NCBI GenBank assembly: GCA_001776505.1
Contig: MFBV01000032.1
Location: forward strand, 1 to 53,558
Source of the DNA: Candidatus Curtissbacteria bacterium RIFCSPLOWO2_02_FULL_40_11
Lineage (GTDB): Bacteria > Patescibacteriota > Microgenomatia > Curtissbacterales > GWA2-41-24
Length of the DNA stretch: 53,558 bases
Direction of reading: 5' to 3'
Shown: piece by piece, positions 1 to 53,558 of the stretch
How positions within the stretch are numbered: the first letter of the stretch is position 1
Layout of the letters: each line of letters begins with the position of its first letter
The notes under the pieces: generated by a model
The model's input: only the letters and a program-made list of their open reading frames with translations
Databases searched by the model: none
What the model was told of the DNA's origin: nothing
Translations under genes and position numbers: made by a program

Positions 1-2
1 TG

Positions 3-2102
3 CCCAGAAGACGAACCAAAGTTGCTCCAATTCAACTAGAAAAAAAAACTATAATAACCATTGTTGGTTTTTCATTAGTTGGTTTTTCAATTTTACTTTT
101 CCTTTCTTTTTTCACTAATGCTGCAGCACTTACATCTCTCCGGGGGTACTTCTATAAGCTGTTCGGCTTAGGAACAATAATTATCCCTCTTCTTATCATT
201 ATTTCCGCATTACCTTTGCTTTCAGTTAAGCTTCGCGTAGCAAAATTAAACATTATTTTAGGTGCTTTTAGTACGATGCTTTCTTTGCTAGCCCTTATCT
301 CACCGCTAAGGGCTAGCTTAGCTGGAAATCTGCCAAGTGCGCTTTGGTCTGTTATGTCATCTTTGGTCACCCCTGTTGGAGCATTTTTTGTGCTATTTTT
401 TATTTTTATTATTTCAACATTTATTACCCTAAACACGAGTCTGGAAAACGCAATCTCAGCAATCGTTGGTTCTTACAAAAAAATAACTAATTTTTTCAAG
501 TCAGTTAAACTTAAAATTTTTGGACCACCCAAACCAAAATTTGTTACCAAAGGAGCGCCAATTCCCCAAAAAGCGCATATAAGAGATACAGATGGTCCGG
601 CAGGACTTAAAGATAATATCGTAGTTAATACCCCTGGTGAAGCTAAAGTCTGGCAGTACCCACCACTTTCGCTCCTTTCACAATCACGAGGAGCTCAGGC
701 TAACAGAGGCAATTTAAAACAAAATGCCCAAGTGATTGAAAAGACTTTAGAAAGTTTTGGTATTACTGCCAAAGTTGTCGAGGTAAATCTCGGACCAACT
801 GTTACTCAGTATGCGCTGCAAATTCCCATGGGTACCAAGCTTTCAAAAATTTTGACTTTGCAAAACGATCTGGCACTCGCTCTAGCAACACTGACCGGGA
901 ATGTTCGAATCGAAGCACCTATTCCCGGTAAATCACAAGTCGGGATAGAAATACCTAATATCTCACCAGAAATTGTATCTCTAAAGAATATTCTTTCGAA
1001 CGATCAAATGCGCTCAAGCAAGTCAAAACTTACAGTTGGTCTTGGATTAGATGTTTCAGGTTCTCCAGTAATTACCGATATTGCAAAAATGCCGCACGTT
1101 TTAATTGCCGGAACTACCGGGTCGGGTAAATCGGTTCTAATGAACACGATTATCGCAACAATCCTTTTTAGAGCAAGCCCCCAAGAAGTTAAATTTATTA
1201 TGGTTGATCCCAAAAGGGTTGAACTTACCGATTATAATGACATTCCACATTTATTAACTCCGGTAATTGTCGAGCCAGAAAAAATTCTTTCAGCTCTCAA
1301 ATGGACTATGGCAGAAATGGATAGAAGATACAAATTATTTAATAAAGCTCAAGTTAGAAATATCGCAAGCTATAATGAACTTTCAGGTTTTCAAGCCCTT
1401 CCTCATATAGTTTTAGTTGTAGATGAGTTACAGAACCTAATGGAATTTGCACCAGTTGAAGTTGAAGACACGATTGTTCGCTTAGCTGCAATGGCTAGGG
1501 CAACTGGAATCCATTTAGTTGTTGCTACCCAAAGACCATCCGTCGATGTCATTACTGGTCTCATTAAAGCTAACATTCCATGTAGAATTGCTTTCAATGT
1601 TTCTTCCATGGTGGATTCCAGAGTCATAATTGATCAACCGGGCGCAGAAAAACTTTTAGGCAAAGGAGATATGCTTTTTGTTCCGCCCGATGCTTCTAAA
1701 CCATCGAGAATCCAAGGAGTTTATGTCTCCGACACCGAAATAAGAAATCTGATCTCTTTCTTGAAAAAATCAGGTGTCGAGCCAGAATACACAGAAGAAG
1801 TGATCACTATGCCTCTTGGCAAAATGAAAGGCGGGGCAGGTGGAGCCGAGGGTGAAAGAGATGAACTTTTTGAAGAAGCAATCAGAACTGTTTGCCAATA
1901 TGACCGTGCATCAGCATCTCTTCTTCAAAGAAGGCTCAAAATCGGTTATGCTAGAGCAGCAAGAATTTTGGATGAGCTAGAAACTGCCGGAGTAGTAGGT
2001 CAAGGTGAAGGATCAAAACCAAGAGATGTTCTCGTTAAAAATCCCGAAGATTTTTTCCAGGCGCACGCTGAGGCGCAGAATCCACCGCAAGAGTCAGCAT
2101 AA
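3..2102 (+). CDS. ftsK: DNA translocase FtsK/SpoIIIE, 5' end off-window (frame open from nt 3; the TTG at 216 in the ORF track is not the true start)
   Basis: N-terminal TM segments, Walker A AGTTGSGKSV, Walker B LVVDEL, C-terminal winged-helix gamma domain (SASLLQRRLKIGYARAARILDELE). Confidence 0.93.
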   Translation, partial: PRRRTKVAPIQLEKKTIITIVGFSLVGFSILLFLSFFTNAAALTSLRGYFYKLFGLGTIIIPLLIIISALPLLSVKLRVAKLNIILGAFSTMLSLLALISPLRASLAGNLPSALWSVMSSLVTPVGAFFVLFFIFIISTFITLNTSLENAISAIVGSYKKITNFFKSVKLKIFGPPKPKFVTKGAPIPQKAHIRDTDGPAGLKDNIVVNTPGEAKVWQYPPLSLLSQSRGAQANRGNLKQNAQVIEKTLESFGITAKVVEVNLGPTVTQYALQIPMGTKLSKILTLQNDLALALATLTGNVRIEAPIPGKSQVGIEIPNISPEIVSLKNILSNDQMRSSKSKLTVGLGLDVSGSPVITDIAKMPHVLIAGTTGSGKSVLMNTIIATILFRASPQEVKFIMVDPKRVELTDYNDIPHLLTPVIVEPEKILSALKWTMAEMDRRYKLFNKAQVRNIASYNELSGFQALPHIVLVVDELQNLMEFAPVEVEDTIVRLAAMARATGIHLVVATQRPSVDVITGLIKANIPCRIAFNVSSMVDSRVIIDQPGAEKLLGKGDMLFVPPDASKPSRIQGVYVSDTEIRNLISFLKKSGVEPEYTEEVITMPLGKMKGGAGGAEGERDELFEEAIRTVCQYDRASASLLQRRLKIGYARAARILDELETAGVVGQGEGSKPRDVLVKNPEDFFQAHAEAQNPPQESA

Positions 2103-2108
2103 TTTTAT

Positions 2109-2738
2109 ATGAGTAGTTTTGGTGAGCTTCTTAGACAAAGGAGAGAATCTAAACGTATTTCGATTAAGAAGGCATCAAAAAAATTACTCATAAAAAAAGA
2201 TCACCTCATAGCTTTAGAAAATGAAGACTGGCAAAGTTTGCCGGAAGCCACATTTACAAAAGGTTACATCAAAAGTTATTCGGAATTCTTAGGGTTAGAC
2301 AAAGAGAAAATGTTAGCTTTTTACAGGCGTGATTTTGACGAGAGAAAAATACCCAAAACTGAAAGCCACAAGAGTGCGCCAAAGAGTTTTTTCATCACAC
2401 CCAAAAGACTAAGAAATTTTATATTCGCTGTAGCAGTCATAGGGTTCATAGCTTATATAACTGTTCAGTATTCGTCTGTTCTTAAATCTCCTAAACTGGA
2501 AATTCTTCAACCCCCGGAAGACGACATTACCGTTTCTGTTCCCATAATCGAAGTTAGCGGTAAAACAGAAAGCGAGTCACAAGTTTCGATTGACGGCGAA
2601 TTTGTTCCTACAGACCAAGATGGAAACTTTTCACGATTTTACAAACTTGATGAAGGTCAAAACATAATCGAGATTATTGCTTCCAAAAGACTCTCGCCAA
2701 AAACTAAAATCACCCGCACAATCCGTCTCATTCCTTAA
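2109..2738 (+). CDS. RodZ-like HTH membrane protein
   Basis: N-terminal XRE-type HTH (FGELLRQRRESKRISIKKASKKL), FTKGYIKSYSEFLGLD motif, one TM helix, C-terminal beta-rich domain. Confidence 0.7.
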   Translation: MSSFGELLRQRRESKRISIKKASKKLLIKKDHLIALENEDWQSLPEATFTKGYIKSYSEFLGLDKEKMLAFYRRDFDERKIPKTESHKSAPKSFFITPKRLRNFIFAVAVIGFIAYITVQYSSVLKSPKLEILQPPEDDITVSVPIIEVSGKTESESQVSIDGEFVPTDQDGNFSRFYKLDEGQNIIEIIASKRLSPKTKITRTIRLIP

Positions 2739-2757
2739 CTGGAAGCTTAAAAAAAAA

Positions 2758-2786
2758 TTGACAAAATCAACAACTTAAAGTATATC
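2758..2786 (+). promoter_or_regulatory. sigma70-like promoter (TTGACA-N17-TATATC)
   Basis: Consensus -35 at 2758-2763, 17-nt spacer, -10 at 2781-2786, upstream of the DUF948/YtxH pair. Confidence 0.5.
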
Positions 2787-2875
2787 TGTGTGTACGCTAA
2801 ACGCAAAATGCGCTTCACTTACTTTTGGCATTAAGCTTGTAGCGTTCAGCGTTAAGCACAAAAACTAACTGCCCT

Positions 2876-3151
2876 ATGGATCTAACACAAGCTATTCTTT
2901 TATCCGTTATTGTCGTTCTTGCAATATTTCTTGTGGTAATTGGCTTTCAGGCATTTTTTGTGCTCAAAGATTTGCGAAAGTCACTGACAAAAATGAATAA
3001 ATTAATGGAAGATGCCGATGGGTTGGTGTCAGATGTCAAAAAGCCCGTTAACACTGTAACCAGCTTATTTACAGCACTAACAGCCGGTGCCGGAATCGCC
3101 CATATTATTAAAAAAGTTAAACAACTGGAGGGTAAAAGTGAGCGAAAATAA
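2876..3151 (+). CDS. DUF948-like small membrane protein
   Basis: N-terminal TM helix then a coiled segment; paired with a YtxH-like gene as in Firmicutes. Confidence 0.55.
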   Translation: MDLTQAILLSVIVVLAIFLVVIGFQAFFVLKDLRKSLTKMNKLMEDADGLVSDVKKPVNTVTSLFTALTAGAGIAHIIKKVKQLEGKSERK

Positions 3152-3587
3152 CAGCAACAACAACTCCACATTGTTACTTGGAGTAATATTAGGAGCTGCA
3201 CTTACCTATCTTTTTGCAACAAAGAGTGGCCAAAAAACAAGAAAAGAACTTTTTAAAGATGTTGCTAAAATCTTAGAAAACTTAGGTGAGGAACTAGAAG
3301 AGAAAGAAGAATTCAAAGCCGCCTTTGGCGAGCCTCGCCCAAATGGGCGGGAAAAAATAGAAGATAAAAAAGAGGAGATTGAAAAAAAATTAGAAGAAAA
3401 GGTTGAAGCAATCCAAAAAGAGGCAAAAGAAAAATTAGAACAGGTTAAAGAAGAAGCTAGCCAAGAAGTCGAATCAGCAAAAGAAAATATTATTGAGCAG
3501 GTTAGGGAAGTACCCCAGCAAGTTGCCGAAATCCAAAAAAAAGGCCGCCACTTCTTCTTCCGCAAGCGCCATCAGGGCGAATCCTAG
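3138..3587 (+). CDS. YtxH-like general stress protein (GTG start at 3138 after GGAGGG)
   Basis: GVILGAALTYLFATKSGQKTRKELFKD matches the YtxH signature, followed by a K/E-rich coiled coil; RBS GGAGGG at 3127-3132. Confidence 0.65.
   Translation: MSENNSNNNSTLLLGVILGAALTYLFATKSGQKTRKELFKDVAKILENLGEELEEKEEFKAAFGEPRPNGREKIEDKKEEIEKKLEEKVEAIQKEAKEKLEQVKEEASQEVESAKENIIEQVREVPQQVAEIQKKGRHFFFRKRHQGES
3321..3351 (+). repeat. copy of the GC-rich double-hairpin module, in frame in the ytxH-like gene
   Basis: gcctttGGCGAGCCTCGCCCAAATGGGCGGG vs 30147-30174 gccgaaGGCGAACCTCGCCAATGGCGGG. Confidence 0.75.
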
Positions 3588-4186
3588 AGATTATTAGCTT
3601 CGTCAAAAGTGTCATCAGGGTCTGCGAAGCAAATTTTTAGCAACTCAAAGATATTCTCCTCTGTTATAGATTCGCCAACTAAGCTAATTGTTGTTTCAGA
3701 ATAATCTTTGGGTCCCGGACCTTTTATCATGCCGAGAACTTCTTGTAAATTAGTTTGGAATTTGTGACTTTTCCCACTGGGAACAACAATTGAAATATCA
3801 TGAGCTCTCAGTTCATCTTGCTTATCCGACTCCCCAGTATCATAAAGTAATTCAATTTGCCTATTTAAATTCCCCTCATTACTTTCATCATCACTCGCCA
3901 TAAACTTTAAAGAATATATTACTTTACAAAGAGCAGAATCTTTTAGTGCAGGTCTAAAATTTCTTTTTACAGTATATTTTCCAAGACCCATTTCACGAAG
4001 AATTCGTTCGAATTCACCGACTAATATTTTGTCAACACTCTGAAATCTTGCAGTTTGAGCTTCAGTAAACAAACCCTGAGGTAATTCCTGAACTGGTGAA
4101 TTTTCTACCTTATGTCTAGTACGCCACGTATTAGCTAAAGGTATAATTAACTTTCTGTATGCTTCGATTTCGGATCTAACACTCAT
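3584..4186 (-). CDS. hypothetical protein
   Basis: 200-aa ORF with no motif I recognise; convergent with the ytxH-like gene. Confidence 0.5.
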   Translation of the reverse strand: MSVRSEIEAYRKLIIPLANTWRTRHKVENSPVQELPQGLFTEAQTARFQSVDKILVGEFERILREMGLGKYTVKRNFRPALKDSALCKVIYSLKFMASDDESNEGNLNRQIELLYDTGESDKQDELRAHDISIVVPSGKSHKFQTNLQEVLGMIKGPGPKDYSETTISLVGESITEENIFELLKICFADPDDTFDEANNL

Positions 4187-4268
4187 GGAACGGTAATTTT
4201 AGAAATATCAGACGAAAGTGTCAAGGAAATTTTTATTTGTAGCAATACTCTAATATATAATATTCAAA

Positions 4269-6119
4269 ATGAACTCAACCGTAGTCAGGCAAAAGTTTTT
4301 GAAGTTTTTTGCAAACAAGGGTCATAAAATCATTCCTTCGGCATCTTTAGTTCCCGATGAATCCGTCGAGCTTGCCGGGACACAAAGGGTTTTGTTTACC
4401 ACCGCCGGCATGCACCCGCTTGTTCCTTATCTATTGGGCAAAGCGCATCCGGAAGGTCAAAAGCTTACTAACATCCAGCGATGTTTGAGAACGGACGACA
4501 TCGACGAAGTTGGTGATAGTGTCCATAATACATTCTTTGAAATGCTTGGTAACTGGTCAATCGGTGATCCAAAATCATCAGATGGCATTGGCAAAAACGG
4601 CTATTGGAAAGAAGAAGCAATTTCCTGGTCTTATCAGTTTCTTATCAATGAGTTAAAACTCGATGCCAGACGAATTTATGTTTCAGTCTTTGCGGGAGAC
4701 AGTGATGCACCTTTTGATGAGGAATCTTTCGAAATATGGCGAAAACTGGGTGTAGCTGAAAAAAGAATATTTAAATACGGCAAAGAAGAAAATTGGTGGG
4801 GTCCGGTGGGCGAAACTGGCCCATGTGGGCCGGATACCGAAATGTTCTATGATCTTGACCCCACGTCAACAACGCCTATTGACCCCAGTAGCAACAGCAA
4901 TCGTTTCATAGAAATCTGGAACGATGTTTTTATGCAGTACGAGAAGAAAGTCAGAAGTCAGAAGTCAGAAGTCAGAAGTATATCAGAATCAGGCCCAAAC
5001 GAGTTTGAATTTGTTCCACTCAGGCAAAAAAATGTTGATACCGGAATGGGGCTTGAAAGAATTCTTACGGTTGTTCAAAACACCAAATCTATTTACGAAA
5101 CCGACCTTTTTTTGCCATTAATGAAAAAAATAGAAGATCTATCAACAAGTTACAATCAAAAGTCGGCTCGAATTGTTGCCGACCACATTCGCTCTGCAGT
5201 ATTTTTAATTTTCGACAGGGTCACACCATCGAATGTGGAACGCGGCTATATTCTGCGCCGCCTAATTCGAAGATCAATCCGTCACGCATCAATTTTGGAA
5301 ATCAACGAAGACTTTTTACAAAACTTAACTAAAACCGCAGTTAAAATTTATGAAGGTTTTTACCCCGGGCTTATCGAGCATGAAGACTTAATAATAAAAG
5401 AACTGCAAACTGAGGAGCAGAAATTCAAAAAAGCACTTGCTTCAGGAATTAGGGAATTTGAAAAGATAAAGGGCAACATTTCCGGCAAAGCGGCATTTGA
5501 TCTTTACCAGAATTTCGGCTTCCCGATTGAATTAACTGCCGAACTGGCGACAGAAAAAGGGAAAAGCGTAGATGTAAAAGAATTTGAAGAACTTCTGCGC
5601 GAGCATCAAGAAAAATCAAGAAAAGCAAGTGGTAAAACAAAAGGAGGTTTAGCGGTTCAGGGAGAAACAGCAGCCAAGCTACATACTGCCACTCACTTGC
5701 TTCATCAAGCACTTCGCGATGTCTTGGGCAAACATGTTCACCAAACGGGCTCACATATTACAGAAGAAAGGTTAAGGTTTGACTTTAGCCACGGTGAAAA
5801 AATGACCGCCGGCCAAATAAAAAAAGTAGAAAATATTGTTAACAAAAAAATTAAAGAAAATCTTTCCGTAAATAAGAAAATTATGCCTAAACAAGCTGCA
5901 GATAAATTGAGTGCCATTGGGCTGTTTGATGAAAAGTACGGTGATTTAGTTGATGTTTATTACATAGGTAATTCACCACACATCGAGAATGCTTATTCTA
6001 AAGAATTCTGTGGTGGGCCACATGCCAAGTCTACTGGCACTTTGGCAAGTTTTGTGGTAAAAAAAGAAGAATCAGCCGGCGCAGGAGTAAGAAGAATTTA
6101 TGCTACAATAGGAAAGTAA
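4269..6119 (+). CDS. alaS: alanine--tRNA ligase, compact form (616 aa) apparently lacking the C-Ala/DHHA1 domain
   Basis: FTTAGMHP, IEIWNDVFMQY, DTGMGLER, editing-domain HTATHLLHQALR and CGGPH motifs; ORF stops right after the editing domain. Confidence 0.93.
   Translation: MNSTVVRQKFLKFFANKGHKIIPSASLVPDESVELAGTQRVLFTTAGMHPLVPYLLGKAHPEGQKLTNIQRCLRTDDIDEVGDSVHNTFFEMLGNWSIGDPKSSDGIGKNGYWKEEAISWSYQFLINELKLDARRIYVSVFAGDSDAPFDEESFEIWRKLGVAEKRIFKYGKEENWWGPVGETGPCGPDTEMFYDLDPTSTTPIDPSSNSNRFIEIWNDVFMQYEKKVRSQKSEVRSISESGPNEFEFVPLRQKNVDTGMGLERILTVVQNTKSIYETDLFLPLMKKIEDLSTSYNQKSARIVADHIRSAVFLIFDRVTPSNVERGYILRRLIRRSIRHASILEINEDFLQNLTKTAVKIYEGFYPGLIEHEDLIIKELQTEEQKFKKALASGIREFEKIKGNISGKAAFDLYQNFGFPIELTAELATEKGKSVDVKEFEELLREHQEKSRKASGKTKGGLAVQGETAAKLHTATHLLHQALRDVLGKHVHQTGSHITEERLRFDFSHGEKMTAGQIKKVENIVNKKIKENLSVNKKIMPKQAADKLSAIGLFDEKYGDLVDVYYIGNSPHIENAYSKEFCGGPHAKSTGTLASFVVKKEESAGAGVRRIYATIGK
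4949..4979 (+). repeat. heptanucleotide tandem repeat (AGTCAGA x about 4.4) inside alaS
   Basis: Direct reading of agtcagaagtcagaagtcagaagtcagaagt; encodes VRSQKSEVRSQKSEVRS. Confidence 0.95.
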
Positions 6120-6123
6120 TTTT

Positions 6124-6825
6124 ATGGACCCAACTGCCCCAAACGATAACGACCAGGACCAACAAGGAAACGAAAATCAGCAACACAACCCTGTTCAACC
6201 AGGTGGATTCGTAGTTTCTGGAGAACCAGGGGGGGCAAACCCTAATCAAGCACCGTCTAACCTTCAGGTACCGCAACCAACAGCGCAAGAACCTAAACCG
6301 CCAGCAGGGAATAACGATCTACAATCAGATTTGCAGTCAACCGTAGCCGCAGCTACAGGGACAAATCTGGCAGGAAAGCCCGATGCTGATGTTCCACCCG
6401 AACCCGTAGCACCTTTACCATCTACCGAACAGCAACCAGATCCCACTCCGTTTACACCCCCGCCACCTCCACCGTCAGGAGCTGCACCTACTTCAGGTCC
6501 TAGTCCGGTAGGTACTCAACCATCAGGAGATCAGTCAGGAGGAGAATCAAATTCGGGGAAAATGAAATCCCTTATTATTGTAGTTGCAGTGTTTATACTG
6601 GTAGCAATACTCGCTGCAGTAGCTTGGTATTTTATCCTCAATAGAGGACAAACTGTAGAAAATAATGTAACTGGCGATACTTCTCCTTTAGAGCTTCCAT
6701 CTTCACCTTCTCCTAGAACCGAAGGGGGATTTGGTAATTTACCAGAGGGAACACCCGAAGCAACATCACCCGCTGATATCGAAGGGGATTCAGAAGAAGT
6801 TTCACCCCAAGTACCTATAGAATAG
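6124..6825 (+). CDS. proline-rich low-complexity membrane protein
   Basis: P/Q/G-rich N-terminal half, single TM (LIIVVAVFILVAILAAVAWYFIL), acidic C-terminus; locally GC-richer. Confidence 0.6.
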   Translation: MDPTAPNDNDQDQQGNENQQHNPVQPGGFVVSGEPGGANPNQAPSNLQVPQPTAQEPKPPAGNNDLQSDLQSTVAAATGTNLAGKPDADVPPEPVAPLPSTEQQPDPTPFTPPPPPPSGAAPTSGPSPVGTQPSGDQSGGESNSGKMKSLIIVVAVFILVAILAAVAWYFILNRGQTVENNVTGDTSPLELPSSPSPRTEGGFGNLPEGTPEATSPADIEGDSEEVSPQVPIE

Positions 6826-6879
6826 ATTCCCAAGTTTAGACATTAAAGCCTTACAATTGCTAAAATTTACTGATAGTCC

Positions 6880-9057
6880 ATGGCTATAGCCGATATTGTT
6901 GGCCGATTTATAAAAAAAGAGTCTGAAGAAGAAAACAACTTTCTTTCTCTCTCGTTAACTCCCGACAGGGTCCTGGCTACTATTTGGGCACTTGAAGGAG
7001 AAAAGGTTGAAGTTTTAGGATTTTCAAGAAAATCTTTTCAAAACATTGATAGCATTATTCACCAATCAGCTATAGCGATAGATGCTGCTGCCGAGAAGGC
7101 AAAAAGCGACGTTTCGCAAGTTGTGTTTGGTCTTTCTAGCAGTTGGTTTGACGATGGGAAAATTAAAAAAGACGCAATAAAACTTTTAAAAAAACTTTCT
7201 CAAGAGCTCGAGCTAGACTCCCAAGCATTTGTACCGCTAGCATCATCTATTAAAAACTATTTGAAATATGAAGAAGGAGTTACACCTCATGCTGTATTAA
7301 TTGGAGCTTTTAATGATTCTTCTGAGGTCCATTTACTTAAAAACAACGAGGTCGAAAAGACGCTAGAATCAAGGAGCAAACCTACTTTCGAAAAAATATC
7401 AGAGTTAGTTAAACAATTAGGAGATGAAAAAGATCTTCCGCTAAAAATAATTGTTTTTGGTATCCCAGATGATTCCCGGTTAGCAGAAGAGATACAGAAA
7501 CACGAGTGGAGTGGTACTTTTATTCACAAACCGAAAGTCGAGTTTTTAAAAAATAGGGATGTTTCAAAATCTGTTGCTTTTGCGCAAGCAACAGATTTTT
7601 TAGGCCACGAATTGTCTCAGGCGCCAACGGCTACAGCTCCAATTGTTAAACTTGGCGATATTGCCGAGAAAAAATTATCTTCAGAGACTGGCGAACTTGG
7701 ATTTATAGAAGACGAGGATATCCTCAAGAAAAATGAAGAGACGCAACCAGCAGAGAAGGAAACTACTCATCACGAAACACAGGAAGACCTAGCGGTCGAA
7801 GTTGACCAAAATGTTAAACAAGCAGAACCTACTGCAGTAATGCATGAGTCACCTAAAAAAGAAAAGGGGAGTCTCATTGAAAATATTGCAACGTTGGGTT
7901 GGTTCTCTAAATTAACAAATATTTTTAAAGGTCCGGGGGTCGCTAAAAAGTTAGGTATGGGTATTGCTATACTTATGGTTTTGGGGTTAGTGGGGGTGTT
8001 TATGGCAGGTAGAACACTCACTAGTGCAGAAGTAGTAATCAAAGTCAATGCGCAGTCTCAAGAGGAAAGTTTCGATGTAAATGTAATTAAAGGAGCATCA
8101 TCAGATTTTTCAAAACAACAAATTGGCGGACAAGAAATAATAGGCGCGGCTACTGGGAGTCGCAAAGCGGTAGCTACTGGAACTAAAGAACTGGGTGAAC
8201 CGGCCAAGGGCGAAGTAACTATTTTCAATTGGACAACATCAGAGACAACTTTTTCTCCAGGGACAGTTATTATTTCAAAAAACGGTATTAAGTTTGAACT
8301 AGATGGAGATATTTCTGTAGCTTCACGAAGTGCTTCGACCCCAGGAGAATCCAATATAGCTGTTATTGCAGTCGACTTCGGATCTGAAGGCAACGTGGGT
8401 GCAGGAACAGATTTTACGTTCCAAGAATTCGATGAGCTTCTTTACTCCGGAACTAATGAGAATTCATTTTCAGGTGGAGATGAAAAAGAAGTGACCGTTG
8501 TTTCACAAGAAGATTTGGATAAATTAGAAGAATCTTTGCTTGAGACCCTAGAGGAAAATGCAATTTCTAACCTTAAAGAAAAACTGGCCGGTAAAACATT
8601 TTCCGAAAGTAGCATAGATATCGAAGTAACCAAACGAGTTTTTGACCATGAAGTTGATAAAGAGGCGTCTCTTGTGAACCTCGATATGGGAGTTGAAGCA
8701 ACAGCCATAGCATATAGCGACGATGATCTTAAAAAATTGCTTGCAGAAAATGTTAAGGAAGATGCACCCCAAAACCTAGAGGCAAAAGCAGACGACATCA
8801 GATTATTAAGCGTTGATGCCGCAATTACATCTAGGGGTTTAAATCTCACAGGAAATTTTGAAGCAAAATTTGTACCTAAATTCGAAGAAAATGATCTTAA
8901 AGAAAAAATTGCTGGCAAAAGTGTGAAGAAAACACGCGAAATAATTAAAAGTCTACCAGAAGTTTCTGATGTCAGCGTAAACTTCTCACCGAGTTTTTTC
9001 TTTGCAAGTACGTTACCGATTAACAAAGAGAAAATTACATTTAAGGTCGAAACGTAG
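6880..9057 (+). CDS. large membrane protein, cytoplasmic N-terminal domain plus mid TM plus extracellular beta-rich domain
   Basis: 725-aa ORF with TM LGMGIAILMVLGLVGVFMAG near residue 350; C-terminal half resembles baseplate-J-like beta-rich proteins (weak recollection only). Confidence 0.55.
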   Translation: MAIADIVGRFIKKESEEENNFLSLSLTPDRVLATIWALEGEKVEVLGFSRKSFQNIDSIIHQSAIAIDAAAEKAKSDVSQVVFGLSSSWFDDGKIKKDAIKLLKKLSQELELDSQAFVPLASSIKNYLKYEEGVTPHAVLIGAFNDSSEVHLLKNNEVEKTLESRSKPTFEKISELVKQLGDEKDLPLKIIVFGIPDDSRLAEEIQKHEWSGTFIHKPKVEFLKNRDVSKSVAFAQATDFLGHELSQAPTATAPIVKLGDIAEKKLSSETGELGFIEDEDILKKNEETQPAEKETTHHETQEDLAVEVDQNVKQAEPTAVMHESPKKEKGSLIENIATLGWFSKLTNIFKGPGVAKKLGMGIAILMVLGLVGVFMAGRTLTSAEVVIKVNAQSQEESFDVNVIKGASSDFSKQQIGGQEIIGAATGSRKAVATGTKELGEPAKGEVTIFNWTTSETTFSPGTVIISKNGIKFELDGDISVASRSASTPGESNIAVIAVDFGSEGNVGAGTDFTFQEFDELLYSGTNENSFSGGDEKEVTVVSQEDLDKLEESLLETLEENAISNLKEKLAGKTFSESSIDIEVTKRVFDHEVDKEASLVNLDMGVEATAIAYSDDDLKKLLAENVKEDAPQNLEAKADDIRLLSVDAAITSRGLNLTGNFEAKFVPKFEENDLKEKIAGKSVKKTREIIKSLPEVSDVSVNFSPSFFFASTLPINKEKITFKVET

Positions 9058-9061
9058 AGAG

Positions 9062-9793
9062 ATGTCACTGGAAATTTATTCCAAGGATCCCCCCATTAGT
9101 TACAACTCTGAAATAAAAAGCAGAGATAGATACTTTTTTGCTCTGATTTCGATTATTGGCTTAGGAGCAGTTTTATTCGCAACTTGGCCTTTTTTCGTTT
9201 GGCAAATGAGTACTCTTCCAAGGCTTTCTGGCGGGTTCGATGATGCTCCTATTCCCCAAGCAAGAGTGCTTTCCGCAAAAAGCCCCAATTTAGAAAATAT
9301 TCAAGTAGTTCAAGATGCCGATGGGTTCTCTTATTTTATCCCCACAAATTTATCAGAGAATGATCCGAATGATGAGAACCGTTCTAAAGAATTTTCAGTT
9401 TCTATTCCTAAACTCAATATTAATAATGCTATTGCAAAAGTTGATAGTCTCGATTTTCGCAAAAACCTATCTCATTTTCCAGGAACAGCTCTCCCCGGAG
9501 AAGTCGGCAACTCTTTCATTACCGGCCATTCGGTACTGCCCCAATTTAGCGATCCGGAAAACTACAATGCAATTTTCACCAAGCTCTCCGATTTAGAAAT
9601 TGGTGACAAGGTTAATGTGGCAAGAGACGGAAAACAATATCAGTACATAGTCCAATACTCAAAAGTCGTAAACCCAAAAGATCTTTCGGTGTTAGCACCG
9701 ATTAGCGAAAATGCCAAAAACCTGACTCTTATGACCTGCGTACCACCCGGCACAAATATCAAGCGATTGGTTGTCATCACGAGTTTAATATAA
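9062..9793 (+). CDS. sortase family transpeptidase (ATG 9062 preferred over the track start 9002)
   Basis: N-terminal TM, catalytic His context FITGHSVL, TLxTC motif LTLMTCVPPG, downstream conserved Arg (KRLVV). Confidence 0.85.
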   Translation: MSLEIYSKDPPISYNSEIKSRDRYFFALISIIGLGAVLFATWPFFVWQMSTLPRLSGGFDDAPIPQARVLSAKSPNLENIQVVQDADGFSYFIPTNLSENDPNDENRSKEFSVSIPKLNINNAIAKVDSLDFRKNLSHFPGTALPGEVGNSFITGHSVLPQFSDPENYNAIFTKLSDLEIGDKVNVARDGKQYQYIVQYSKVVNPKDLSVLAPISENAKNLTLMTCVPPGTNIKRLVVITSLI

Positions 9794-9818
9794 TGCGTTT
9801 TCATAAATTTAATGCAAT

Positions 9819-9852
9819 TTGACAAATTTAATGTAAAATGTTAAATTTAATA
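9819..9852 (+). promoter_or_regulatory. promoter TTGACA-N17-TAAATT of the toxin-antitoxin operon, overlapped by AAATTTAAT direct repeats
   Basis: -35 at 9819-9824 and -10 at 9842-9847; ATG at 9854 gives a leaderless or near-leaderless mRNA; AAATTTAAT at 9805, 9824 and 9843 (19-bp phasing). Confidence 0.55.
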
Positions 9853-9853
9853 C

Positions 9854-10186
9854 ATGCATTTTGCAAGTGTTACTTCCCAAGGTCAGGTTAGCATTCCCGC
9901 TAAAATAAGAAAAAAGTTAAAATTGGATAAAAGAAAAAGGGTCATTATAACCGAGGAAAACGGCAAGATTCTTATGGAGCCAATAAAAGACATTTTAGAA
10001 TTAGCTGGTTCTCTCAAAGCCCCTAAAAATATTAAGGCTTATCAAGGCAGGGAAGCATTTGAAAATTATTTGGCACACCGCGCAAACAAGGGTATATCCA
10101 AAAAAGCTCTCAAACAACTTGGATTCCAAGAAACATCGCCTCATATTTTTACCCCGCCAAAGACAAAATCTGCCCAAAGTAAATAA
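9854..10186 (+). CDS. AbrB/MazE/SpoVT-family antitoxin
   Basis: N-terminal swapped-hairpin signature VTSQGQVSIPAKIRKKLKL; 1-nt overlap (TAATG) with the downstream PIN gene. Confidence 0.85.
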   Translation: MHFASVTSQGQVSIPAKIRKKLKLDKRKRVIITEENGKILMEPIKDILELAGSLKAPKNIKAYQGREAFENYLAHRANKGISKKALKQLGFQETSPHIFTPPKTKSAQSK

Positions 10187-10575
10187 TGGCGCAGATTATA
10201 ATCGATACGAATATTTTACTAAGATATATCCTGCGTGACATAGAAGGTCAATATTTGATATCCAAAAAGTTTTTTACCCAAGCAAAGTTAAAAAACATCC
10301 AATTAATAGTACCGCAAATAGTCATCTTCGAAATAGTTTTCAATTTGAATAAATTTTACGATTTCGACAAGGAGCAAATAATTAAAACGATCGAAGATCT
10401 ACTCTCTACCAACTATTTGAACGTAGAGGATTGGGAGATTTTCAATATGGCCGTTGGTATTTATGAAAATAATTCTATAGACTTTGTAGATTGTTTCATC
10501 ATCGCAAAGGCGCAAATTTCTGGAGCAAAAATTTTTAGCTTCGATAAGGATTTCAAAAAACTTACAAAAACCTAA
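10186..10575 (+). CDS. vapC: PIN-domain toxin (VapC-like ribonuclease)
   Basis: IIIDTNILLRY (Asp 1), FEIVF (Glu), DFVDCFIIA, FSFDKDFKKL, all typical PIN acidic positions. Confidence 0.85.
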   Translation: MAQIIIDTNILLRYILRDIEGQYLISKKFFTQAKLKNIQLIVPQIVIFEIVFNLNKFYDFDKEQIIKTIEDLLSTNYLNVEDWEIFNMAVGIYENNSIDFVDCFIIAKAQISGAKIFSFDKDFKKLTKT

Positions 10576-10644
10576 CTCTCATGACCTGCGTCCCCCCCCG
10601 GAACCAATATCAAGCGGTTAGTTGTAATAACTAGCTTAATATGG
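10565..10644 (+). pseudogene. ghost copy of the sortase 3' end (last 25 codons), frameshifted in a C8 tract and with the stop lost
   Basis: Aligns to 9715-9793; after removing one C it encodes KNLTLMTCVPPGTNIKRLVVITSLI, identical to the live C-terminus; 12 synonymous and 0 nonsynonymous differences. Confidence 0.9.
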
Positions 10645-10688
10645 GTTACGGTTTCCATGTGCATAATCATGTCCGAAAATCGCCCAAT

Positions 10689-10716
10689 TTGCATTTTCAC
10701 TAAATCATAGTAGAAT
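10689..10716 (+). promoter_or_regulatory. promoter TTGCAT-N16-TAGAAT upstream of trpC
   Basis: -35 at 10689-10694 and -10 at 10711-10716, 14 nt before the ATG. Confidence 0.5.
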
Positions 10717-10730
10717 GACATTCGCACTTT

Positions 10731-11507
10731 ATGACCCACGAAGTACCTCAAGGTAACGAAAGTCCCAGACGTGTTCTCGAAGAAATTCTTGCTAACAAGA
10801 GAAAAGAGATTGCTCTAAGGTATCCGGAAAAACCTAGCAGTTTTATAGAAATGTTTAGAGATGCCGATTGGCCCGTCGTAATTGCAGAGATAAAACCAAA
10901 ATCTCCTTCAGCAGGTAAACTAATTGATGAAAACCCCGTCAATTTAGTACAAAAATTTCAGCAAGGAGGAGCAGGAGCTATTTCAGTTCTTACGGATAAA
11001 AAATATTTTGGAGGTAGTCCTGAATTATTTTTGCAAATTCGCGAAGCGACAAAATTACCGATGCTTTGGAAAGATTTTGTCATTAGCGCAGATCAGCTAG
11101 TAGATGCCCAACAAAGGGGAGCCGACGCAGTGCTTTTAATAGTTACAGCCTTAAGGAGACAAAATGTAGATTTGAAAGCAATGATTAACTTTTCAAAAGC
11201 TCTTGGTCTTACACCTGTGGTGGAAGTCCATGACAATCGGGAAAGAGCTGAAGCTCTTATGGCTGGAGCAAATATCATTGGTGTAAATTCGCGCAATTTA
11301 GATACTTTGCAAGAGAATCCTTTTCTGGCTTTAGAAGTTTTGAGCCAGATACCGAGTGGTCGAATAGCGTTACTTTTTTCCAGCATTAAATCAAGGGAAG
11401 ATGTTGAGAAAGCAAGACAAGCTGGAGCAAAAGGTGTTTTGGTAGGGACGTCAATTTTAAAAGCTCCTGACCCAGTTGAAAAGTTAAGAGAGCTGACTTC
11501 AAGTTGA
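10731..11507 (+). CDS. trpC: indole-3-glycerol phosphate synthase
   Basis: VIAEIKPKSPSAG, ISVLTDKKYFGGS, GVNSRNL motifs; TIM-barrel size (258 aa). Confidence 0.88.
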   Translation: MTHEVPQGNESPRRVLEEILANKRKEIALRYPEKPSSFIEMFRDADWPVVIAEIKPKSPSAGKLIDENPVNLVQKFQQGGAGAISVLTDKKYFGGSPELFLQIREATKLPMLWKDFVISADQLVDAQQRGADAVLLIVTALRRQNVDLKAMINFSKALGLTPVVEVHDNRERAEALMAGANIIGVNSRNLDTLQENPFLALEVLSQIPSGRIALLFSSIKSREDVEKARQAGAKGVLVGTSILKAPDPVEKLRELTSS

Positions 11508-11555
11508 CAAAAAGTTAATCCTCATCAACAATACCTTGATGATTCTTGGCATTGA
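11504..11555 (+). repeat. ghost copy of the ruvX promoter plus first 6 codons (direct repeat of 12526-12577)
   Basis: 48 of 52 nt identical; first 30 nt, including TTGACA, are identical; encodes MILGID then diverges to a stop (11539-11589). Confidence 0.9.
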
Positions 11556-11563
11556 CTCTAAGT

Positions 11564-12490
11564 TTATAAACCCCTATATGTTGTTCTGAAGTTCTTTAGT
11601 GCAACAAGTAGATATTGTTGATCAGAAGCAAACCATTTTTTCATAGTAGCTACTGCGTTTCTAATGTCTTCAAATTGATTACCATTTTCCTTAGCACTAC
11701 TCCAGTCTACGAGGCTAACCTTATTTGTTTTAGGGTCAATTAATAAATGCCTTCTGTCAAATCTATCAAGGTATGCCAGATCTAAGAAATGGGTTTTTCG
11801 AAGTGCCACACCAAAAGCAGCTCCAACAATATCTGGGTGTTCAATTGCTAATTCTTCAGCAGCTATACCACCTATAAATTTCTCTACAATCCAATTATTA
11901 TTACTTTCAATAACTTCTGGTCCAACAATTCCGGCAACTTTTTTAGCAATACTTTCTTCTCCATCATGTAATGTTCTCTTAATTACGACGCCAGATTCTT
12001 CGTCAATAATAACTGCAACTAAACCTCTTTCATCGCCATAATCCAACAAAGTCATCGGCGGCTTTTCTTCTTTTGCTTTTAATCTCTTGGCAAGTTCAGG
12101 AACACTCTCAATTATGTTATGAGCAGAATTCCATAAGTGAATGTTAAAAGCCAAAGTTACACTTGGCACAACGTATTCCCAAAGAGGTTTTAAATCAAAT
12201 TCAATCCTCAACTTTTCTGCTAACGGTGGAAACCAGCGAAGAATTTCTATAGAAGGCTCTGTAAGTGATAATACCAAGGGATAGTGCTGGTGATATTCTT
12301 GTCTATCCATCGCAAATAAAGCCACCTTTGTTTGATAAAAAACATTTTTTAAAGTTACAGGTTGTCCTGTTTCTTTGCATTTATTTACCGCATCTTGGAA
12401 TAAATCCAGCAAAAATTCCGGATCTTCATCTAATACTTCAGGATTTTCATTATATATATCTGCATATGTAAGTTGTTCACCAGTAGCCAT
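11564..12490 (-). CDS. orphan protein, C-terminal half possibly an atypical kinase-like fold
   Basis: 308-aa ORF on the opposite strand between the two ruvX repeat copies; VVIKRT (VAIK-like), HFLDLAYLDRFDRRHLLID and SLVDWSSA loosely resemble Kdo/RIO/APH-type catalytic and metal-binding loops. Confidence 0.5.
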   Translation of the reverse strand: MATGEQLTYADIYNENPEVLDEDPEFLLDLFQDAVNKCKETGQPVTLKNVFYQTKVALFAMDRQEYHQHYPLVLSLTEPSIEILRWFPPLAEKLRIEFDLKPLWEYVVPSVTLAFNIHLWNSAHNIIESVPELAKRLKAKEEKPPMTLLDYGDERGLVAVIIDEESGVVIKRTLHDGEESIAKKVAGIVGPEVIESNNNWIVEKFIGGIAAEELAIEHPDIVGAAFGVALRKTHFLDLAYLDRFDRRHLLIDPKTNKVSLVDWSSAKENGNQFEDIRNAVATMKKWFASDQQYLLVALKNFRTTYRGL

Positions 12491-12525
12491 TTTTTATCGC
12501 TAATTATACTTATAATTATTTAAAT

Positions 12526-12577
12526 TTGACAAAAAGTTAATCCTCATCAACAATATCCTCATGATTCTTGGAATTGA
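12526..12577 (+). repeat. live copy of the ruvX promoter/5' end repeat
   Basis: TTGACA at 12526-12531; ATG of ruvX at 12561. Confidence 0.9.
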
Positions 12578-12944
12578 TTTAGGTCAAAAAACAACAGGCC
12601 TTGCAATATCCGAAGGCGAACTAGCAACTTCTCACTCAACTATTACTCACAAATCTTTAACAGAAGCAGTTTCAAAAGTAATTTTGTTTTGTGATCAAAA
12701 CCAGGTGGATACAGTGATAATTGGCTACGTTGAGGGTAAAAATAAAATCTATTTTGAAAAGTTTCGTGAGATGTTAGAAAATAAAAACTCTAATCTAAAA
12801 ACTGTAATGTGGGACGAAACCCTAACAACTAGACAAGCAATATCTATAATGGTTAAACTCGGTGTGCCAAGACAGAAGCGACGCGAAAAAGAACACGAAG
12901 TGGCAGCCAGTTTAATTTTACAAAGTTATTTAGACAGTAAATGA
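12561..12944 (+). CDS. ruvX: YqgF/RuvX putative pre-16S rRNA nuclease / Holliday junction resolvase-like protein
   Basis: MILGIDLGQKTTGLAIS N-terminus, DETLTT motif, about 127 aa. Confidence 0.85.
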   Translation: MILGIDLGQKTTGLAISEGELATSHSTITHKSLTEAVSKVILFCDQNQVDTVIIGYVEGKNKIYFEKFREMLENKNSNLKTVMWDETLTTRQAISIMVKLGVPRQKRREKEHEVAASLILQSYLDSK

Positions 12945-13144
12945 TTAAGAAAATTTTCGCACCGGTGCAAGCATGGATTTTACTTCAAGGGAAGTGTGTA
13001 GGTTGTGGGAAAAGTTTAACTTTAGCCATAAAGAATGATCGAAGAGACAACAGACAACAAGTTATATGTTCTTGCGGCAGAATTTTTATATTCGACAAAA
13101 GAAACGGGAGATACCGCAGAGCACTCCAAAAAGAGATAATCTAA
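12941..13144 (+). CDS. small zinc-ribbon protein
   Basis: CVGCG ... CSCG cysteine pairs; ATGA overlap with ruvX and TAATG overlap with mltG suggest translational coupling. Confidence 0.5.
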   Translation: MIKKIFAPVQAWILLQGKCVGCGKSLTLAIKNDRRDNRQQVICSCGRIFIFDKRNGRYRRALQKEII

Positions 13145-14148
13145 TGTTAGCAAACAAAAAAAGATTAGTTATTTTTGCAATTCTTTTTGTTTTACTAATA
13201 GTTACTCCAGTTATTACCAATATTTATTATAAATTTTTACTAAAACCAGCTGTGCCAAATTCCAAAGATGAAAAAATTTTTGTAATTGCACCCAGAACAC
13301 CTGTTATTGAAATCGCCCAAGATTTAAAGCAAGACAATTTAATTAAGAACCCTCTCGCCTTTAGGTTTTTAGTCTCACGTATGGGGATTGGTAAAAATAT
13401 CCAGGCAGGAGATTTTCGTCTTTCTCCATCAATGTCATCCCGTGAAATTGCCGACGAGTTGACTCATGGTGTAATTGATGTTTGGATTACTTTCCCAGAA
13501 GGTTTGAGAATTGAAGAGCAAGCAGCAAGCATTGAAAAAGCTCTAAATTTTGAATCTAATGATCTTTATCAGTTTAATGTAGTTGATTACATTGAGCTTG
13601 CAGAAGAAGGTTACATGTTCCCGGACACATATTTAATTCCCAAAGATGCAACAGCAAGCGATATTGTAGCTCTCCTGCGAAATACTTTTGACGAAAAAGT
13701 AGATGCGGAAGTATTTGCAAGCGGCCGCAAAAACGGTTTAACAGAAAATCAATTAATCACTCTAGCCTCGCTTATCGAAAGAGAAGCAAACACAAGCGAT
13801 GAAAAACCAACAATTGCGGGAATTTTAATGAACAGATTAAACTCCGGTACAGCTTTGCAAGTTGACGCAACCGTCCAATACGCTAAAGGTTTTGATGAAT
13901 CAAATAAGACTTGGTGGCCGCAAATAACCCAACTTGACTATCAACAAGTTCGCTCAAATTACAACACGTATCGCACGGCCGGTTTACCACCAGGCCCAAT
14001 TGCTAGCCCTGGTTTTGATTCGATTCAAGCGGCAGCAAATCCCCAAGACACGGAGTTCTTTTATTATCTCCACGACTCTGAAGGGAACATCCATTATGCA
14101 AAAACAATTCAAGAACACAATCTAAACGTCCAGAAATATATTCTTTAG
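13144..14148 (+). CDS. mltG: endolytic murein transglycosylase MltG/YceG (ATG 13144, not the track start 13066)
   Basis: N-terminal TM, LASLIEREA, YNTYRTAGLPPGPIASPG motifs. Confidence 0.88.
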   Translation: MLANKKRLVIFAILFVLLIVTPVITNIYYKFLLKPAVPNSKDEKIFVIAPRTPVIEIAQDLKQDNLIKNPLAFRFLVSRMGIGKNIQAGDFRLSPSMSSREIADELTHGVIDVWITFPEGLRIEEQAASIEKALNFESNDLYQFNVVDYIELAEEGYMFPDTYLIPKDATASDIVALLRNTFDEKVDAEVFASGRKNGLTENQLITLASLIEREANTSDEKPTIAGILMNRLNSGTALQVDATVQYAKGFDESNKTWWPQITQLDYQQVRSNYNTYRTAGLPPGPIASPGFDSIQAAANPQDTEFFYYLHDSEGNIHYAKTIQEHNLNVQKYIL

Positions 14149-14156
14149 TACAAATA

Positions 14157-14185
14157 TTGACAAATGCCAGCCCAAATGATATAAA
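14157..14185 (+). promoter_or_regulatory. strong promoter TTGACA-N17-TATAAA for rpoBC
   Basis: -35 at 14157-14162 and -10 at 14180-14185; about 190-nt leader before the rpoB GTG. Confidence 0.6.
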
Positions 14186-14378
14186 ATAGACTACATAACC
14201 CATAAGATGGGGTACTTTTGTACCTTCATCTTTTTGTTGTGTAATCGAATTTCTTGGTGGATAATCCCAACAACTAGATTTAAATAGACGCCTTGCCAGT
14301 CTTCAGGGGTATCCCTTTTCGCTCTTTGCTACCATTGGCACAAGAGTCTGTTTATTTATATAAAACGAGCAAAATCCT

Positions 14379-17300
14379 GTGGCTAATCGAACCTATTGGG
14401 GACAAATAAAAAGCACAAATCTTCCATCCCTTGATCTGGTTAAAATTCAGAGGGATTCATTCGATGATTTCTTGGAAAATGGTATCCAAGAAGTCTTAGA
14501 TGAAGTTTCTCCAATTGACGATTTCACTGGCAAAAATTACACACTAGTTTTCGGAAAATATAGCATCGGCAAACCTAAACACACTCCGGAAGAGGCTCTG
14601 AAAAAAGGTGTCACTTACGATGCTTCCCTAAAAGTAGAAGCAACAGTTATCAATAAACAAACTGGTGTTAAAAATTCGCAGGAAGTATTTTTGTGCGATT
14701 TACCTATCATGCTCAAAAAAGGAGCGTTCATAATCAACGGTATTGAAAGAGCTGTTGTTACTCAGTTGGTACGAGCCCCGGGCGCTTATTATTCTGCAGA
14801 AATTGATCCTTCTTCGGGGAAAATGCTTTACAGTTGTGAAATCCGTCCACTCCGAGGTTCTTGGTTAGAGTTTGCTATCACAAAAAATGATATCATCACC
14901 GTCAAAATAGACAGACGAAGAAAGTTTCCGGTCAGCACATTTTTGCGTGCAATAGGTTTTTCCGAAACCGAACAAATTCTTGAACTCTTCAAACCAATCC
15001 TCAACGAAAACTCCCAAAAACTTTTAAACAACACCCTAGAAAAAGACACAACCGAATCTCAAGAAGAAGCGCTGCTGGAAATTTATCGAAGAATGAGGCC
15101 AGGTGATCATGTCATATTAGACAATGCCAAAGCCTTAATAGAAAATATGTTCTTTAATCCAAGAAGATATTCGTTGGGTAAAGTTGGTAGGTACAAAATC
15201 CAAAAACGGCTGAAAAGGCTAAAAGAAAAACTTTCTGAGAGCGAAGAAAATAAAACTAGCCAAGTACTGACAACCTGGGATTTTGTCTCTTCTATTGCTT
15301 ATCTTTTCGAATTAATAGCCGGTAACGGTAGGCTCGATGACATTGATCATCTCGGTAATCGTCGTCTCAGGAGAGTAGGTGAACTCGTTGCTCAAAATGC
15401 ATTCAGAATCGGAATACTCAGAATTGAAAGAGTTATTAAAGAAAGAATGAGTCTGACACCAATAGAAGAAGATATACCTTCTCCAACAACTCTTATCAAT
15501 GCCCGGCCAATTATTTCTGCAATCAATGAATTTTTTCGCTCCTCGCAACTTTCCACAATTTTAGATCAAACAAACCCACTTTCCGAAGTGGACAATTTAA
15601 GAAGATTAACAGTAATGGGTACTGGTGGAATCGCGAGAGAGAGAGCAGCATTTTCTATTAGAGACATTAATCATTCTCAATACTCCCGAATTTGTCCAAT
15701 CCGCTCACCGGAAGGCCCAAATATTGGGTTAGTTACTTACATGTCTTTGTATTGTAGAGTAAACGATCACGGATTTTTAGAAGCACCCTATAGAACAGTG
15801 GTAAAGGAAAAAGGTGGCAAAGCCAGAGTAACAGATGAAATTGTATATTTAACAGCAGACGACGAAGAGGAATATGCAATTACTCATGCTCAAGTTCCTC
15901 TTGATGATAAAGGTTATTTTGTCGATGATCGTGTGCCGGTAAGAAATAAAGGGGAATTTACAACAGCTTCAAGCAACGAAGTTAATTTTATAGATGTTGT
16001 TCCGCGTCAAGTAGTGGGTACATCGGCATCACTAATTCCATTTTTGGCACATGATGAGGCAAACCGAGCTTTAATGGGTACTCACATGCAGTGTCAAGCA
16101 GTCCCCCTTCTTTTACCGGAATCTCCCATCGTAGGTACTGGTATGGAGGAAGTAGTTGGTACGAATATGGGTAGAGCAGTACTAGCGCCGGAAGATGGCA
16201 CTGTTACTTATGTAGACAGTAAGAAAATTATTTTTAAAACTAAAGCTAATGGAAAATCTCCGAGTAAAACTGTAACTGTACCTATTCAAAAATTCTCCAG
16301 ATCACCTCAAAGCACTTGCTACAGCCAAAGACCAAAAGTAGAAATGAGTCAAAAATTTAAAAAAGGCGATATATTAGCTGACGGTACCGCAACAGATGGG
16401 GGGGAACTTTCTCTAGGCAAAAACCTGAATATTGCATATATGAGTTTTGATGGTCTTGGTTATGAGGACGCTATTGTCATTTCCGACAGACTCGTTAGAA
16501 AAGATACTCTTACTTCCATCCACATAGAGGAATATGAAACATCGGTAGTTGAAACTAAATTAGGACCGGAAGAAACAACCAGGGATATCCCAAATGTTTC
16601 AGAAGAAGATCTGGCAAATCTTGATGAAAATGGAATTGTTGTTATGGGAGCAGATGTAGGTCCAAACGATATTCTAGTGGGTAAGATTGCTCCAAAAGGT
16701 GAAACAGAACTAACCGCAGAAGAAAGATTATTGAGAACAATTTTCGGCGAAAAAGCCAGGGAAGTAAGGGATACATCACTTAGAGTTCCTCATGGAGAAA
16801 AAGGGACAGTAATTGATATAAAAATTCTAGCTCGAGATAAAGGTGACGAATTAGAACATGGAGCACTCAAGAAAATAATTGTCAAAGTTGCGCAAATGCG
16901 CAAAGTTGTTGTTGGAGACAAATTAGCAGGTCGCCACGGTAACAAAGGTGTAATTTCCAAAATAGTTCCGGCAGCCGATATGCCATATATGGAAGATGGA
17001 ACTCCGATCGACATAATTATTAGTCCTCTCTCAGTTTTATCAAGAATGAATTTAGGGCAGCTTCTTGAAACACATTTGGGTTGGGCCGCAGAAAAACTAA
17101 ACTACAAAGTTGCCTTGCCTGTTTTTGAACACGTGGACGAAGAGAGAATTGACAGCGAACTAAAAAAAGCAGGTCTTCCAACCGATGGAAGGACTACCCT
17201 TTACGATGGGCGTACTGGTTTAGAGTTTGACAGACCAATTGTAATTGGCAAAGCGTATATTTTGAAACTAATTCATATGGTTGAAGATAAGACTCATGCT

Positions 17301-17750
17301 CGCTCAACGGGTCCGTATTCACTTATTACCCAACAACCACTAGGTGGAAAAGCTCAAATGGGTGGCCAAAGGCTTGGGGAAATGGAAGTCTGGGCTCTTG
17401 AAGCTTACGGTGCAGCCTATACTCTTCAAGAGATGTTGACTATTAAATCGGACGATGTTGTTGGTAGAGCGAAAGCATTTGAGGCAATTATTAAAGATGA
17501 AGAAATTCCTCAAGCGCTCATCCCAGAATCATTCAAAGTACTAGTTAAAGAACTCAACAGTTTAAGTCTCAATGTTGCAACTCTTGGTGCTAAAACGGCA
17601 GAAGAACAAAAGGTCGAGCCGAAAGAAGAAGCGGTATCTAAAGCAGCTCATGAACTTGCTGAAATTTCGGGAGAAAAAATAATTCCGCTAGAGTCTGAGA
17701 TTGCAAAAGGTAATTCACTAATGGAAATAGAGGAAGTTTCAACAACATGA
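14379..17750 (+). CDS. rpoB: DNA-directed RNA polymerase subunit beta
   Basis: Conserved beta blocks throughout (RPGDHV region, GRHGNKGVISKI, GGQRLGEMEVWALEAYGA). Confidence 0.98.
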   Translation: MANRTYWGQIKSTNLPSLDLVKIQRDSFDDFLENGIQEVLDEVSPIDDFTGKNYTLVFGKYSIGKPKHTPEEALKKGVTYDASLKVEATVINKQTGVKNSQEVFLCDLPIMLKKGAFIINGIERAVVTQLVRAPGAYYSAEIDPSSGKMLYSCEIRPLRGSWLEFAITKNDIITVKIDRRRKFPVSTFLRAIGFSETEQILELFKPILNENSQKLLNNTLEKDTTESQEEALLEIYRRMRPGDHVILDNAKALIENMFFNPRRYSLGKVGRYKIQKRLKRLKEKLSESEENKTSQVLTTWDFVSSIAYLFELIAGNGRLDDIDHLGNRRLRRVGELVAQNAFRIGILRIERVIKERMSLTPIEEDIPSPTTLINARPIISAINEFFRSSQLSTILDQTNPLSEVDNLRRLTVMGTGGIARERAAFSIRDINHSQYSRICPIRSPEGPNIGLVTYMSLYCRVNDHGFLEAPYRTVVKEKGGKARVTDEIVYLTADDEEEYAITHAQVPLDDKGYFVDDRVPVRNKGEFTTASSNEVNFIDVVPRQVVGTSASLIPFLAHDEANRALMGTHMQCQAVPLLLPESPIVGTGMEEVVGTNMGRAVLAPEDGTVTYVDSKKIIFKTKANGKSPSKTVTVPIQKFSRSPQSTCYSQRPKVEMSQKFKKGDILADGTATDGGELSLGKNLNIAYMSFDGLGYEDAIVISDRLVRKDTLTSIHIEEYETSVVETKLGPEETTRDIPNVSEEDLANLDENGIVVMGADVGPNDILVGKIAPKGETELTAEERLLRTIFGEKAREVRDTSLRVPHGEKGTVIDIKILARDKGDELEHGALKKIIVKVAQMRKVVVGDKLAGRHGNKGVISKIVPAADMPYMEDGTPIDIIISPLSVLSRMNLGQLLETHLGWAAEKLNYKVALPVFEHVDEERIDSELKKAGLPTDGRTTLYDGRTGLEFDRPIVIGKAYILKLIHMVEDKTHARSTGPYSLITQQPLGGKAQMGGQRLGEMEVWALEAYGAAYTLQEMLTIKSDDVVGRAKAFEAIIKDEEIPQALIPESFKVLVKELNSLSLNVATLGAKTAEEQKVEPKEEAVSKAAHELAEISGEKIIPLESEIAKGNSLMEIEEVSTT

Positions 17751-20700
17751 ACGAATTAATCGACTTTGATTCCTTAAAACTAACACTTGCTTCGCAAGAC
17801 GACATTAAAACATGGTCATTTGGAGAAGTTACTAAACCAGAAACGATTAACTACCGAACATTAAAACCGGAAAAAGATGGACTGTTCGATGAGAGAATCT
17901 TTGGTCCGACTAAAGATTGGGAATGCTACTGCGGAAAATACAAAAGAATTAGATACAGAGGCATAATTTGTGATAAGTGTGGCGTTGAGGTTACACAATC
18001 ACGTGTAAGAAGAGAAAGGATGGGGCATATTACGCTTGCTGCTCCGGTAGTCCATAGCTGGTTCTTCAAAGGAAGTCCTTCTAAACTAGGCTTACTACTC
18101 GATATTTCTCCAAGAAGTTTGGATGCAGTAGTTTACTTTGCATCATATTTGATAATTGAGGTTGACGACGAAAAGAAAAAAGACGTTCTCAAAAAATTAC
18201 AAGCAGAACTCGAGAAAAAACGTAAAGAACAGCAAGTTTTACTAAAACAAAAATTAGATGAAGAAGAAAAAGCAACCAAAAAAGAAGTCACACAGATGAA
18301 GTCCAAAGGAAAAGTAAAAGAGCAAACAGATATTAAGATCGAAGAATTACAGCTTAATATGAGACAAAGGCAAGCTCATCTTAGGGAAGAATCTTCTCGG
18401 GAGATATCACGATTAGAAGAAATATACAAAAACATTATGGATATGGTCAAATCTGTTAAAGTATTTGATCTTCTAAGCGAAGAGGAATATCTAAAATTAT
18501 ATGATTACAACGCTGAATCATTTCTTAAAGTCGGCATGGGAGCAGAGACAGTTCTAAAAGCACTAGAAAAATTTGATCTCTCCAAATTGGCACTTACACT
18601 AAGAGAAGAAATCGCCAGTTCAACCGGCCAAAAACATATCAAGGCGACTAAAAGATTGAGAGTTGTTGAGGGTATGAGAAAAGCCGAGCTTTCACCAAAC
18701 TGGATGATTATTAAAATTCTACCAGTACTACCGCCGGATTTAAGACCTATGGTGCAGCTTTCAGGTGGTAGATTTGCAACATCCGACTTAAACGATCTTT
18801 ACAGAAGAGTAATTAATAGAAATAACCGACTCAAGAAATTAATTGAACTTGGTGCTCCGGATATTATTCTTAGAAATGAAAAACGCATGCTTCAGGAGGC
18901 AGTGGATGCGCTCATTGATTCGCAAAGAGTAAAAACTACTCGTGCTTCACAAGAGCTCAGATCACTTTCTGATATGCTTCGCGGCAAGCAAGGTAGATTT
19001 AGGCAGAATCTTTTAGGTAAAAGAGTTGATTATTCTGGTAGGTCAGTTATAGTAGTCGGTCCGGAACTCCGCTTAAACCAAGCTGGTATTCCTAAAGAAA
19101 TGGCACTCGAAATGTTTAAACCTTTTATTCTAAGAGAAATAATTGCACGGGGATATGCACCAAATGTTAAAAGCGCCAAACATTACTTGGAGCGAAGAAG
19201 TAGTGAAGTATGGGATATTTTAGATGAGATAACCAAAAACCACCCAATTCTTTTGAATCGCGCCCCCACATTGCATAGATTAGGTATCCAAGCATTTTAC
19301 CCAATATTAATTGAAGGCAATGCCATACGAATTCACCCATGTATTTGTGCCGGGTTCAATGCTGATTTTGACGGCGACCAAATGGCAGTGCATGTTCCTC
19401 TTTCAGAAAAATCTAAGGAAGAAGCACATAGATTGATGTTGGCTGCAAGGAATTTAGTAAGACCATCCGACGGTTCACCAATTACTTTACCAAACAAGGA
19501 AATGGCCCTAGGTGCTTATTACTTAACCTCAATAGACGAGAAGCTTCCCGATTACGATAGCATCTTTGCAGATGAAGATGAAGTGTTATTGGCCTTAAAC
19601 ACTGAGAAAATTGCTCTGAGACAAAAGATCAACGTGTTTATTGGTAAAAAAGTAATTTTAACAACTACGGGAAGAGTTTTGTTTAACAAACAACTGCCCC
19701 AAAGTATGCGATTTATCAATGAAACAATTTCTGCCGGGAGGATAAAACAGCTCATTAATGTTGCTATTGATAAATTCCCGGAAGAAGAAGTCACGGATCT
19801 TATAGACCGACTTAAAGAGTTAGGTTTTGAAGGTGCGACACACTCAGGGCTTTCTGTTTCGGTTTTTGATTGTATGATTGTTGACGATAAGGAGAAGATT
19901 ATTCAAAAAGCAGATAAAGAAGTCGAAGGAATAGAGAAGAATTTCAGCGTCGGTTTGATCACTAAAGATGAACAAAAGAGGCTTTCGCAGGAAGTTTGGT
20001 TGTCTGTTACCAATGAGCTTGCCGATTTAACATGGAGGAGTTTAAGAGAAGATAATTCGATAAAAATTATTTCCGATTCAGGTGGTTCTAGGGCAACTGC
20101 TGAACAGATAAAGCAACTTTCAGCAATGAGAGGATTAGTCACCGATCCTTCGGGGCAAATTGTTCCACTTCCTATTAAGTCTAACTTCAGAGAGGGTCTT
20201 TCAGTTTTTGAATACTTTACAAGCGCTCGTGGTGCGAGAAAAGGTCTTGCAGACAGAGCTATTAAAACTGCAGAATCTGGTTATCTAACAAGAAGATTAG
20301 TTGATGTTGCACATGATGCCATTATTAGGCTTAAAGATTGTGGTACTAAAGAAAGTATCGTTGTTTCAAAATCAGATAAGCGACAAATGCCGTTTACTTT
20401 AAGATTATTCGGAAGAGTTGTTGCTGACGATATTAAATCACCTAAGGGTAAAAAATTATTAGTAAAAGCGAATACTCTTTTAGAAGAAGAACACGTTAAA
20501 GCAATCGACGAGGCAAATGTAGAAGAAGTAAATATCAGATCACCTCTCATCTGTGAAGCCAGATACGGTTTGTGTGCCCTGTGTTACGGGAGAGATCTGG
20601 TTAGCAGAGAGCTTGTTTCTATTGGTACCCCAGTTGGAGTCATTGCAGCTCAATCTATTGGAGAACCAGGCACCCAGCTCACCATGAGAACATTTCATAC

Positions 20701-21433
20701 AGGTGGAATTGTAGGTCTAGATATTACTCAGGGGCTACCTAGAGTCGAAGAGCTATTTGAAGCAAGGACTCCGAAATATATTGCTCAAATTTCGGAAATT
20801 TCGGGGAAAGTAAAAATCGAAGAGAAAGCTGACGAAATTGTTGTCAAAGTTAAGAGCACAAATCTAAAACCTCAAGTCGAAAAAGAATATTCTATTCCAC
20901 CAACAGCCGAGTTTTCTGTTGAAGATGGCCAACTTATTGTAGCGGGGACGCCTCTTTCAACAGGATATTTGGATGTCAAAGAAGTTCTATCAATTTCAGG
21001 TTTAAGAGCTGCTCAAAAATACATAACCAATGGTTGTCAAGAAGTATACGAAAGCCAGGGGGTAGCTATTAACGACAAGCATTTCGAAGTGATTGTCAAG
21101 AAAATGAGTGAAAAAGTGAAAGTAGAAACTTCTGGCGATACAGTACTTCTACCTGGTGAATTAATTGATAAGAATCGTTTTCAAGAAGAAAATGCTAAAG
21201 TAATGGCAGAAGGTGGAGAACCTGCAACAGCTCAGGTAATTCTCTTGGGTATTACAAGGACTGCACTTTACACAGAAAGCTTTCTATCTGCTGCTTCATT
21301 CCAAGAAACTACCAGAATTCTCACAGATGCTGCTATAGAGGGTAAAATAGACAGGCTATTAGGTCTCAAAGAGAATGTTATTATTGGAAGATTGATCCCA
21401 ACCAGCGAACAAAGAGCTACTATAAAGAATTAG
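17747..21433 (+). CDS. rpoC: DNA-directed RNA polymerase subunit beta'
   Basis: Zn finger CYCGKYKRIRYRGIICDKCGVEV, catalytic NADFDGDQMAVH, trigger-loop and bridge-helix blocks; K/E-rich coiled-coil insertion after the clamp. Confidence 0.98.
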   Translation: MNELIDFDSLKLTLASQDDIKTWSFGEVTKPETINYRTLKPEKDGLFDERIFGPTKDWECYCGKYKRIRYRGIICDKCGVEVTQSRVRRERMGHITLAAPVVHSWFFKGSPSKLGLLLDISPRSLDAVVYFASYLIIEVDDEKKKDVLKKLQAELEKKRKEQQVLLKQKLDEEEKATKKEVTQMKSKGKVKEQTDIKIEELQLNMRQRQAHLREESSREISRLEEIYKNIMDMVKSVKVFDLLSEEEYLKLYDYNAESFLKVGMGAETVLKALEKFDLSKLALTLREEIASSTGQKHIKATKRLRVVEGMRKAELSPNWMIIKILPVLPPDLRPMVQLSGGRFATSDLNDLYRRVINRNNRLKKLIELGAPDIILRNEKRMLQEAVDALIDSQRVKTTRASQELRSLSDMLRGKQGRFRQNLLGKRVDYSGRSVIVVGPELRLNQAGIPKEMALEMFKPFILREIIARGYAPNVKSAKHYLERRSSEVWDILDEITKNHPILLNRAPTLHRLGIQAFYPILIEGNAIRIHPCICAGFNADFDGDQMAVHVPLSEKSKEEAHRLMLAARNLVRPSDGSPITLPNKEMALGAYYLTSIDEKLPDYDSIFADEDEVLLALNTEKIALRQKINVFIGKKVILTTTGRVLFNKQLPQSMRFINETISAGRIKQLINVAIDKFPEEEVTDLIDRLKELGFEGATHSGLSVSVFDCMIVDDKEKIIQKADKEVEGIEKNFSVGLITKDEQKRLSQEVWLSVTNELADLTWRSLREDNSIKIISDSGGSRATAEQIKQLSAMRGLVTDPSGQIVPLPIKSNFREGLSVFEYFTSARGARKGLADRAIKTAESGYLTRRLVDVAHDAIIRLKDCGTKESIVVSKSDKRQMPFTLRLFGRVVADDIKSPKGKKLLVKANTLLEEEHVKAIDEANVEEVNIRSPLICEARYGLCALCYGRDLVSRELVSIGTPVGVIAAQSIGEPGTQLTMRTFHTGGIVGLDITQGLPRVEELFEARTPKYIAQISEISGKVKIEEKADEIVVKVKSTNLKPQVEKEYSIPPTAEFSVEDGQLIVAGTPLSTGYLDVKEVLSISGLRAAQKYITNGCQEVYESQGVAINDKHFEVIVKKMSEKVKVETSGDTVLLPGELIDKNRFQEENAKVMAEGGEPATAQVILLGITRTALYTESFLSAASFQETTRILTDAAIEGKIDRLLGLKENVIIGRLIPTSEQRATIKN

Positions 21434-21478
21434 CAAAACTCGACACTTCATAAAATGGTTGATATAATTCGTCGATCT

Positions 21479-21575
21479 AATTTAATTTGAATCTAGCTTT
21501 GCTTGTTCAAATTTTTCCTATAAGGGAAAGAGGAATATTAAGGAGAAAACCGTAGGTTGTCTCCTTAAAGTAGTT
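21479..21575 (+). promoter_or_regulatory. conserved structured leader/operator, copy 1 (upstream of rpsL)
   Basis: About 85 percent identical to 41447-41547; hairpins TTTGAA..TTCAAA, TTCCT..AGGAA, AAGGAGA-AACC-GTA-GGTT-TCTCCTT. Confidence 0.75.
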
Positions 21576-22076
21576 ATGCCAACAGTAAATCAATTAGTAA
21601 GATACGGCAGAAAATCGAAAGAAAAACGTATTAAAGCCACGGCTCTTCGCCGAGCTTTCAATACAAACACTAATCGATATGTTTTTTACCCATCACCTCA
21701 AAAAAGAGGAGTTTGTGTAATTGTAAAAACAATGACTCCCAAGAAACCAAATTCTGCACTTCGAAAAGTTGCTCGAGTTCGACTGTCAAACAAACAGGAG
21801 GTTACAGCGTACATTCCTGGTATGGGTCATGAGCTTGCGGAACATTCTATTGTAATGGTACGTGGGGGAAGAGTCCAAGATTTACCGGGAGTGAAATATC
21901 ACATTGTTCGCGGTAAATACGACACTACCGGTGTTGCAAATAGAAAGCAAGGCAGATCACTATATGGAACTAAAAAATCTGGAGCGGTAAGTACAACTCA
22001 AGCAGCAGTATCTGCAGGAGCTTCTGTTGCAACTCAAGATCAGCCTAAACAAGAATTAGCGGGAGGAGAATCATAA
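21576..22076 (+). CDS. rpsL: 30S ribosomal protein S12 with about 30-aa C-terminal extension
   Basis: [37 protein letters not shown] motifs. Confidence 0.97.
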
Positions 22077-22573
22077 TGCCAAGAACAGGTAAAGTTGAAA
22101 GAAGAAAAACTTCCCCAGATCCTCTTTATCAAAATCTATTAGTTGCAAAACTTATTAACAAAGTTTTGAAACAGGGCAAAAAAACCATTGCTCAAACTAT
22201 AGTTTATGAATCTTTCAATAATATTCGGGCCGGCGGCAAAGACCCACTGCAAACTTTTGAAAAGGCTGTAGAAAATGCTACCCCTAAAATGGAAGTAAGA
22301 CCTAGGCGTGTAGGTGGTGCTTCTTATATGGTGCCGATGGAGGTTAGAGGACCTCGTCGCCAAGCTCTTGCTCTAAATTGGCTTATTACAGCAGCCCGAA
22401 ATCGCCAACTACCAGAAGTAAAAGATCGGCCAAAAAATAAACCAGTTATGATAACCAAACTTTCACAAGAAATACTGGACGCTGCCAATGGTGAAGGCGG
22501 AGCAGTTTCCAAAAAAGCAGAAATGCACAGAATGGCAGAAGCGAATAAGGCGTTTGCCCACTTTAGATGGTAA
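22076..22573 (+). CDS. rpsG: 30S ribosomal protein S7
   Basis: PDPLYQN, VEVRPRRVGGASYMVP, MAEANKAFAHFRW. Confidence 0.97.
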   Translation: MPRTGKVERRKTSPDPLYQNLLVAKLINKVLKQGKKTIAQTIVYESFNNIRAGGKDPLQTFEKAVENATPKMEVRPRRVGGASYMVPMEVRGPRRQALALNWLITAARNRQLPEVKDRPKNKPVMITKLSQEILDAANGEGGAVSKKAEMHRMAEANKAFAHFRW

Positions 22574-22580
22574 TTATCCA

Positions 22581-23030
22581 ATGTCAGAAACTAAAGCCGA
22601 GGAAACCAAAGTAGAATCCCGAAGGGTTACAAGCTTCGATCAGTTAAAGCCAAGAAAATTATATAGATTGCATTCTCATGACAGAAACGGCCAGAGAGAA
22701 GTAGTTGAAGTTAACACAAAAGATTTTTACATAGAAGAACCGGTTGACCCAAATGCACGTGAATTCAGATTTAAAGGATTAATTTATGTGAGGATACCAA
22801 ATAAAATTAAGACAGAAGGTTTAGATCTATTTGATTCGATTAGGTTACACGAATTTGGATTAGTATTTGTTAAAGGTTCCAATGAGGAACTTATAAGACA
22901 AGGGCATAAAGCTCTATCTGATTCCTATATTGTTGTTGAAGATCCATCAAAGGGAATTGGTAGCCCAACACATTCAGATCCTAGTTACAATAATTGGGTG
23001 GAGGAAATTAGCGACAGGGTAACAAAGTAG
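22581..23030 (+). CDS. hypothetical protein (island gene 1; ATG 22581)
   Basis: 149-aa ORF 7 nt after the rpsG stop; no recognisable motif. Confidence 0.5.
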   Translation: MSETKAEETKVESRRVTSFDQLKPRKLYRLHSHDRNGQREVVEVNTKDFYIEEPVDPNAREFRFKGLIYVRIPNKIKTEGLDLFDSIRLHEFGLVFVKGSNEELIRQGHKALSDSYIVVEDPSKGIGSPTHSDPSYNNWVEEISDRVTK

Positions 23031-23065
23031 CTTGTAATACAAGTTTTGCTGCCTAAAATGCCTAA

Positions 23066-23819
23066 AAGGGACGGTCCTTGAAAAAGTTGTTATATCAACC
23101 TAAATCAAGCAATTTTATTTAGTTTTAGCCCTCATATATTTCTTTTGTGCATATGTAGCAAATTTAACGTTCCCCATTACAGCCTCTTCCTTCTCAAATA
23201 ATTTTTCAATAGCACTCAAATCCTCTGAAATTCCGTTAATGATAAATTTCTCATATTCCTTCCTTGAGTTTTCAGTTTTCCCAATCAATCTAATGATATT
23301 TTTATCAAGGAAATGGAGTTGTTCTTTACCAAGAGCTTCTCTGATACTGCTGTATTTGTAATCTAATGGATTTTTGGCTAAGTTAGCTTTAACCGGATTT
23401 AGGTAGATATACTGGGAAAGTTTTAAGAAATATGAATCATTTTCAATGAGGATACTTTTAAATCTGTTTTGAAACACAGGTCCGAAGTGTTCATATTTTC
23501 GATTGAAATACATTGAATAACTTGTTCCCAAGGACGCCATTATCTTTGAGATTGGAACTTTGCGCGTCTGAATCGAAATATGGAAATGGTTTGGCATTAG
23601 ACAAAAAGCATAAAGAGAATGGTCGTACTTGTTTTTTAAGTCATTAAGTTTTCTTAAAAAGAATTGATAATCAGGTTCTGAAATAAAAATAGGTTGTTTG
23701 TTGATGCCCCTATTAAAGACGTGATAGAAAGCATCTGTGAATACGAACCGTGCGCCTCTAGGCATAGAATGTATGTTAATTTTAGCCTATTGCATGAGGC
23801 TTTTCAAGGACCGTCCCTT
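23066..23819. mobile_element. minimal IS200/RayT-like unit: Y1 transposase gene bracketed by perfect 19-bp inverted repeats
   Basis: AAGGGACGGTCCTTGAAAA at 23066-23084 and its exact reverse complement at 23801-23819; each repeat contains a small imperfect palindrome. Confidence 0.8.
23115..23765 (-). CDS. HUH Y1 transposase, IS200-like / REP-associated (RayT-like, COG1943)
   Basis: YHVFNRG, HUH motif LMPNHFHI, catalytic-Tyr context YIYLNPVKANL. Confidence 0.85.
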   Translation of the reverse strand: MPRGARFVFTDAFYHVFNRGINKQPIFISEPDYQFFLRKLNDLKNKYDHSLYAFCLMPNHFHISIQTRKVPISKIMASLGTSYSMYFNRKYEHFGPVFQNRFKSILIENDSYFLKLSQYIYLNPVKANLAKNPLDYKYSSIREALGKEQLHFLDKNIIRLIGKTENSRKEYEKFIINGISEDLSAIEKLFEKEEAVMGNVKFATYAQKKYMRAKTK

Positions 23820-23846
23820 CATACTTCATAGTTTTGGTTTTGTATG

Positions 23847-23875
23847 TTCACTAATATTTAGCCCTATGGTATAAT
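23847..23875 (+). promoter_or_regulatory. promoter TTCACT-N17-TATAAT with extended -10 TG
   Basis: tatggTATAAT at 23865-23875, just outside the right inverted repeat, reading toward fusA. Confidence 0.55.
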
Positions 23876-23964
23876 CCTCGCTTGTCGTAGTTGAAAAACC
23901 TTAACGATTTCTGATCTAATGGAAATTAGGTAAAAAAACTTGTCCTGATAGGCAACGACGAAGA

Positions 23965-24231
23965 ATGGCAATAACACGCACACAAAAATTAAAACAGCTA
24001 AAGGTAAAGCTTCACGATCTTGAAGAAGTTAAGCTAAAAGATGCACTTGCAAAATATGGTGAAGCTTATCAAGATTCGGGTGGAGCTTGGCAGGAAAATG
24101 CCGCTTGGGAGCTAGCAGACGAAGAAATTTCTGTTCTTCGTGCTATGATTCAAGAAGTCAAAAAAGAAATTAAGGCATTGGAGAACCCATCCTCAATATC
24201 CACTACTGCCAAAAATATAAAATCCAAATAA
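23965..24231 (+). CDS. Gre-factor N-terminal coiled-coil-only protein (no C-terminal globular domain)
   Basis: GGAWQENAAWELADEEISVLRAMIQEVKKEI aligns with the GreA tip and helix 2 ([30 protein letters not shown]); 88 aa in total. Confidence 0.5.
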   Translation: MAITRTQKLKQLKVKLHDLEEVKLKDALAKYGEAYQDSGGAWQENAAWELADEEISVLRAMIQEVKKEIKALENPSSISTTAKNIKSK

Positions 24232-24241
24232 AAATTTTACT

Positions 24242-24571
24242 ATGCCTAAAGAAGCTGGACAACAGCAATATTGTATTACAATAGATCGAGACCAGGTGCC
24301 TTCAATTAGTGTCCTAGAAGCTGTATCAGAAGTTGCACTATTAGGCGCAATCAGATTAGTTGAGCTTCTTCCCTACATTGATGCAAAAAACGATGAAACT
24401 TTTCAAAAATTCAAGTCTGACGTAAAAAAGATTATAGCAATGGCGATTATGTCCCTCGAGGTGCGTTTCGTAAAAGGTAGAGGCTGGGAAGTTCCAGAAG
24501 ATCATCCGATGGTAGACCCTTTGAGTTTAGAAGAAATGAAATCACGAGCAATTCAAATCCATCAAATCTAA
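24242..24571 (+). CDS. hypothetical protein (island gene 4)
   Basis: 109-aa ORF with no recognisable motif. Confidence 0.45.
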   Translation: MPKEAGQQQYCITIDRDQVPSISVLEAVSEVALLGAIRLVELLPYIDAKNDETFQKFKSDVKKIIAMAIMSLEVRFVKGRGWEVPEDHPMVDPLSLEEMKSRAIQIHQI

Positions 24572-24576
24572 ATATT

Positions 24577-24654
24577 ATGGCGGACAAAACAAACAGACTT
24601 TATCCACTCGACCAAATCCGCAATAAATCAGAGGAGACTAGAAAATACAATTAG
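24577..24654 (+). pseudogene. ghost fusA 5' end (16 codons) fused to unrelated sequence
   Basis: MADKTNRLYPLDQIRN vs live [16 protein letters not shown] (13 of 16 aa, 31 of 48 nt); diverges exactly before the G1 motif and stops after 25 codons. Confidence 0.8.
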
Positions 24655-24662
24655 AGACAACA

Positions 24663-26801
24663 ATGAAGGATAAGACTACAAGACTCTACCCATTAGATAG
24701 AATAAGAAATATCGGAATCATTGCCCATATCGACGCCGGAAAAACAACAACTACAGAACGAATTCTTTTTTACACTGGAAAAACTTATAAACTTGGCAAC
24801 ATCGATGAAGGTACAACCATCACCGATTGGATGGCTCAGGAAAAAGAAAGAGGAATTACTATTGTTTCAGCAGCTGTCACAACATTTTGGAAAGCAAAAA
24901 GCGGTCCTTATAAAGATACCGATACCAGGATAAACATTATCGATACGCCGGGGCACGTTGACTTTACAGCCGAAGTCGAACGGTCGCTGCGTGTACTAGA
25001 TGGAGGAGTGACTGTTCTTGATGCAGAAGAAGGAGTTCAATCACAATCGGAAACCGTTTGGCGCCAAGCCGACAAATACAAAGTACCCAGAATTTGCTTC
25101 ATTAACAAGATGGACAAATTAGGAGCAGATTACTTCGCAACTCTCAAATCAATTCGTGATAAATTAAATGCTCCGGCAGTTCCCTACAATTTACCAATTG
25201 GTACCGAAAATGATTTCAAAGGTGTTGTCGACCTACTTTCACAAAAAGCTTATGTCTGGGAAACGGGAGTGGACGGTACTGGGAAAGAATTTAAAGAAGT
25301 AGATATTCCCCATGATATGAAGGCAGATGTTGAAAAATACAGAAATGAACTCATAGAAAAAATCGCGGAAACAGATGATACTCTTATAGAAAAATATCTT
25401 GGCGGTGAAACAATAGAAATTGATGAACTCAAAAAAGCCCTCAGAGGAGCGGTCATCAAGTACAAAATTGTTCCGGTTATGGCAGGTTCTTCTCTAAGAA
25501 ATAAAGGTGTTCAACCACTCCTGGATGCGATTGTTGAATATCTGCCTTCTCCCAAAGATATAGAAAAAGTTGAAGGTGAAAATCCCAAAACCAAAGAAAA
25601 AGAGACTCGAAAATTAGTAACAGAAGAACCGTATTGCGGCTTAGCTTTTAAAATACAAGTCGATCCTCATGTTGGAAAACTTACATTTGTGAGAGTATAT
25701 TCAGGTACTTTAAAATCCGGATCTTCAGTCACAAACACTACTAAGAGCAAAAAAGAAAGAATCGGCAGAATACTTCTGATGCACGCAAATACCAGAGAAG
25801 AAATACAGGAGGCATATGCCGGAGAAATCATTGCAATAGTCGGTCTAAAATCAACAGCCACCGGGGATACCCTCTGCGATGATCAACACCCTTTAATTCT
25901 CGAGTCGATCACATTTCCCGATCCGGTCATATCGCTTGCTATCGAACCAGAAACAAAATCCGATCAAGAGAAATTAGGTTATGCCCTTGGACGTCTGGCC
26001 GAAGAAGATCCGACTTTCAAAATTAAAGGCGATCCGGAAACCGGACAGACAATAATTTCCGGGATGGGCGAACTCCACCTGGAAATTATTGTTGACAGGA
26101 TGAAGCGTGAGTTTTCTGTAAACGCTCAAGTCGGTCGTCCTCAGGTAGCTTATCGGGAAACTATCAAAAAAGAGGCAAATGGCGAAGGTAAGTATATTCG
26201 TCAGTCAGGCGGGCGCGGGCAGTATGGACATTGTTTCTTAAAAGTAGAACCAAAACCAAGAGGAGAAGGTTACGAGTTTGTCTCTACTATTAAAGGTGGG
26301 GCAATTCCTTCAGAATTTATCCCGTCAATTGAAAAAGGTGTCATAGAAAAATTGGATCAGGGAATTCTAGCAGGTTACCCACTGGTCGACATGAAAGTTA
26401 CAGTTTATGATGGAAGCTTTCATGAGGTTGATTCTTCGGACATTGCCTTCAAGATTGCAGGGTCTATGGCTGTCGAAGATGCCGCCAAAAATGCCCAGCT
26501 TACGCTTCTCGAGCCGATTATGAAGTGCGAAGTTACAGTTCCGGAAGACTTTATGGGAGACGTAATTGGAGATCTTTCAAGCAAACGTGCCCAAGTCCAT
26601 GGTACTGATCATCATGGAAACAGTGTAATTGTTAACGCTTTAGTACCCCTTGCCGAAATGTCAGGTTACGTTACAACCTTAAGATCAATGACCCAAGGCC
26701 GCGGATCCGTCTACCTTGAACCCTCCCACTACGAAGAGGTACCAACGAATATAGCTGATAAGATAATCTCCAAAGTTAAAGGAGAAAAAAGCGAATCCTA
26801 A
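24663..26801 (+). CDS. fusA: elongation factor G
   Basis: [24 protein letters not shown] and domain IV/V blocks. Confidence 0.98.
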
Positions 26802-26897
26802 AAATTTGTCTTAGATCCTGAGCGAGTGAAACGAGTCGAAGGACTGATAAGATTGTTGCTAAAAGCAAAGGGGAAAAAGAAGAAAGTTGATTAGGTC

Positions 26898-26925
26898 TTG
26901 CATTTTCTTATTGCAATAGTATAAA
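26898..26925 (+). promoter_or_regulatory. promoter TTGCAT-N16-TATAAA upstream of tuf
   Basis: -35 at 26898-26903 and -10 at 26920-26925. Confidence 0.55.
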
Positions 26926-26936
26926 CTATCAAAACT

Positions 26937-26993
26937 AAATATCAGCCTGTCACGTCTGTCCTGAAATGTTTACGTGGCAGAAAACTGATATTT
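26937..26993 (+). promoter_or_regulatory. long hairpin in the tuf 5' leader
   Basis: AAATATCAG/CTGATATTT (9 bp) stacked on CTGTCACGT/ACGTGGCAG (9 bp, one G-U). Confidence 0.6.
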
Positions 26994-27023
26994 TGTTTTG
27001 TTAAAGTCCTAAAAAGTAATATT

Positions 27024-28208
27024 ATGGCTGAAGGAAAATTTAATAGAAGCAAACCACACGTAAATATCGGAACAATTGGTCACGTTGACCACGGTAAAAC
27101 AACGCTAACTGCAGCAATTACCAAAGTATTAGCAGATAAAGGCATGGCTAAAGCTAAAGCCTTTGAAGAAATCGACAACGCTCCGGAAGAAAAAGACCGC
27201 GGAATTACAATTAATATTACTCACGTAGAATATGAAACTGAAAAACGTCACTACGCTCACATCGACGCACCGGGACATGCAGACTATATTAAGAATATGA
27301 TTACAGGCGCTGCCCAAATGGATGGCGCTATTTTAGTTGTTAGTGCACCAGACGGTCCAATGCCTCAAACCAGAGAACACGTTCTTCTTGCTCGCCAAGT
27401 TAATGTTCCGGCAATTGTTGTCTTTTTAAATAAAATAGATATGGTTCAAGACAAAGAACTTTTAGATCTAGTCGAACTAGAAGTTCGAGAACTTCTCGAC
27501 AAATACGAATTTGATGGTAAAAACGCATCAATAATTAAAGGTTCTGCCAAAAAAGCTCTCGAGGGTGATGCAGAAAGTGTTAAGGCGATAGAAGAATTAA
27601 TGGCAGCAGTTGATGAAAAAATCCCAACTCCAAAAAGAGATTTAGAGAAACCATTCTTAATGCCAATAGAGGATGTTTTTTCAATCAAAGGCCGAGGTAC
27701 GGTAGTTACAGGTAGGATTGAAAGAGGAGTTGTAAAAGTTAACGAAGAAATTGAAATAGTAGGTATAAAACAGGCAAAAAAGACAACAGTAACTGGTGTA
27801 GAAATGTTTAGAAAAGAACTCGATCAAGGTCAAGCAGGCGACAACGTTGGTGTACTTTTAAGGGGAATCGAGAAGAATGATGTAGAACGTGGCCAGGTTC
27901 TTGCAAAACCAGGTACAGCTACACCACACACAGAATTCGAAGCAGAAGTTTATATTCTAAACAAAGAAGAAGGTGGACGACACACACCTTTCTTTACAGG
28001 CTATCGGCCACAATTCTACATTCGAACCACAGATGTTACAGGCGAAGCAACGCTTCCCGAAGGCATAGAAATGGTTATGCCTGGTGACAACATCAAAATG
28101 AAAATTAAACTCATTGTCCCCGTAGCACTGGAAGAAGGACTTAGGTTTGCAATCCGCGAAGGCGGTCACACGGTTGGCGCCGGAGTGGTTGCCAAAGTCC
28201 TCGCATAA
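27024..28208 (+). CDS. tuf: elongation factor Tu
   Basis: [27 protein letters not shown]-terminal beta-barrel domains. Confidence 0.99.
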
Positions 28209-28221
28209 AAAATGCAGCAAC

Positions 28222-28253
28222 CCCCCAAGAGTTGATCAAGGGGGATTTTTTTT
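28222..28253 (+). terminator. rho-independent terminator after tuf
   Basis: CCCCC..GGGGG stem followed by A plus T8. Confidence 0.6.
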
Positions 28254-28260
28254 GGTACAA

Positions 28261-28304
28261 TGACGCCTGAACTTGTTGGGCGTCATCCTGAACTTGATTC
28301 AGGA
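28261..28304 (+). repeat. tandem pair of related hairpins (both contain CCTGAACTTG)
   Basis: TGACGCC/GGCGTCA (7 bp) and TCCTGAA/TTCAGGA (7 bp). Confidence 0.75.
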
Positions 28305-28325
28305 TCCAAACAAGATTAGATACTT

Positions 28326-28441
28326 AGGAAACTGAGGTTTTCAAGGTCAATGAGGATATTAATAAATAAATCGACAACTTGCTATCAACATTTAAGACGC
28401 AGGGAAATATCCTCAATACCCTAAATCCAATTTAGTTTCCT
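28326..28441 (+). other. nested long-range helices, candidate structured RNA or DNA element
   Basis: AGGAAACT (28326-33) pairs with AGTTTCCT (28434-41); TGAGGATATT (28351-60) pairs with AATATCCTCA (28406-15). Confidence 0.35.
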
Positions 28442-28454
28442 ATAGACAAATGTC

Positions 28455-28498
28455 ATTCTCGACCTGATCGAGAATCAGATTCTCGCTTTCGCAAGAAT
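28455..28498 (+). repeat. tandem pair of ATTCTCG-type hairpins
   Basis: ATTCTCGA-cctga-TCGAGAAT and ATTCTCGC-tttc-GCAAGAAT; outer GTCATTCT/AGAATGAC can also pair. Confidence 0.75.
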
Positions 28499-28548
28499 GA
28501 CCTTAGTCGTTAGTCATTTTGCATTTTCGTGAAAGGAACATATTAAAA

Positions 28549-28884
28549 ATGGCACCAGTTGAATTTTACAGTCCTTGGTCGAGAACAAAAATGGTTGTTG
28601 ATCCAGGGAAAACTGAATCATTGACAGTTAATTGGCCCGGTGGGAGAAAAGGAAGGCCGATAAAGAGAACGATAGAAATCAAATGCGAGGAGGATGATCT
28701 GTCAAGTACTATTTCTACTCACGTCATTGAGGGTAGGACACGAATCCAAATCGGCTCCTTTGAGATAGGGTTTGTGCCTGAGGCAATTGATGATAGGACG
28801 AAAGAATCATGGACACTTGAAAAAGGAAGATCAGCAACAATTAGCATAGAAGATTTTGATTTACTAAAAGTCGACCATAAGTAA
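28549..28884 (+). CDS. hypothetical protein inserted between tuf and rpsJ (ATG 28549)
   Basis: 111-aa ORF with no recognisable motif. Confidence 0.45.
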   Translation: MAPVEFYSPWSRTKMVVDPGKTESLTVNWPGGRKGRPIKRTIEIKCEEDDLSSTISTHVIEGRTRIQIGSFEIGFVPEAIDDRTKESWTLEKGRSATISIEDFDLLKVDHK

Positions 28885-28920
28885 AAGAATTTTGAATTTT
28901 GCACTTTAAATTAACTAATT

Positions 28921-29229
28921 ATGCCTAAAGGAAGAATTAGAATTAAGCTTAGAGCATATGACGCGCGAGTAATCGATGCGGCGTGTAAAGACATCATTAA
29001 CACCGCATTAACAACCGGCTCTAAAGTATCGGGGCCAATCCCTCTACCCACAAAAGTCGAAAAGATTACGGTTCTAACTAGTCCCCATACCGATAAAGAT
29101 GCTCGAGAACAATTCGAAACAAGGACTCACAAGAGACTAATTGACATTATTGAACCTACAAATAAGTCGATAGATAGTTTGACACATTTGGATCTACCAG
29201 CGGGGGTAGACATTGAGATTAAGATGTGA
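28921..29229 (+). CDS. rpsJ: 30S ribosomal protein S10
   Basis: [25 protein letters not shown]. Confidence 0.97.
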
Positions 29230-29399
29230 TTATAGAATCGTTATATTGCTGAATTGGTGAACCGATTTAACGATATAACAATTTAGCAATTGGACAATCT
29301 ATTTTAGGTGGGACACCTGAAAACCCCTCCTTCGCTATTCAAGCTTCGGAGGGTGAAATCTCAAGGAGTCCTGCTTTTTTGGCGCACAAAGAGAACAAA

Positions 29400-30314
29400 A
29401 TGATTAAAACGATCTTAGGTACTAAATCAAATATGTCGTCAGTATACAACCAGTTCGGTCATCAGGTACCGGTAACTACCGTTATGGCCGAACCAAATAT
29501 TGTATTCGGTATACGAGATAAAAAAATTATACTTGGGTTAGGTAAAAAGAAAATATCTAAGAAAACAGAAAACACCTATCTAAAAATAGCAGGATTCCCA
29601 CCAAGATTTATTAAAGAAGTAACACTAAAAAACGAAACATCAAAAGAACAAAAAACCTCAGAAATTCCTCAAGAAAATTCCCAACAAAACCAAGAAGTTG
29701 CCAAAAAAATTAATTTAGGAGACAAAATAACAGTCTCCATTTTTGAACCTGGCGACGAAGTAAAGGTGACGGGAACTACCAAAGGTAAGGGTTTTACTGG
29801 AGTCGTCAAAAGGTGGGGTTTTGCTGGAGGTCCAAAAACTCACGGCCAATCCGACCGCCATAGAGCGCCTGGATCTATTGGAATGGGAACCACGCCGGGG
29901 CGTGTTTTTAAGGGAAAGAAAATGGCAGGGCATCTGGGTAACTCTAAACTTACTGTTACTGGTCTTGAGGTAATTGAAGTTAACGAAGATAAAAATATTA
30001 TTTTAATTAAGGGTGCAATTCCAGGCCCAAAGGATGGTTTTTTAATAATTGAAAAAACTGGAAAAGTAAAAAGTTATACTCTTCCACCACCGAGCGAAGA
30101 AAAACAGACAGCCGCCGAAGGCCTGCTACACCCGCTTCGACACGTCGCCGAAGGCGAACCTCGCCAATGGCGGGTCGAAGACGAGGCGAGCGGCGAGGCG
30201 AGCGAACCTCGACCCGAAAGTTGGGAAAAAGAAGCGAAAGCTGATGAGAAAGAAGAAACAAAAGGGACAAAAGAGTTGAAGGAAAAGGAGGAAAATGAAG
30301 ATGCCAAGAGTTAA
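29400..30314 (+). CDS. rplC: 50S ribosomal protein L3 with internal insertion and about 85-aa C-terminal extension (ATG 29400; alternative TTG 29379 after AAGGAG)
   Basis: MIKTILGTKSNMS, GTTKGKGFTGVVKRWGFAGGPKTHGQSDRHRAPGSIG. Confidence 0.95.
   Translation: MIKTILGTKSNMSSVYNQFGHQVPVTTVMAEPNIVFGIRDKKIILGLGKKKISKKTENTYLKIAGFPPRFIKEVTLKNETSKEQKTSEIPQENSQQNQEVAKKINLGDKITVSIFEPGDEVKVTGTTKGKGFTGVVKRWGFAGGPKTHGQSDRHRAPGSIGMGTTPGRVFKGKKMAGHLGNSKLTVTGLEVIEVNEDKNIILIKGAIPGPKDGFLIIEKTGKVKSYTLPPPSEEKQTAAEGLLHPLRHVAEGEPRQWRVEDEASGEASEPRPESWEKEAKADEKEETKGTKELKEKEENEDAKS
30100..30225 (+). repeat. GC-rich hairpin-dense segment embedded in frame in the rplC 3' extension
   Basis: Locally GC-rich (gccgccgaaggcc...cgaacctcgacccg); contains the CGCC-GAA-GGCG / CGCC-AAT-GGCG module also seen at 3321-3351, and a CGGGTCGA...TCGACCCG stem. 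Confidence 0.8.
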
Positions 30315-31002
30315 AGCCAATTCAAAAACGACAGATGGCAAAAAGACAGCAGCTAAAAAACAACAGTCAAGAACACAACAAAAAACAACCAAGCTATCTA
30401 CCGATGTTTACGACACCAATGGCAAAAAACAAGGAAGTCTTAATTTGCCAAAAGAATTTTTCGGCCAAAAGGTAAATAAGTCATTACTCAAACAAGCACT
30501 GCATATTTACTTCGAAAATCAATCTAAACATACAGCATCAGTTAAAACTCGAGGCCAGAAGCGTGGCGGTGGAGCTAAACCTTGGCGTCAAAAAGGAACC
30601 GGTCGTGCCAGAGCTGGTTCTAACAGATCCCCTTTGTGGGTTGGTGGTGGAACAACCCACGGACCGAAGTATAGGAACATTCAGCTCAATTTGCCTAAAA
30701 AAATGAAACATCAAGCACTAATTTCAGCTCTTTCTTCAAAAGCCAGCTCAAATTCAATTAAAGTAATTTCAAATATAGAAAAAATCGATCCAAAAACTAA
30801 AATTATTGCAAATCTTCTAAAAAAAATAGGTGCTAAAGGAACGAATCTTATCGTAGTTTCCGAAAAAAATCCCAATGTAAAACTAGCTACGAATAATTTA
30901 CAAAAAACATCAGTAGATACAGCCATAAACTTAAACGCACTAGGAATAATTAAAAATAAAAATATATTTTTCTCCAAAGAAGCGATAGAGAAATTATCAT
31001 GA
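30295..31002 (+). CDS. rplD: 50S ribosomal protein L4 with about 35-aa basic N-terminal extension
   Basis: RGGGAKPWRQKGTGRARAGS, SPLWVGGGTTHGP; RBS AAGGAGG 5 nt upstream. Confidence 0.96.
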   Translation: MKMPRVKANSKTTDGKKTAAKKQQSRTQQKTTKLSTDVYDTNGKKQGSLNLPKEFFGQKVNKSLLKQALHIYFENQSKHTASVKTRGQKRGGGAKPWRQKGTGRARAGSNRSPLWVGGGTTHGPKYRNIQLNLPKKMKHQALISALSSKASSNSIKVISNIEKIDPKTKIIANLLKKIGAKGTNLIVVSEKNPNVKLATNNLQKTSVDTAINLNALGIIKNKNIFFSKEAIEKLS

Positions 31003-31439
31003 ACAGTGCGAAATTAATAAAAAGAGCAATTTTATCCGAGAAGTCGTACGGTCTTATGGACAAAGGTATTTATACTATTCTAGTGGCAAAGGATGCAAAT
31101 AAAAACCAAATAAAAAAAGCAGTAGAGAACCAATTTCAAGTAAATGTGAAAGGTGTAAATGTTCTAATAAAAAGTGCGAAGACTAAGAGGATTACTGGAA
31201 CTAGAAAGACTGCAACCATTGGAGCCGGTAAAAAGGCCGTTATAACTCTAGAGAAGGGTCAAAGCATTGCACTTTTCAGTACAAAGAGTGAAAAGCCCGC
31301 TTCGCAAGCGAAGCGAGGCGAGTCTAAAACCAAAAAAACAGAATTAAAAGAAAAAAGCAAAGAAATAAAAAAAGAGGACAAAGGCAAAGGAATACTTGGA
31401 AAATTTAGGATCCAAAAGAGTAAAAAGGAAAGAGAGTAA
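30999..31439 (+). CDS. rplW: 50S ribosomal protein L23 with K-rich C-terminal extension
   Basis: LIKRAILSEKS, VAKDANKNQIKKAVE; extension begins near residue 95. Confidence 0.95.
   Translation: MNSAKLIKRAILSEKSYGLMDKGIYTILVAKDANKNQIKKAVENQFQVNVKGVNVLIKSAKTKRITGTRKTATIGAGKKAVITLEKGQSIALFSTKSEKPASQAKRGESKTKKTELKEKSKEIKKEDKGKGILGKFRIQKSKKERE
31298..31315 (+). repeat. perfect GC-rich palindrome CGCTTCGC-AA-GCGAAGCG inside the rplW extension
   Basis: Direct reading; followed by aggcgag, the same motif type as 32285-32299 and 30181-30205. Confidence 0.85.
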
Positions 31440-31442
31440 TCA

Positions 31443-32267
31443 ATGTCAATTAAACAATTTAAACCTACAACACCATCTCAGAGGTTCAAAACCGGTCTAA
31501 TGTTTGATGAAATTACAAAAACTAAACCTGAAAAATCACTAGTTGGCAGACTGACGAGAACTGCAGGTCGGTCTCATGGTATGGTTACAGTTTACGGAAG
31601 AGGCGGAGGCCACAAGAGAAATTTGCGCATGATAGATTTTAAAAGAAAGAAAAAAGATATAAGGGCATTAGTTGCTTCCATCGAATACGATCCAAACAGA
31701 AGCGCAAACATAGCCTTACTTCATTATGAAGATGGAGAAAAAAGCTACATATTAGCACCAAATGGAATAAAAGTCGGAGACAAAATTCAATCGTCTGAAA
31801 AAACAGAAGTAAAATCCGGGAATTCTATGCCAATACAGAATATTCCAATTGGTTCCTTTATCCATAACATCGAATTAACGCCAGGTAGTGGAGGAAAAAT
31901 CGTTAGAAGCGCAGGTGCCAGTGCCATTGTAGCCGCTAAAGAGGGTAAGTATGTTCATATAAAGCTACCTTCCAAAGAAATAAGAAAAATCCACGGAAGT
32001 TGCTTTGCAACTATCGGGCAGATAGGCAATATAGACTGGAAAAATACATCAGCGGGTAAAGCAGGAAAGATGCGTCATCTCGGAAAACGGCCAAAAGTGC
32101 GTGGCGTAGCCATGGATCCAGGTTCTCACCCACATGGTGGAGGCGAAGGCAAAAGTGGAACAGGTATGAATCCCAAAACACGATCAGGCAAGAGTGCTTT
32201 TAAAAAAACAAGGAACAGAAATAAACCGTCAGCGAAATTCATTTTGAAAAGAAGAAATAAAAGATGA
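31443..32267 (+). CDS. rplB: 50S ribosomal protein L2
   Basis: GRGGGHKR, VRGVAMDPGSHPHGGGEG. Confidence 0.98.
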   Translation: MSIKQFKPTTPSQRFKTGLMFDEITKTKPEKSLVGRLTRTAGRSHGMVTVYGRGGGHKRNLRMIDFKRKKKDIRALVASIEYDPNRSANIALLHYEDGEKSYILAPNGIKVGDKIQSSEKTEVKSGNSMPIQNIPIGSFIHNIELTPGSGGKIVRSAGASAIVAAKEGKYVHIKLPSKEIRKIHGSCFATIGQIGNIDWKNTSAGKAGKMRHLGKRPKVRGVAMDPGSHPHGGGEGKSGTGMNPKTRSGKSAFKKTRNRNKPSAKFILKRRNKR

Positions 32268-32329
32268 TAGTTCAAAATATCAAGGAGCGAAGCGAGGCTG
32301 ATTTAGTTAAAGAAAGAAAGAGAAAATAA

Positions 32330-32614
32330 ATGGCCAGATCAAGCAAAAAAGAACCATACGTTGACAAAAAACTATTAAAAAAAGTCTTGAGTCAAAAAGA
32401 TGATGGCAAAAAAGATGCCATAAAAACTTGGTCAAGAGCAAGCATGATTGCTCCAGAATTCGTCAATCATACTTTCTCAGTACACAATGGCAAAACTTTT
32501 ATTAATGTTTTTGTTTCCGAACCAATGGTGGGCCATCGCTTAGGGGAATTTGCACCAACCAGAACTTTTAGAGGTCACGGGAGAATAACAGAAAAATCAT
32601 CCGCCAAAAAATAA
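32330..32614 (+). CDS. rpsS: 30S ribosomal protein S19
   Basis: [33 protein letters not shown]. Confidence 0.97.
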
Positions 32615-32617
32615 TTT

Positions 32618-33037
32618 ATGGAAGTACGTGCTGTTTCTAGAAATATCAGAGTATCACCTTACAAAGTAAGGCTGGTTGTCAATGAAATTAAAAAAATGCA
32701 ACCTGGTGATGCAGTTAAAATGCTTAACTTTACACAACAAGCGGCGTCAAAACCATTGAAAAAAGTTGTAATGTCAGCAATTGCCAATGCCAAGAACAAC
32801 AATAACTTAAATGAAAATTCATTAACTTTTAAGGAAATTCAAATTGGCCATGGCCTAACATTCAAGAGATATCGACCAATTTCTAGAGGAAGAGTCCATG
32901 ATATTAAAAAAATAACTAGCCATATAAGAGTTGTTCTAGAAGGTAAAGAAGCTGAAAGTAAGAAGGTTGAAGAGAAGAAAGAAGATACAAAAAAGTTAGA
33001 AGCAAAGAAAGGAAAAGAAAATGGGACAAAAGGTTAA
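32618..33037 (+). CDS. rplV: 50S ribosomal protein L22 with K/E-rich C-terminal tail
   Basis: RVSPYKVRLVVNEIKK, RGRVHDIKKITSHIRVVL. Confidence 0.96.
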   Translation: MEVRAVSRNIRVSPYKVRLVVNEIKKMQPGDAVKMLNFTQQAASKPLKKVVMSAIANAKNNNNLNENSLTFKEIQIGHGLTFKRYRPISRGRVHDIKKITSHIRVVLEGKEAESKKVEEKKEDTKKLEAKKGKENGTKG

Positions 33038-33656
33038 TCCGATAGGTTTTCGAATAGGTAATGTATACACATGGAGCTCCCGTTGGTTTGCAAGAAAAGG
33101 AGATTATTCAAAAAATCTCCTTGAAGACTATCAGATAAGACAATTTCTTATGACTAATTTGAAATCAGCTGGAGTTTCAAAAGTAGAAATAGAAAGATTT
33201 TTCGATAAAAAGACTATCACGATTCACGTTGCCAGACCAGGAGTAGCCATTGGTCGAGGAGGAGCTGGAGAAAAACAACTAAAAGCAGAACTGGTTAAAA
33301 AATATAAAATAAAGGATTCAGGGAAATTAGAAATTAAATTCTCTGAGGTAAAATCCCCGGATCTAGATGCTTACTTAGTAGCGACAAACATTGCAGATCA
33401 ACTTGAAAAAAGATTTCCATTTCGAAGAGTCATGTATCAATCGCTAGAGAGGATCAAAAGATCAGGAGCCAAAGGTGCAAAAATTTCTATTGCCGGAAGA
33501 CTTGGAGGAACAGAAATTGCACGCAGAGAAACAATAAAAGATGGAGCTGTACCACTGCATACAATCCGCGCAAGAATTGACTTTGTAAAAATCGATGCCC
33601 AGATTCCAAAAGCCGGGATAGTCGGTGTAAAAGTATGGATATACAAAGGAGATTAA
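33021..33656 (+). CDS. rpsC: 30S ribosomal protein S3
   Basis: MGQKVNPIGFRIG, KH domain, GRLGGTEIAR. Confidence 0.98.
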   Translation: MGQKVNPIGFRIGNVYTWSSRWFARKGDYSKNLLEDYQIRQFLMTNLKSAGVSKVEIERFFDKKTITIHVARPGVAIGRGGAGEKQLKAELVKKYKIKDSGKLEIKFSEVKSPDLDAYLVATNIADQLEKRFPFRRVMYQSLERIKRSGAKGAKISIAGRLGGTEIARRETIKDGAVPLHTIRARIDFVKIDAQIPKAGIVGVKVWIYKGD

Positions 33657-34061
33657 ATGCTTACACCAAGAAGAGCTAAGTATAGAAAACAATTTAGAAA
33701 TAAAAGAAGGGGTCTCGCGCTCCGCGGCAATAGCATATCTTTCGGGACAATTGGTCTCAAAAGCCAAGGAGTTGGTTGGGTAAGTGCTAGGCAGATCGAA
33801 GCTGCACGAAGAGCTATGACTCACTATACAAAAAGAGGTGGTAGGATCTGGATTCGTATTTTTCCAGACAAACCTGTGACCAAAAAACCTGCTGAAACTA
33901 GAATGGGGTCAGGTAAAGGTGATGTTGATCATTATGTAGCAGTTGTCAAACCCGGAGCCATTCTTTTTGAAATGGGATCCGTTGAAGAAAAAATAGCTAG
34001 AGAAGCGATGAGGCTCGCTGCGCACAAATTGCCAGTAAAAACAAAAATAATTTCAAGATGA
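33657..34061 (+). CDS. rplP: 50S ribosomal protein L16
   Basis: [33 protein letters not shown]. Confidence 0.98.
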
Positions 34062-34345
34062 AAAAGAAAGACTTAAACGATCTAAAGACAAAAAACCTTG
34101 ACGAACTGGCGAAAAAAATAGCTGATCTCGAAAAAGGAAAAACAAATGAGCTATTGGAATTAAAAATGGGTAAGACCAAGAATGTCCACGCCACTGGGAA
34201 TATAAAAAAAGATATAGCAAAGATTAATACGATCATAAAAATGAAACTAGTTACAGAAAAACCGACGTCAAAAAAGAAAAAGGAGGAAGAGTCTTCAGTC
34301 GAAAAGACTAAGATGACCGAGACTAAATCACATGCCCCAAGTTAA
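34058..34345 (+). CDS. rpmC: 50S ribosomal protein L29 with C-terminal extension
   Basis: [24 protein letters not shown]; position between L16 and S17. Confidence 0.93.
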
Positions 34346-34562
34346 AACAGGAACTGTAGTTTCCAATAAGATGCAAAAGACGGTTGTCGTAAAAATCGAG
34401 ATGAGGGCAAAACACCCTCTATATAAAAAAATTATTACTAGATCAAAAAAAATCAAGGCGAGAGATGAATTAGGCGCAAAAGTTGGCCAAATGGTGAAAA
34501 TATCCGAGGTAAAGCCAATTTCAAAAAGTGTCAACTTTAAAGTTATGGAGGTAATTAAATAA
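34332..34562 (+). CDS. rpsQ: 30S ribosomal protein S17
   Basis: [24 protein letters not shown]. Confidence 0.96.
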
Positions 34563-34931
34563 ATGTTACTTCGACAATCAAGATTAAATGTAGCAGATAA
34601 CAGTGGCGCCAAAGTTTTAGAGGTTATTGGACTCGGCAAAGGAACTGGTAGACGATTCGTAGGTATCGGAGACGTGGTAACTTGTAGCGTTAAAGGGGCA
34701 ATACCTCACAGCCAGGTTAAAGATCATGAAATTGTAAAGGCAGTAATAGTTAGGACAAAAAAAGAGACAAGGAGAAAAGACGGGACTTTGATTAGATTTT
34801 CAGATAACGCTGCGGTAATAATCGACAACAATAAAGCACCGAGAGCAACACGAGTTTTTGGCCCAATTGCAGCTGAGATCAGAAGAAAAGGATTTAATAA
34901 AATTGCGTCCCTTGCGAAGGAGGTAATTTAA
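34563..34931 (+). CDS. rplN: 50S ribosomal protein L14
   Basis: [21 protein letters not shown]. Confidence 0.98.
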
Positions 34932-34932
34932 T

Positions 34933-35241
34933 ATGTTCAAATACAAAACAGGAGACGAAGTATTAATTACAGCAGGTAAAGAAAAAGGTAAAAAAAGCAA
35001 AATAGAGAGAGTTTTACCGAGTGAAAATAAGCTAGTGATTACCGGTATCAACATTTATAAAAGACACAAGAAAGCCACTAGAAACGAAAAGGCTGGAATA
35101 TTTGAGGTTGTGAGACCAGTGTCTGTAGCGAATGTTCAAGTTATTTGCCCGAAATGTACAAAGCCGTCCCGAGTCGGGTTTGTAACCAGAGACAGTATAA
35201 AAAATCGTGTATGTAAAAAGTGCAAAGGGGTATTAAAATGA
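34933..35241 (+). CDS. rplX: 50S ribosomal protein L24
   Basis: KOW motif KTGDEVLITAGKEKGK; CPKC...CKKC pairs in the C-terminal part. Confidence 0.95.
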   Translation: MFKYKTGDEVLITAGKEKGKKSKIERVLPSENKLVITGINIYKRHKKATRNEKAGIFEVVRPVSVANVQVICPKCTKPSRVGFVTRDSIKNRVCKKCKGVLK

Positions 35242-35786
35242 GCAGATTGAATGATAAATACATAAAAGAGATAGCCCCAAAATTAAAAGAAGAATTCGGT
35301 CTTAAAAACGATCTAGCGCTACCACAGATAGAAAAAATAGTATTAAACACAGGAGCAGCAGAAGCACTTTCAGACAAAGGGGCAATCGAAAAAATAAAAG
35401 AGCAAATGGCCGCTATTTCTGGTCAAATGCCAAGAGTTACCAAAGCTAAGCATGCAATTTCGAGTTTTAAGCTTAAAGAAGGAGATAGAATCGGAGTTAT
35501 GGTTACTTTGAGGGGTAAAAAAACATGGAACTTTCTCGAGAAATTTATAGCGACAGTAGCACCGAGAATGAGGGATTTTAGAGGAATGCCGACAGAAAAA
35601 TTTGATGAAAAAGGGAATTATAGTTTTGGAATTACGGAACAAATACTTTTTCCGGAAATTGACTATTCAAAAATAGATAAAACAAGGGGTTTAGTGATGA
35701 CTTTGGTAATCAAAAATAGTAACGGAGATAAATCTAAAAGAATGTTGGAGCTTTTAGGATTGCCTTTTAAAAAGGAAAGTAATTAA
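35238..35786 (+). CDS. rplE: 50S ribosomal protein L5 (ATG 35238, ATGA overlap with rplX)
   Basis: MSRLNDKYIKEIAPKLKEEFG, MRDFRGMP. Confidence 0.96.
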   Translation: MSRLNDKYIKEIAPKLKEEFGLKNDLALPQIEKIVLNTGAAEALSDKGAIEKIKEQMAAISGQMPRVTKAKHAISSFKLKEGDRIGVMVTLRGKKTWNFLEKFIATVAPRMRDFRGMPTEKFDEKGNYSFGITEQILFPEIDYSKIDKTRGLVMTLVIKNSNGDKSKRMLELLGLPFKKESN

Positions 35787-35824
35787 CGATGAAGGTATAT
35801 TTACATAAATTAAATCAAATCTCA

Positions 35825-35900
35825 AAATTGGATCTGGCAAGGCCAGAACAATTTGGCCCACTTAAGGGAAACCGTAGGTATTCCTTAAAAGTCAGTTAAC
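35825..35900 (+). promoter_or_regulatory. short variant of the rpsL/rpsM leader motif (upstream of rpsN)
   Basis: AAATTG-gatCTGGCaaGCCAGaa-CAATTT covaries with TTTGAA..TTCAAA; AAGGGAA-ACC-GTA-GGT-ATTCCTT keeps the ACCGTAGGT loop of the rpsL copy; ends TCCTTAAAAGT. Confidence 0.6.
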
Positions 35901-36086
35901 ATGGCAAGAAAAGCACTAGTAGTAAAAAACGAAAAAAAACCGAAATTTAAAAATAGACGCATCAATAGATGCAATCTTTGCGGTAGACCAAGAGCGTACT
36001 TAAGGAAATTTGGTATGTGTCGAATCTGCTTTAGAGATTTGGTCCACAAAGGAGAAGTTCCGGGAGTCAAAAAATCATCATGGTAA
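35901..36086 (+). CDS. rpsN: 30S ribosomal protein S14, Zn-binding type Z
   Basis: 61 aa, [22 protein letters not shown]. Confidence 0.96.
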
Positions 36087-36144
36087 TTCAACAATTAGAA
36101 ATTAGAAATTTTAAATTAGAAATTCCCGACTAAAAGGAGGACCA

Positions 36145-36519
36145 ATGGATCCAGTGGCTAACATGTTCGCAACAATTAAAAATGGCTACATGGCTAATAA
36201 AAATAATGTTTCTGTACCATACTCGAAATTTAAATTAGAGATAGCTAAAGTTTTAGAAAAGCAAAATTTTGTCGGAAAAGTTGCTCAAAAAGATAAAAAA
36301 ATCGAAATTGATTTATTGTATGAAAATCAAAAACCAAAAGTAGCTGAAATTAAAAAAGTTTCGAAACTCGGTCTTCGAGTCTATTCAAAGAGCAAGCATA
36401 TAAATTTAGTCAAAGGCGGGAGAGGGATAACTATAATTTCTACTCCCAACGGCGTTATGGCCGGAAGCGAAGCCAGAAAGAAAAAATTAGGGGGGGAGGT
36501 AATCTGCCAAGTTTGGTAG
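36145..36519 (+). CDS. rpsH: 30S ribosomal protein S8
   Basis: DPVANMFATIKNG, GGEVICQVW. Confidence 0.97.
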   Translation: MDPVANMFATIKNGYMANKNNVSVPYSKFKLEIAKVLEKQNFVGKVAQKDKKIEIDLLYENQKPKVAEIKKVSKLGLRVYSKSKHINLVKGGRGITIISTPNGVMAGSEARKKKLGGEVICQVW

Positions 36520-36529
36520 ATAAATACAA

Positions 36530-37081
36530 ATGTCTAAAATAGGAAATTTACCTATTGAAACTCCAGAGGGAGTAACAGTGAGTGTAATTGACAATATTAT
36601 TAAGGTTTCTGGTTCTAAAGGAGAATTATCATTCTCATTTCGACCAGAAATTAAAGTTGAAACAGATGGAAAAGAAATAAAAGTCAGCCGAAGAAATGAT
36701 TCGAAGTTTGTTAAATCACTTCATGGTTTAACAAGAAGCCTAATTGCAAACATGATTATGGGTGTAACCGAAGGTCATAGCAAAAAATTAGAACTCGTGG
36801 GTGTTGGGTATCGAGCGTCTAAACAGGGCGAAAATTTAGTACTTAATGTAGGTTATTCTCATCCAGTAGTTATAGAAAGTATAACAGGTATTCAGCTAGA
36901 TACAAAAGAAAATAAAATTACCGTTTCTGGCGCAGACAAAGCATTAGTTGGGGAAATAGCGGCAACAATTAGAAGGGTTAGACCTCCAGAGCCGTACAAA
37001 GGAAAAGGCATAAAGTATGTCGATGAGGTTATTAGAAGAAAAGCCGGAAAGGCTTTAAAGAGCGCACAAGGAGCAGCTTAA
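36530..37081 (+). CDS. rplF: 50S ribosomal protein L6
   Basis: [30 protein letters not shown]. Confidence 0.97.
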
Positions 37082-37443
37082 TGAATAAAAAAGACAGAAG
37101 AACAACAAGACATATGAAGGTACGCAAAAGAGTTTTTGGGACCAAAGATAAACCAAGACTTAGCGTTTTTCGATCAAATAAAAACATATATGCTCAGCTT
37201 ATAGACGATCACCAAGCAAGCACCTTAGTTGGGATTTCGACAGTTAAAATGAAGGACATGAAAGATAATGATCCACAAAAATCGAAAAAATTTGATCAAG
37301 CAAAAAAAGTAGGAGACGAGATAGCAAAAATCGCAATTAAAAAGAAAATCAAAAAGGTAGTTTTCGACAGAGGTGGATTTAAATATCATGGTCGAATCAA
37401 AGCTCTTGCTGAAGCCGCCAAAAAAGGAGGATTGAATTTCTAA
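37081..37443 (+). CDS. rplR: 50S ribosomal protein L18
   Basis: [37 protein letters not shown]. Confidence 0.97.
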
Positions 37444-37901
37444 TGAGAAGAGAGGAAAAAATGATGAGTGAAGCTAAGGAATTCGAGGAAAAGGTAGTTC
37501 GAGTTAATCGAGTCTCTAAAAAAACTAAAGGGGGAAACCGAATAGGATTTTCAGTAATTGTAGTGGTTGGTGACAGAAAAGGGAGAGTTGGTGTTGGTTT
37601 GGGTAAAGCCAGGGACGTCGCTTCTGCAATTAGAAAAGGAATCTCGCTAGCGAAAAAAAGGCTTGTGGATGTCCCTATTGTTAACGGTACTATTCCTCAC
37701 GATATATATGTTAAACGCGGTGCAGCAAAAGTTCTATTGAAACCAGCACCAGAAGGATCGGGAGTAATTGCTGGCGGAGCAGTTAGGGTTGTTGTAGAAG
37801 CGGCTGGAATTAGAAACATTTCTAGTAAAGTATTAGGAACCAGAAATCCTGCTTCTAATATTTATGCGACGCTAGATGCTTTAGGGAGTTTAGTGAAATG
37901 A
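37443..37901 (+). CDS. rpsE: 30S ribosomal protein S5 (alternative ATG at 37461 after AGAGAGGA)
   Basis: [38 protein letters not shown]. Confidence 0.96.
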
Positions 37902-38401
37902 ATTTAGATAAATTGCCAAAATCAAAAAAGAAACAAGCAAAAAGAGTTGGTAGGGGGATTGCCTCAGGTCGTGGTAAAACTGCAGGGCGAGGCACCAAAG
38001 GTCAGAAAGCCAGGAGCAAGATGTCTATTGCTCATCCGCACTTTGAGGGCGGTCAGCGCCCGCTTTTTAAAAGACTTCCATATCGTCGCGGGAAAGGAAA
38101 TTCTAAAATTTCTAAAAAACCTATCATAATTAATTTAGACGCTATAAATTTGCTTCCCAAGGGTAGTACTGTAAATCTTGAATCTTTAATAAAGCATCGA
38201 ATAGTAGCTGCAGATGACGCTGAAATCTATGGAGTCAAAGTTTTGGGCGACGGAAATCTCACTTCTTCGTACAAATTTGAGGTCAAAACTTCAAAAAGTG
38301 CCGCTAAAAAGATAGAAAAAGCTGGTGGACAAATTATCAAATGGCAATCAATTAAAAGTAATACTGAAAAAAAAGAGGAGAAAAAAGGAAATAATAGATG
38401 A
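37898..38401 (+). CDS. rplO: 50S ribosomal protein L15
   Basis: [23 protein letters not shown]; ATGA overlap with rpsE leaves no room for rpmD. Confidence 0.96.
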
Positions 38402-39693
38402 AGTACTTAGAATTACTGAGAAAAATTCTTAGAAATAAAGAACTTAAAAAGAAACTGTTGTTTACAGCATTTATATTTCTAATTTTTAGAATTTTTGCAC
38501 AAGTACCTGTTCCCGGAGTAGATATCGTTTCTTTGAGAAGGCTTTTTAGCGAGAGTCAATTGCTTTCGTTACTTGATATTTTTTCCGGTGGAACTCTAGC
38601 TAATTTTTCGGTAATGTCTCTTGGTTTGAACCCTTATATTAATGCCAGCATTATTATGCAACTTCTTCAGATGGTTTTCCCTAAACTGGAAGAACTTGCA
38701 AAAGAAGGTGAGTCTGGACGAGAGAGAATTAACCAATATACACGTTACCTAACCGTTCCGCTTGCCGCCGTACAAGCATTCGGAATTTTTATACTTTTAA
38801 GGAACCAGCAGATAGTATCGGCTGTTAATCCACTAACACTTATATCTCTGGTTTTGTCCATTACAACAGGCACAATTCTACTTATGTGGTTCGGCGAATT
38901 AATCACGGAAAAAGGAGTAGGAAACGGCATTTCGATGATCATTTTTGCTGGAATTGTGGGTAGATTGCCGATTGGATTATTTCAACAAGTATCCGTATTT
39001 GATCCTTCGCAAATTAGGAACATAATTATTTTTATCGTAATGGCTTTAGTAGTAGTAGTAGGTATCGTTTTCGTGACTGAAGGGAGACGCCCAATAAAAG
39101 TCCATTATTCTAGAAGAAGCGCAAGCGGGCAGACCTCTGCAACAACAAGCTTTATTCCCTTGAGAGTTAACCAGGCAGGTGTCATACCTATCATTTTCGC
39201 TGTTTCTTTAGTTCTTTTGCCAACAACCTTTGCTGGATTTTTTGAAAGGTCACCAAATCAAGCAATCGCGAATATTGCCTCCAACATACAACGACTTCTT
39301 GATCCTTCCGGGATTCCTTACAACACAATATACTTCTTACTTGTAGTCGGGTTTACTTATTTTTATACGACAGTAGCATTCAATACTAAACAAATTTCCG
39401 AGATGCTCATGAAACAGGGCGGGTTTTTGCCCGGCATCAGACCTGGTTCACCAACTAAAAAATTTCTTGATTATGTCTCGATGAGAATCACTTTATTTGG
39501 GGCAGTATTTCTTGGACTTATAGCTATTCTTCCTTCAATCGGGCAAATACTTACGAATATTACCACATTAATAATTGGTGGGACGGGGCTTCTCATTGTT
39601 GTTGTAGTAATTCTCGAAACTACAAAGCAAATAGAATCTCAACTGGTTATGAGCGATTACGACACTATGTTTGCAAGGAGTAGGACAAGATGA
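38398..39693 (+). CDS. secY: preprotein translocase subunit SecY
   Basis: 10-TM profile, [27 protein letters not shown]. Confidence 0.97.
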
Positions 39694-40220
39694 AAATTGT
39701 TTTTTTAGGTGGGCAAGGTTCAGGTAAATCCACACAAGCAAAATTACTTGCCCAAAAGCTCAAATACCCATATTTCGAAATGGGAGAATTATTAAGAGGG
39801 AAGGCAAAAGAAAATAGCGAAGTTGGCAACAATGTTAAAAACGCATTAGAAAAAGGGAATCTTGTACCTAACCAAATCACCATCAATATCTTAAAAGAAA
39901 ATACTAAAAATGCTCACAAAGGATATGTTTTGGACGGTTTTCCAAGAAATGCAACCCAAATGGCAGAGTTAGATAGTGACATCGCAAAAGTATATTACAT
40001 AAAAGTTTCGGACGAAGAAGCTGTAAGAAGACTCGAAAAAAGAAAAAGGAGTGATGATAACGAACAAGCTCTTACAAAAAGACTGGAAATTTATCATCAG
40101 CAAACTGAACCGCTACTAAAAGATTTTAGACAAAAGGGAATCTTAGATGAAGTTAATGGAGAAAGACCAATTGAGGAAATTCACCAAGACATTTTAAATC
40201 GTGTCCAAGACTCAATATGA
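39690..40220 (+). CDS. adk: adenylate kinase, short form
   Basis: P-loop [23 protein letters not shown]; 176 aa with a short LID. Confidence 0.93.
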
Positions 40221-40977
40221 AAACATGCAAAAATTTTCAAAATCCGACAAAGAAATAGAAATTATGAAAAAATCAGGGCAAATCTGTGCCAACGCATTAA
40301 AAAAGGTTTTAGAAGATATAAAGCCTGGCACTAAGTTATTAAATCTTGATAGGATTGCCAGTAAAGAGTTAGAAAGACAAGGGGCAAGCTCTTCTTTTAA
40401 AACAGTCGAAGATTATAAATATACAATCTGCACTACAGTAAATGAGCAGGTTGTACACGGTATACCCAACGACAGAGTTTTAGAAGAAGGTGACATTATT
40501 GGCATCGACATTGGTGCTTTGTATAAGAATTATCATAGCGACTTAGCAATAACTGTCCCGGTTGGGGAAACTTCAGAGGACACTGAAATTTTCCTTAATG
40601 TTGGCAAGACAACCCTATATGAAGCGATTAATAAAGCAAAAGTTGGCAACACAATCGGCGACATTTCTGAAACGATTCAAAATAGGATTGAAGGCAGTGG
40701 TTATTCCATTGTTAAAAACTTAACGGGTCATGGAGTCGGCCGAGAACTTCACGAGGAACCGATGGTACCAGGCTTTGGGAAGAAGGGAACAGGGCCGAAG
40801 CTTGTAGAAAACATGACTATAGCAATAGAGATAATTTATACCAAAGGCTCTGGTGAAGTAGTTTTGGGAAAAGATAACTGGACGATCTCATCAAAAGACA
40901 AATCAATCGGTGGTCTTTTCGAACAAACTATAGCAATTAACAAAAATGGCCCTATAGTGTTGACGCCATATTTCTAG
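40201..40977 (+). CDS. map: type I methionine aminopeptidase (in-frame ATG 40225 is an alternative start)
   Basis: VVHGIPN, DIGALYKNYHSD, GHGVGRELHEEP, AIEIIY metal ligands. Confidence 0.95.
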   Translation: MSKTQYENMQKFSKSDKEIEIMKKSGQICANALKKVLEDIKPGTKLLNLDRIASKELERQGASSSFKTVEDYKYTICTTVNEQVVHGIPNDRVLEEGDIIGIDIGALYKNYHSDLAITVPVGETSEDTEIFLNVGKTTLYEAINKAKVGNTIGDISETIQNRIEGSGYSIVKNLTGHGVGRELHEEPMVPGFGKKGTGPKLVENMTIAIEIIYTKGSGEVVLGKDNWTISSKDKSIGGLFEQTIAINKNGPIVLTPYF

Positions 40978-41015
40978 TTTGATAGAATGCAAGTTCAATT
41001 AAGAAACAATAGAGT

Positions 41016-41255
41016 ATGAAACAAGGTGTAATCGAAGCAGAAGGAGAAGTTACTGAAGCCCTGCCAAATACAATGTTTAGGGTAAAAATTTCCGCTGGTC
41101 AACTCCCCAATGTGGAAGAGGACCGAATAGTTTTATGTCACCTTTCCGGCAAAATGCGTATTCATTATGTCAGGATTTTGCCAGGCGACAAGGTCAAGAT
41201 TGAGCTAACGCCATATGATTTAGAAAGAGGAAGAATAACTTACAGAAATCGATAA
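41016..41255 (+). CDS. infA: translation initiation factor IF-1
   Basis: S1-like fold, [33 protein letters not shown]. Confidence 0.97.
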
Positions 41256-41257
41256 AA

Positions 41258-41371
41258 ATGAAAGTTCAAGCAAGCGTAAAAAAAAGATGTGTAAACTGTA
41301 AAATTATCAAAAGAAAAGGCAGGTTGTATGTTATCTGTATCAATCCACGCCATAAACAACGTCAAGGATGA
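41258..41371 (+). CDS. rpmJ: 50S ribosomal protein L36 (below the ORF-track length cut-off)
   Basis: My translation: [37 protein letters not shown]; 37 aa, CxxC...C..H Zn motif. Confidence 0.95.
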
Positions 41372-41446
41372 TAGATAATTTAAAAATCAAATATTAAAGA
41401 TCAAAATTAAAAATGAAAATAATAAGTCTAAAAGTAAAACTACTAA

Positions 41447-41547
41447 AATTTAATTTGAATCTGGCTCGGCCAGTTCAAATTATTCCTACAAGGGAAAGAG
41501 GAATATTAAGGAGAAAACCTCAAGGCTTGTCTCCTTAAAGTAAATTT
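41447..41547 (+). promoter_or_regulatory. conserved structured leader/operator, copy 2 (upstream of rpsM)
   Basis: See 21479-21575; hairpin TTTGAAtCTGGC-tcg-GCCAGTTCAAA; AAGGAGA...TCTCCTT hairpin ends 11 nt before the ATG. Confidence 0.75.
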
Positions 41548-41940
41548 ATGACCAGAATTTTAGGAATAGAAATACCGAGCGAAAAAAGAATTGAAGCATC
41601 TCTACCATACATTTATGGTGTGGGTACTACTCTTGCTAGAAAAATAATTAAAGAATGCAACTTAGATGCAGATAAAAGAACTAAGAATTTATCAGAAGAG
41701 GAAGTAAGCAAACTTCAAAAGGCACTAGAGAAGTACAAGGTAGAAGGAGATCTAAGAAGAGAAGTTCAAAGTAATATTAAGCGTTTGCAAGAGATAGGAA
41801 CATATCGAGGTTCAAGACATAGTAAGAATTTACCGGTTAGAGGGCAAAGGACAAGAGTTAACGCCAGAACTAAAAGAGGCAAACGAGTAACAATTGGAAC
41901 AACTCGCAAAGATATAGTTGCCAAAAAGGGAGCAGAATAA
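41548..41940 (+). CDS. rpsM: 30S ribosomal protein S13
   Basis: RILGIEIPSEKRIEASLPYIYGVG, YRGSRH. Confidence 0.97.
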   Translation: MTRILGIEIPSEKRIEASLPYIYGVGTTLARKIIKECNLDADKRTKNLSEEEVSKLQKALEKYKVEGDLRREVQSNIKRLQEIGTYRGSRHSKNLPVRGQRTRVNARTKRGKRVTIGTTRKDIVAKKGAE

Positions 41941-41955
41941 ACAAGTAAATAAAAA

Positions 41956-42348
41956 ATGGCAAAATTAACAAAAAAATCAAAGAAAAAAACAATAGAAAAA
42001 AACATTAATCACGCGCGTGCCTACGTTACCGCGACATTCAACAACACACTGGTTACCCTGACAGATCAAAACGGAAGTACAATCGCGTGGGGATCAGCTG
42101 GGGCATCAGGATTCAAAGGGGCTCGCAAATCTACTCCTTTCGCTGCAACAACTGTAGTTGAAAAGATAGCAACTACGGCTAAAGAAAATGGGGTTTCAAG
42201 CATAGAAATATACCTAAAAGGTCCGGGTCCCGGTAGAGATAGTTCAATTAGAGCTTTCAAAGCTGCCGGGTTAAATATAACTTTGATAGCTGACGTTACT
42301 CCTATTCCTCATAACGGTCCTCGGGCTAAAAAAAGAAGGAGAACATGA
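41956..42348 (+). CDS. rpsK: 30S ribosomal protein S11
   Basis: AYVTATFNNTLVTLTD, GFKGARKSTPFAA, PHNGPRAKKRRR. Confidence 0.97.
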   Translation: MAKLTKKSKKKTIEKNINHARAYVTATFNNTLVTLTDQNGSTIAWGSAGASGFKGARKSTPFAATTVVEKIATTAKENGVSSIEIYLKGPGPGRDSSIRAFKAAGLNITLIADVTPIPHNGPRAKKRRRT

Positions 42349-42396
42349 TACCAATTTCAAATAAATACCAATTTCAAATAAATACCAATTTCAAAT
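42349..42396 (+). repeat. 17-bp tandem repeat TACCAATTTCAAATAAA x about 2.8 in the rpsK-rpsD spacer
   Basis: Direct reading; followed by two inverted GAAATTGG copies at 42406-42413 and 42441-42448. Confidence 0.9.
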
Positions 42397-42471
42397 TGAT
42401 TTTTGGAAATTGGAAAGAAAACGTTGCCTCGTGGCAAGTGGAAATTGGAAATTCCCGACAACGGAGGGGTC

Positions 42472-43077
42472 GTGGCTAGATATACGGGACCAAAACATAA
42501 ACTTTGCAGAGCTGAAGGAGTTGCGATTTGTGGGCTTGCAAAGTGTCCGGTAATTCGAAAAAACGCCGGACCTCCCGGCCAGCATGGCCAAAAAAGAAGA
42601 CGCAAACAATCCGACTATGGCATACAACTTCGTGAGAAACAAAAAGTTAAAAGAATGTACGGTGTATTAGAAAAACAATTCAAGAAAACTTATGATAAGG
42701 CATCACGCACAAAAGCTGCTACTGGTGAAGCACTTCTGCAAATGCTAGAAATTCGCCTGGACAATGTAGTCTACAGACTTAACTTAGCAGAAACTCGCCC
42801 ACAAGCGAGACAATTAGTTTCTCACGGTCATGTTTTGGTTGCGGGTAAAAAAGTGACTATTCCTTCTTATAGTGTTAAAATAGGCGACATTATTTCTCTT
42901 TCGCAAAAGGCTTCGAACTTAAATTTTGTCAAAAAAATATCAGAGGATAAAAATAGGCAAATTCCACAATGGCTTGAGAAAAAGGCTATTGTTGGTAAAG
43001 TTAAGGCAAAACCAAAAAGAGAAGATATTGATATCGATGTTAATGAAAGATTAATTGTGGAACATTACTCAAGATAA
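42472..43077 (+). CDS. rpsD: 30S ribosomal protein S4 (GTG 42472 after GGAGGGG; the track start 42403 is too long)
   Basis: ARYTGPKHKLCRAEG N-terminus matches the canonical S4 start; S4 RNA-binding domain RLDNVVYRL. Confidence 0.93.
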   Translation: MARYTGPKHKLCRAEGVAICGLAKCPVIRKNAGPPGQHGQKRRRKQSDYGIQLREKQKVKRMYGVLEKQFKKTYDKASRTKAATGEALLQMLEIRLDNVVYRLNLAETRPQARQLVSHGHVLVAGKKVTIPSYSVKIGDIISLSQKASNLNFVKKISEDKNRQIPQWLEKKAIVGKVKAKPKREDIDIDVNERLIVEHYSR

Positions 43078-43094
43078 AAGGGAGGTGAAAAAAT

Positions 43095-44024
43095 ATGCTT
43101 GATTTATCTCAAATTGCAGTCTCAACGGAAAAAGAAACACAAGACTTTGGAAAATTCGTCATTGAACCCTTAGATCAGGGCTACGGACACACTATTGGAA
43201 ATTCTCTAAGAAGAGTACTTTTAACTTCTCTCCCTGGAGCGGCGATAACTCAAGTTAAAATTTCAGGCGTCAGACATCAATTCACAGCTATGTCAGGGAT
43301 GTCCGAAGACATTGTTGAATTTATTCTAAATCTTAAAAAAGTAAGACTTACGGTTCCATCAGACAAGCCAGTAAAACTTTCACTAGAAGCTAAGGGGCCA
43401 AAGGAATTAAAAGCGAAAGACATTTCAAAGACCTCTGGCGTTGAAATTATTAATAAAGATTTAACGCTGGCTCACCTTGCCGATTCTAAGTCAAAACTCG
43501 CGGCTTCACTGATTGCAGAAAATGGAACCGGTTATTCTCTAGCAAATGATAGGAAAACAGGAGAAATTGGAGTTATTCCTATTGACGCCAACTTTTCTCC
43601 AGTAACTAAAGTAAATTATCAAGTTGAAACGACACGTGTGGGAAGAGTTACAAATTTCGATAAGTTAACTCTTGAAATAACCACAGACGGTACCATGAAA
43701 CCATCCGAAGTATTAAAACAAGCGGCCAAAATATTAGTAGATCATTTTGTGATTATTCATGAGCCGAAAACCAATGCAAAAAAGCAAAAGGTAAAAGAAG
43801 ATTCAGACTCAGTCAAATTAACTGAGGAGGTTTTAAATACTTCGCTTGAGGAGCTAGATCTGCCAGTGAGACTCACAAATAGTTTAAGAACTGGAAAAAT
43901 AGATACAGTAGGTGACTTTTTGGAAAGAGACAAGAAAGATATTATGAAAATGAAAAACATGGGTCCAAAATCGATATCTCTTGTTGAAGAAAAACTTTCT
44001 AAAAGGGGAATTAAGTCTAAGTGA
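43095..44024 (+). CDS. rpoA: DNA-directed RNA polymerase subunit alpha
   Basis: GYGHTIGNSLRRVLL; C-terminal domain LEELDLPVRLTNSL. Confidence 0.97.
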   Translation: MLDLSQIAVSTEKETQDFGKFVIEPLDQGYGHTIGNSLRRVLLTSLPGAAITQVKISGVRHQFTAMSGMSEDIVEFILNLKKVRLTVPSDKPVKLSLEAKGPKELKAKDISKTSGVEIINKDLTLAHLADSKSKLAASLIAENGTGYSLANDRKTGEIGVIPIDANFSPVTKVNYQVETTRVGRVTNFDKLTLEITTDGTMKPSEVLKQAAKILVDHFVIIHEPKTNAKKQKVKEDSDSVKLTEEVLNTSLEELDLPVRLTNSLRTGKIDTVGDFLERDKKDIMKMKNMGPKSISLVEEKLSKRGIKSK

Positions 44025-44527
44025 GACACGCTGTTTTTGGTCAAAAATTATCGAGAGACACTAAGGCGCGAAAAGCGCTTCTTAATAACCTGGCAAGTTC
44101 GCTAATTATTCATGGTCATTTGAGAACTACATTAGCTAAAGCAAAATTTTCTCAAGGATACATAGAAAAATTAGTGTCTCAGGCAAAGAAAAATAGACTT
44201 AATCGATATCGAATCCTAGCATCCAAACTAAATCACCATGCGTTTATTAAACTGATCAACGAAGTTGGGCCAGGGTTCGAAAATAGAAAAGGTGGTTATA
44301 CGCGTGTTCTAAAAATTCCTGCACGGCGAGGAGATGCCGCCCAAATGGCGAAACTGGAATTCTTAGAATGGGATAAAACTAAAGCAAAAACACCGAAACA
44401 GACAACGAAGAAAGCAAATACAAAAACAAAATCGGTTAAGGAAACAAAAACCACGGCAAAACCACAACCTAATGAGAAAAAAGTTTTAAATACAAAAGAA
44501 ACAAAAAATGAAAAACGTAAAACCTAA
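44021..44527 (+). CDS. rplQ: 50S ribosomal protein L17 with K/T-rich C-terminal extension (GTG start)
   Basis: LSRDTKARKALLNNLASSLIIHGHLRTTLAKAK, GGYTRVLK. Confidence 0.95.
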   Translation: MRHAVFGQKLSRDTKARKALLNNLASSLIIHGHLRTTLAKAKFSQGYIEKLVSQAKKNRLNRYRILASKLNHHAFIKLINEVGPGFENRKGGYTRVLKIPARRGDAAQMAKLEFLEWDKTKAKTPKQTTKKANTKTKSVKETKTTAKPQPNEKKVLNTKETKNEKRKT

Positions 44528-44924
44528 AGATATAAAAAGAGGGTGGCATTTAATTGATGCAAACAATCAAATACTCGGGAGGCTCTCTTCAGGAGTAGCC
44601 ACACACCTTATGGGAAAAAATAAAAACTATTACGTATCTCATCTGGATACGGGTGATTTTGTAGTAGTAATAAACGCAGAGAAGGTAAAACTTTCCGGTA
44701 AAAAAGAAAGTCAAAAAAAGTATTATCGTCATTCAGGTTATCCGGGAGGTTTATATGTTAAAACTGCGGCTCAGACAAGAAGCAGTAAGCCCGAATTTTT
44801 AGTAAGACATGCTGTTCGCGGTATGCTTCCCAAGACTACACTAGGGAAACAAATGCTAAAAAAACTTTATGTTTATACTGGTTCACAGCACAAACATAAT
44901 GACAAATTCACAGGCAATGGATAA
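44508..44924 (+). CDS. rplM: 50S ribosomal protein L13
   Basis: WHLIDANNQILGRLSSGVA, YYRHSGYPGG. Confidence 0.97.
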   Translation: MKNVKPKDIKRGWHLIDANNQILGRLSSGVATHLMGKNKNYYVSHLDTGDFVVVINAEKVKLSGKKESQKKYYRHSGYPGGLYVKTAAQTRSSKPEFLVRHAVRGMLPKTTLGKQMLKKLYVYTGSQHKHNDKFTGNG

Positions 44925-45357
44925 AGATAGTAAAAACTCAGAAAAACCAGAAAGCAAAGAAAGCAAAAACTTTATTAGCGCACAGGGCAGACGCAAGGAA
45001 GCAACAGCCAGAATAAGACTTATCGCTGGTAAGGGGCAAACGTTGGTAAACGAAAAGCCTATTAGTGAATATTTCCCAGGAGAAGTCTCAAGAAGCGAGT
45101 ATTTAAAACCATTCTTACTTACCCAAACCGAAGATAAGTACTACGCTACAATTAAAGTCACCGGATCTGGAAGTAAAGGGCAACTAGGAGCAGTAATTCA
45201 CGGGATTTCAAGGGCACTTAATAATGCAGATGAAAAGAAATTTCGACCAATACTTAAAAAAGCTGGACTTCTAACTCGAGATTCTCGCATTAAAGAACGC
45301 CGAAAATACGGAAAAGCCCAAAAAGCAAGAAAGGGCAAGCAGAGCCCTAAGCGATAG
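44869..45357 (+). CDS. rpsI: 30S ribosomal protein S9 (start uncertain: in-frame ATGs at 44869, 44899, 44917)
   Basis: GRRKEATARIRL, GSGSKGQLGAVIHGISRAL, RDSRIKERRKYG. Confidence 0.95.
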   Translation: MFILVHSTNIMTNSQAMDKDSKNSEKPESKESKNFISAQGRRKEATARIRLIAGKGQTLVNEKPISEYFPGEVSRSEYLKPFLLTQTEDKYYATIKVTGSGSKGQLGAVIHGISRALNNADEKKFRPILKKAGLLTRDSRIKERRKYGKAQKARKGKQSPKR

Positions 45358-45378
45358 CGCAGTCCCTCAGAGATAAAA

Positions 45379-45876
45379 TTAGTTAGAAAAGCTTCCTTCT
45401 AGAATGTGGGTTTCGGGGTTATTATCAAGTCCCAAACTTTCTGTTTCCTCTGTTATCACAACGTCATTATAATCTGAGTAATCTGTTTCACTATTAAATA
45501 AAAGGGCAAAATCTCCCTCATCCCCTCTTTTTAGTTTTCCAGTAGAAATAAATGTTAGAGTGGGTTCTTTTTTTACAAGCCAGCCCTCATAAAATTTCCC
45601 TTCAGACGGATCGTCGAGTTGGGCTATTACTAAGTGAACGAAATTCGTTCCGTTAAAGGTTCTATTTGCTGTTCCGGTTCCCGTATATCCACCCACAACT
45701 GTAAGTTCTATTGTTTCAACGTTTTCTTCTGAGGTTGCATTAGGCTTAAGTATTTCAGTTTGGTCTTGAGATTCTTGATTTGGTTCAGTACTAGGTTTAT
45801 TTTGGGACAAAAAATACAAAACTGCAGCGACAACTATTACTGCAACTACCCCACCAACAAGATAAGAATTTTTCAT
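45379..45876 (-). CDS. membrane-anchored secreted hypothetical protein
   Basis: N-terminal TM VGGVVAVIVVAAVLYF; the FYEGWLV segment faintly recalls anti-sigma RskA-type C-domains (weak). Confidence 0.5.
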   Translation of the reverse strand: MKNSYLVGGVVAVIVVAAVLYFLSQNKPSTEPNQESQDQTEILKPNATSEENVETIELTVVGGYTGTGTANRTFNGTNFVHLVIAQLDDPSEGKFYEGWLVKKEPTLTFISTGKLKRGDEGDFALLFNSETDYSDYNDVVITEETESLGLDNNPETHILEGSFSN

Positions 45877-45998
45877 TAGTATTTAGATATTAGCCTCAAG
45901 TAGAATTTTTGTCAATTTTTGGTCGGGCCGCTCATATAATATGAGCAAGCCTCGACTCTGAATTTATATCAGAAGAAGGTCAAAGTGAAAATTCAGAG

Positions 45999-46072
45999 TC
46001 GGGGTGGCCGGACTCGAACCGACGACTTCCAGACCCCCAGCCTGGCGTTCTAGCCAACTGAACTACACCCCG
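45999..46072 (-). tRNA. tRNA-Pro (anticodon GGG)
   Basis: Hand-folded reverse complement: acceptor CGGGGTG/CACCCCG, D stem GTTC/GAAC, anticodon stem CCAGG/TCTGG with loop CT-GGG-GG (G37), T arm GTCGG-TTCGAGT-CCGGC, discriminator A; CCA not encoded. Confidence 0.9.
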
Positions 46073-46155
46073 AAAGACTGAAATATTTTATCACTACTTG
46101 TATTTTAATAGAAACTGTAGTAAAAATATGCTACTTCTGCTCGAACGATAATCGC

Positions 46156-47229
46156 ATGGCTACAGACGCGAAGAAACAGGCAATCGAAACTGCAATTTCC
46201 CAAATAGAAAAAGCATATGGTAAAGGTTCTATCATGAAGATGGGGGAAAGTATTGGCAATAAGTTCGAAGTCGCAGTTATACCAACTGGTATTATTCCGG
46301 TGGACCTAGCTTTAGGAACAGGTGGTTTGCCAAGGGGAAGAGTTGTAGAAATATTCGGGCCAGAAGCATCTGGAAAAACAACTTTAACCCTGTCAGTAAT
46401 TGCTCAAGCACAAAAAAACGATGGAAAAGCCGCATTAATAGATGCAGAACACGCACTAGATCCTGCTTGGGCGCAAAAAGTTGGCGTAAATCTTGACGAC
46501 TTATTAATTTCTCAACCAGATACCGGCGAACAAGCGCTGGAAATTACCGAAACCTTAATTAGATCTGGAGCGATTGATGTAGTGGTTATTGATTCGGTTG
46601 CAGCTCTTGTACCCCGCGCGGAAATCGAAGGTGATATGGGAGATAGCATGATTGGTGTTCAAGCCCGACTTATGTCTCAAGCTCTAAGAAAATTAACAGG
46701 CGTAATCTCTAAATCAAAAACGGTTGTCGTCTTTACTAATCAGCTTCGCGAAAAGATAGGTATTATGTTCGGTAATCCAGAAACTACTCCCGGTGGCCGT
46801 GCTCTCAAATTCTATTCTTCAATCCGCTTAGATATTAGAAAGATAGACAATATTAAAGAAGGAGATAAAGTAATCGGATCTCGTCATAGAGTAAAAGTAG
46901 TAAAAAATAAGGTAGCGCCACCATTCAGGCTCGCTGAATTCGATATTATGGGAGAAGAAGGGGTATCGAAGGAAGGAGGCCTTATAGACGTTGCCTTAGA
47001 TCTAGGTCTTATTACCAAATCTGGATCATTTTTTAGATTAGGGGCAAAATTAATAGGTCAAGGGAGAGAAAGCGCAAAAGCTTACTTCGAAGAGCACAAA
47101 AAAGAATATAGTCACTTAGAAAAAGATATTTGGGCGAAAGTTAAAAAAGGTATGCCAACCAAGGCGGCAAAAGTAACCAACAGCGAATCAGATAGTGATG
47201 AAATCCTTGAAGAAATAGCTGCGGTCTAA
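46156..47229 (+). CDS. recA: recombinase RecA
   Basis: [41 protein letters not shown]. Confidence 0.98.
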
Positions 47230-47232
47230 AAA

Positions 47233-47889
47233 GTGCCCAAAGTAACCTCTGTCGAACCCCAAAAGAAAAAAAAAGAGCGCTTCAATGTTTATATAGACGG
47301 AAGATTTGCATTTGGAGCGAATTTAGAGACAATTCTAAAATACCAAATAAAATCCGCAAAAGTATTTTCCGAAGAACAGCTCAGCCAAATCATAAGAAAA
47401 GAAGAAATTTCAAAACTTTTCGACGCTACACTCAAATTCTTATCATATAGGCCAAGAAGCCAGAAAGAAGTGGAAGATTATTTAATTGGAAAAATATCTA
47501 AAAAAGAAAATATTAAATTCTCTCAAGCGAAAGAAAGTAATCTTATTGCAGAAGTTGTAAGCAAACTTAAAAATTATAAATATTTAAATGATATTGAGTT
47601 TTCCAAGTGGTGGATTAACTCCAGAACTAGATCAAGTCCAAGAGGTAAAATGATATTAAAATCAGAACTTTTTCAAAAAGGTATTGATAGAGAAATTATA
47701 GACGACTTAATTAACAATATTAAGAATCAAAAACCTCTAGCTTTGAAGGCAATTGGAAAGAAACTCCCGCGGTGGCAAAAACTATCTAATCTCGAGTTCA
47801 AAAAAAAAGTTTACAGTTTTCTCATCAGTCGCGGTTTTGATTTTGATACAATCAAAGAAGTAGTTGCACAAATAGAAAAAAAAGGCTAA
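47233..47889 (+). CDS. recX: regulatory protein RecX (GTG start)
   Basis: Directly downstream of recA; helical-repeat pattern with LSYRPRSQKEVEDYL. Confidence 0.8.
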   Translation: MPKVTSVEPQKKKKERFNVYIDGRFAFGANLETILKYQIKSAKVFSEEQLSQIIRKEEISKLFDATLKFLSYRPRSQKEVEDYLIGKISKKENIKFSQAKESNLIAEVVSKLKNYKYLNDIEFSKWWINSRTRSSPRGKMILKSELFQKGIDREIIDDLINNIKNQKPLALKAIGKKLPRWQKLSNLEFKKKVYSFLISRGFDFDTIKEVVAQIEKKG

Positions 47890-48035
47890 AATCGTGAGTG
47901 CTGAAAGTAGCCGATTTAGAGAAAGCGACTATTGAAATTATATGAGAAGTTTCACTTTTAAACTCTCAAAAAGAACAAACTTTCCGTTCGTTTAAAACGG
48001 TCTTCTTTTCGTATTTTTTTCAGCAACAAATTAAT

Positions 48036-49541
48036 ATGGGAATATTTGATTCTAAACCTTCTCAAAATCCGACGAGCAGAGCAATCCATAAACAACCTAA
48101 GAAAATAGTGGTTTCTGTAGGAAATGACAAAGGTTATCCGGCTTCTCCTGCAGTGAAAGATGCTCGCGAGATAATTCAAGATGCTCGTGATGAAGCGTTT
48201 CGTATAAAAAAAGCTGCTGAAGAAGAAACTAGGAAAATTCGTCAAGAAATATTAGATTTGGAAAATAGAGTTGCTCAGAAAGAAACATCGCTAGAGTCTA
48301 AGCTTTCACAAATTACTAAGCTTGAAAGACAAGTCGAATCTGGCCGTAAAACACTAGAGAAAAGAGAGCAGGAAATCACCAAAACTAGAAGTGAGTTGGT
48401 CGATAAATTATCTAAAGTTTCATCTTTAACTCGTGAAGAAGCCAGAAAATTAATACTATCTAACTTGGAAGAAGAATTAAAAGGTGAAGTCGCAAAGCGT
48501 ATTAAAGAAGCAGAAGAAAAAATAAAAGCTGAAGCAAGTGAAAAAGCGAAAGAAATATTAGTTAATAGTATGATGGCAGGTAGTACGGATTGGGCAGCTG
48601 AGTATACAGTTTCCACTGTAAAACTCGAGTCAGATGAAATAAAAGGTCGAATCATTGGTAAAGAGGGTCGCAACATTAGAGCGTTTGAACTTGCCACCGG
48701 GGTCGATGTTGAACTCGAAAGTGACGTTGCAGGGGAAGTACGACTTTCATCTTTTGATCCTATAAGACGAGAGATTGCCAGAATGGCACTGGAGTGGCTA
48801 GTAAAAGATGCCAGAATTCAACCTTCAAGGATAGAACAACTCGTCGAAAAGGCAAGATCTCAAGTTGGAAAAGACATGTCAGATGCCGGCAGGAAAGCGG
48901 CAAGTGAAGTTGGTTTATATAACATTTCCCAGCAAGCTTTAGATACCTTAGGACGCCTTAAATTTCGATATTCTTATGGACAAAATCAATTGATAGCTTC
49001 AATTGAAACCGCTAGAATTGCTAAAAAAATTGCGGAGGAAATAGGTGCTGATTATCAAGTAACTACTATGGGAGGTCTTTACCATGATATCGGTAAAACC
49101 GAAATGGAAAAGGAAGGAACCCACGTTCAGCTAGGAGTCGAACTTGCCAAGAAATGGAATTTCCCTCAAGAAGTTATTGATTGCATTGCCCAGCACCATG
49201 AGGATGAACCCTTTTCGCGGGTAGAATCAATAATTGTTCATATAGCAGATAGCGTTTCCGGCGCTCGCCCCGGGGCTCGCCATGAAGCTGTTGAAGATTA
49301 CATTAGAAGACTTACCGATATCGAAAAAGTTGCTACATCTTTCAAAGGTGTTGATAAAGCCTACGCGATTCAGGCTGGACGCGAGATCAGAGTTATTGTT
49401 GAACCTCAAACAGTTGATGATGAAGCAACCGTCAAACTTTCTCACGAGATAAAACAAAAACTAGAAGATGAATTAACTTACCCAGGGCAGATTACTGTTA
49501 CAGTAATTCGTGAATTTAGAGCAGTCGATATTGCCAAATAA
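48036..49541 (+). CDS. rny: ribonuclease Y (no obvious N-terminal TM helix)
   Basis: Coiled coil, KH motif GRIIGKEGRNIRAFE, HD domain LYHDIGK ... IAQHHED. Confidence 0.93.
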   Translation: MGIFDSKPSQNPTSRAIHKQPKKIVVSVGNDKGYPASPAVKDAREIIQDARDEAFRIKKAAEEETRKIRQEILDLENRVAQKETSLESKLSQITKLERQVESGRKTLEKREQEITKTRSELVDKLSKVSSLTREEARKLILSNLEEELKGEVAKRIKEAEEKIKAEASEKAKEILVNSMMAGSTDWAAEYTVSTVKLESDEIKGRIIGKEGRNIRAFELATGVDVELESDVAGEVRLSSFDPIRREIARMALEWLVKDARIQPSRIEQLVEKARSQVGKDMSDAGRKAASEVGLYNISQQALDTLGRLKFRYSYGQNQLIASIETARIAKKIAEEIGADYQVTTMGGLYHDIGKTEMEKEGTHVQLGVELAKKWNFPQEVIDCIAQHHEDEPFSRVESIIVHIADSVSGARPGARHEAVEDYIRRLTDIEKVATSFKGVDKAYAIQAGREIRVIVEPQTVDDEATVKLSHEIKQKLEDELTYPGQITVTVIREFRAVDIAK

Positions 49542-49568
49542 AAACTTCGAGAGTATAATTCCTGAGAT

Positions 49569-49841
49569 ATGACTAAGAAAGAACTAGTTGAGAAGGTAGC
49601 CAAAAAGGTCGGTCTTACCAAAAGAACTTCAGAAAATACAGTCAATGCGGTTTTTGGCATTATCCGTGATTCAATGATGAAGGGCGACAAAGTAGTAGTA
49701 ACCGGCTTCGGAACTTTTAAAGTTAGAAAGAGAACTAGCCGAGTGGGTCGTAATCCTCAAACCGGATCAGCTATAACCATTAATTCTCACAAACTCCCAG
49801 GTTTTACCGCAGGCAAAACGCTTCGAAGAATTATCAAGTAA
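49569..49841 (+). CDS. hup: DNA-binding protein HU
   Basis: MTKKELVEKVAKK, GFGTFKVRKRTSRVGRNPQTG. Confidence 0.96.
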   Translation: MTKKELVEKVAKKVGLTKRTSENTVNAVFGIIRDSMMKGDKVVVTGFGTFKVRKRTSRVGRNPQTGSAITINSHKLPGFTAGKTLRRIIK

Positions 49842-49846
49842 TTTTA

Positions 49847-49912
49847 TATTCGCTCGCAGAACACCCCGCCAAAAATTGAATATTTAGGCGGGGATGAATG
49901 CGAAAGCGAATA
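49847..49912 (+). other. 66-nt composite hairpin directly after hup
   Basis: TATTCGCT/AGCGAATA outer stem, CGCA/TGCG, inner CCCCGCC/GGCGGGG. Confidence 0.6.
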
Positions 49913-49966
49913 CATACTTGCGAGGACTAAGGTATCTGCTCGCTCATGTAAACTTGAAGGAGAATA

Positions 49967-49987
49967 CCGAGGACTCTTAGTCCTCGG
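49967..49987. terminator. perfect 9-bp palindrome, bidirectional terminator candidate between hup and the convergent ORF
   Basis: CCGAGGACT-ctt-AGTCCTCGG flanked by A/T-rich sequence. Confidence 0.6.
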
Positions 49988-50019
49988 AAGTTTATAATAT
50001 AATATTATAAGGAAGCAAA

Positions 50020-50331
50020 CTAAGCAGCTTTTTCCCTTGATTTCTGTTTTCTGATGCGTTCAGCTCTAAGCGAGGAGCCAAATGCTGAATGTTCTGCTCG
50101 TAATGAACTTACATCAATAATACTAGCGTTTCGATTAGAAACACTTTCATCTTCTGCTAAATGGTCTGCAATATGAAGTGAAGGCTTAGTTTCGTCTCCT
50201 AAAACTGGGTCAAAATTAATTCTACGACGATCTCTTATAAATTCTTCAAGATCAACCAGCTGCCGATTAATACTTGGCTCGTTTTGGTCTTCAGAGGTTT
50301 GCTCCTGTAATGTTTCAAAATCTTTATTCAT
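50020..50331 (-). CDS. hypothetical acidic/basic small protein
   Basis: 103-aa ORF with no recognisable motif. Confidence 0.45.
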   Translation of the reverse strand: MNKDFETLQEQTSEDQNEPSINRQLVDLEEFIRDRRRINFDPVLGDETKPSLHIADHLAEDESVSNRNASIIDVSSLRAEHSAFGSSLRAERIRKQKSREKAA

Positions 50332-50447
50332 TAAAATTACCCGCCTAATAACATTATACTCGGCGGGATCCTTTTCTAACCCGCAATATACGACTATTTA
50401 ACAGAGAAGTCAACCAAAAGTTCGAGTAAGCATGTTAACATAAATAT

Positions 50448-50816
50448 ATGCATCGCGATCCATTTTTTGTACATCAGAAAAAAAGTTTCGGATACGCGAT
50501 TGAAGGTATAATTTTTTCTTTTAAAAAAGGAATCCATTTTAAAATCCATGTAGTTGCTGCAATTATTGTTGCCATCTTGGGATTTATTTATTCAATTAGC
50601 TCAGTCGAATGGCTTATTTTGATATTAATTTCATCAGGTGTTATCAGTGCCGAGGCTATAAACACCGCTATTGAAGAAACCGGCAATGTCCTGCATCCAG
50701 AACATCATCCGAGGGTTAAACTCGCTAAACATTGTGCTGCCGGTGGTGTACTAATTTTGTCGGTTGCAGCTATTGTCATCGGGTTAATTATCTTTGCTCC
50801 GAAAATTTTAAATTAG
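50448..50816 (+). CDS. dgkA: diacylglycerol/undecaprenol kinase (DgkA family)
   Basis: 3-TM 122-aa protein, SAEAINTAIEE and KLAKHCAAGGVL motifs. Confidence 0.85.
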   Translation: MHRDPFFVHQKKSFGYAIEGIIFSFKKGIHFKIHVVAAIIVAILGFIYSISSVEWLILILISSGVISAEAINTAIEETGNVLHPEHHPRVKLAKHCAAGGVLILSVAAIVIGLIIFAPKILN

Positions 50817-50820
50817 ATTA

Positions 50821-52041
50821 TTGCTTGTGCTAAAATTTTATGCATCCGTGAAACCTAGTTTCTATATTAAAACCTTCGGTTGTCAGCAAAATATGGCCGA
50901 CAGTCAAAGAATCGCAAGCTATTATTTAGCAAGAGGCTACAAAAAATCCAATTCAAGCAAATCCGCTAGCGAAATAGTAATCAATACCTGCATGATTCGC
51001 CAAAGTGCCGAAGACAGAGTTACGGGATTAGTTAAAAATGTTACAGCCAGCAGAAGACCCAAACCCAAAATCGTTATTACAGGCTGCATGGTTGGGATGG
51101 CAGCCAGAGATGAAACCGGCAAATATCTAAAAGCTCTTAAAAAAAGAATGCCTGAAGTAGATGAATTTTTGCCTCTTGCGGAAGTCGGTTTCGACTACCC
51201 GGCGCTCAGAAGTGACGTTGAGCATGCTTGGGTGCCGATTTCCAATGGTTGCAATAATTTCTGCACATTTTGCGTTGTACCCTTTACTCGTGGCAGAGAA
51301 GTATCGCGCTCATTCAATGATATTTTAGATGAAATTAAAGAACAAACTGCTAAAGGTTGCGGGGAAGTAACTTTGCTTGGGCAAAACGTTAATTCATACG
51401 GAGCAGATCTGGTTAAAAACAATTCAAAAGGGTTTAAGCTCCCTTCAGGCCGTGTAGTGAAACCAATCATTGTTAAGCATTTAGGTCGTTTTCGAATCCC
51501 CACACTTTTTCCGTATCTTTTAGAAGAAGTTTGTAAAATAAAAGCTTGCCCCTCGAAGTCCAGCATTGCGGGACGAAGTGGGGGGCTTAATAAAGTAAAG
51601 TTTATATCATCTAACCCCTGGGATTTTTCGGACAAATTAATTGAAGTTATTGCCAAAAATCCAAAAATTGACAGAAATATTCATCTTGCTGTGCAATCTG
51701 GGGACGACCAAATTCTAAAACGTATGAACCGCTGGTACACAGGGAAAGAATATTTAAAATTGGTAGAAAAAATTAAGAATAAAATTAAGGATGCTCAAAT
51801 TTCTACCGACATAATTGTCGGTTTCCCGGGAGAAACAAAAAAGCAATTCGCAAATACTGTGAAGTTAGCTAAAGATGCAAATTTTGCGTATGCGTATGTG
51901 GCAAAATATTCCGAGCGTCCTAACACGGCAGCATCAAAAGCTTTTCCAGATAATGTTCCGTACAGAGAAAAAGAAAAAAGATTTCATATTCTCAACAACC
52001 TAATTAATCAAAAGGGAAATCCGCGAACAGCTGTTCACTAG
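50821..52041 (+). CDS. miaB: radical-SAM methylthiotransferase, MiaB/RimO family (start uncertain: TTG 50821, GTG 50827 or GTG 50848)
   Basis: UPF0004 domain FYIKTFGCQQNMADS, radical SAM GCNNFCTFCVVPFTRGRE, TRAM-less short C-terminus. Confidence 0.88.
   Translation: MLVLKFYASVKPSFYIKTFGCQQNMADSQRIASYYLARGYKKSNSSKSASEIVINTCMIRQSAEDRVTGLVKNVTASRRPKPKIVITGCMVGMAARDETGKYLKALKKRMPEVDEFLPLAEVGFDYPALRSDVEHAWVPISNGCNNFCTFCVVPFTRGREVSRSFNDILDEIKEQTAKGCGEVTLLGQNVNSYGADLVKNNSKGFKLPSGRVVKPIIVKHLGRFRIPTLFPYLLEEVCKIKACPSKSSIAGRSGGLNKVKFISSNPWDFSDKLIEVIAKNPKIDRNIHLAVQSGDDQILKRMNRWYTGKEYLKLVEKIKNKIKDAQISTDIIVGFPGETKKQFANTVKLAKDANFAYAYVAKYSERPNTAASKAFPDNVPYREKEKRFHILNNLINQKGNPRTAVH
51544..51587 (+). repeat. 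GC-rich in-frame insertion in miaB
   Basis: gcttgCCCCtcgaaGTCCagcattgcgGGACgaagtgGGGGGc encodes ACPSKSSIAGRSGGL at the spot where family members run straight into the (V/I)(R/K)F..S.P motif. Confidence 0.65.
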
Positions 52042-53313
52042 CTATCTCCAGGTTCTCAGCCACATAAATCTATCTATTGAACTTACTTCAATTGGCCAAC
52101 CCGTGCTTATTGGAAAGAAATATAAAAATGCGATGGCAATTACGGCCATCAAAAAAATTGCCACGAATTTAAATTTGCTATGATAAATATCACGAAATTC
52201 ATATCCAAGCACTATAGCTAAGAACGGAATAGACGGTAAATAATGGTATAAAAATAAAAGTCTTGGTGTAAATATCCAAGGTAACCAAAATATAAAGTAT
52301 CCAAGTAGGATCAACAAAATTTTCATGCTTCTTCTTTGGACAAACTTACCCACAACATAAGAAGTTGCAACTATTCCCAGCCAAAATACAATTGGATTTC
52401 CAAGTGCGTAGATATAACCGGCGTTTTCACTGCCATAGCCTTCGTACGAAAAATATACGCCTCTGATATTCAGAACCCAAGGGCACCATGATTTTTCAGT
52501 ATCTAAACCGTTAGGAGTGCAAAACAGTGCAGTTGTTCCGTAAGAATGTGAAAGATCACTTCTATTTTGATACCACCAAATTTGCTGATGAAGACCAATA
52601 AATTCATCAATGCTTCGACCTTGCAAGAAATACTGACTATAAGAGCCAAAATACATAAGTGTGGGGATAATTATCAAAAGAAGTGGTTTAAAATTTAACC
52701 TTTTTTCCCGAAAGTCGCAGAGCATAACAAATCCAAAGACTACGGCAATTGCGTAAAGACCTGGCCATTTAGTGGCTACTGCAAAGCCCAAAAAAATAGC
52801 GGTTAACAATAAATTTTTGGTGCTCCGCTTAAGAGTATATAGATACGCAAATACAAACGAACAAACGACGAAAAACGTTAAGAAAATATCATTCATAGTA
52901 ATTCTACTCATCACTAGGGTGAGATTTTCAAAAGCAATAACCAGCGCAGCGAACACAGCAACGGTTGATCCAAAAAGCAAGAAAGCCAATATAAATGTTG
53001 CAGGAACAAGTGCTGTGCCGAAAATTACGCTGGGTAGTCTCCAGGCAAATGGTTTGTCACCGATAATTTTAATAGATGCTGCTTGTATTAACTTGGCAAG
53101 TGGTGGATGAAGCCAATCATAAGCAGTTCCTTCTTCAGGGGGTGGAGAAAATGGGTCGTAAGCTGCCGGTTCGTTGTTTGCATATGCCCTTGCGGTTACA
53201 ACATGATAAACTTCATCAAAATAGTAATGGTCTGGTTCGCCAATTCTGAAAAGTCTTATAGCTAGTGAAAATAATGTGAGTAATATAATGAAGATTACCA
53301 ACTTTTTGGGCAT
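52042..53313 (-). CDS. GT39/PMT_2-family phospholipid-carrier-dependent glycosyltransferase
   Basis: Multi-TM; N-terminal loop FDEVYHVVTA (DE motif), HPPLAKL. Confidence 0.85.
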   Translation of the reverse strand: MPKKLVIFIILLTLFSLAIRLFRIGEPDHYYFDEVYHVVTARAYANNEPAAYDPFSPPPEEGTAYDWLHPPLAKLIQAASIKIIGDKPFAWRLPSVIFGTALVPATFILAFLLFGSTVAVFAALVIAFENLTLVMSRITMNDIFLTFFVVCSFVFAYLYTLKRSTKNLLLTAIFLGFAVATKWPGLYAIAVVFGFVMLCDFREKRLNFKPLLLIIIPTLMYFGSYSQYFLQGRSIDEFIGLHQQIWWYQNRSDLSHSYGTTALFCTPNGLDTEKSWCPWVLNIRGVYFSYEGYGSENAGYIYALGNPIVFWLGIVATSYVVGKFVQRRSMKILLILLGYFIFWLPWIFTPRLLFLYHYLPSIPFLAIVLGYEFRDIYHSKFKFVAIFLMAVIAIAFLYFFPISTGWPIEVSSIDRFMWLRTWR

Positions 53314-53315
53314 GT

Positions 53316-53558
53316 CTAATTAATTTTATCTTTATTAAGTTCCCAAATTCCATATGCGACTTCTCCGTTTGGATACTTAATATGCTGAAGCAATTTTGTT
53401 CCTTGTATATGCTTATTAGTTACATACAAGCTTTTTTCATTTTTACTTGATAGACTGGAAAAATCTGCTTCGAAGACATATTTACCTATCGTATTCCTGT
53501 CTAACGCTTTTTGGTACAACCCAGGATCAATTTTTAGATACCAAAGTATTGCAATATT
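53316..53558 (-). CDS. C-terminal part of an ORF that continues past the window edge
   Basis: Frame is open upstream of the TTG at 53519 to nt 53558 (NIAILWYLKIDPG...); product unknown. Confidence 0.5.
   Translation of the reverse strand, partial: NIAILWYLKIDPGLYQKALDRNTIGKYVFEADFSSLSSKNEKSLYVTNKHIQGTKLLQHIKYPNGEVAYGIWELNKDKIN

Follow-up and report, generated by a model that had tools for sequence, protein, structure and literature searches.

Why do the ends of several core genes occur twice, once live and once dead, in the genome of Candidatus Curtissbacteria bacterium RIFCSPLOWO2_02_FULL_40_11? In the 53,558-nucleotide stretch that we analyzed (contig MFBV01000032.1 of assembly GCA_001776505.1; here, the window), a first-pass annotation had described three dead termini, which we call ghosts, belonging to a sortase gene (site a), ruvX (site b), and fusA (site c). 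All three are present in the sequence where they were described.

Ghosts are dead copies of core-gene ends from related lineages

We found a fourth ghost, derived from the fusA C terminus (26846-26890). When all open reading frame (ORF) termini in the window were scanned, the four ghosts were the best nonparalogous matches, scoring 38.9, 34.9, 31.0, and 25.6 bits against a background maximum of 23.3. At all four, live and ghost copies differ almost wholly by synonymous changes (P<5e-5 each, where P is the chance of so few amino-acid changes under random mutation). This coding-constrained divergence upholds the earlier proposals that the ghosts are not in situ duplicates that decayed neutrally and that each evolved within a working gene of another lineage.

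Repeats of 50 to 80 nt can mislead assemblers, and a trivial origin, either as an assembly chimera of two strains or as a tandem duplication in situ followed by neutral decay, would account for paired termini. We give it almost no credence. At least 10 independent assemblies show the same layout: for region 9000-13000, which holds sites (a) and (b), 9 of 10 assemblies, from different assemblers and samples, have 100% identical sequence, and the gene order and ORF lengths of site (c) are the same in 8 places, or 24 contigs, so a chimera is excluded. The joints share <10 nt, which is below any k-mer size. Identical assemblies and coding-type divergence together refute both trivial explanations.

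The ghosts are therefore real dead copies of core-gene ends that originated in related lineages. The GC content of the cargo equals that of the core genes, which likewise indicates that the donors were relatives. The ghosts look like scars of recombination between relatives that carried different cargo at one spot, and they look as if they were later reused as anchors (homology arms).

The sortase-ruvX hot spot

Sites (a) and (b) are made up of the following features (window position, strand, description). Loci of other genomes are designated by L numbers.

9716-9793, +, live sortase 3' end (last 25 codons plus TAA; Pfam Sortase, E 2.5e-23)
9794-10565, +, AbrB/MazE-VapC(PIN) toxin-antitoxin (TA) cassette plus operator/promoter (Pfam; AbrB 9854-10186, VapC 10186-10575, both +)
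10566-10644, +, sortase 3'-end ghost (codons 239-263), a direct repeat of 9716-9793
10645-11507, +, trpC block (leader plus indole-3-glycerol-phosphate synthase gene, 10731-11507; Pfam IGPS, E 6e-57)
11504-11555, +, ruvX promoter ghost (TTGACA-17-AACAAT) plus first 6 codons, a repeat
11556-12525, -, p308 cassette (orphan 308-aa gene, 11564-12490, plus promoter)
12526-12577, +, live ruvX promoter plus first 6 codons (ruvX, 12561-12944), within a tract of high identity to L101

The sortase terminus KNLTLMTCVPPGTNIKRLVVITSLI is conserved in many Curtissbacteria sortases. Its live and ghost copies form a direct repeat of ~80 nt with 82% identity, and our recount agreed with the 12 synonymous and 0 nonsynonymous differences reported earlier: 25 of 25 codons specify the same amino acid (pS 0.67, pN 0.017). 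An extra C in a C-run (about 10599) shifts the reading frame of the ghost, and TGG stands in place of the stop; the first bases of the ghost supply the stop codon of VapC.

AbrB/VapC had been thought to have come with this ghost. Instead, the cassette is old at the site: orthologs follow the sortase gene in L098, L101, and L117 (and its promoter is found in L118), nucleotide identity to L101 is 76 to 77%, like that of the backbone, and in L117 the cassette occupies the sortase-ruvX site without any ghost. VapC meets the ghost exactly at GCAAAA, a 6-nt microhomology common to the native VapC end (..CTCGCAAAATCAAGACTTTAA, in L117) and the sortase sequence (..GGCAAAAACTTAACT), and the same joint is found in two other species (L098 and L101). 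It is the sole joint for which both parental sequences can be reconstructed, and such a microhomology is the signature of illegitimate joining.

At site (b), 11498-11555 and 12520-12577 form a 58-nt repeat with 90% identity. Both copies contain the promoter-like TTGACA-17-AACAAT, an ATG, and 5 more codons, and their differences are unevenly spread (0/33 on the left, 5/19 on the right). The stop codon TGA of trpC overlaps the TTGACA of the ghost, and L094 and L092 have the same overlap of trpC stop and TTGACA. The ruvX ghost of L092 has 12 codons, and that of L101 is promoter only and is joined to p308 at the microhomology CTCA.

The p308 family comprises only 5 clusters. No match was found in Pfam, NCBIfam, or PHROGs, and the structure model had low confidence, with no PDB sequence match. 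Because p308 is 90% identical to L101 at the nucleotide level versus ~72% for the backbone (70 to 77% for alaS, p725, sortase, AbrB, VapC, ruvX, and yceG), we conclude that p308 was exchanged recently together with the live ruvX promoter (the -35 elements of this promoter and of the divergent p308 promoter overlap). The high-identity tract has a sharp left edge at 11556/7 and fades within the ruvX 5' end, as expected if one arm, in ruvX, was homologous and the left end was not. The claim that cargo arrived with a piece of a relative's core gene thus stands for p308 and falls for AbrB/VapC. Even for p308, the ghost had been implied as the traveling piece, whereas it is the live ruvX copy that shares the recent history of p308; the ghost at 11504-11555 is the displaced resident copy.

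Relatives show the empty sites and alternative cargo that had been anticipated. The backbone had been read as sortase-trpC-ruvX with (a) and (b) as separate insertions; instead, ruvX ancestrally follows the sortase gene directly, and its -35 overlaps the sortase stop, as in Woesebacteria and in the Curtissbacteria loci L091 and L100. The trpC gene is missing from these empty sites, lies between sortase and ruvX in L094, and has other contexts in L092 and L093, being joined in L093 to a sortase ghost at the microhomology TCAA(A)AG. Located between two ghosts, trpC is itself cargo. Relative to L092 and L093 it is a mosaic, with tracts of ~130 nt at 100% identity within flanks at 70 to 80%, and we conclude that homologous exchange among these lineages is ongoing. 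Further haplotypes are a ghost-free sortase-TA-ruvX (L117), sortase-deacetylase-ruvX (L013), and a 5-kb island (L101), and two loci with 94% nucleotide identity (L098 and L099) differ in cargo. Judged from these arrangements, (a) and (b) are the two inner borders of one compound, nested island.

Direct repeats flank both AbrB/VapC and p308, as would be expected if circles carrying cargo plus 50 to 80 bp of a relative's core terminus had integrated by a Campbell-type single crossover, with no dedicated recombinase. Homologous recombination between flanking repeats can excise a cassette and let it insert at another place, the p308 tract spans the cargo and one repeat, and the mosaic structure of repeat (b) is what a crossover within the repeat would yield. 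A circular intermediate of this type is topologically possible, but we consider this origin unlikely. AbrB/VapC, as old as the backbone and repeat free in L117, did not come in on a circle that also carried part of a sortase gene, and the microhomology between VapC and the ghost requires an illegitimate step anyway. Segments of 50 to 80 bp at about 80 to 90% identity are also very short for a RecA crossover.

Alternatively, the cassettes could be remnants or satellites of site-specific integrative elements, with att sites overlapping core termini and a tyrosine or serine recombinase acting in trans. Such an element would supply a replacement gene end, as the e14 prophage does in Escherichia coli icd, where it leaves the C-terminal pseudogene icdC (PMC13626634, citing Hill et al. 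1989). According to that account, live and ghost ends flank the e14 insert and differ mainly synonymously, the pattern seen here, and e14 has its own site-specific integrase and a fixed attachment site. At the sites studied here, boundaries vary, cargo measures 0 to 1 kb, and there is no integrase. The cargo of more than 10 sortase-ruvX haplotypes encodes no recombinase or integrase and consists of heterogeneous single genes. Ghost extents vary among occurrences (2, 6, or 12 codons for ruvX; about 10 or 25 for sortase), which argues against a fixed att core, and the longest identical core in the repeats of site (a) is ≤11 nt. Although ghosts recur at the same few genes, as such elements would predict, we regard this explanation as improbable, somewhat more so than the integration of circles.

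The rpsG-fusA island

The features of site (c) are as follows.

22581-23030, +, p149, orphan ORF directly after rpsG, no family match
23066-23819, -, Y1 (IS200/RAYT-like) transposase gene (23115-23765) plus inverted repeats (Pfam Y1_Tnp, E 1.2e-12)
23965-24231, +, p88, small GreA-N-like gene (weak GreA_GreB_N match)
24242-24571, +, p109, orphan ORF between p88 and fusA, no family match
24577-24654, +, 25-codon ORF containing the fusA 5'-end ghost (16 codons, 24577-24624)
24663-26801, +, live fusA (EF-G)
26846-26890, +, fusA 3'-end ghost (14 codons plus stop), encoding DKIVAKSKGEKEES and a stop

The orphan p149 is missing from L011, L012, and L013, and p109 is missing from relatives, where p88 abuts fusA. 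By tblastn, p88 is at the same position in L011, L012, L013, and L047, and it is a resident gene, not cargo, that is conserved in Curtissbacteria and Daviesbacteria between rpsG and fusA. The fusA 5' ghost, which encodes MADKTNRLYPLDQIRN, begins 5 nt past the p109 stop in an operon-like joint, and its ORF ends 8 nt before the live fusA ATG. We obtained the same counts as the first-pass annotation, with 13 of 16 amino acids kept at 31 of 48 nucleotides. Site (c) has no flanking repeats, which counts against the integration of circles.

The 3' ghost lies 45 nt beyond the fusA stop and is contiguous with the tuf promoter region, as is the case in L011, a relative that lacks the ghost. L012 also has such a ghost after fusA; the two have some upstream noncoding similarity, yet their differences are mostly synonymous.

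The earlier statement that no recombinase occurs at any site is correct for (a) and (b) and incorrect for (c), where 19-nt inverted repeats that match perfectly (23066-23084 and 23801-23819) bracket the Y1 transposase (23115-23765, minus strand). Its NCBIfam REP_Tyr_transpos score of 71.5 bits is under the cut-off of 80. This transposase, the only exception to the absence of an integrase from the island, is probably unrelated to the ghosts.

Ghosts in other genomes

Comparable ghosts of rpsG, fusA, and rpoC ends were found in five other Microgenomates loci, and none was found in 37 higher-GC loci of the same sample. For six conserved genes, ghosts accompanied 9 of 354 termini in low-GC Patescibacteria-type loci versus 0 of 306 in other loci. 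Ghosts are concentrated beside the gene they derive from: matches close to it on the same strand numbered 16, against 6 elsewhere in 782 kb. Seven ghost/live or ghost/ghost pairs from other genomes showed coding-type divergence (all P≤0.003).

Some ghosts have no cargo: fusA-C in the window and in L012, rpsG-C in L028, and rpoC-C in L047. These leave a Campbell-type model nothing to circularize and are expected from the imprecise end of an allele replacement. In L012, two rpsG ghosts start at exactly the same codon; together with the upstream similarity of the fusA-C ghosts, this would be easier to reconcile with an element that is site specific or functional than with joints made at random.

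The shared start in L012 would also suit homing-type breaks, in which a nuclease cuts conserved termini and repair copies the terminus and cargo of a homeologous template, with synonymous differences shielding the new copy from recutting. The targets are indeed highly conserved peptides, and in L028 synonymous change is saturated, including Ser AGT/TCG and Arg CGT/AGG. The cargo proteins match no nuclease or homing-endonuclease family, the low-confidence p308 model offers no help, and several ghosts lack cargo, so we judge homing very improbable, behind both circles and integrative elements.

A model of anchored, out-of-register recombination

The reading that we favor, and hold to be somewhat better than an even bet, is that diverged haplotypes recombined, anchored by homology and with a microhomology joint that is out of register, and that the ghosts thereafter serve as homology arms. 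The hot spots would be bounded by conserved core genes (sortase-ruvX, rpsG-p88-fusA, and fusA-tuf). DNA from a related Curtissbacteria lineage with different cargo for the same spot, of the kind seen in the empty and alternative sites, would be taken up, and one of its ends would pair through RecA within a conserved core gene. The opposite end would be joined, out of register, to the terminal codons of the resident gene at a microhomology of a few bases, as at GCAAAA. Such an event would be homology-facilitated illegitimate recombination (HFIR), which PMC3240628 defines by homology that anchors one end and illegitimate joining of the other, or one-ended homeologous repair.

In a compact genome with spacers of 10 to 60 nt, only joints that spare both essential genes would survive; hence the product would be a short duplicated terminus, one copy live and one a ghost. 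The two would differ only synonymously because each was functional in a separate lineage until the event, as the coding-type divergence suggests. The ghost, now an internal copy of the hot-spot border, could then act as a homology arm for ordinary homologous exchange of neighboring cargo; the recent interspecies exchange of p308 with the live ruvX 5' end and the recurrence of ghosts in other Microgenomates are consistent with this scheme. No donor lineage turned up whose nucleotide sequence matches any of the ghosts, so we infer the direction of each transfer. Saccharibacteria are naturally competent (PMC10187176), and Patescibacteria carry competence and recombination genes (PMC12455944).

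Other points weigh against the HFIR-like reading. In experimental systems, homologous recombination is more frequent than HFIR by orders of magnitude (summarized in PMC5361080), and the VapC-ghost joint is common to species with ~72% backbones, yet the window ghost has an unchanged amino-acid sequence. For the latter, our explanation is that the trpC block was imported later by way of the old ghost, which would have refreshed ghost (a). The support is suggestive: homology of the window ghost to L098 stops at the C-run holding the frameshift, and the window ghost matches the L101 ghost at 28/33 positions in the left part and at 27/45 in the right part.

Relation to known systems

The underlying process is already known; its form in this Curtissbacteria genome is unusually recurrent. 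HFIR, as defined in PMC3240628, is known from naturally transformable bacteria (Acinetobacter, S. pneumoniae, and P. stutzeri), and it shares with our sites an anchor on one side, a microhomology joint on the other, and capture of recombinase-free cargo beside a conserved gene. Here it is deduced from natural genomes of uncultivated CPR bacteria, with the process itself unobserved; the joints lie within the resident gene's terminal codons and duplicate rather than delete, and the resulting ghosts seem to be used again, as homology arms.

Displaced 3' ends and orphan arrays are known from Rhs, CDI, and T6SS effector loci (V. cholerae model, PMC5361080), for which HFIR has likewise been proposed. 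There, too, an incoming module replaces the resident gene end and pushes the old 3' end downstream, with successive events producing arrays. Diversifying selection acts on those loci, which are polymorphic toxin genes, whereas here the genes are housekeeping ones (sortase, ruvX, rpsG, fusA, and rpoC), and each displaced piece still specifies the peptide found in the live copy.

Minimal mobile elements of Neisseria, in the definition quoted in PMC3082526, likewise consist of strain-variable whole-gene cassettes that lack mobility genes, are bracketed by two conserved genes, and are exchanged by homologous recombination after DNA uptake. By that definition they are clean replacements without duplicated flank fragments, unlike the out-of-register joints here that give rise to ghosts and nested islands.

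As in the window, recombinase-less cassettes are stacked in tandem between direct repeats of a core-gene 3' end in the CIME/ICE accretion at the fda 3' end of Streptococcus thermophilus. CIMEs retain attL/attR sites that are recognized by the ICE integrase, whereas neither such sites nor an integrase is evident here.

The Curtissbacteria genome is ultrasmall, and its ghosts adjoin accessory genes.

Ghost copies of core-gene termini

The first-pass annotation had described three repeats as ghosts, that is, short dead copies of core-gene termini lying near the live copies in working genes. All three were found where it placed them, and a fourth, absent from that annotation, lies past the fusA stop.

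Live and ghost termini in the window
Site (a), sortase 3' end: live 9716-9793, ghost 10566-10644; last 25 codons, 82% identity
Site (b), ruvX 5' end: 11498-11555 and 12520-12577; 58 nt, 90% identity
Site (c), fusA 5' end: ghost 24577-24624; live fusA start 39 nt downstream
fusA 3' end: ghost 26846-26890; last 14 fusA codons plus stop, 45 nt past the fusA stop

At site (a), all 25 of 25 codons specify the same amino acid in both copies, and the 12 within-codon differences are all synonymous, as had been counted. The ghost has one extra C in a C-run and TGG in place of the live TAA. Both copies at site (b) hold a promoter-like site (TTGACA-17-AACAAT) and the first six ruvX codons. The N-terminal fusA ghost at site (c) codes for MADKTNRLYPLDQIRN and agrees with the live fusA start at 31 of 48 nucleotides and 13 of 16 amino acids, again as reported. 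When the N and C termini of every ORF were scanned against the whole window, these four ghosts were the best non-paralogous matches (background maximum, 23.3 bits).

Two trivial explanations could be dismissed. Chimeric assembly is refuted by the region from 9000 to 13000, which is 100% identical in 9 of 10 independent assemblies (different samples and assemblers), and by site (c), where gene order and ORF lengths agree across the 8 places shown (24 contigs). The ghosts are confirmed as real rather than produced by assembly. In situ duplication followed by neutral decay is refuted by a random-mutation control on the three coding pairs (sortase 3' end, fusA 5' end, and fusA 3' end): amino acid changes as few as those observed occurred in 0 of 20,000 trials for each pair.

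A hot spot between sortase and ruvX

The window represents a Candidatus Curtissbacteria population from the Rifle aquifer, and its trpC protein is the same as that of GCA_001776455.1. Pfam recognised the sortase, AbrB/MazE, PIN (VapC), IGPS (trpC), and RuvX domains, and the orphan ORFs p308, p149, and p109 had no match in Pfam, NCBIfam, or PHROGs. Microgenomates synteny gives the ancestral order as p725-sortase-ruvX-p67-yceG-rpoB-rpoC-rpsL-rpsG-(p88)-fusA-tuf. Sortase is followed directly by ruvX, with the sortase stop overlapping the ruvX -35 hexamer, in Woesebacteria and in Curtissbacteria loci L091 and L100, the latter of which encodes the closest sortase found (80% aa). The adjacency in L091 and L100 is an empty version of the site, and other relatives carry other cargo there. 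Because the ancestral order leaves sortase directly before ruvX, we regard this gap as a hot spot.

Contents of the sortase-ruvX gap
L091, L100: empty
L094: trpC alone
L117: toxin-antitoxin (TA) module alone
L013: deacetylase and a decayed LOG-like gene
L101: 5-kb island
Window: multi-gene island with AbrB/VapC, trpC, and p308

The cassettes found between these two conserved genes are varied, comprise whole genes, and come without mobility genes, as in minimal mobile elements (PMC3082526), which occupy a hot spot between two conserved genes. Loci L098 and L099 are 94% identical in nucleotide sequence over p725-sortase, yet their cargo differs. Exact-protein look-ups of trpC and rpsG matched nothing beyond the same clonal population, in which the cargo did not vary. 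An RpoC scan of genome contigs added three other Curtissbacteria species, the rest being distant, and a metagenome scan with a two-sequence sortase alignment, which made for poor peptide patterns, returned the single locus L091.

The annotation had treated (a) and (b) as separate insertions into a trpC backbone. They are instead the inner borders of one nested island, because L101, from a different species in the same aquifer sample, has the same outer layers around other genes and no trpC. Its left side reads sortase-AbrB-VapC-(sortase ghost) and its right side (ruvX promoter ghost)-p308(-)-ruvX, as in the window, and five to six other genes lie between the ghosts where the window has trpC. 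Positions 10566-11555 of the window consist of the ghost sortase 3' end, trpC, and the ghost ruvX 5' end, which is the layout of the sortase-trpC-ruvX haplotype L094, and the trpC stop overlaps TTGACA identically in both. In this arrangement trpC itself is cargo, with the two ghosts as its immediate flanks. When trpC is set against its counterparts in loci L092 and L093, stretches of ~130 nt are 100% identical amid flanks at 70 to 80%, a mosaic that we read as evidence of ongoing homologous exchange among Curtissbacteria lineages. As a lone tryptophan-pathway gene, trpC (window 10731-11507) occupies the sortase-ruvX hot spot of several Curtissbacteria (L092, L093, and L094).

Recent exchange of the p308 cassette

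The p308 gene is 90% identical in nucleotide sequence to that of L101, whereas the neighbouring ruvX and yceG are at 70 to 72%. The high-identity tract has an abrupt left edge at 11556/7, where ghost (b) ends, spans p308 and the live ruvX promoter, and fades in the first ruvX codons. Because its identity is far above that of the neighbours and it spans the live promoter, p308 was exchanged recently between the two species along with the live ruvX 5' region; ghost (b) would be the displaced resident ruvX copy. On the minus strand, p308 has a promoter whose -35 element (TTGTCA) overlaps that of live ruvX, so that the two form a divergent promoter unit (12503-12554). This overlap on opposite strands explains the joint movement of p308 and the live ruvX promoter. 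The ghost ruvX promoter (11504-11532) is consensus-intact and oriented antisense into p308.

A distant p308 homologue in L106/L107 lies elsewhere in the genome, and no repeat-free p308 carrier was found at the sortase-ruvX site. An AlphaFold model built from 5 sequences was poor (pLDDT 56), and a p308 profile compared with PDB sequences had no match below E 0.18.

An older AbrB/VapC layer and the origin of the sortase ghost

AbrB/VapC is 76 to 77% identical to L101 at the nucleotide level. This equals the identity of sortase (76%) and p725 (71%), and the cassette is therefore as old as the backbone. Locus L117 has the same TA cassette, with its operator-rich promoter, between sortase and ruvX but without the ghost. 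This bears on the Campbell-type model of the first-pass annotation, in which a circle integrates by a single crossover. Direct repeats do bound the inserts at (a) and (b), the model predicts the same topology, and it is a possible route for p308. For AbrB/VapC that model fails, since the cassette follows sortase in L117 without any repeat.

The same locus allowed us to reconstruct the joint between VapC and the ghost. VapC ends in ..AAGCTCGCAAAATCAAGACTTTAA in L117; in the window, L098, and L101 it runs ..GCAAAA/ACCTAACTCTCATGACC.., which is sortase from codon 239 onward, and sortase at the joint point reads ..GGCAAAAACCT... Because the L117 VapC end and the sortase sequence share GCAAAA, we place the joint at this 6-nt microhomology. 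The sortase ghost supplies the new VapC stop codon, and the joint carries the signature of illegitimate joining.

The sortase ghost has fared differently in each locus: it is full length with four amino acid changes in L101, shortened by deletion and with a Cys-to-Tyr change in L098, and without amino acid changes in the window. Homology between the window and L098 ends at the C-run that bears the window frameshift, and the window and L101 ghosts are identical at 28 of 33 positions to the left of that point and 27 of 45 to the right. From these small numbers we infer that ghost (a) may be an old ghost whose right part was replaced during import of the trpC block from a lineage that had trpC; the old ghost would have acted as left homology arm. 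Among eight sortase 3' ends of relatives (seven live ends and one full-length ghost), with both segments compared, there was no nucleotide-level donor of the ghost. The AbrB promoter region (9794-9853) has repeated, operator-like AAATTTAATG motifs and is the most conserved noncoding stretch between species, at ~92% identity to L098; it is also present in L117 and L118.

The rpsG-fusA interval

Between rpsG and fusA lies p88 (23965-24231), which encodes 88 aa with weak similarity to the GreA N-terminal coiled coil and is conserved at this place in Curtiss- and Daviesbacteria (L011, L012, L013, and L047). The additions at site (c) are p149, a Y1 element, and p109. The fusA N-terminal ghost begins 5 nt past the p109 stop, which means that the source haplotype of the ghost had p109 and fusA side by side. 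This ghost keeps its ATG and opens a 25-codon ORF (24577-24654) whose stop lies 8 nt ahead of the live fusA ATG. As an upstream ORF, it could couple fusA translation to p109.

The fusA C-terminal ghost is contiguous with the tuf promoter region, as is the live fusA end in L011. For this reason it looks like the resident end, with the live fusA 3' end and a further 43 nt as the apparent incoming piece, so that the window fusA would be bracketed by remnants of another fusA allele. Comparison with L011, L012, and L013 gave no high-identity fusA tract. L012 has an equivalent ghost after its own fusA, which differs from the window ghost mostly synonymously and shares some upstream similarity. Site (c) has no flanking repeats, the ghost adjoining the live copy, which argues against a Campbell-type circle here as well.

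The annotation had stated that no recombinase is present at any of the three sites. This is wrong for site (c), which holds a solitary transposase gene between perfect inverted ends:

23066-23819, Y1 element with perfect 19-nt inverted repeats (AAGGGACGGTCCTTGAAAA)
23115-23765 (-), ORF of the Y1 (IS200/RAYT-like) transposase

The transposase matches PF01797 (E 1.2e-12), and this domain and the inverted ends place the element with IS200/IS605-RAYT elements; its subfamily is uncertain, as the NCBIfam RAYT model scores 71.5 bits, below the cutoff of 80. No copy of the inverted repeat occurs elsewhere in the window. The transposase was rejected as the maker of the ghosts because the repeat is found only at the element's own ends and Y1 transposition is not known to make long duplications. 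We saw no link between the Y1 element and the ghosts. A Y1 homologue also follows fusA in the Levybacteria locus L027.

Ghosts in other genomes

In a tblastn scan of termini across 43 low-GC Patescibacteria-type loci (782 kb; threshold, at least 24.5 bits), 16 matches were near (within 3 kb) and on the same strand, compared with 6 everywhere else. High-GC loci, which gave many spurious low-complexity matches, were left out of this general scan. For six conserved genes, ghosts were found at 9 of 354 termini in low-GC loci versus 0 of 306 in other loci, counted after removal of truncated-end self-matches, one low-identity rpsL match (L035), and EF-G/EF-Tu G-domain paralogy.

Ghosts at conserved genes in other loci
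L012, 14731-14968: KAFAHFRW* (last eight rpsG codons plus stop) three times in tandem, giving two rpsG C-terminal ghosts
L028, 14680-14773: rpsG ghost 30 nt past the stop, with Ser AGT/TCG and Arg CGT/AGG changes
L047, 14680-15821: fusA, then an orphan, Phd/YefM-like, and RelE-like genes (TA labels from our own ORF reading), then a fusA ghost
L047, 11061-11185: rpoC C-terminal ghost abutting rpsL with a 77-nt shift; live rpoC with a new 10-aa tail
L016, 9628-11922: fusA, two orphan genes, then a fusA ghost

Synonymous differences dominate in the ghost/live pairs of all four loci. Every difference among the L012 rpsG copies is synonymous, their stops are TAA, TAG, and TAA, and both ghosts start at the same codon. 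GC-rich, partly palindromic spacers of 99-100 and 57 nt lie between the copies, which are followed by a patatin-like gene on the opposite strand. Within Curtissbacteria, L092 has a 12-codon ruvX ghost beside a different cargo gene, and in L093 the trpC 3' end is joined to a sortase ghost, with TCAA(A)AG as the microhomology. The ruvX ghosts end at codon 2, 6, or 12 and the sortase ghosts start at about codon 254 (L093) or 239; since the ghosts in L092 and L093 differ in extent from the others, boundaries are not constant between events. For several ghosts, no cargo lies between the copies. This does not fit Campbell-type integration and indicates that ghosts are a by-product of recombination at gene ends rather than of cargo delivery as such.

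A site-specific system such as e14 at icd/icdC (PMC13626634) would give the same synonymous pattern. As expected of functional replacement of a gene end, live and ghost copies code for the same peptide, and the identical starts of the two L012 rpsG ghosts also favor such an element. We nevertheless give it a low probability: the ruvX and sortase ghost limits vary, with no fixed core or constant boundary, and Pfam, NCBIfam, and PHROGs scans of the cargo proteins and the gene lists of all haplotypes found no recombinase in or beside the cargo, but for the Y1 transposase in island (c). For a homing-nuclease model there is no candidate nuclease.

Proposed homology-anchored recombination at gene ends

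We observed synonymous divergence between copies, empty and alternative sites, one reconstructed microhomology joint, a recent p308 tract, and recurrence elsewhere. The best-supported reading is that ghosts arise when diverged haplotypes recombine with a homologous anchor at one end and, at the other, an out-of-register joint at microhomology. The counterpart of this mechanism is homology-facilitated illegitimate recombination (HFIR) as defined in PMC3240628, which has been put forward to explain displaced effector ends in V. cholerae and Rhs loci (PMC5361080). Homology is one-sided, as collinearity of the window with L098/L101 extends from alaS up to the ghost start, beyond which the sequences are unrelated, and the p308 tract likewise has a sharp left edge and a right edge that fades inside ruvX. 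Joints with 3 to 10 nt of microhomology were found at VapC/sortase ghost (GCAAAA; parental VapC end from L117), in L093 (TCAA(A)AG), and in L101 (CTCA).

Essential genes here are separated by spacers of 10 to 60 nt, and only joints that spare both genes would survive; short terminal duplications would be favored for that reason. Divergence would be synonymous-only because the two copies come from different lineages. Once formed, a ghost would be an internal copy of the hot-spot border and could serve as an arm for ordinary homologous exchange, as we propose for the trpC block and the p308 cassette. We also infer DNA uptake and RecA pairing as steps, as well as the direction of the transfers and the refresh of ghost (a). 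Exchange through homologous recombination in the flanking genes would be consistent with the p308 tract that ends inside ruvX and with the trpC mosaic. Cargo and core have the same GC content, natural competence is established in Saccharibacteria (PMC10187176), and genes for competence and recombination are present in Patescibacteria (PMC12455944); these points fit exchange among relatives.

HFIR, displaced gene ends, minimal mobile elements (PMC3082526), and gene-end replacement by integrating elements are already known as component processes. What appears to be new is the codon-perfect ghosts of housekeeping-gene termini, their repeated occurrence at the same small set of core genes in uncultivated Microgenomates, their nesting into islands, and the evidence for interspecies movement of a ghost-bounded cassette. 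A limited literature search found no account of ghost termini in Patescibacteria.

Although the genomes of CPR bacteria (Patescibacteria) are tiny and hold few classical mobile elements, these bacteria vary in accessory gene content. Ghosts would be nucleotide-level footprints of integrase-free cargo entry between essential genes, recording first the pairing within a conserved gene, then an imprecise joint, and afterwards renewed use of the duplicated terminus. It is conceivable, albeit rather unlikely, that ghosts are maintained landing pads of a recombinase-free cassette system typical of ultrasmall CPR genomes. If so, a displaced core-gene end would travel with adjacent cargo as a portable homology arm, ordinary homologous recombination could carry any ghost-adjacent gene from one species to another, and islands would grow as further copies of the hot-spot border became nested in them. 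Landing pads would explain the codon-perfect ghosts, through repeated refresh from live genes, and the apparent enrichment in Microgenomates. If the pattern is general, ghost termini could be a simple computable marker of recombination hot spots, donors, and recipients in uncultivated lineages, and a caveat for annotation, as they can create upstream ORFs, altered C termini, and spare promoters; they would also yield a testable prediction for competent, cultivable Saccharibacteria.

Additional observations

Window rpsL (21576-22076) encodes 166 aa, and 7 of the 12 loci with an rpsL match align only to residues 1-134/140; alignment extends further, to residue 144-166, in L011, L014, L015, L022, L035, and L047. 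The window S12 may have a C-terminal extension of ~30 aa (Ala/Ser/Gln-rich).

Several comparison records (L014-L016, L018, L019, and others) are titled "uncultured Gammaproteobacteria/Pseudomonadales," yet have ~60% RpoC identity and, where the genes are included, Microgenomates-type synteny (e.g., p725-sortase in L014 and L015 and ruvX in L015). These labels look wrong, the loci being Microgenomates-like by RpoC identity and synteny.

Follow-up and report, generated by a model that had tools for sequence, protein, structure and literature searches.

The window analysed here is a stretch of 53,558 nucleotides from the 0.94-Mb genome of Candidatus Curtissbacteria bacterium RIFCSPLOWO2_02_FULL_40_11 (G000 below). 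It contains a sortase gene whose 3' end is present twice, on either side of a small toxin-antitoxin (TA) cassette (Table 1). The copy that completes the sortase gene is referred to as the live copy, and the one behind the toxin gene as the ghost. The sortase (PF04203, 82.9 bits; NCBIfam sortase_fam, 59.5 bits, above the cut-off) has an ortholog in all 41 of the 41 relatives, where it is annotated as a class E sortase; a second sortase paralogue also exists. In relatives, ruvX adjoins the sortase gene directly. The orphan gene orf308, for which no match was found in Pfam or NCBIfam, lies between two copies of the ruvX 5' end, both with promoters that score promoter-like in a promoter scan, and represents a second insertion at the sortase-ruvX junction. 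The trpC gene, which sits between the ghosts of sortase and ruvX, counts as accessory cargo of this hot spot; it was sought beside the sortase gene as a sign of a possible sortase-trpC-ruvX precursor, and was found in none of the 31 other genomes of the family.

Table 1. Features between the sortase and ruvX genes of the window
Feature	Position (nt)	Strand	Description
Live sortase gene	9062..9793	+	243 aa from ATG at 9062; family core gene
Live copy of duplicated segment	9715..9793	+	Last 25 codons and TAA; includes TLMTC cysteine and KR arginine
TA promoter/operator	9787..9854	+	From repeat-family search and promoter scan
AbrB/SpoVT (MazE-type) antitoxin	9854..10186	+	110 aa; DNA-binding domain N-terminal
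PIN-domain (VapC-type) toxin	10186..10575	+	129 aa
Sortase 3'-end ghost	10565..10644	+	Same 25 codons, untranslated in the sortase frame
Solitary trpC (indole-3-glycerol-phosphate synthase)	10731..11507	+	PF00218, 193 bits
Ghost of ruvX promoter and first 6 codons	11504..11555	+	48 of 52 nt identical to 12526-12577 in alignment
Orphan gene orf308	11564..12490	-	308 aa; bracketed by duplicated ruvX 5' ends
Live ruvX promoter and gene	12526..12944	+	TIGR00250 RuvX, 50.4 bits

The cassette encodes an antitoxin with matches to PF04014 (33.6 bits, cut-off 24.7) and TIGR01439 (32.2 bits, cut-off 28.3), and a PIN toxin matching PF01850 (61.5 bits, cut-off 23.6). The antitoxin gene comes first, in the same orientation, and its stop codon overlaps the PIN start codon ATG by 1 nt. 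The toxin contains four acidic residues, D7, E49, D102 and D120 (in IIDTN, IFEI, FVDCF and SFDKD), whose catalytic assignment is by inspection only. Upstream lies an operator of three 19-nt-phased AAATTTAATG repeats, the first of which overlaps the sortase stop codon, and a promoter with a -35 box TTGACA (9819-9824) and an extended -10 box TAAATT (9842-9847), with 10 out of 12 matches and the TG extension. The antitoxin ATG is found 6 nt past the -10 box, and the TA mRNA is probably leaderless. Nearly the same promoter is present in G002, G023, L071, L072 and L075, although the proteins are only 32-76% identical. The promoter motif AATGTTAAAT was considered as a Xer/dif-like site, by comparison with the E. 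coli dif sequence, and was rejected because the motif belongs to the 19-nt operator repeats and the flanking repeats are direct coding sequence and not inverted XerC/XerD sites.

Judging by family membership, the cassette probably serves in addiction or defence, with a leaderless mRNA and control of its own expression: the 19-nt-phased repeats would be bound by the antitoxin, and the PIN protein would be an RNase. It shares with VapBC systems that have AbrB/SpoVT-fold antitoxins the antitoxin-then-toxin order with 1-nt overlap, the AbrB-type antitoxin domain, the PIN toxin with four acidic residues and the direct repeats over the promoter. It differs from them in its long antitoxin (110 aa), its apparently leaderless mRNA, and in the last codons and stop of the putative toxin being taken from a foreign gene fragment.

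The two copies of the sortase end

The aligned repeat (live 9708-9791, ghost 10558-10642) is about 80-85 nt long with 81% identity, the copies being 850 nt apart, and is the only such pair for that sequence in the genome. The 25 duplicated codons, encoding KNLTLMTCVPPGTNIKRLVVITSLI, differ by exactly 12 substitutions, all 12 of which are in third positions and synonymous, and the longest identical run between the two copies is 11 nt. As about 25% of random single changes in these codons are synonymous, 12 such changes have a probability of p~7e-8, and in none of 200,000 simulations with random substitutions did the protein remain unchanged. The fact that every difference is synonymous supports the view that the two copies are alleles from different lineages, rather than the result of an in-situ duplication. 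The duplicated segment includes the cysteine of the TLxTC motif and the downstream conserved arginine (..KR..).

One extra C puts the ghost out of frame (a run of C8, against the C7 needed to stay in frame), and TGG stands at the position of the stop codon, which is TAA in the live copy. The PIN stop codon TAA (10573-10575) falls within the ghost and is made by its CTA leucine codon; at that leucine the codon of the live copy is CTG, from which no PIN-frame stop arises. The ghost supplies the last two codons and the stop of the PIN toxin. Translation of the ghost as a small ORF was considered and rejected, as only a 17-aa out-of-frame ATG ORF is present.

A sequence-only reading of this DNA had described the recurrence of the 25 codons across the PIN stop, the 12 synonymous changes with the extra C, and the position of the TLxTC cysteine inside the duplicated segment, all of which were confirmed in coordinates and content. 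Its view of the two ends as allelic agrees with the 12 out of 12 synonymous differences. Its proposed change from TAA to TGG stands only for the TGG of the ghost, since TGA is a likelier ancestral stop than TAA, judging from the empty-site relatives, which end in ...TTAATT-TGA with the TGA within the ruvX -35 box TTGACA. From such an ancestor, TGG would be a single change, or a junction formed by the trpC insertion, rather than two changes.

Occupied and empty sites, and similar cassettes

Three independent metagenome assemblies, from three samples, are at least 99.98% identical over 3.3-8.8 kb spanning both copies, and assemblies from other studies show the same architecture. The sortase/AbrB/PIN/ghost layout is also found in G002 (same genus, other species), in G023 (other genus), whose sortase is 62% identical to that of G000, and in L054, L072 and L073, a recurrence which includes short metagenome contigs. 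Pattern scans for the junction and promoter, performed order-wide and on whole collections of metagenome contigs and of species-representative genomes, returned only the three known genomes and one new contig, L054. Populations similar to G000 and to G023 co-occur in sample 3300025323.

Empty sites, in which the sortase gene runs straight into ruvX, were identified in six genomes of the family, in L069 and L070, and in L076. The latter is the closest relative with an empty site, with a sortase that is 80% identical, and is not of the same species. In several empty-site relatives, including L076, L006 and L016, the sortase TGA lies inside the ruvX -35 box TTGACA. In the ancestral state sortase and ruvX abut, with the sortase stop inside the ruvX -35 box, and in Candidatus Curtissbacteria their junction is a hot spot for insertions. 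The claim of the sequence-only reading that a TA cassette entered at the 3' end of the sortase gene is supported.

The ghosts differ in their state of decay. That of G000 has the additional C, that of G023 a 1-nt deletion, and that of G002 is cut to 31 nt; the L073 ghost has only an in-frame 6-nt deletion, and decay is heavy in L075 and near-complete in L071. The differences among the ghosts of G000, G023 and L073 are nearly all synonymous, and each of the three encodes a valid sortase C-terminus of its own, suggesting that each was recently derived from a functional gene. The decayed ghost of L075 still ends in ...RLVVISLI-TGA fused to the ruvX -35 box; as it is found in the original ruvX context, the ghost of L075 is the displaced native end. 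For G000, similarity does not distinguish native from incoming copy, since the two are nearly equally similar to relatives (ghost 60/75 and live 61/75 nt identical to L076, with a similar picture for G001, G002 and L077), and a sliding-window comparison along the sortase gene revealed no breakpoint. In G023, the first 32-35 nt of the two copies are identical. Direct repeats beside homologous TA cassettes in two further genomes are not target duplications: those in G018 belong to a Curtissbacteria repeat that is dispersed in many copies, four of them within 3.4 kb, and those in G012 are terminator-like GC hairpins.

The ghosts of G000, G023 and L073 have the same junction between PIN end and ghost, ...KKLxKT*/AAAACYTAA, which is common to PIN clades that are only 31-38% identical, and is absent from L071 and from the closer relatives of clade A, L075 and L074 (55-60%). 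Between L054 and G023, identity is 100% from a point about 55 nt ahead of the PIN stop, versus about 75% inside the cassette, and this sharp breakpoint points to recombination at conserved ends. In the ghost-less allele of L071, the PIN protein ends in ...KLAKSRL*, coded by GCA AAA TCA AGA CTT TAA, and the sortase reads GGC AAA AAC at the corresponding joint, which gives a 6-nt microhomology, GCAAAA, between PIN end and sortase. This microhomology is short and could be a coincidence, and the junction might instead derive from an internal deletion between the PIN gene and an older ghost.

Genome-wide, local repeats are predominantly direct (37 direct versus 6 inverted). At least six other TA cassettes of unrelated families (RHH/ParE-like, BrnA/BrnT, RHH/PIN_3, Gp49/HTH, DUF5674, and a double TA cassette) each lie between duplicates, 39-127 nt long, of the 5' or 3' ends of genes next to them. 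Five of the eleven PIN loci lie in direct-repeat spans, which cover 6.4% of the genome (p~4e-4), a rough statistic, as paralogous genes lying side by side and a dispersed repeat family also enter the repeat counts. The genome encodes four tyrosine recombinases and one serine recombinase, the nearest of them on other contigs, and no recombinase gene was found within or beside the cassette in about ten sortase-linked loci.

Origin of the ghost

The ghost probably arose by homology-anchored recombination, as an insertion with long target duplication (terminus displacement), and alleles would afterwards have been exchanged via the conserved ends. The AbrB/PIN cassette would have entered by recombination with DNA of a related lineage that carried its own sortase end and then the cassette, with pairing in the sortase gene as the anchor. 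The other side would have joined upstream of the resident sortase end, giving two copies of the last ~25-26 codons, one of which completes a working sortase, while the ghost behind the PIN gene would be untranslated and free to decay. The most likely route would be homology-facilitated illegitimate recombination during natural transformation, and the genome encodes ComEC (158 bits), DprA (258 bits) and RecA (437 bits), all above the cut-offs. Once formed, the structure would have two flanks matching any sortase 3' end, together with a conserved promoter and PIN end, so that ordinary RecA recombination could move the cassette into other sortase genes, with a fresh ghost formed from the recipient's own end, or could swap divergent TA alleles in place. 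Homologous recombination via an arm of ~80 nt at ~80% identity is inefficient in model bacteria.

An artefact, namely a mis-join of two strains, would be conceivable for a metagenome-assembled genome with related populations in the same sample, and is contradicted by the agreement of assemblies from three samples and by the same layout in assemblies from other studies and in other genomes. Local tandem duplication followed by drift predicts about 75% non-synonymous changes, against the 0 out of 12 observed. Both possibilities are effectively refuted, and the gene-end ghost beside the TA cassette is a genuine, reproducible recombination scar of a known kind and not an assembly error. It is unlikely, albeit less so, that the cassette is a non-autonomous integrative element, similar to a CIME or integron cassette, with the sortase end as attachment site, the live end and ghost as attL and attR, and a tyrosine or serine recombinase encoded elsewhere that inserts and excises it. 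An enzyme acting in trans would fit the identical PIN/ghost junction across two genera and divergent TA alleles, the conserved ends and variable interior of the cassette, the identical start of the two G023 copies, and the five recombinase genes elsewhere in the genome. Against this stand the lack of a recombinase gene in or beside the cassette at about ten loci, the two G000 copies without an identical core longer than 11 nt, and the different right junctions of L071 and L075, which have the same cassette family at the same site. Moreover, unrelated TA families and an orphan gene are flanked by 39-127-nt duplicates of the 5' or 3' ends of many genes, a pattern that one attachment site cannot explain.

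The sequence-only reading had also seen a stabilisation arrangement, in which the ghost is kept defective in such a way that loss of the TA module by recombination between the repeats ruins the sortase. Its arithmetic is correct: a repeat-to-repeat deletion in G000 gives either a frameshifted sortase of 240 aa without the conserved arginine, or an extended one of 265 aa with a 22-aa tail, and the ghosts of G023 and G002 are disabled too. Nevertheless, the defects differ per genome, ranging from the in-frame 6-nt deletion of L073 to the near-complete decay in L075 and L071, which is the pattern of neutral decay, and the same architecture surrounds cargo that is not TA, such as orf308 at the ruvX 5' end. 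In addition, a TA module already penalises its own loss, and essentiality of the sortase is only assumed in a genome with a second paralogue. A dedicated arrangement is therefore quite improbable, and the stabilising effect is a by-product of ghost decay.

Beyond this locus, insertion with long target duplication suggests a way for packed genomes with few recombinases to acquire and reshuffle genes of defence or addiction while leaving the neighbouring genes unbroken, considering that several TA families are bracketed by core-gene ends and that one junction is found across divergent toxin alleles and two genera. A bolder and rather doubtful extension is that small accessory genes and TA modules in streamlined genomes of the Candidate Phyla Radiation (CPR) spread as recombinase-free, arm-guided cassettes, targeted by RecA across species and genera. 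Such a cassette would carry the conserved ends of the flanking core genes (here the active-site end of the sortase, on both sides, together with a conserved promoter and PIN tail), and each transfer would re-create a fresh ghost and let divergent toxin alleles shuffle in. If true, arm-guided spread would be a main route of accessory-gene gain in CPR bacteria, and conserved catalytic motifs would serve as landing pads. The practical implications are small: such ghosts are to be expected in annotation and should not be taken for pseudogenes of separate genes, and a signature of synonymous changes only can serve to date and trace gene gain by recombination in metagenome-assembled genomes.

Comparison with known systems

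Insertion with long target duplication is known for restriction-modification units of Helicobacter pylori, Haemophilus influenzae and other bacteria (Furuta, Abe and Kobayashi 2010, PMC2853133; Nobusato et al. 2000 Gene 259:99). The criteria of PMC2853133 are an insert of less than 20 kb that holds the module and no mobility gene, a direct target duplication of more than 30 bp, and a relative whose empty site has one copy of the repeat; the present insert measures ~770 bp and contains only the antitoxin and PIN genes, its repeat is about 80-85 nt long, and empty-site relatives were found. The two share a small post-segregational-killing module (a putative one here) without a mobility gene, a duplication overlapping the 3' end of a neighbour, a one-copy empty site in relatives, and substitution of module alleles at the same locus. 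They differ in cargo and host, here a type II TA pair in a CPR bacterium, and since the cargo is TA and not restriction-modification, DNA breakage by the cargo cannot be invoked. Furthermore, the restriction-modification repeats are near-identical, whereas the present ones are diverged alleles (81% identity, only synonymous differences), and the present junction is common across genera. The locus adds type II TA modules to restriction-modification units as cargo of a described but poorly understood type of insertion, and Patescibacteria to its hosts.

[quoted passage not shown] 2002; Meier and Wackernagel 2003), at least as far as these studies are referred to in PMC5361080, where a displacement model is set out. 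In both cases a one-sided homologous anchor, here the sortase gene, would import linked foreign DNA, with the far end joined at a microhomology, here perhaps GCAAAA; the genes for ComEC, DprA and RecA add to the likeness. The later spread proposed for the present cassette differs in being seemingly two-sided, with the ghost as second homology arm.

C-terminal displacement with orphan 3' regions is found at rhs/CDI and T6SS effector-immunity loci (Jackson 2009; Poole 2011; Koskiniemi 2014; Kirchberger 2017, PMC5361080). There too, an incoming module gives a new 3' end and linked small genes, the old end becomes a downstream untranslated orphan, and serial events stack orphans. The sortase ends differ in encoding the same peptide, and are thus alleles instead of polymorphic toxin tips, and the linked genes form a self-contained TA pair rather than providing immunity to the displaced end.

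Integrative elements and CIMEs can insert in the 3' end of a protein gene while carrying a substitute end, as do ICESt1/CIME at fda in Streptococcus thermophilus and e14 at icd in E. coli. The present locus resembles these in its direct repeat of a gene 3' end, the intact gene, and the small integrase-less cassette between the repeats. It differs from them in that no integrase-bearing relative was found among about ten sortase-linked loci and that the repeats have no fixed identical core, and also in the many gene ends, 5' as well as 3', that are duplicated around the other cassettes of the genome.

Duplicated sortase gene end

In the window, the last 25 codons and the stop codon of the sortase gene (the live copy) are found a second time as an untranslated ghost behind an AbrB-type antitoxin/PIN (VapC-type) toxin cassette (see table). 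The 12 substitutions within the 25 codons are all at codon position 3 and all synonymous; the chance of this is about 7e-8, given that about 25% of random single changes there are synonymous, and the peptide remained unchanged in 0 of 200,000 simulated substitution sets. The ghost has one C too many, giving a C8 run. The sequence-only reading thus described the duplication accurately. It also reported a change of the stop codon from TAA to TGG; the TGG is present in the ghost, but relatives with an empty site (sortase running straight into ruvX) have TGA as sortase stop, and hence the ghost TGG is probably one step from TGA, or a junction mark of a later trpC insertion. The ghost also contains the stop codon of PIN (10573-10575), which exists only because the ghost has the leucine codon CTA for the CTG of the live copy. 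A genome-wide search identified no further copies of the duplicated end in the 0.94 Mb genome.

A mis-join does not account for the structure. Contigs of three further JGI samples encode the identical sortase protein and show the same arrangement with 99.98-100% DNA identity to the window over 3.3-8.8 kb, covering both repeat copies, trpC and the orphan gene orf308.

Features of the window and repeat-bracketed cassettes on other contigs of the genome
Feature	Location	Strand	Remarks
Sortase	9062-9793	+	PF04203, 82.9 bits
Live copy	9715-9793		25 codons and stop
AbrB/MazE-type antitoxin	9854-10186	+	PF04014; TIGR01439
PIN toxin	10186-10575	+	PF01850, 61.5 bits
Sortase ghost	10565-10644		second copy
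trpC	10731-11507		solitary
ruvX ghost	11504-11555		promoter and first 6 codons
ruvX live copy	12526-12577		promoter and first 6 codons
RHH/ParE-like cassette	C14:28902/29597 (span 28902-29663)		in direct-repeat pair
Two TA pairs	C14:33877/35606 (span 33877-35731)		in direct-repeat pair
BrnA/BrnT cassette	C23:7543/8303 (span 7543-8375)		in direct-repeat pair
RHH/PIN_3 cassette	C33:7740-8539		in direct-repeat pair
Gp49/HTH cassette	C38:5525-6560		in pair; ychF promoter and about 25 codons duplicated
DUF5674 pair	C32:68416/69107 (span 68416-69158)		in direct-repeat pair
Phd/RelE-like cassette	C1:31407-33442		in direct-repeat pair; family judged by sequence only
Small cassette	C45:17511-19419		between diverged direct repeats

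The sortase-ruvX junction in relatives

The ancestral order is sortase followed directly by ruvX. These genes abut in six genomes of the family, at loci L069/L070, and at L076, which has the most similar sortase among the available relatives (80% identical). In several empty-site genomes, including those of L076 (955-1000), L006 and L016, the ruvX -35 hexamer TTGACA includes the TGA of the sortase gene, so that an insertion at this point must replace either the gene end or the promoter. The junction is an insertion hot spot, occupied by a MazE/MazF pair in a genome of the same genus (G001), by two toxin-antitoxin (TA) pairs in G002, and at L068 by a HicA toxin gene together with other genes. 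The trpC gene, between the sortase and ruvX ghosts of the window, has no homologue among the family's other 31 genomes, and is therefore cargo that the hot spot gained recently. In G012 (C11:6643-7330) the sortase ortholog matches as two pieces in different frames, and may be frameshifted or mis-assembled. The record with the G002 locus (L057, CAYMGH010000030.1) is titled 'uncultured Gammaproteobacteria bacterium'; its genes are Curtissbacteria-like, with a 79% identical sortase and the same synteny.

The sortase/AbrB/PIN/ghost layout, with the same PIN tail (...FDKDFKKLxKT*) running into AAAACYTAACTCTYATGACC, was found in five other sequences (G002, G023, L054, L072, L073). The ghost ends after 31 nt in G002, has a 1-nt deletion in G023 (another genus; sortase 62% identical), and carries only an in-frame 6-nt deletion in L073, the rest reading TCVPPGTNTKRLVVVTSLL*. 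At two loci a cassette of this family occupies the same site but differs in its right junction: L071 has the PIN C-terminus ...KLAKSRL* and a ghost reduced to about 20 nt, and at L075 the ghost, about 90 nt long, is badly decayed. The latter still ends ...RLVVISLI-TGA fused to the ruvX -35; this is the native context, so that here the ghost is the displaced original sortase end. In the 920-nt metagenome contig L072 (1-100), 54 nt from the start of ruvX (MILGVDLGQITIGLAISK) are joined directly to the final ~30 nt of a sortase gene, immediately upstream of the TA promoter, and a second sortase ghost follows PIN; such nested ghosts suggest repeated rounds of recombination. In G018 (L026 260-3375), AbrB/PIN homologues and further TA genes have between them four copies of a dispersed repeat of ~95 nt, the many-copy Curtissbacteria 'leader' repeat.

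Origin and exchange of the ghosts

The ghosts of G000 (the genome holding the window), G023 and L073 show almost exclusively synonymous differences, both among themselves and relative to their live partners, and encode three distinct, valid sortase C-termini, so that each belonged to a working gene until recently. A single ancient ghost inherited vertically would have decayed. The PIN/ghost joint is nevertheless the same in all of them despite PIN divergence: PIN proteins of clade A (G000, G002, L072, L073) share 67-76% identity, but their identity to those of clade B (G023, L054) is only 31-38%, whereas L075 and L074 are nearer to clade A (55-60%), yet lack the shared joint. Both clades have nearly the same sequence over the last ~40 nt of PIN with the ghost start, and over the ~55-nt promoter/operator. 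Two strains, L054 (1-700) and G023 (L007 2465-3165), are only ~75% identical within the cassette, but 100% identical from a point ~55 nt ahead of the PIN stop onward, across the ghost and the gene that follows; this breakpoint is a direct footprint of allele replacement, a clean swap through recombination at the conserved end. The live copy and ghost of G023 are identical over their first 32 nt and then diverge, the expected result if a donor with two sortase-like arms recombined at overlapping crossover points, duplicating a stretch of the recipient's sequence.

An integrase-borne element is unlikely, the main point against it being that no recombinase gene is linked at any locus examined; the four tyrosine recombinases and one serine recombinase of the genome are all on other contigs. 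We propose instead that DNA from a related lineage, comprising a sortase end and cassette, found its anchor in homology to the sortase gene, and that its other side was joined illegitimately at a point upstream of where the recipient's own gene ended. The position of this joint coincides with a 6-nt GCAAAA common to the sortase and the PIN tail of a ghost-less allele. In a genome with intergenic spacers of about 30 nt and with a promoter that overlaps a stop codon, only gene-end-duplicating joints would spare both neighbours, and survivors would therefore carry ghosts. Ghost and joint comparisons suggest that the unit, then flanked on both sides by sortase-like sequence, could be placed behind other sortase genes, and its interior swapped, by ordinary homologous recombination. 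Supporting circumstances are the absence of a linked recombinase, the presence of ComEC, DprA and RecA genes, and the co-occurrence of G000-like and G023-like populations in one sample.

The cassette had also been read as a stabilisation arrangement. Repeat-to-repeat deletion is computed to yield either a 240-aa frameshifted sortase without the conserved Arg or a 265-aa protein with a 22-residue tail, and precise cassette loss would thus be costly in this genome. However, each genome has disabling lesions of its own, and the L073 ghost is almost intact, which is a pattern of decay and not of design; the arrangement acts as a ratchet, as a by-product.

By published criteria, the sortase-linked cassette is an 'insertion with long target duplication' (Furuta; PMC2853133): the insert is small, consisting of the module only, without a mobility gene, the duplication exceeds 30 bp and overlaps a gene 3' end, and relatives have empty sites. 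[quoted passage not shown] The sortase-linked structure is a real and well explained instance of an already described process, and its value lies mostly in the fact that it recurs in different genera, that toxin alleles of great divergence share one junction, and that the pattern extends over the genome.

Repeat-bracketed cassettes across the genome

Self-comparison of G000 identified 37 direct and 6 inverted local repeats (35-400 nt long, 200-6000 nt apart). Several of the direct pairs enclose further small cassettes, most of which are TA pairs belonging to unrelated families; the repeats around them are diverged and 39-127 nt long (see table). In most of the cassette-bearing pairs that were checked, one copy reaches into a neighbour gene at its 5' or 3' end, such as ychF, a comM-like gene or a DUF2723-like gene. 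Five of the 11 PIN loci lie inside direct-repeat spans, which make up 6.4% of the genome (p~4e-4, a rough value with two loci in one span). In the window, orf308, encoding 308 aa on the minus strand, is bracketed by the two ruvX copies (48/52 nt identical), the same ghost architecture at a gene 5' end. Neither the cargo families and target genes nor the gene ends involved and the lengths of the repeats are constant, which is better accounted for by a host recombination process than by a single attachment site.

Two AAATTTAATG motifs, identical to the TA operator repeat, are located just 5' of a gene for a small RNA-binding protein (RRM-like, by sequence) elsewhere in G000 (C26:11333-11366; L002 1500-1540), and possibly represent a regulatory motif common to both.

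Follow-up and report, generated by a model that had tools for sequence, protein, structure and literature searches.

Some integrative elements lie between a working end of a conserved gene and a displaced copy of that end. CIMEs are att-flanked remnants without an integrase, and insertion of SXT at the 5' end of prfC supplies this gene with a new promoter and new N-terminal codons. In both e14 (icd/icdC of E. coli K-12) and SXT/R391 (prfC 5' end), a live gene end lies on one side of the element and a ghost on the other, the two differing mainly by synonymous changes; excision of e14 is described, in the account given by PMC13626634, as recombining both copies (Hill et al. 1989, cited therein). 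The MMEs of Neisseria are slots between conserved genes in which whole-gene cassettes vary among strains and are exchanged by homologous recombination (PMC3082526). Candidate-phyla-radiation bacteria have tiny genomes in which gene gain and loss are little understood, and the ruvX locus of a Candidatus Curtissbacteria bacterium offers a clean, datable case: a one-gene, ghost-bounded insert that two co-occurring species have apparently exchanged and that is tied into the promoter of a core gene of the essential type. The source is a groundwater bacterium with a tiny genome, and the window, that is the whole stretch of DNA analysed, is 53,558 nt long. The features of the locus are as follows (window coordinates):

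10565..10644, + strand: ghost of the sortase 3' end, beyond the AbrB/PIN cassette (live copy at 9715-9793)
10731..11507, + strand: solitary trpC (IGPS), the variable left neighbour
11498..11555, + strand: ghost (repeat copy 1), with the ruvX promoter, ATG and first 6 codons
11504..11532, + strand: putative ghost promoter hexamers, TTGACA-N17-AACAAT, directed into the 3' end of the kinase-like gene
11564..12490, - strand: cassette cargo, coding for 308 aa; member of a rare new protein-kinase-like family
11567..12070, - strand: minimal kinase domain, codons ~141-308
12071..12490, - strand: all-helical N-terminal domain, codons 1-140
12503..12532, - strand: predicted promoter of the kinase-like gene itself, TTGTCA-N18-TATAAT (11/12 match)
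12520..12577, + strand: live copy (repeat copy 2), with the ruvX promoter, ATG and first 6 codons
12526..12554, + strand: live ruvX promoter, TTGACA-N17-AACAAT
12561..12944, + strand: ruvX (Pfam RuvX, E = 2.9e-24), core gene with the insertion site at its 5' end

The direct repeat, whose content is the ruvX promoter, the ATG and the first 6 codons, is 58 nt long, with copies at 11498-11555 and 12520-12577 (1022 nt from start to start) that are identical at 52 of 58 positions (90%). Its 52-nt core (11504-11555 and 12526-12577) had been noticed in a first-pass annotation of this DNA, and BLAST together with codon comparison returned the same figures: copies 1022 bp apart, 48/52 identical positions (92.3%), and two changed codons, GGC/GGA and GAC/GAT, both synonymous. 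The 308-aa ORF which that annotation placed between the copies on the opposite strand was likewise found, at 11564-12490 (-). A 30-nt core, TTGACAAAAAGTTAATCCTCATCAACAATA, is identical in the ghost and live copies; it had no match in 100 shuffles of the window and has exactly two in the whole 938,315-bp genome. In both copies TTGACA-N17-AACAAT is followed after 6 nt by the ATG, and this short distance before the live ruvX start implies that the mRNA is probably leaderless or nearly so. The TGA stop of trpC sits within the -35 hexamer of the ghost. At the live copy, the -35 boxes of the ruvX promoter and of the predicted promoter of the kinase-like gene overlap back to back, a layout also present in the 89% and 72% relatives, and promoter architecture of the live ruvX type recurs at loci L005 (the related species R, below) and L017 (the 72% relative) and in the same-genus genome G031. 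Short inverted repeats around the ghost -10 were acquired in both lineages. A reading of copy 1 as a terminator or hairpin was rejected, its fold energies being no better than those of shuffles (minus strand, z -0.33 to +0.33), and a terminator scan found no terminator there.

Comparison of the window's species (W) with R reveals that the repeat-bounded block is ~0.9 identical only from ~11580 to ~12570, that identity is 0.65-0.78 in ruvX and yceG, and that there is no homology on the left side. Synonymous divergence is discordant: the cargo gene has a W-R dS of 0.31, compared with 1.26 for ruvX, 1.91 for yceG, 1.79 for the sortase, 2.7 for PIN and 1.9 for MazE (range over six flanking genes, 1.26-2.7). 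Inside the cargo gene, dS is lowest at both ends (0.12-0.25 beside the repeats) and rises to 0.6-1.0 in the middle third, resulting in a mosaic profile. The ghost-live difference of 4/52 is on the scale of divergence at the cassette ends and far below that of the flanks. Judged from these sequences, exchange of the repeat-bounded block between the species is much more recent than the divergence of its flanks. Both types co-occur in samples JGI 3300025323 and ERZ28563641. The W/R mosaic is explained equally well by allelic recombination between two lineages that both carried the cassette and by fresh insertion. In the 72% relative the kinase-like gene also adjoins ruvX with concordant divergence (cargo dS 1.49, ruvX dS 1.0), so that the adjacency may be old and partly vertical; no ghost is seen in the 40 nt available at that locus. 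The distribution is patchy: of 34 genomes of the order, 2 have the gene, and the same-genus genomes G030 and G031, each with a single ruvX start, lack it.

The ghost-bounded layout recurs in the same genome: at the sortase 3' end (AbrB/PIN cassette, one gene away from the trpC-ruvX locus), the pilD 5' end (RHH and ParE-like pair), the ychF 5' end (Gp49/HigB and HTH pair) and the 3' end of an AIRS-like gene (DUF5674 pair). These several sister cases make the insertion mechanism testable. Ghost and live pilD, too, differ by synonymous changes only (3/3 changed codons), as expected if the copies were coding in different genomes before they were joined. By eye, no core sequence is common to the repeats of the various cassettes, and this speaks against one site-specific enzyme acting at all of them. 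Four tyrosine recombinases, one serine recombinase and RecA are encoded in the genome; there is no recombinase within or beside the ruvX cassette, and none of the genome's recombinases is linked to the ruvX site. In G031, the ychF start coincides with the end of a gene for a large serine recombinase. A further 44-nt repeat (C9, 11134/12518) lies inside the atp operon and does not represent an insertion cassette.

With e14 and the SXT/R391 elements the ruvX locus shares the live end on one side, the ghost on the other and the mainly synonymous differences between them. Unlike these elements, its insert is only ~964 bp long, carries one cargo gene and lacks integrase, excisionase and phage genes, and it belongs to several mini-cassettes at different core-gene ends that have no common core sequence. 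As in integrative elements and CIMEs, direct repeats bound the insert and a single copy occurs at the empty sites (G030 and G031), but neither a cognate integrase nor an att core, which an established CIME would have, was identified for the ruvX cassette. The interval between the sortase gene and ruvX resembles an MME in holding different genes in different genomes (trpC in W, ANT/GNAT with AAA_18 and isochorismatase-like genes in R, MazEF in G031, NUDIX in G030); MMEs as defined, however, lack target duplications, whereas each of the cassettes described here carries a ghost of the target gene end. An integron cassette was rejected, the repeats being direct duplicates of a promoter with the start of a coding sequence and folding no better than shuffles, with no adjacent integrase, as was an IS or MITE: the cassette ends have no terminal inverted repeats, the duplication measures 58 bp, compared with the 2-14 bp of transposition target sites, and the only ORF is the kinase-like gene.

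The segment at the ruvX site is, in our judgement, probably a one-gene accessory cassette, mobile now or recently, that carries the kinase-like gene as its cargo. The cassette, from ~11556 to 12519, would have become inserted at the extreme 5' end of ruvX through recombination within a ~58-bp site composed of the ruvX promoter and the first six codons, so that this site is now present on both sides; the copy beside trpC would then be the displaced ghost and that beside ruvX the live one. Transfer between co-occurring species of the genus, whether continuing or lately ended, could proceed through a site-specific integrase acting in trans or through RecA, with the repeats serving as portable homology arms, and recombination between the repeats would remove the cassette cleanly. 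The first-pass annotation had proposed capture of the gene between duplicated ruvX ends; the ghost and live flanks it described stand, but the dS discordance makes a mobile insert the better reading. Current ideas are not overturned by this locus, ghost-leaving integration and divergent atypical kinases both being known kinds.

Such a cassette has to be weighed against an old resident gene beside ruvX, lost in most relatives, for which the repeat would be an in-situ duplication scar or a product of gene conversion and the low W-R divergence would reflect ordinary homologous recombination of alleles, with no cassette insertion. This is an improbable history, although adjacency to ruvX with a shared divergent promoter in three lineages (including the 72% relative, with its concordant dS) and the mosaic dS inside the gene both agree with it, and the spacer bases co-vary in the two copies, which suggests conversion. 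It has to contend with the small number of genomes of the order that possess the gene and its absence from both congeners, with a ghost (4/52 differences) far younger than the W-R split (flank dS > 1.2), and with a high-identity block that stops at the repeats. The other cassettes of the genome, with the same ghost-bounded layout and synonymous-only differences, also make a one-off local duplication an insufficient explanation. That the ORF is decaying or non-functional, or the repeat an assembly artefact, were doubts raised in the first-pass annotation itself. Although no Pfam, NCBIfam, PADLOC or PHROG match backs the gene, its frame is intact in all homologues with dN/dS of 0.10-0.23, the AlphaFold2 model is confident and the motifs are invariant; the 1301-bp region with both repeat copies shows 0-1 mismatch in nine independent assemblies (NCBI, ENA and JGI), which excludes an artefact, and the second species has the same locus layout across six assemblies. 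We consider both doubts refuted, with a negligible chance of either being right.

A different question is whether the ghost promoter has been retained in order to silence or tune the kinase-like gene by antisense, convergent transcription, with additional read-through into ruvX, for which it would be a second promoter further upstream. In favour of such a role, ghost and live copies are identical across the -35, spacer and -10 (29/29 nt), and in the ghost of R, where the ATG and some 22 nt are gone, both hexamers survive intact, 18 nt apart; moreover, a spacer dinucleotide is common to both copies within each genome (GT in W, TC in R). A sample of two lineages cannot demonstrate selection, however; chance retention of 12/12 hexamer bases is estimated at ~0.1 (assuming 0.1-0.2 changes per site). 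The ghost also lacks the AT-rich tract found upstream of the live copy, and its short reading frame (16 codons only) is not conserved. A regulatory ghost seems unlikely to us. It is compatible with the cassette model and not exclusive of it.

The cargo gene belongs to a small, rare and conserved family under purifying selection. The first-pass annotation had regarded it as an orphan with no clear family: it is true that no Pfam (E <= 1), NCBIfam, PADLOC or PHROG model matches the 308-aa protein, but the search for homologues returned 21 relatives, only that number among 1.8 billion representative proteins. Identity of the homologues reaches down to 50%, and a 46% homologue was also compared for context. 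No common feature links the gene neighbourhoods of the homologues at 61%, 50% and 46% identity and of the distant ones (archaeal context), no flanking repeats surround the 50%, 61% or 46% homologues, and scans of metagenome and genome contigs yielded no new loci. A defence or phage origin of the cargo was set aside, no PADLOC or PHROGs model matching it.

Structure prediction, as proposed in the first-pass annotation, combined with Foldseek gave a protein-kinase-like fold. In the AlphaFold2 model (pLDDT 93.3, pTM 0.85), residues ~141-308 form a minimal protein-kinase-like domain that is closest to Bud32/PRPK and Rio2, with strands at 145-148, 158-162, 167-172, 193-196 and 200-204, αC at 178-185 and αE at 219-235. 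The model displays the elements of a bilobal PKL fold, namely an N-lobe sheet with αC, a hinge, and a C-lobe with catalytic and metal-binding loops. Foldseek against the PDB gave 399 matches at E <= 0.001; kinases or kinase-like domains make up the top 50, and TM relative to target length is highest, at 0.51, for both Rio2 and Bud32/PRPK. The strings VVIKRT, LDRFDRRHLLID and LVDWSS, noted earlier as kinase-like and in the right order, are indeed present and correspond to the β3 Lys, the catalytic loop and the DFG equivalent. More precisely, the motifs comprise an ERG loop (154-156), K171 (β3 Lys), E178/E179, the hinge E203, the catalytic loop Y240-L-D242-R-F-D-R-R-H248 and the DFG-equivalent D262-W-S-S-A. 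The usual catalytic-loop Asn, recognized as missing in the first-pass annotation, is replaced by His248. Such a replacement of Asn by His in the catalytic loop is unusual. K171, E178, H248 and D262 are each at least 90% conserved over 25 family members, and K171, E178 and D262 align with their Bud32 equivalents in the family profile; Y240-x-D242 is present in the close clade, the D242 position being Asn or Thr in several distant members. The earlier proposal of a Kdo/RIO/APH-type fold holds for its RIO part, the model and Foldseek pointing to a RIO/Bud32-like domain. The window protein matches none of the Kdo/WaaP, APH and choline-kinase models (PF06293, PF01636 and PF01633), to which only 2-3 distant family members give matches, below the curated cut-offs (E 0.002-0.006). 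The N-terminal domain folded alone (pLDDT 72) has no Foldseek match (best E = 2.5), and its profile retrieved nothing below E = 0.05 from PDB sequences. As modelled, the cargo is a two-domain protein in which a helical N-domain of novel type precedes a minimal kinase domain of the RIO/Bud32-like kind. The latter most likely binds ATP-Mg and would act as an ATPase or a phosphotransferase on some partner. The cargo defines a very rare, confidently folded branch of RIO/Bud32-like minimal kinases, and its unusual catalytic loop and unassignable N-domain make it relevant to kinase evolution and to possible gene flow from archaea to bacteria.

Bud32/PRPK is the best sequence-profile match (8k20_B, E = 1.1e-5; also 8unk_B, 2vwb_A and 3en9_A). 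Over about 65-90 residues the family profile aligns with Bud32 chains at E = 1e-5, placing Y-x-D-x4-H over H-G-D-x4-N and D-W over D-F-G, and the Foldseek TM relative to target is 0.51 for 8k20_B and 6wqx_D. Both have a very small kinase domain without an activation segment, in which the β3 Lys, αC Glu, hinge Glu, catalytic loop and metal-binding Asp follow in the same order. They differ in the catalytic loop (Y-L-D-R-F-D-R-R-H in the window protein, H-G-D-L-T-x-S-N in Bud32), in D-W-S instead of D-F-G and in the extra 140-aa helical N-domain; no NCBIfam or Pfam model, curated Bud32 models included, matches the window protein. Furthermore, the host is bacterial, and no KEOPS genes (Kae1/Cgi121/Pcc1) occur nearby. 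The 50% homologue, alone among those compared, lies near TsaE-Sua5-TsaB, which may be coincidental. Among PDB entries, Archaeoglobus fulgidus Rio2 (1zar/1zao/1tqi) attains the highest TM (TMq 0.44-0.45, TMt 0.49-0.51) and similarly combines a minimal kinase core with an additional N-terminal domain, and a phage 'RIO-like' kinase is the second-best viral match. Unlike RIO kinases, however, the protein has YGDERG in place of the STGKEA loop and YLDRFDRRH in place of H-x-D-L-S-E-Y-N, and it does not match Pfam RIO1 (PF01163) at E <= 1; its N-domain is all-helical, and Rio2 is not among the matches of the fold search with this domain (best E = 2.5).

A broader and more tentative proposal, which we are inclined to doubt, is that reduced genomes of the Curtissbacteria type harbour a class of integrase-less mini-cassettes of 1-2 genes, exchanged by RecA and transformation. 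Their cargoes (toxin-antitoxin pairs, orphan genes and the kinase) would each lie between a ghost and a live core-gene terminus; the duplicated termini would be homology arms, natural transformation and RecA would suffice for insertion, precise loss and inter-species exchange, and the element-borne copy would provide the promoter and start of the core gene. The cargo described here would then be the founding representative among bacteria of a new minimal kinase family, with His in place of Asn, that archaea also possess.

The kinase-like gene of the window, referred to below as the cargo, lies in a small cassette bounded by two copies of the start of ruvX, the left-hand one being a displaced ghost and the right-hand one the live gene start:

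11498-11555 and 12520-12577: direct repeat, 58 nt, 90% identical, spacing 1022 bp
11564-12490, minus strand: kinase-like ORF of 308 aa, between the repeat copies
12532-12503, minus strand: the cargo's own promoter, TTGTCA-N18-TATAAT

Codon comparison confirmed the synonymous coding differences (GGC/GGA and GAC/GAT) described in the first-pass annotation, whose count of 48 identical positions in a 52-nt repeat also stands. Both copies read TTGACA-N17-AACAAT-N6-ATG followed by ATT CTT GG(C/A) ATT GA(C/T), and share a perfectly identical 30-nt core that has just these two occurrences in the genome (938 kb, 45 contigs) and was never matched in shuffled sequence. The right-hand copy runs on into a 127-aa RuvX (Pfam E = 2.9e-24); the reading frame of the ghost ends after 16 codons, and the upstream trpC (IGPS, E = 5.9e-57) has its stop codon inside the ghost -35 hexamer. 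The possibility, raised earlier, that the repeat is an assembly artefact is refuted, since the same 1301 bp, including both copies, is found with 0-1 mismatch in nine independent assemblies (NCBI, ENA, JGI).

The arrangement is not confined to ruvX. Whole-genome self-comparison revealed other local direct repeats of 39-64 nt, each consisting of a ghost and a live core-gene end with a small cassette in between, and a further pair of this kind within the window:

Contig C14, 28902-28965 and 29597-29660: prepilin peptidase (pilD) 5' end, 21 codons with 3 changed, all synonymous; RHH and ParE-like pair
Contig C38, 5542-5588 and 6472-6518: ychF 5' end, 47 nt identical with a diverged continuation after; Gp49/HigB and HTH pair
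Contig C32, 68416-68454 and 69107-69144: AIRS-like gene 3' end, 39 nt; DUF5674 pair
Window, 9715-9793: sortase 3' end, with its ghost at 10565-10644, beyond an AbrB/PIN pair

Between the ghost of the sortase 3' end and that of the ruvX 5' end lies a solitary trpC (IGPS, 10731-11507). Synonymous-only differences between ghost and live copies are expected if both were functional coding sequence in separate genomes before being joined, and the same pattern is known from the e14 element of E. coli, between icd and the icdC ghost (PMC13626634). A dispersed repeat family of ~160 nt (75-99% identical) is also present at 49842-50012 of the window and on roughly ten further contigs (e.g. C8:10482-10639, C15:6381-6541, C43:1772-1932).

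Of the 34 genomes searched in the order, 2 carry the cargo gene. The other two genomes of the genus, G030 and G031, lack it and have a single ruvX start and differing upstream neighbours (a NUDIX gene overlapping the ruvX ATG in G030, a MazEF pair after the sortase gene in G031). In the related species that carries it (six assemblies, loci L005-L010), the order of ghost, gene, live promoter and ruvX is as in the window's species; left of the ghost, isochorismatase-like, ANT/GNAT, AAA_18 and PIN/MazE genes take the place of trpC. The spacer bases common to both repeat copies are lineage-specific (GT in the window's species, TC in the related one). Identity between the two species reaches ~0.9 solely over ~11580 to ~12570; it falls to 0.65-0.78 in ruvX and yceG, with no homology left of the ghost. 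The dS is 0.31 for the cargo, as against 1.26 for ruvX, 1.91 for yceG, 1.79 for the sortase, 2.7 for PIN and 1.9 for MazE, and is saturated for a 67-aa gene. The flanks of the related species are close to those of G030 (dS about 0.35); G030 lacks the cassette. The repeat-bounded block behaves as a unit of gene flow. Within the cargo, dS is a mosaic (0.12 over codons 1-60, 0.98 over 61-100, 0.57 over 101-160 and ~0.2 over 161-308), so that the ends adjoining the repeats are the most recently shared parts. The ghost and live copies differ at 4 of 52 positions, comparable to the divergence of the cassette ends and much lower than in the flanks, which dates the ghost to recent recombination and not to the split between the two species. 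Exchange is ecologically plausible, as both types were assembled from the same samples. In a 72% relative (L017), the gene is divergent from ruvX with -35 boxes overlapping as in the window's species, which makes the ruvX start a long-standing home of the cassette; cargo divergence is there concordant with that of ruvX, no ghost was seen in the 40 nt available, and the history of the cassette at ruvX may be partly vertical.

We propose recombination between the promoter and start of the resident ruvX and a unit of ~1 kb, made up of one repeat and 964 bp. The resident copy would have been left as the ghost by the old upstream neighbour, and the element-side copy placed ahead of ruvX. For the crossover, an integrase supplied in trans and RecA working on 30-60 bp of identity are both candidates. 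Four tyrosine recombinases, one serine recombinase and RecA are encoded in the window's genome, all of them away from the ruvX-cassette locus. The repeats of the various cassettes show no common core by eye, which favours homology-based crossover. Site-specific events at some sites are favoured by a large serine recombinase gene in G031 (locus L027, G031:C130, 303-1853, minus strand; Resolvase, Recombinase and Zn ribbon domains), which overlaps the 5' end of ychF (start 370), the very core-gene end that bounds the HigBA-like cassette in the window's genome; at least one such end has therefore been used by an integrase-bearing element in the genus. The sortase-ruvX interval as a whole resembles the slot of a minimal mobile element as defined in Neisseria (PMC3082526). 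The insertion is a new small form of an already known kind, ghost-leaving integration at a gene end; the interest of the finding as a whole lies mainly in a mini-cassette architecture that recurs, and can be dated, within a reduced genome.

The cargo promoter and the live ruvX promoter have their -35 in common, and the cassette is therefore wired into ruvX expression. The ruvX promoter, T(T/G)GACA-N17-AACAAT-N6-ATG, is kept in four lineages (window 12526-12563; L005, L017, L016), an architecture that, judged from sequence, implies a leaderless mRNA and an unusual A-first -10 hexamer. Both species retain an intact ghost promoter, from which antisense transcription, as first suggested, and read-through into ruvX could arise; two lineages are too few to establish selection. 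Neither a terminator scan nor folding against shuffles supports the ghost as a hairpin or terminator. The sole terminator-like site in 10500-13200 (12357-12380, plus strand) lies antisense inside the kinase-like gene, and one such site is not significant against 2.3 in shuffles.

The cargo protein represents a novel and very rare family in a superfamily already known. It had no significant match in Pfam, NCBIfam, PADLOC, PHROGs or a single-protein PDB sequence search, and HMMER, run exhaustively over 1.84 billion representatives, retrieved just 21 relatives, of which 6 scored below E = 1e-10. Homologues are 89, 72, 61 and 50% identical to it; their reading frames are unbroken throughout and pairwise dN/dS values lie at 0.10-0.23, which refutes the suggestion of a decaying ORF. 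The kinase fold first read from weak motifs is supported. A family profile searched against the PDB ranked Bud32 chains first (8k20_B, E = 1.1e-5; then 8unk_B, 2vwb_A and 3en9_A) and other kinases after, aligning Y-x-D-x4-H over H-G-D-x4-N and D-W over D-F-G. The AlphaFold2 model (pLDDT 93.3, pTM 0.85) has the canonical strand/helix order, and Foldseek gave 399 PDB matches at E <= 0.001, the top 50 being kinases or kinase-like domains (best size-normalised matches: Rio2, TMt 0.51; Bud32/PRPK, 0.51). The three strings originally singled out thus correspond to the beta3 Lys, the catalytic loop and the DFG equivalent, and the position of the Asn noted as missing is held by a conserved His. Matches in a viral library were likewise RIO-like and other kinases. 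Residues 1-140 are all-helical and matched nothing by profile or fold search.

Invariant blocks in the close clade are LLDYGDERGLVA, V-x-K171, E178-E179, T-H-x-L-x-x-A-Y-L-D-R-F-D-R-x-H and L-x-D262-W-S-S-A, and conservation across 25 family members reaches 90% or more at R155, K171, E178, H234, Y240, H248 and D262. Conservation of Lys, Glu, Asp and His makes ATP-Mg binding, with hydrolysis or transfer, likely. The protein does not qualify as a member of the RIO, Bud32, Kdo or APH groups, and is filed as a new small family within the protein-kinase-like superfamily. Among the homologue neighbourhoods checked, the more distant ones have no context in common: the 50% homologue (L001, 6001-6936) sits after TsaE-Sua5-TsaB-epimerase, and a distant member, P0020 (L023, 5001-5852), lies among archaeal-type genes (Spt5-NGN, L11, FtsZ, TrmB). 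These two contexts hint at an archaeal link and at a possible, unproven t6A link.

Follow-up and report, generated by a model that had tools for sequence, protein, structure and literature searches.

The sequence directly upstream of the rpsL start codon was found to be one copy of a cassette of approximately 100 nt, which is transcribed, is subject to fast turnover, and belongs to a many-copy RNA family of Candidatus Curtissbacteria that is previously undescribed and absent from Rfam. The window, i.e., the whole 53.5 kb stretch of DNA analyzed here, carries the genes of the rpoB-rpoC-str-S10-spc-alpha region, and the genomes nearest to it are labeled Candidatus Curtissbacteria (CPR/Patescibacteria): its L2 protein is 66–82% identical to those of 18 species representatives, as compared to at most 59% for the next-best genomes, while an S12 protein identical to that of the window is encoded on contigs in many metagenome assemblies. 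CPR bacteria possess tiny genomes with few known regulators, and to our knowledge almost no non-coding RNAs have been described for them.

A Rfam search of the whole window at gathering thresholds returned one tRNA and nothing else, and a scan of both long cassette copies at E values of up to 10 returned nothing relevant. The first-pass annotation of this DNA had recognized no described ribosomal-protein leader in the element, which is consistent with the lack of any Rfam family matching the cassette, and no description of it was found in the literature on RNA motifs, leaders and intergenic elements of Patescibacteria, Curtissbacteria or CPR bacteria. The cassette is filed here as a new RNA family, whose unusual distribution in CPR bacteria is start-anchored and, with the exception of a single copy (at locus L122), sense-only.

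Cassette copies in the window and structure of the family

The window contains three copies of the cassette, two of which are full-length and one short (Table 1). The two long copies, for which an identity of about 85% had been estimated, are 86% identical along their full lengths of 97 and 101 nt (88 matches in 102 aligned columns), and together they represent the longest direct repeat of the window (73 nt, ungapped, 90% identity). The shorter variant that had been noticed before rpsN shares P1 and P3 with the long copies and lacks their middle part, and its match to the covariance model identifies it as a member of the same family. Neither a fourth copy in the 53.5 kb window (covariance model, filters off) nor a further copy in a 10 kb extension rightward was detected.

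Table 1. Cassette copies, their structural parts and the rpsL promoter (window coordinates).
Feature	Position	Strand	Basis
Sigma-70-type promoter of rpsL (TCGACA, 17 nt spacer, TG-extended TATAAT), outside the cassette	21440..21468	+	11/12 matches with TG extension; kept in relatives
Cassette copy 1, full-length, 5' UTR of rpsL (start codon 21576)	21478..21575	+	model R1 108.5 bits, R2 105.3 bits; fold z-score -2.5
Copy 1, P1 hairpin: AAUUUGAAUCUAGC UUU GCUUGUUCAAAUU	21484..21513	+	predicted fold, -7.3 kcal/mol
Copy 1, purine-rich SD-like core UCCUAUAAGGGAAAGAGGAAUA and weak P2 stem (UUCC/GGAA)	21516..21537	+	family alignment
Copy 1, P3 hairpin: UUAAGGAGA pairs with UCUCCUUAA, conserved A.G mismatch, apical AACC-GUA-GGUU	21538..21568	+	predicted fold, -14.1 kcal/mol
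Cassette copy 2, full-length, between rpmJ and rpsM (start codon 41548)	41446..41547	+	model R1 102.8 bits, R2 99.1 bits; fold z-score -3.3
Copy 2, P1	41452..41481	+	predicted fold, hairpin energies
Copy 2, core/P2	41484..41505	+	predicted fold, hairpin energies
Copy 2, P3	41506..41538	+	predicted fold, hairpin energies
Cassette copy 3, short, between rplE and rpsN (start codon 35901)	35819..35900	+	model R2 40 bits, E = 2e-5; predicted fold
Copy 3, P1 (purine-rich core absent from this copy)	35825..35854	+	predicted fold, energies
Copy 3, P3	35862..35888	+	predicted fold, energies

Predicted folds agree with the three hairpins originally described (z-scores of -2.3 to -3.3 across the copies), the predicted energy of P3 being -14.1, -11.1 and -9.1 kcal/mol in the three window copies. 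Certain details of that description hold for some copies only. The CTGGC/GCCAG palindrome assigned to P1 is clean in the rpsM and rpsN copies, whereas the rpsL copy reads CTAGC/GCTTG with one U-U mismatch, and P3 carries ACCTCAAGGCT as its apical loop in the rpsM copy but ACCGTAGGT in those of rpsL and rpsN. The remark that the other spacers of this genome are unrelated to each other is roughly correct, although further repeated spacer modules are present in the genome. A second type of cassette was observed in the orthologous spacers compared among relatives, in which AT-rich short repeats are followed by TTCGACTGAAAGGAG, 6–8 nt and the start codon.

A first covariance model was built from six full cassette copies aligned with MAFFT, and this six-sequence alignment alone already contains 10 covarying pairs. 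Covariation was measured on 53 distinct copies, in an alignment that was fitted to the model and thereby favors the structure; here, compensatory changes were observed in 13 of the 14 pairs of P1 (94% of cells paired) and in eight of the 13 pairs of P3 (91%), while P2 is paired in 78% of cells and exhibits little covariation. The covariation score amounts to 0.308, as compared to at most 0.076 when the pairing partners are slid by 1–3 columns and to 0.114 in shuffles, and double-change cells number 188 as opposed to 58 in shuffles. On the sense strand G.U pairs exceed A.C mismatches (16 versus 7), which lends mild support to RNA rather than duplex DNA as the conserved form. The abundance of compensatory changes in P1 and P3 is in agreement with the earlier idea of a structured RNA, and the conclusion that the cassette is a conserved structured RNA is supported. 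Application of a covariance model to the window and to loci of relatives, along the lines that the first-pass annotation had proposed, recovered the family with both of these stems covarying. Furthermore, the P1 sequences differ among copies of one genome while each remains self-complementary, which argues for a folded strand rather than a site for one DNA-binding protein.

The lower stem of P3, UUAAGG/CCUUAA, is almost invariant, although some copies carry the covarying pairs CUAAGG/CCUUAG and CCAAGG/CCUUGG; the A.G mismatch of P3 is conserved across the family, while its apical loop is variable (GUA, GUUA, GCA or UCAAGG). The most sequence-conserved part of the family is the purine stretch GGGAAAG(A)GGAAUAUUAAGG. 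No small upstream ORF conserved within the cassette was seen when the alignments were inspected by eye.

Distribution, genomic contexts and turnover

Eighteen Curtissbacteria loci centered on the ribosomal-protein cluster (L001–L018) were compared with the window, and the covariance model identified 18–20 copies in 11 of these, all of which are located on the gene strand. Several subfamilies occur together in one 12 kb locus, L016, which carries seven copies. Metagenomes were scanned, unbiased by gene, with a degenerate pattern of the conserved cassette core, and at least 116 stretches matched; among the matches listed, 89 copies were confirmed by the model. In contrast to these Curtissbacteria and metagenome sequences, 62 loci of other phyla (950 kb) returned no model match. 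Viral contigs were found to contain no true copies, and a phage origin was rejected, as the two core-pattern matches that they returned are not copies of the cassette.

At least 79 non-identical copies precede many unrelated protein and RNA genes. Those in the 18 relatives are located before rpsL, tuf, rplB, rpsS, rpsC, rplP, rplN, rpsH, rplF, infA, rpmJ and rpsM. Translation and transcription genes make up approximately half of the contexts among the listed copies (rpsL, rpsG, rpsC, rpsH, rpsS, rpsM, rpsN, rplB, rplC, rplD, rplF, rplL, rplN, rplP, rpmJ, tuf, infA, secY, rpoA and rpoC), and in the gene-unbiased metagenome sample such genes follow 27 of the ~59 listed copies. The other protein contexts include the ATP synthase c subunit, HrcA, an ABC ATPase, a formyltransferase, proline-rich membrane proteins and small acidic proteins. 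Stable RNA genes are also represented: the cassette adjoins the mature 5' end of tmRNA at two loci (L103 and L098) and that of a tRNA at three, i.e., tRNA-Met (L091 and L105) and tRNA-Val (L090), while in a GC-richer lineage the core and P3 precede an unclassified four-way-junction RNA of ~95 nt. At two orthologous loci, and probably at a third, a stand-alone cassette is followed by a canonical intrinsic terminator.

The position of the cassette relative to the downstream start is fixed. Among the listed copies, 78 of 79 are sense to the downstream gene, the exception being the antisense copy at L122, and the median distance from P3 to the start is ~9 nt, with an own AGGAGGUGA retained between the cassette and the AUG in approximately seven contexts. 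Long operons harbor cassettes internally as well, at the junction of rpoB with rpoC and among the genes of the S10-spc-alpha cluster. The coordinated control of three 30S operon heads that had been put forward from the window's copies is at odds with the more than 20 other gene types located downstream, with the tRNA, tmRNA and stand-alone copies, and with orthologous sites that are mostly empty. The context survey largely portrays a dispersed repeat that occurs regardless of gene context, a distribution which the first-pass annotation had itself regarded as incompatible with its proposal.

Occupancy of a given site is patchy in the relatives. One of six readable relative loci (L010) carries a copy at the rpsL site, and three of 13 carry one at the rpsM site (L013, L015 and L016), while the rpsN site is occupied in the window only, no copy being present there in L001–L018. 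Orthologous spacers measure 0–10 nt when empty as opposed to 120–166 nt when occupied, and the empty spacers exhibit stop-start coupling, with the SD often located within the upstream gene. Differences were also observed between strains: L200, which encodes an S12 protein identical to that of the window, possesses an extra copy before rplC, in which a segment of 118 nt has taken the place of 13 nt found in the window and ends 1 nt before the ATG.

Transcription, translation signals and possible functions

The rpsL promoter is conserved in relatives both with and without a cassette, and in the window, L010 and L083 it lies immediately before the cassette. It ends 10 nt upstream of the window copy, and 4–10 nt upstream wherever a cassette is present; therefore, the whole cassette at this site is transcribed as part of the 5' UTR. 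Transcription of rpsL is predicted to start at ~21475–21478, and P1 of the rpsL copies starts ~2–12 nt after the predicted start, the SD-like tract being present as well. The tmRNA and tRNA-Met copies are accompanied by a TAGAAT -10 box and an extra hairpin 65–70 nt upstream. The common promoter that had been envisaged inside the element, in which TTGAAT would serve as -35 and the palindrome would be an operator, did not hold up, as no hexamer pair with at least 9 of 12 matches lies wholly inside the element. An internal promoter with TATTAA or AATATT as its -10 box was likewise rejected, since these bases covary as part of P3 and are thus transcribed. At none of the three window copies did the scanner call an intrinsic terminator on the + strand, and P1 was dismissed as a terminator, since it receives no such call and is not followed by a U run; the genuine terminators of this genome look different from the cassette hairpins.

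The region between P3 and the ATG indeed lacks an SD, as had been noted: the best anti-SD duplexes in the last 20 nt amount to -1.7, -0.8 and -1.0 kcal/mol. Approximately half of the window genes are without an SD, which weakens the candidate explanation that the cassette supplies the only SD; as SD-less genes are common in the window, the missing SD after P3 is no proof of ribosome binding supplied by the cassette. The proposal that P3 sequesters the SD is contradicted by the arrangement of the hairpin, whose SD-like run lies in the distal 5' arm, 30–36 nt from the AUG, while the strand on the AUG side is pyrimidine-rich. Occlusion of the AUG was also rejected, as the start regions of the three window copies are 57–74% unpaired in the prediction, i.e., neither unusually paired nor unusually unpaired.

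Based on the sequence comparisons described above, the reading to which a probability of approximately 0.5 is assigned is that of a generic, portable 5'-leader or intercistronic module, which would act in cis after transcription, through RNA stability or the context of initiation. Co-transcribed with the gene or RNA downstream of it, the cassette folds into P1, an almost invariant SD-like purine stretch partly closed by the weak P2, and then P3, in which UUAAGG(R)(R) pairs with (Y)(Y)CCUUAA and which ends ~9 nt before the start codon or the mature 5' end of the RNA. Replacement of the native 0–10 nt spacer would break stop-start coupling, the 5' hairpin and the SD-like tract would protect the downstream RNA in the manner of Gram-positive 5' stabilizers, and the unpaired, SD-less AUG behind the protected region would be used for fresh initiation. 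Since coupled spacers have been replaced inside essential operons, the downstream cistrons are presumably expressed by such fresh initiation. The organism encodes RNase Y, the gene of which is located in the window, and this makes RNA decay of the Gram-positive type plausible. A role in translation is not required of the copies in front of tRNA and tmRNA genes, which counts against this reading. In addition, UUAAGG/CCUUAA and the purine core are more invariant than a simple stabilizer would require, which hints at a possible specific partner.

The -10-like hexamers at both edges of the cassette leave room for a possible promoter role, and a mobile promoter cassette, working at the level of DNA, would provide its own -10 box for leaderless mRNAs, tRNA and tmRNA. 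In 37 of 77 copies TAAAGT occupies the 3' foot of P3, most commonly exactly 6 nt before the A of the AUG, and also 6 nt before the 5' G of tmRNA, and as such has the geometry of a candidate leaderless promoter, while 20 of 50 copies carry a TAnAAT that ends 1–3 nt before P1, with a good -35 box 17 nt upstream of it in three of them. Several operon heads of this genome look leaderless, and the reuse of promoters before unrelated genes has been described (PMC3575422). This reading is nevertheless unlikely, as no conserved or positional -35 signal accompanies the cassette, position 6 of the P3-foot hexamer is a T in only ~60% of copies, and the spacing of 3–5 nt in 17 copies is too short. Moreover, three covarying copies carry TGGAGT, TGGAGA or TGGGTA at this position, by which the essential A at position 2 is lost while the pairing of P3 is kept. 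The full P1 and P3 stems covary and so must be transcribed, the ancestral rpsL promoter is retained upstream of the cassette, and a terminator directly after the stand-alone copies would be senseless for a bare promoter.

Rather improbable, in turn, is a selfish repeat of the REP/MITE type that spreads as single-stranded DNA hairpins, e.g., by means of a Y1/HUH transposase, and that is tolerated in spacers while performing no function for its host. The patchy occupancy among close relatives and strains and the coexistence of several subfamilies in one genome, as in L016, would suit such an element, and a Y1_Tnp gene (IS200-like, 216 aa), flanked by inverted hairpins containing the 19-mer AAGGGACGGTCCTTGAAAA, is located between rpsG and fusA, 1.5 kb downstream of the rpsL copy. 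However, this 19-mer is unrelated in sequence to the cassette and was found at no second locus among 204 loci, and a REP/REPIN mobilized by a RAYT was rejected for this reason. No terminal inverted repeats are present, the P1-side and P3-side ends being unrelated in sequence, and no target-site duplication was found at rplC of L200, the one readable strain-level polymorphism, where 118 nt stand in place of 13 nt; the cassette was thus dismissed as a MITE. A selfish repeat would also have to account for the replacement of the native spacer right up to the start codon, the almost exclusively sense orientation with a 3' end held ~9 nt from the start, the share of listed metagenome copies that precede translation or transcription genes, and a purine core that is far more conserved than expected of a neutral repeat.

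It is more doubtful whether the cassette represents the binding site of a global factor, or a released small RNA, in which P3 imitates the 3' end of 16S rRNA as part of a feedback on ribosome synthesis. CTCCTTA does equal the last 7 nt of 16S rRNA, as the first-pass annotation had pointed out (checked in E. coli), and P3 of the rpsL copy reads AAGG-AGAA-AACCGUAGG-UUG-U-CUCCUUA, the same order of elements as in the 3' end of E. coli, AAGG-U-AACCGUAGG-(10 nt)-GUUG-GAUCAC-CUCCUUA, although that of the host may differ. A search of the loci compared here found neither a 16S rRNA gene nor an rRNA operon. UUAAGG/CCUUAA, the A.G mismatch and the purine core are almost invariant, translation and transcription genes and stable RNAs are enriched among the contexts, and those copies that stand alone before a terminator might act in trans. 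Such mimicry is opposed by the variable apical loop of P3 and by the occurrence of the CC-GUA-GG hairpin in an unrelated upstream module, which indicates that the 9-mer match may reflect a mere hairpin preference, while a global factor is difficult to reconcile with contexts other than growth genes (PurN, the nrdR region and small acidic proteins). The most specific form of this idea is less credible still, namely that P3 would be a miniature 16S 3' end, comprising the AACC/GGUU base of helix 45 and an anti-SD tail folded on an SD, which, in the form of a leader or of a small RNA derived from tRNA/tmRNA precursors or stand-alone genes, would be read either by the 30S subunit itself or by one factor whose usual target is the 3' end of 16S rRNA.

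There is little to recommend a role in processive antitermination, in which the cassette would act in cis like rrn boxB-boxA or put elements. The P3 foot and tail (CUCCUUAAACAA or CCCUUAAAGU) may resemble boxA (GCUCUUUAACAA), these bases come after a hairpin as in rrn leaders, and copies are present inside long operons (rpoB/rpoC and S10-spc-alpha) and before stable RNA genes; yet the boxA-like bases are paired within P3, and antitermination is unnecessary for single short tRNA genes. Finally, it is scarcely credible that the cassette is an autoregulatory ribosomal-protein leader to which S7, S4 or S12 binds and which coordinates three 30S operon heads, as the location of all three window copies before 30S protein genes is outweighed by more than 20 other gene types (50S proteins, RNA polymerase subunits, EF-Tu, non-ribosomal proteins, tRNA and tmRNA), by sites that are not conserved among relatives, and by the lack of a match to any Rfam ribosomal-protein leader.

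Implications and comparison with known systems

The cassette has invaded some of the most conserved operons of bacteria, i.e., the rpoB/rpoC junction and the S10-spc-alpha cluster, and its presence differs between strains. If the proposed role of the portable leader in RNA stability or initiation is true, gene expression in this lineage would have been rewired by swapping leader cassettes for stop-start coupling. If, on the other hand, P3 does mimic 16S rRNA, ribosomal proteins, EF-Tu and RNA polymerase would come under one RNA feedback loop, together with stable RNAs and further growth genes. The covariance model offers a handle for locating the starts of transcription units and expression modules in uncultivated bacteria.

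Dispersed, transcribed repeats of bacteria include the Correia element (CREE) of Neisseria, ERIC of enterobacteria, REP/BIME, and BOX and RUP of pneumococci, and such repeats can alter the expression or stability of neighboring genes. The cassette resembles these in its length of ~100 nt, its multiple copies in transcribed spacers, its hairpins in mRNA and its strain-variable occupancy. Unlike these repeats, it is without terminal inverted repeats or target duplication, is almost strictly sense with its 3' end ~9 nt from the start of a gene or RNA, is located in the ribosomal-protein cluster and adjoins tRNA and tmRNA genes, and carries an SD:anti-SD-like hairpin together with an invariant purine core.

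The Gram-positive 5' stabilizers, i.e., STAB-SD of B. thuringiensis cryIIIA, the leader hairpin of B. subtilis aprE and the ermC leader, work on any RNA located downstream of them. They share with the cassette the organization of a portable 5' module with a 5'-proximal hairpin and/or an SD-like tract far from the start codon, but represent single-locus leaders as opposed to a dispersed family; furthermore, the best SD-like run of the cassette is paired inside P3, and its stabilizing effect is putative. The autoregulatory S4/alpha, S7/str and S8/spc leaders, like the r-leader families of Rfam, are also structured RNAs that lie just before ribosomal-protein cistrons and may resemble rRNA, whereas the cassette precedes many unrelated genes at positions that are not conserved, and matches no Rfam family. 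Putative mobile promoters have been reported as very similar upstream sequences before non-homologous genes, within and between genomes (PMC3575422). The cassette likewise represents a shared upstream sequence that fronts non-homologous genes, yet differs from mobile promoters in being a covarying RNA, which is located downstream of at least some promoters and possesses no conserved -35/-10 pair.

An additional cassette copy at rplC, and gene starts

A strain-level polymorphism was observed at rplC, where the strain contig L200, whose S12 protein is identical to that of the window, carries an extra copy of the leader cassette upstream of the gene. In this copy, 13 nt (CAAAGAGAACAAA) of the window sequence are replaced, no target duplication is seen relative to the window, and the cassette ends 1 nt before an ATG, which suggests that the real start of rplC is the ATG at 29400 rather than the TTG at 29379.

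Approximately half of the genes of the window lack a Shine-Dalgarno (SD) sequence. A -10 box lies just 8-15 nt 5' of the ATG at several operon heads, suggesting that leaderless or very short-leader mRNAs are frequent in this lineage. Examples of gene starts illustrating these features are those at 4269, 6124 and 10731 in the window and that of rpsL in the related loci L004 and L009.

Coordinates of the features described in this part
Feature	Contig or locus	Position	Strand
Extra cassette upstream of rplC	L200	17823-17922	
Counterpart of the extra cassette	window	~29387-29399	
Site of the cassette core, P3 and the ~95-nt RNA	L186	~8965-9079	-
58-nt repeat, first copy	window	11498-11555	
58-nt repeat, second copy	window	12520-12577	
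Inverted 19-mer AAGGGACGGTCCTTGAAAA	window	23066-23084	
Y1 transposase gene	window	23115-23765	-
Inverted 19-mer AAGGGACGGTCCTTGAAAA	window	23801-23819	
rplB-rpsS hairpin spacer	window	32268-32329	
rpsN-rpsH spacer cassette	window	36087-36144	

Cassette copies at structured and stable RNAs

In a GC-richer lineage, the purine-rich core and 3' hairpin (P3) of the cassette immediately precede an RNA of ~95 nt that adjoins tRNA genes, an arrangement found in L186, L132, L117, L082, L145 and L191. The predicted fold of this RNA, for which no Rfam family match was obtained, is a four-way junction whose closing helix is CAAAUUUGG/CCAAAUUUG. The cassette copies upstream of tmRNA and tRNA-Met (L103, L098 and L091) share an extra module ~20-60 nt 5' of the cassette, consisting of the hairpin CAAAAUCC-GUA-GGAUUUUG and, on its 3' side, GAAGAGGAGAAA. 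A TAGAAT -10 box is located farther 5'.

Other spacer modules and repeats

The rpsN-rpsH spacer represents a second cassette type, distinct from the P1-P3 cassette, in which AT-rich short repeats (AATTAGAAATT...) are followed by (T)TCGACTGAAAGGAG (in the window, CCCGACTAAAAGGAGG), 5-8 nt and the start codon. This type also occurs in spacers of L001, L010, L015 and L017, its intercistronic site varying among relatives. The rplB-rpsS spacer contains a conserved hairpin (ATATCAAGGAGCGAAGCGAGGCTGAT) and, downstream of it, an SD region rich in purines, and is common to the window, L003, L005, L007, L012 and L015; other relatives lack it, their spacer being -1 to 4 nt.

The two copies of a 58-nt repeat are 90% identical; the second covers a promoter-like region and the first codons of ruvX (ATGATTCTTGG...); the first looks like a duplicated piece of the ruvX 5' end.

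A Y1 transposase insertion

Between rpsG and fusA, a gene encoding an IS200-like Y1 transposase (PF01797; 216 aa) is inserted along with three small ORFs. It is flanked by perfect inverted copies of a 19-mer, each an imperfect palindrome, of which no further copies were found among the loci examined. The arrangement of transposase and flanking 19-mers is RAYT/REPIN-like.

Follow-up and report, generated by a model that had tools for sequence, protein, structure and literature searches.

The gene order rpsL-rpsG-fusA-tuf is one of the most conserved in bacteria. IS200/IS605 elements lack terminal inverted repeats; their two ends are subterminal hairpins that differ from each other. RAYT transposases are mostly single-copy and vertically inherited, and in some of their groups evolution is slower than in housekeeping genes (PMC5581495). 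The general architecture of the factors that act through the secondary channel of RNA polymerase has been described (PMC4598747). The GreA residues that touch the catalytic Mg2+ are D41 and E44, and binding is promoted by the Gre globular domain (PMC7527559). The Gre homologues Gfh1 and Rv3788 inhibit RNA polymerase rather than stimulate it, demonstrating that occupation of the secondary channel by a Gre-like coiled coil need not promote cleavage. Among secondary-channel factors, TraR, a truncated DksA homologue of conjugative plasmids, remains active on RNA polymerase despite its shortened form (PMC4598747).

The conserved core of the rpsG-fusA interval

We analyzed a window comprising the whole 53,558-nt stretch of DNA from Candidatus Curtissbacteria bacterium RIFCSPLOWO2_02_FULL_40_11, in which one gene string runs from rpoB and rpoC directly into rpsL. 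The interval of interest is bordered upstream by rpsG, encoding ribosomal protein S7 (22076-22573, plus strand; Pfam Ribosomal_S7, E = 2e-51), and downstream by fusA, encoding EF-G (24663-26801, plus strand; Pfam GTP_EFTU, EFG_III, EFG_IV, and EFG_C). The original prediction, made from the sequence, described this junction as split by about 2 kb containing orphan ORFs of 149 aa (ORF1) and 109 aa (ORF4), an antisense Y1 transposase unit, a near-consensus extended -10 promoter, an open reading frame (ORF) with only a Gre N-terminal domain, and a ghost of the fusA 5' end. The split, from the rpsG stop at 22573 to the fusA ATG at 24663, and each of these elements were recovered, all of them between the two borders and displaced by no more than 1 nt. 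Seven or more independently assembled contigs (L010-L014, L017, and L049), from several samples and sources, share this layout with 99-100% identity; the arrangement is thus not an assembly artefact.

We interpret the interval, with a probability of roughly 70%, as a layered locus at the predicted border of two transcription units, and not as a single island. It consists of a conserved core, the Gre-N-only gene (hereafter mini-Gre) with its own predicted promoter, surrounded by the lineage-specific ORF4, the strain- or species-specific ORF1, and a recently mobile transposase cassette. The ancestral order in Curtissbacteria is rpsL, rpsG, mini-Gre, fusA, tuf. Insertions upstream of the predicted mini-Gre promoter would be tolerated because mini-Gre, fusA, and tuf would need no read-through from rpsL. 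A core operon could then host cargo of fast turnover, including a recently spread Y1 cassette, provided that this cargo lies upstream of the internal promoter.

The mini-Gre gene (23965-24231, plus strand) encodes 88 aa and is a conserved member of the str operon. It was located directly upstream of fusA in 27 of 27 informative Curtissbacteria GTDB species loci, with rpsG upstream of it in 26 of 28, and the order rpsG, mini-Gre, fusA was also found in L001-L009, L019, L020, and L050, as well as in four distant members (L051 and L053-L055). By this synteny across relatives, the mini-Gre gene is a conserved operon extension. In most genomes, 4-15 nt separate it from the next gene (fusA or ORF4), and it starts 5-32 nt after rpsG in lineages that have no intervening promoter region. 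Overall, we found 254 homologues, and some lineages carry tandem paralogues; among 1.84 billion representative proteins, the only relatives were 21 proteins, all of 54-120 aa. The alignment of 46 Curtissbacteria sequences contains 31 invariant columns and a coiled-coil core (positions 4-75 of 88 aa) that is free of gaps. The dN/dS ratio of mini-Gre, 0.07-0.09 compared with 0.06-0.09 for S7, indicates that the two are under equally strong purifying selection, and the codon usage of the mini-Gre gene is native. The protein is labeled "hypothetical" at NCBI and carries an automatic domain name only in UniRef; our literature search on it returned no paper. At the rpsG-fusA junction, an entire lineage of uncultured CPR bacteria has retained an additional gene whose rate of evolution is as low as that of a ribosomal protein.

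Upstream of mini-Gre lies the predicted promoter P1 (23847-23875, plus strand), which reads TTCACT, 17 nt, TGgTATAAT (10 of 12 matches to the consensus plus the TG). Its TATAATCCTCGCTT block also precedes the Gre-N gene in L004, L015, L019, L020, L025, L029, L034, and L043, all of which, except the possibly chimeric contig L015, have no transposase. Similarly, the -10 region and a conserved downstream motif precede the gene in the transposase-less loci L019, L020, L025, L029, L004, L034, and others. This promoter-like site is native to the locus. Further downstream is a conserved leader block (23891-23927, plus strand), whose motif TTTCTGnTnTAATnGAATTT was detected no more than 400 nt ahead of the Gre-N gene at 18 of the 38 loci examined, including loci without P1. 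An Rfam scan of 21300-27100 yielded only two chance-level miRNA matches, both in the fusA-tuf spacer, and none in the leader. We therefore read the block as promoter elements rather than as a known RNA motif, namely as a putative second promoter composed of TTGAAA (23891-23896), 18 nt, and TGaTCTAAT (23912-23920). A predicted promoter region that is conserved thus precedes the mini-Gre gene in many lineages, this one included.

Mini-Gre and its possible action

Profile comparisons identify mini-Gre as an antiparallel coiled coil of 80-90 aa, homologous to the N-terminal domain of GreA/GreB and devoid of the C-terminal globular domain. The protein encoded in the window matches Pfam GreA_GreB_N (PF03449) at 19.5 bits, below the cutoff of 24.5, and 44 of the 46 Curtissbacteria members likewise match this family below threshold. 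The distant members P0133 and P0138 have precomputed PF03449 matches, and distant members carry GDLSENAGY or GDWHENAEF. A narrow profile of Curtissbacteria sequences did not match GreA in the PDB; with the distant members added, the family profile matched residues 12-70 of E. coli GreA (1grj; E = 3.2e-4), followed by a GreA/Gfh1 chimera. Structure prediction (AlphaFold2, AF2) produced a helical hairpin, with helices at residues 5-37 and 46-73, at a moderate pLDDT of 69 and below 50 in the tip loop. A Foldseek search with this hairpin was not discriminating, returning generic coiled-coil matches, with GreA at E of about 3. The 88-aa protein ends after the coiled coil, and no member of the family has the globular domain. 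We considered whether ORF4 could be this missing domain, as in a split GreA, and rejected the idea: ORF4 has no GreA_GreB match, and most genomes that carry the Gre-N gene have no ORF4.

Mini-Gre resembles GreA and GreB, which combine GreA_GreB_N with GreA_GreB, in the length of its coiled coil and in the retained Gre signature ENAxY/W...A.E, including an invariant equivalent of E44. Like them, it is a small protein of an abundant context, encoded beside core genes of transcription and translation. It differs from them in its short length, in its fixed position inside the str operon with fusA or ORF4 close behind, in its tandem paralogues, and in its tip: the equivalent of D41 is Ala or Ser in 46 of 46 Curtissbacteria sequences, and both acidic tip residues are kept in some distant members (e.g., GDWHEN and GDLSEN). 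Mini-Gre probably enters the secondary channel of RNA polymerase, into which its coiled coil would insert, and a predicted high, EF-G-like expression may compensate for the missing anchoring domain. Given Ala or Ser at the D41 position throughout the 46 members, modulation or occlusion of the channel appears more likely than stimulation of transcript cleavage. The altered tip led us to propose a Gfh1-like activity, occupation of the channel without cleavage. Gfh1 and Rv3788 differ, however, in keeping both the C-terminal domain and both acidic tip residues, and the mini-Gre sequences showed no affinity to them beyond the general likeness of Gre N-terminal domains. TraR offers a precedent for a shortened factor, although it belongs to the DksA lineage and retains the globular/zinc part while losing half of the coiled coil; mini-Gre retains the reverse half.

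A role in translation is a doubtful alternative to an action on RNA polymerase. In this case, mini-Gre would assist the ribosome or EF-G as a coiled-coil accessory protein whose synthesis keeps pace with that of EF-G by translational coupling, and its likeness to Gre would reflect ancestry or fold only. The linkage of mini-Gre to fusA, complete in the 27 loci, usually at 4-15 nt, and preserved in L041, where rpsL and rpsG are not nearby, is tighter than that to rpsG or rpoBC and suits a partner in translation just as well; its operon partners are all proteins of the decoding centre or GTPase centre; the Gre domain that binds RNA polymerase is missing and the D41-equivalent residue is lost; and the helical hairpin of uL29 appears among the weak PDB matches of the family profile (E = 0.077). 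Against this, the N-terminal domain of GreA is the sole characterized protein to which mini-Gre bears a significant likeness, and it does so over its full length. Furthermore, the ENAxY/W...A.E signature and the gap-free core in 46 members are as expected of a probe that spans the channel, and rpoB and rpoC are encoded just upstream of rpsL in the same string. It is also conceivable, if unlikely, that mini-Gre represents a new class of stand-alone factor, in which a Gre coiled coil works without an anchoring domain, in EF-G-like amounts, and from inside the str operon, serving either as the sole Gre-type RNA polymerase factor of these reduced genomes or as a probe re-used on the translation machinery. 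If so, mini-Gre would act as a minimal regulator of the secondary channel or would link the cores of transcription and translation directly at the molecular level. An action on RNA polymerase would mean that the anchoring domain is dispensable at high expression and would provide a minimal scaffold for studies of the secondary channel, while an action on the ribosome or EF-G would mean that a transcription-factor module was recruited into translation.

Genes around the core

Between mini-Gre and fusA lies ORF4 (24242-24571, plus strand; 109 aa), which is conserved in a subclade. Along its entire length, it shares 53% identity with the ORF that occupies this slot in L020 (dN/dS of 0.19 at a dS of 1.6), has a weak colinear homologue in L019, and is reduced by an internal deletion in L022/L050 to a remnant of 19 codons, MPKEAGQQQLCITDDANQI*. 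Its codon-usage score is +0.25, and searches against Pfam, NCBIfam, PADLOC, and PHROGs returned no match. A scan of metagenomes yielded nothing beyond this strain and the remnant in L050. On this comparative evidence, a subclade acquired ORF4, selection maintains it here, and a sister lineage has deleted it.

The stretch from rpsG to the mini-Gre promoter serves as a permissive cargo slot, occupied by unrelated genes from one species to another and, in this genome, by ORF1 and the cassette. ORF1 (22581-23030, plus strand; 149 aa) starts 7 nt after the rpsG stop, which places it, as originally proposed, in a highly expressed context. It was also predicted to be an orphan and is indeed confined to this species: its only relatives are same-species copies, 99-100% identical. 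Unrelated ORFs occupy the slot in L020 (162 aa), L022/L050 (183 aa), L021 (218 aa), L048 (504 aa), and L031 (patatin-like).

The transposase cassette (23061-23830) spans 770 bp and consists of an inverted repeat, a RAYT-like gene, and a second inverted repeat, a unit that is common to species with different neighbours. The gene (23115-23765, minus strand) encodes a Y1 (HUH) tyrosine transposase of 216 aa (Pfam Y1_Tnp, 48.4 bits with a cutoff of 23), with the HUH motif HFH in MPNHFHIS and the tyrosine motif in YIYLNPVKA. Of the NCBIfam models, REP_Tyr_transpos fits best, at 71.5 bits (cutoff of 80) over profile positions 8-146 of 146. No match was obtained against PDB sequences or viral contigs, and PHROGs gave only a weak match of unassigned function. 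The perfect 19-nt repeat AAGGGACGGTCCTTGAAAA, which the original prediction had not mentioned, has its left arm at 23066-23084 (plus strand) and its right arm at 23801-23819 (minus strand), leaving gaps of 31 nt and 36 nt to the ends of the coding sequence; two copies in the window compare with 0.01 expected by chance. The left arm is conserved in L015, L016, L021, and L022, and the right arm overlaps the -35 element of a predicted minus-strand transposase promoter (23807-23779).

The cassette shares with IS200/IS605 elements a Y1 transposase, a compact size of about 0.8 kb, and evidence of mobility; it differs from them in ending in a perfect inverted repeat whose arms form only weak hairpins. 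It shares with RAYT/REP systems the Y..NP motif, two inverted copies of a short motif that bracket the gene, as also seen in four other loci, and an apparently single-copy transposase at one conserved locus. It differs from these in scoring below the family cutoff, in the weak palindrome within each repeat (an internal 5-bp hairpin no better than in shuffled sequences), in showing no dispersed copies of the motif within the 53.5-kb window (none with up to three mismatches), and in its signs of exchange between species. Similarity to L015, L016, L021, L022, and L050 begins and ends at the cassette edges, where synteny breaks and the neighbours on both sides differ, although L015 and L016 may be assembly chimeras joined through the identical cassette block. 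Relative to L050, the cassette is 91-100% identical, including a 100% identical block of 320 nt (approximately 23460-23780), compared with 75-85% for the flanking rpsG and fusA. Its dS between species is 0.06-0.09, about 20-fold lower than the 1.6-2.1 measured for S7 and EF-G, which suggests that the cassette recently moved between species.

These data bear on three alternatives to our reading of the interval. ORF1 may be a chance or very young open frame, non-functional filler between rpsG and the cassette, which we consider doubtful. It has no homologue outside its species among 5.8 billion clusters, no match in Pfam, NCBIfam, PADLOC, PHROGs, or viral contigs, and an unusable single-sequence AF2 model (pLDDT of 36); the slot turns over quickly between species, and both polymorphisms seen are nonsynonymous, although strain variation is too sparse for a selection test. 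Nevertheless, its codon-usage score is frame-specific (+0.23, with all five other frames at -0.19 to -0.55) and on a par with the scores of rpsL and rpsG (+0.24 to +0.25), its start closely follows rpsG as does that of the unrelated slot ORF of L020 (10 nt), and it is intact in all seven independent contigs. We regard it as unlikely that the transposase is a domesticated, vertically inherited, and very slowly evolving RAYT whose variable neighbours result from unrelated indels. In three or more species-level lineages (the window, L021, and L022/L050), the cassette does occupy the same chromosomal slot, two inverted copies of one motif flank the gene as in RAYTs, and RAYTs are typically single-copy and vertical, some groups being slower than housekeeping genes (PMC5581495). 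However, constraint at the protein level does not explain the slow divergence, given the low synonymous divergence and the 320 identical nucleotides in genomes that are otherwise about 80% identical. The relaxed dN/dS of the transposase (0.2-0.4), the least host-like codon usage of the locus (+0.07), the single repeat pair in the window, the score below the NCBIfam RAYT cutoff, and the missing cassette in the close relatives L019 (92% Gre-N identity) and L020 (81%) further oppose vertical inheritance and favor recent movement.

Finally, the original prediction regarded the whole 2 kb as one recently acquired accessory island with three novel cargo genes, candidates for stress response or phage defence, and with a promoter of its own on which fusA may now depend. 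Part of this picture stood, in that ORF1 and the cassette are variable and absent from most relatives. Also in its favor, G+C over 22600-23800 is somewhat lower (0.31-0.36) than in the flanks (0.38-0.45), and none of the three ORFs exceeds a curated family threshold. The rest of the picture did not stand, and a single island is now highly improbable. At this locus, close relatives lack ORF1 and the cassette, but have the Gre-N gene and promoter, across the lineage and without the transposase, and in part ORF4, which was taken for an orphan and yet recurs in L020, in L019, and as a remnant in L022/L050. Any dependence of fusA on P1 was not caused by insertion, since the P1 region is present in transposase-less relatives. 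The codon usage of ORF1, ORF4, and the Gre-N gene is native. None of the four ORFs matched PADLOC, and we thus dropped a defence function; PHROGs, the viral contigs (scanned with ORF1 and the transposase), and stress-related domains gave no signal either.

A displaced fusA start

Downstream of ORF4, a mini-ORF of 25 codons (24577-24654, plus strand) begins with the ghost of a fusA 5' end. It opens with an ATG at 24577, its fusA-derived part (24577-24624) reads MADKTNRLYPLDQIRN, and it closes with a TAG at 24652-24654, 8 nt before the fusA ATG. The ghost occupies the position at which fusA itself begins in L020, L022, and L050, with 5 nt separating it from the stop of ORF4 or of its remnant, and it matches the fusA start of L050/L022 at 41 of 51 nt, compared with 32 of 51 nt for the fusA start of its own genome. 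Between the ghost and the present start lies a 38-nt leader (24625-24662, plus strand) that bears no resemblance to the fusA upstream sequence in the approximately 35 relatives compared. These alignments identify the ghost as the ancestral fusA start, displaced by replacement of the first 16 codons together with the 38-nt leader. We also considered a recent tandem duplication and judged it unlikely: 19 of 51 nt differ between the copies, and the 38 nt that precede each copy show 39% identity by hand comparison, with only AAATCA shared at the junction. The ghost may be an old duplication. In its present form, the mini-ORF may keep ribosomes coupled from ORF4 to fusA.

The Gre-N-like gene at the rpsG-fusA junction

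The plus strand of the window encodes rpoB (14379-17750), rpoC for the beta' subunit (17747-21433), rpsL (21576-22076), rpsG (22076-22573), ORF1 (22581-23030), a Gre-N-like ORF (23965-24231), ORF4 (24242-24571), a truncated copy of the fusA start that we term the ghost (24577-24624), fusA (24663-26801), and tuf (27024-28208), with a Y1 transposase on the minus strand (23115-23765). The original prediction described the features between rpsG and fusA accurately: the gene order was confirmed, and at least seven contigs assembled independently of one another (L010-L014, L017, and L049) show this layout at 99-100% identity, so it is no assembly artefact. Curtissbacteria MAGs (CPR, Microgenomates) of the Rifle aquifer have NCBI proteins that match ORF4 and the Gre-N ORF at 100% identity. 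The interpretation of this DNA as an accessory island held in part: ORF1 and the transposase cassette are variable, but the Gre-N gene, the predicted promoter, and ORF4 belong to the lineage, and we found no support for a defence or stress island. The most fitting description of the locus is ordinary accessory DNA combined with a Gre derivative of one domain that has become fixed in the str operon.

For the 88-aa Gre-N ORF, hereafter mini-Gre, 254 homologues were detected. An alignment of 46 of these contains 31 invariant columns and the core LEEVKLKDALAKYGEAYQ[DE]SxxAWxENAAWELADEE[IV]SVLRAM. The gene lies between rpsG and fusA in all Curtissbacteria contexts retrieved, among them two megabase contigs (L001 and L002, from the 1.08-Mb Ga0209514_10000004 and a 0.97-Mb contig of ERZ909605), a second Rifle MAG (L004-L006), and Hainich groundwater contigs (L007-L009); typical gaps are 10-150 nt from rpsG and 4-10 nt to fusA. 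Scanning the GTDB species-representative genomes recovered 28 loci, all Curtissbacteria-like, with fusA directly downstream in all 27 that reach that far and rpsG upstream in 26 of the 28. Pairwise dN/dS against five relatives was 0.07-0.09, the same as for S7 (0.06-0.09). A HMMER search of 1.84 billion representative proteins returned only 21 relatives, all of 54-120 aa. Four of the five distant relatives checked (P0127, P0128, P0133, and P0138) also sit between rpsG and fusA (contigs L051, L053, L054, and L055); the contig of the fifth, P0135, is only 561 nt long and reveals no context. Two tandem mini-Gre paralogues are present in each of L051 and L055, and a pseudogene remnant of a second copy in L053. 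The gene had been taken for island cargo; being found at rpsG-fusA across the lineage, it is instead a conserved operon extension.

The tandem paralogues form two sequence types beyond the Curtissbacteria core (L051, 1257-1731; L055, 514-950; L053 remnant, 1578-1643). One further contig, L041 (CAZLVB010000004.1), carries the Gre-N gene, fusA, and tuf, with rpsL and rpsG missing within 4 kb upstream and small ORFs, one of them a membrane protein, in their place. Mini-Gre bears an automatic domain name in UniRef and is hypothetical at NCBI. Our literature search found neither Gre-N-only proteins of CPR bacteria nor rpsG-fusA junction insertions in these lineages described in any paper.

Relation of mini-Gre to Gre factors and its proposed role

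The Pfam model GreA_GreB_N matched the window protein alone at 19.5 bits, below its cutoff of 24.5, and the same sub-threshold match was seen in 44 of 46 family members. The Gre motif in its classic form is present in distant members, as WGDLSENAGYEQA for P0138 and as GGDWHENAEFEDAE for P0135, and precomputed Pfam matches are available for P0133 and P0138. Searching the PDB with a broad-family profile gave E. coli GreA (1grj) as the best match (E 3.2e-4), with profile positions 11-71 corresponding to GreA residues 12-70, the entire coiled coil, and a GreA/Gfh1 chimera as the second match; a Curtissbacteria-only profile did not find GreA in the PDB. AlphaFold2, supplied with the family alignment, predicted a hairpin of two helices (residues 5-37 and 46-73; mean pLDDT 69), for which Foldseek returned generic antiparallel coiled coils only, with GreA at ranks 3 and 16 and non-significant E-values.

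Secondary-channel factors consist of a coiled coil that enters the channel and a C-terminal globular domain for RNA polymerase binding, and a pair of acidic tip residues matters functionally (PMC4598747). In E. coli GreA, D41 and E44 touch the catalytic Mg2+, and the globular domain remains outside the channel and aids binding (PMC7527559). Unlike GreA and GreB, the mini-Gre family is devoid of the C-terminal domain throughout. Compared with E. coli GreA, the E44 equivalent is invariant, whereas each of the 46 Curtissbacteria sequences has Ala or Ser in place of D41. With the C-terminal domain absent and the D41 equivalent lost, we do not file mini-Gre as a Gre factor; it is a one-domain protein derived from the N-terminal domain of Gre.

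Among the 46 Curtissbacteria members, the coiled-coil core (positions 4-75 of the 88 aa) gives a gapless alignment and keeps the Gre signature, which fits a channel-spanning probe; within the same gene string, rpoB and rpoC immediately precede rpsL. When studied in isolation by Koulich et al. in 1998, the N-terminal domain of GreA was reportedly still active, with poor binding. We propose that the mini-Gre coiled coil may probe the RNA polymerase secondary channel. Expression coupled to EF-G would yield a concentration high enough to offset poor binding, and the protein would modulate or occlude the channel, in a Gfh1-like manner, in preference to stimulating cleavage; the loss of the D41 position is the reason for favouring such a modulatory or occluding role. 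We assign this polymerase-directed mechanism a probability of roughly 40%. The main rival is that mini-Gre acts as a partner in translation. Its gene is indeed linked more consistently to fusA than to rpsG, and this holds for L041 too, which has neither rpsL nor rpsG within 4 kb upstream; we nevertheless regard this role as the less probable of the two, and an unlikely one.

Predicted internal promoter, ORF4, and the ghost fusA start

The promoter-like site TTCACT-17-TGgTATAAT (23847-23875) is positioned outside the transposase cassette. When the 170 nt preceding the Gre-N gene are aligned, the block TATAATCCTCGCTT is present in seven relatives' loci from which the transposase is absent (L004, L019, L020, L025, L029, L034, and L043), and L015 carries it too. 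Since the block is found in relatives without the transposase, the predicted internal promoter ahead of the Gre-N gene, fusA, and tuf is the older of the two in this clade, and the proposed present-day dependence of fusA on a promoter borne by an island is left unsupported. A second block, TTTCTGnTnTAATnGAATTT, precedes the Gre-N gene in 18 of the 38 loci that were examined. With TTGAAA placed 18 nt before it, this block is read as a second putative extended -10 promoter (23891-23920). Only 5-32 nt separate rpsG from the Gre-N gene in L001, L007, L023, and L024, so a promoter cannot fit there. Terminator prediction for the plus strand gave no intrinsic terminator from 21300 to 27100.

In L021, L022, and L050, a 46-nt insertion upstream of the Gre-N gene lies between the TATAATCCTCG block and the conserved leader motif that follows downstream. 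Another motif, GATCTAATnnAATTT, is found just past the -10 element of the rpsL promoter-like site (21474-21488) and again in the conserved Gre-N leader (23913-23927); allowing up to two mismatches, it has 13 matches in the window against 5.75 expected, and it may represent a shared operator or promoter element.

ORF4 had been considered an orphan of the island, but homologues exist in related loci. The same slot in L020, whose Gre-N protein is 81% identical, holds a 109-aa ORF that is 53% identical to ORF4 over its full length (dN/dS 0.19, with a saturated dS of 1.6), and L019 holds a colinear 91-aa ORF of 30% identity. ORF4 has a host-like codon-usage score and gave no match in Pfam, NCBIfam, PADLOC, or PHROGs. 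These comparisons indicate that ORF4 is a real gene restricted to the lineage. It is dispensable, since it was deleted in a sister lineage: in L022 and L050 it is reduced to a 19-codon in-frame remnant, MPKEAGQQQLCITDDANQI*.

In L020, L022, and L050, the real fusA ATG is found 5 nt past the stop of ORF4 or its remnant, and the ghost ATG of the window (24577) occupies exactly this position. The ghost matches the fusA start of L050 and L022 at 41 of 51 nt, compared with 32 of 51 nt for the window's own fusA start. Past codon 16 it enters a 38-nt leader, and nothing similar was seen upstream of fusA in about 35 relatives. The simplest account would be that the ghost is a scar of the old fusA start, left after recombination with an illegitimate left junction brought in a new leader and the first 16 fusA codons. 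At present, the ghost is a 25-codon mini-ORF whose stop falls 8 nt ahead of the fusA ATG, and it may keep translational coupling from ORF4 into fusA.

Variable slots and the transposase cassette

The spacer from rpsG to the Gre-N gene measures 5-325 nt in most species, and longer spacers hold unrelated genes: ORF1 (149 aa) and the cassette in the window, a 162-aa ORF in L020, a 183-aa ORF and the cassette in L022 and L050, a 218-aa ORF and the cassette in L021, a 504-aa ORF in L048, a patatin-like gene in L031, and a 213-aa ORF on the cassette's right side in L018. ORF1, known from this species only, starts 7 nt after the rpsG stop, and its frame-specific codon-usage score (+0.23) equals the rpsL/rpsG level, with the other five frames far lower. 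We consider ORF1 a probable real gene and doubt that it is non-functional.

The cassette (23061-23830, 770 bp) comprises the transposase bracketed by a perfect 19-nt inverted repeat, AAGGGACGGTCCTTGAAAA. The transposase has the HUH (HFH) and Y..NP tyrosine motifs and scores above the Pfam Y1_Tnp cutoff, and below threshold for NCBIfam RAYT (71.5 bits, cutoff 80). The -35 element of a minus-strand promoter-like site is part of the right repeat arm. Similarity to other loci starts and ends at the repeat, with different neighbours on both sides. Between the window and L050, rpsL, rpsG, and fusA are 75-85% identical, compared with 91-100% for the cassette, which includes a block of ~320 nt at 100% identity; dS is 0.06-0.09 for the transposase versus 1.6-2.1 for S7 and EF-G. 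The low dS and the identical block point to recent exchange or movement of the cassette between species, whereas RAYTs are mostly inherited vertically (PMC5581495). Slow-evolving RAYT groups have been noted as well (PMC5581495), which is a caveat to recent exchange, as are the presence of the cassette in the same slot in three lineages and the fact that L015 and L016 may be chimeric contigs joined via the identical block. After the conserved mini-Gre, a cassette apparently spreading between species inside a core operon is the secondary point of interest.

From the Gre-N gene onward, L015, L016, and L018 match the window at 100% identity, with other DNA left of or inside the cassette. In L015, an L022-like left half is joined to a right half like that of the window; the left side of L016 carries membrane-protein genes; and L018 has the extra 213-aa gene and a promoter region of only 78% identity. 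Either the strains are polymorphic here, or the contigs are chimeras assembled through the identical cassette block. The locus tags of ORF1 (01650) and the Gre-N gene (00705) are far apart in the A3A54 MAG, which suggests an assembly break at the cassette.

Elsewhere in the gene string, rpsL encodes an S12 of 166 aa with a low-complexity C-terminal extension of ~30 aa; in relatives, the alignment covers no more than residues 1-134 up to 1-158. The otherwise near-identical L010 differs from the window by 41 synonymous and 7 nonsynonymous substitutions, whose restriction to rpsL suggests a recombination tract. The fusA-tuf spacer (26802-27023) contains a long imperfect hairpin (~26930-27000) followed by a U-run (folding z-score -2.0), on which two chance-level Rfam miRNA matches fall; it is possibly a terminator or attenuator ahead of tuf. 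In relatives, this spacer houses cargo, namely genes for Peptidase_S51, a pair with a PIN toxin, and ART-PolyVal. The tuf-rpsJ interval includes an unannotated ORF (28519-28884; 111-121 aa) with no Pfam match, which is present in window-like contigs, replaced by a different ORF of 128-146 aa in L004-L006, and missing from L001 and L007; this interval looks like a third variable slot of the same gene string.
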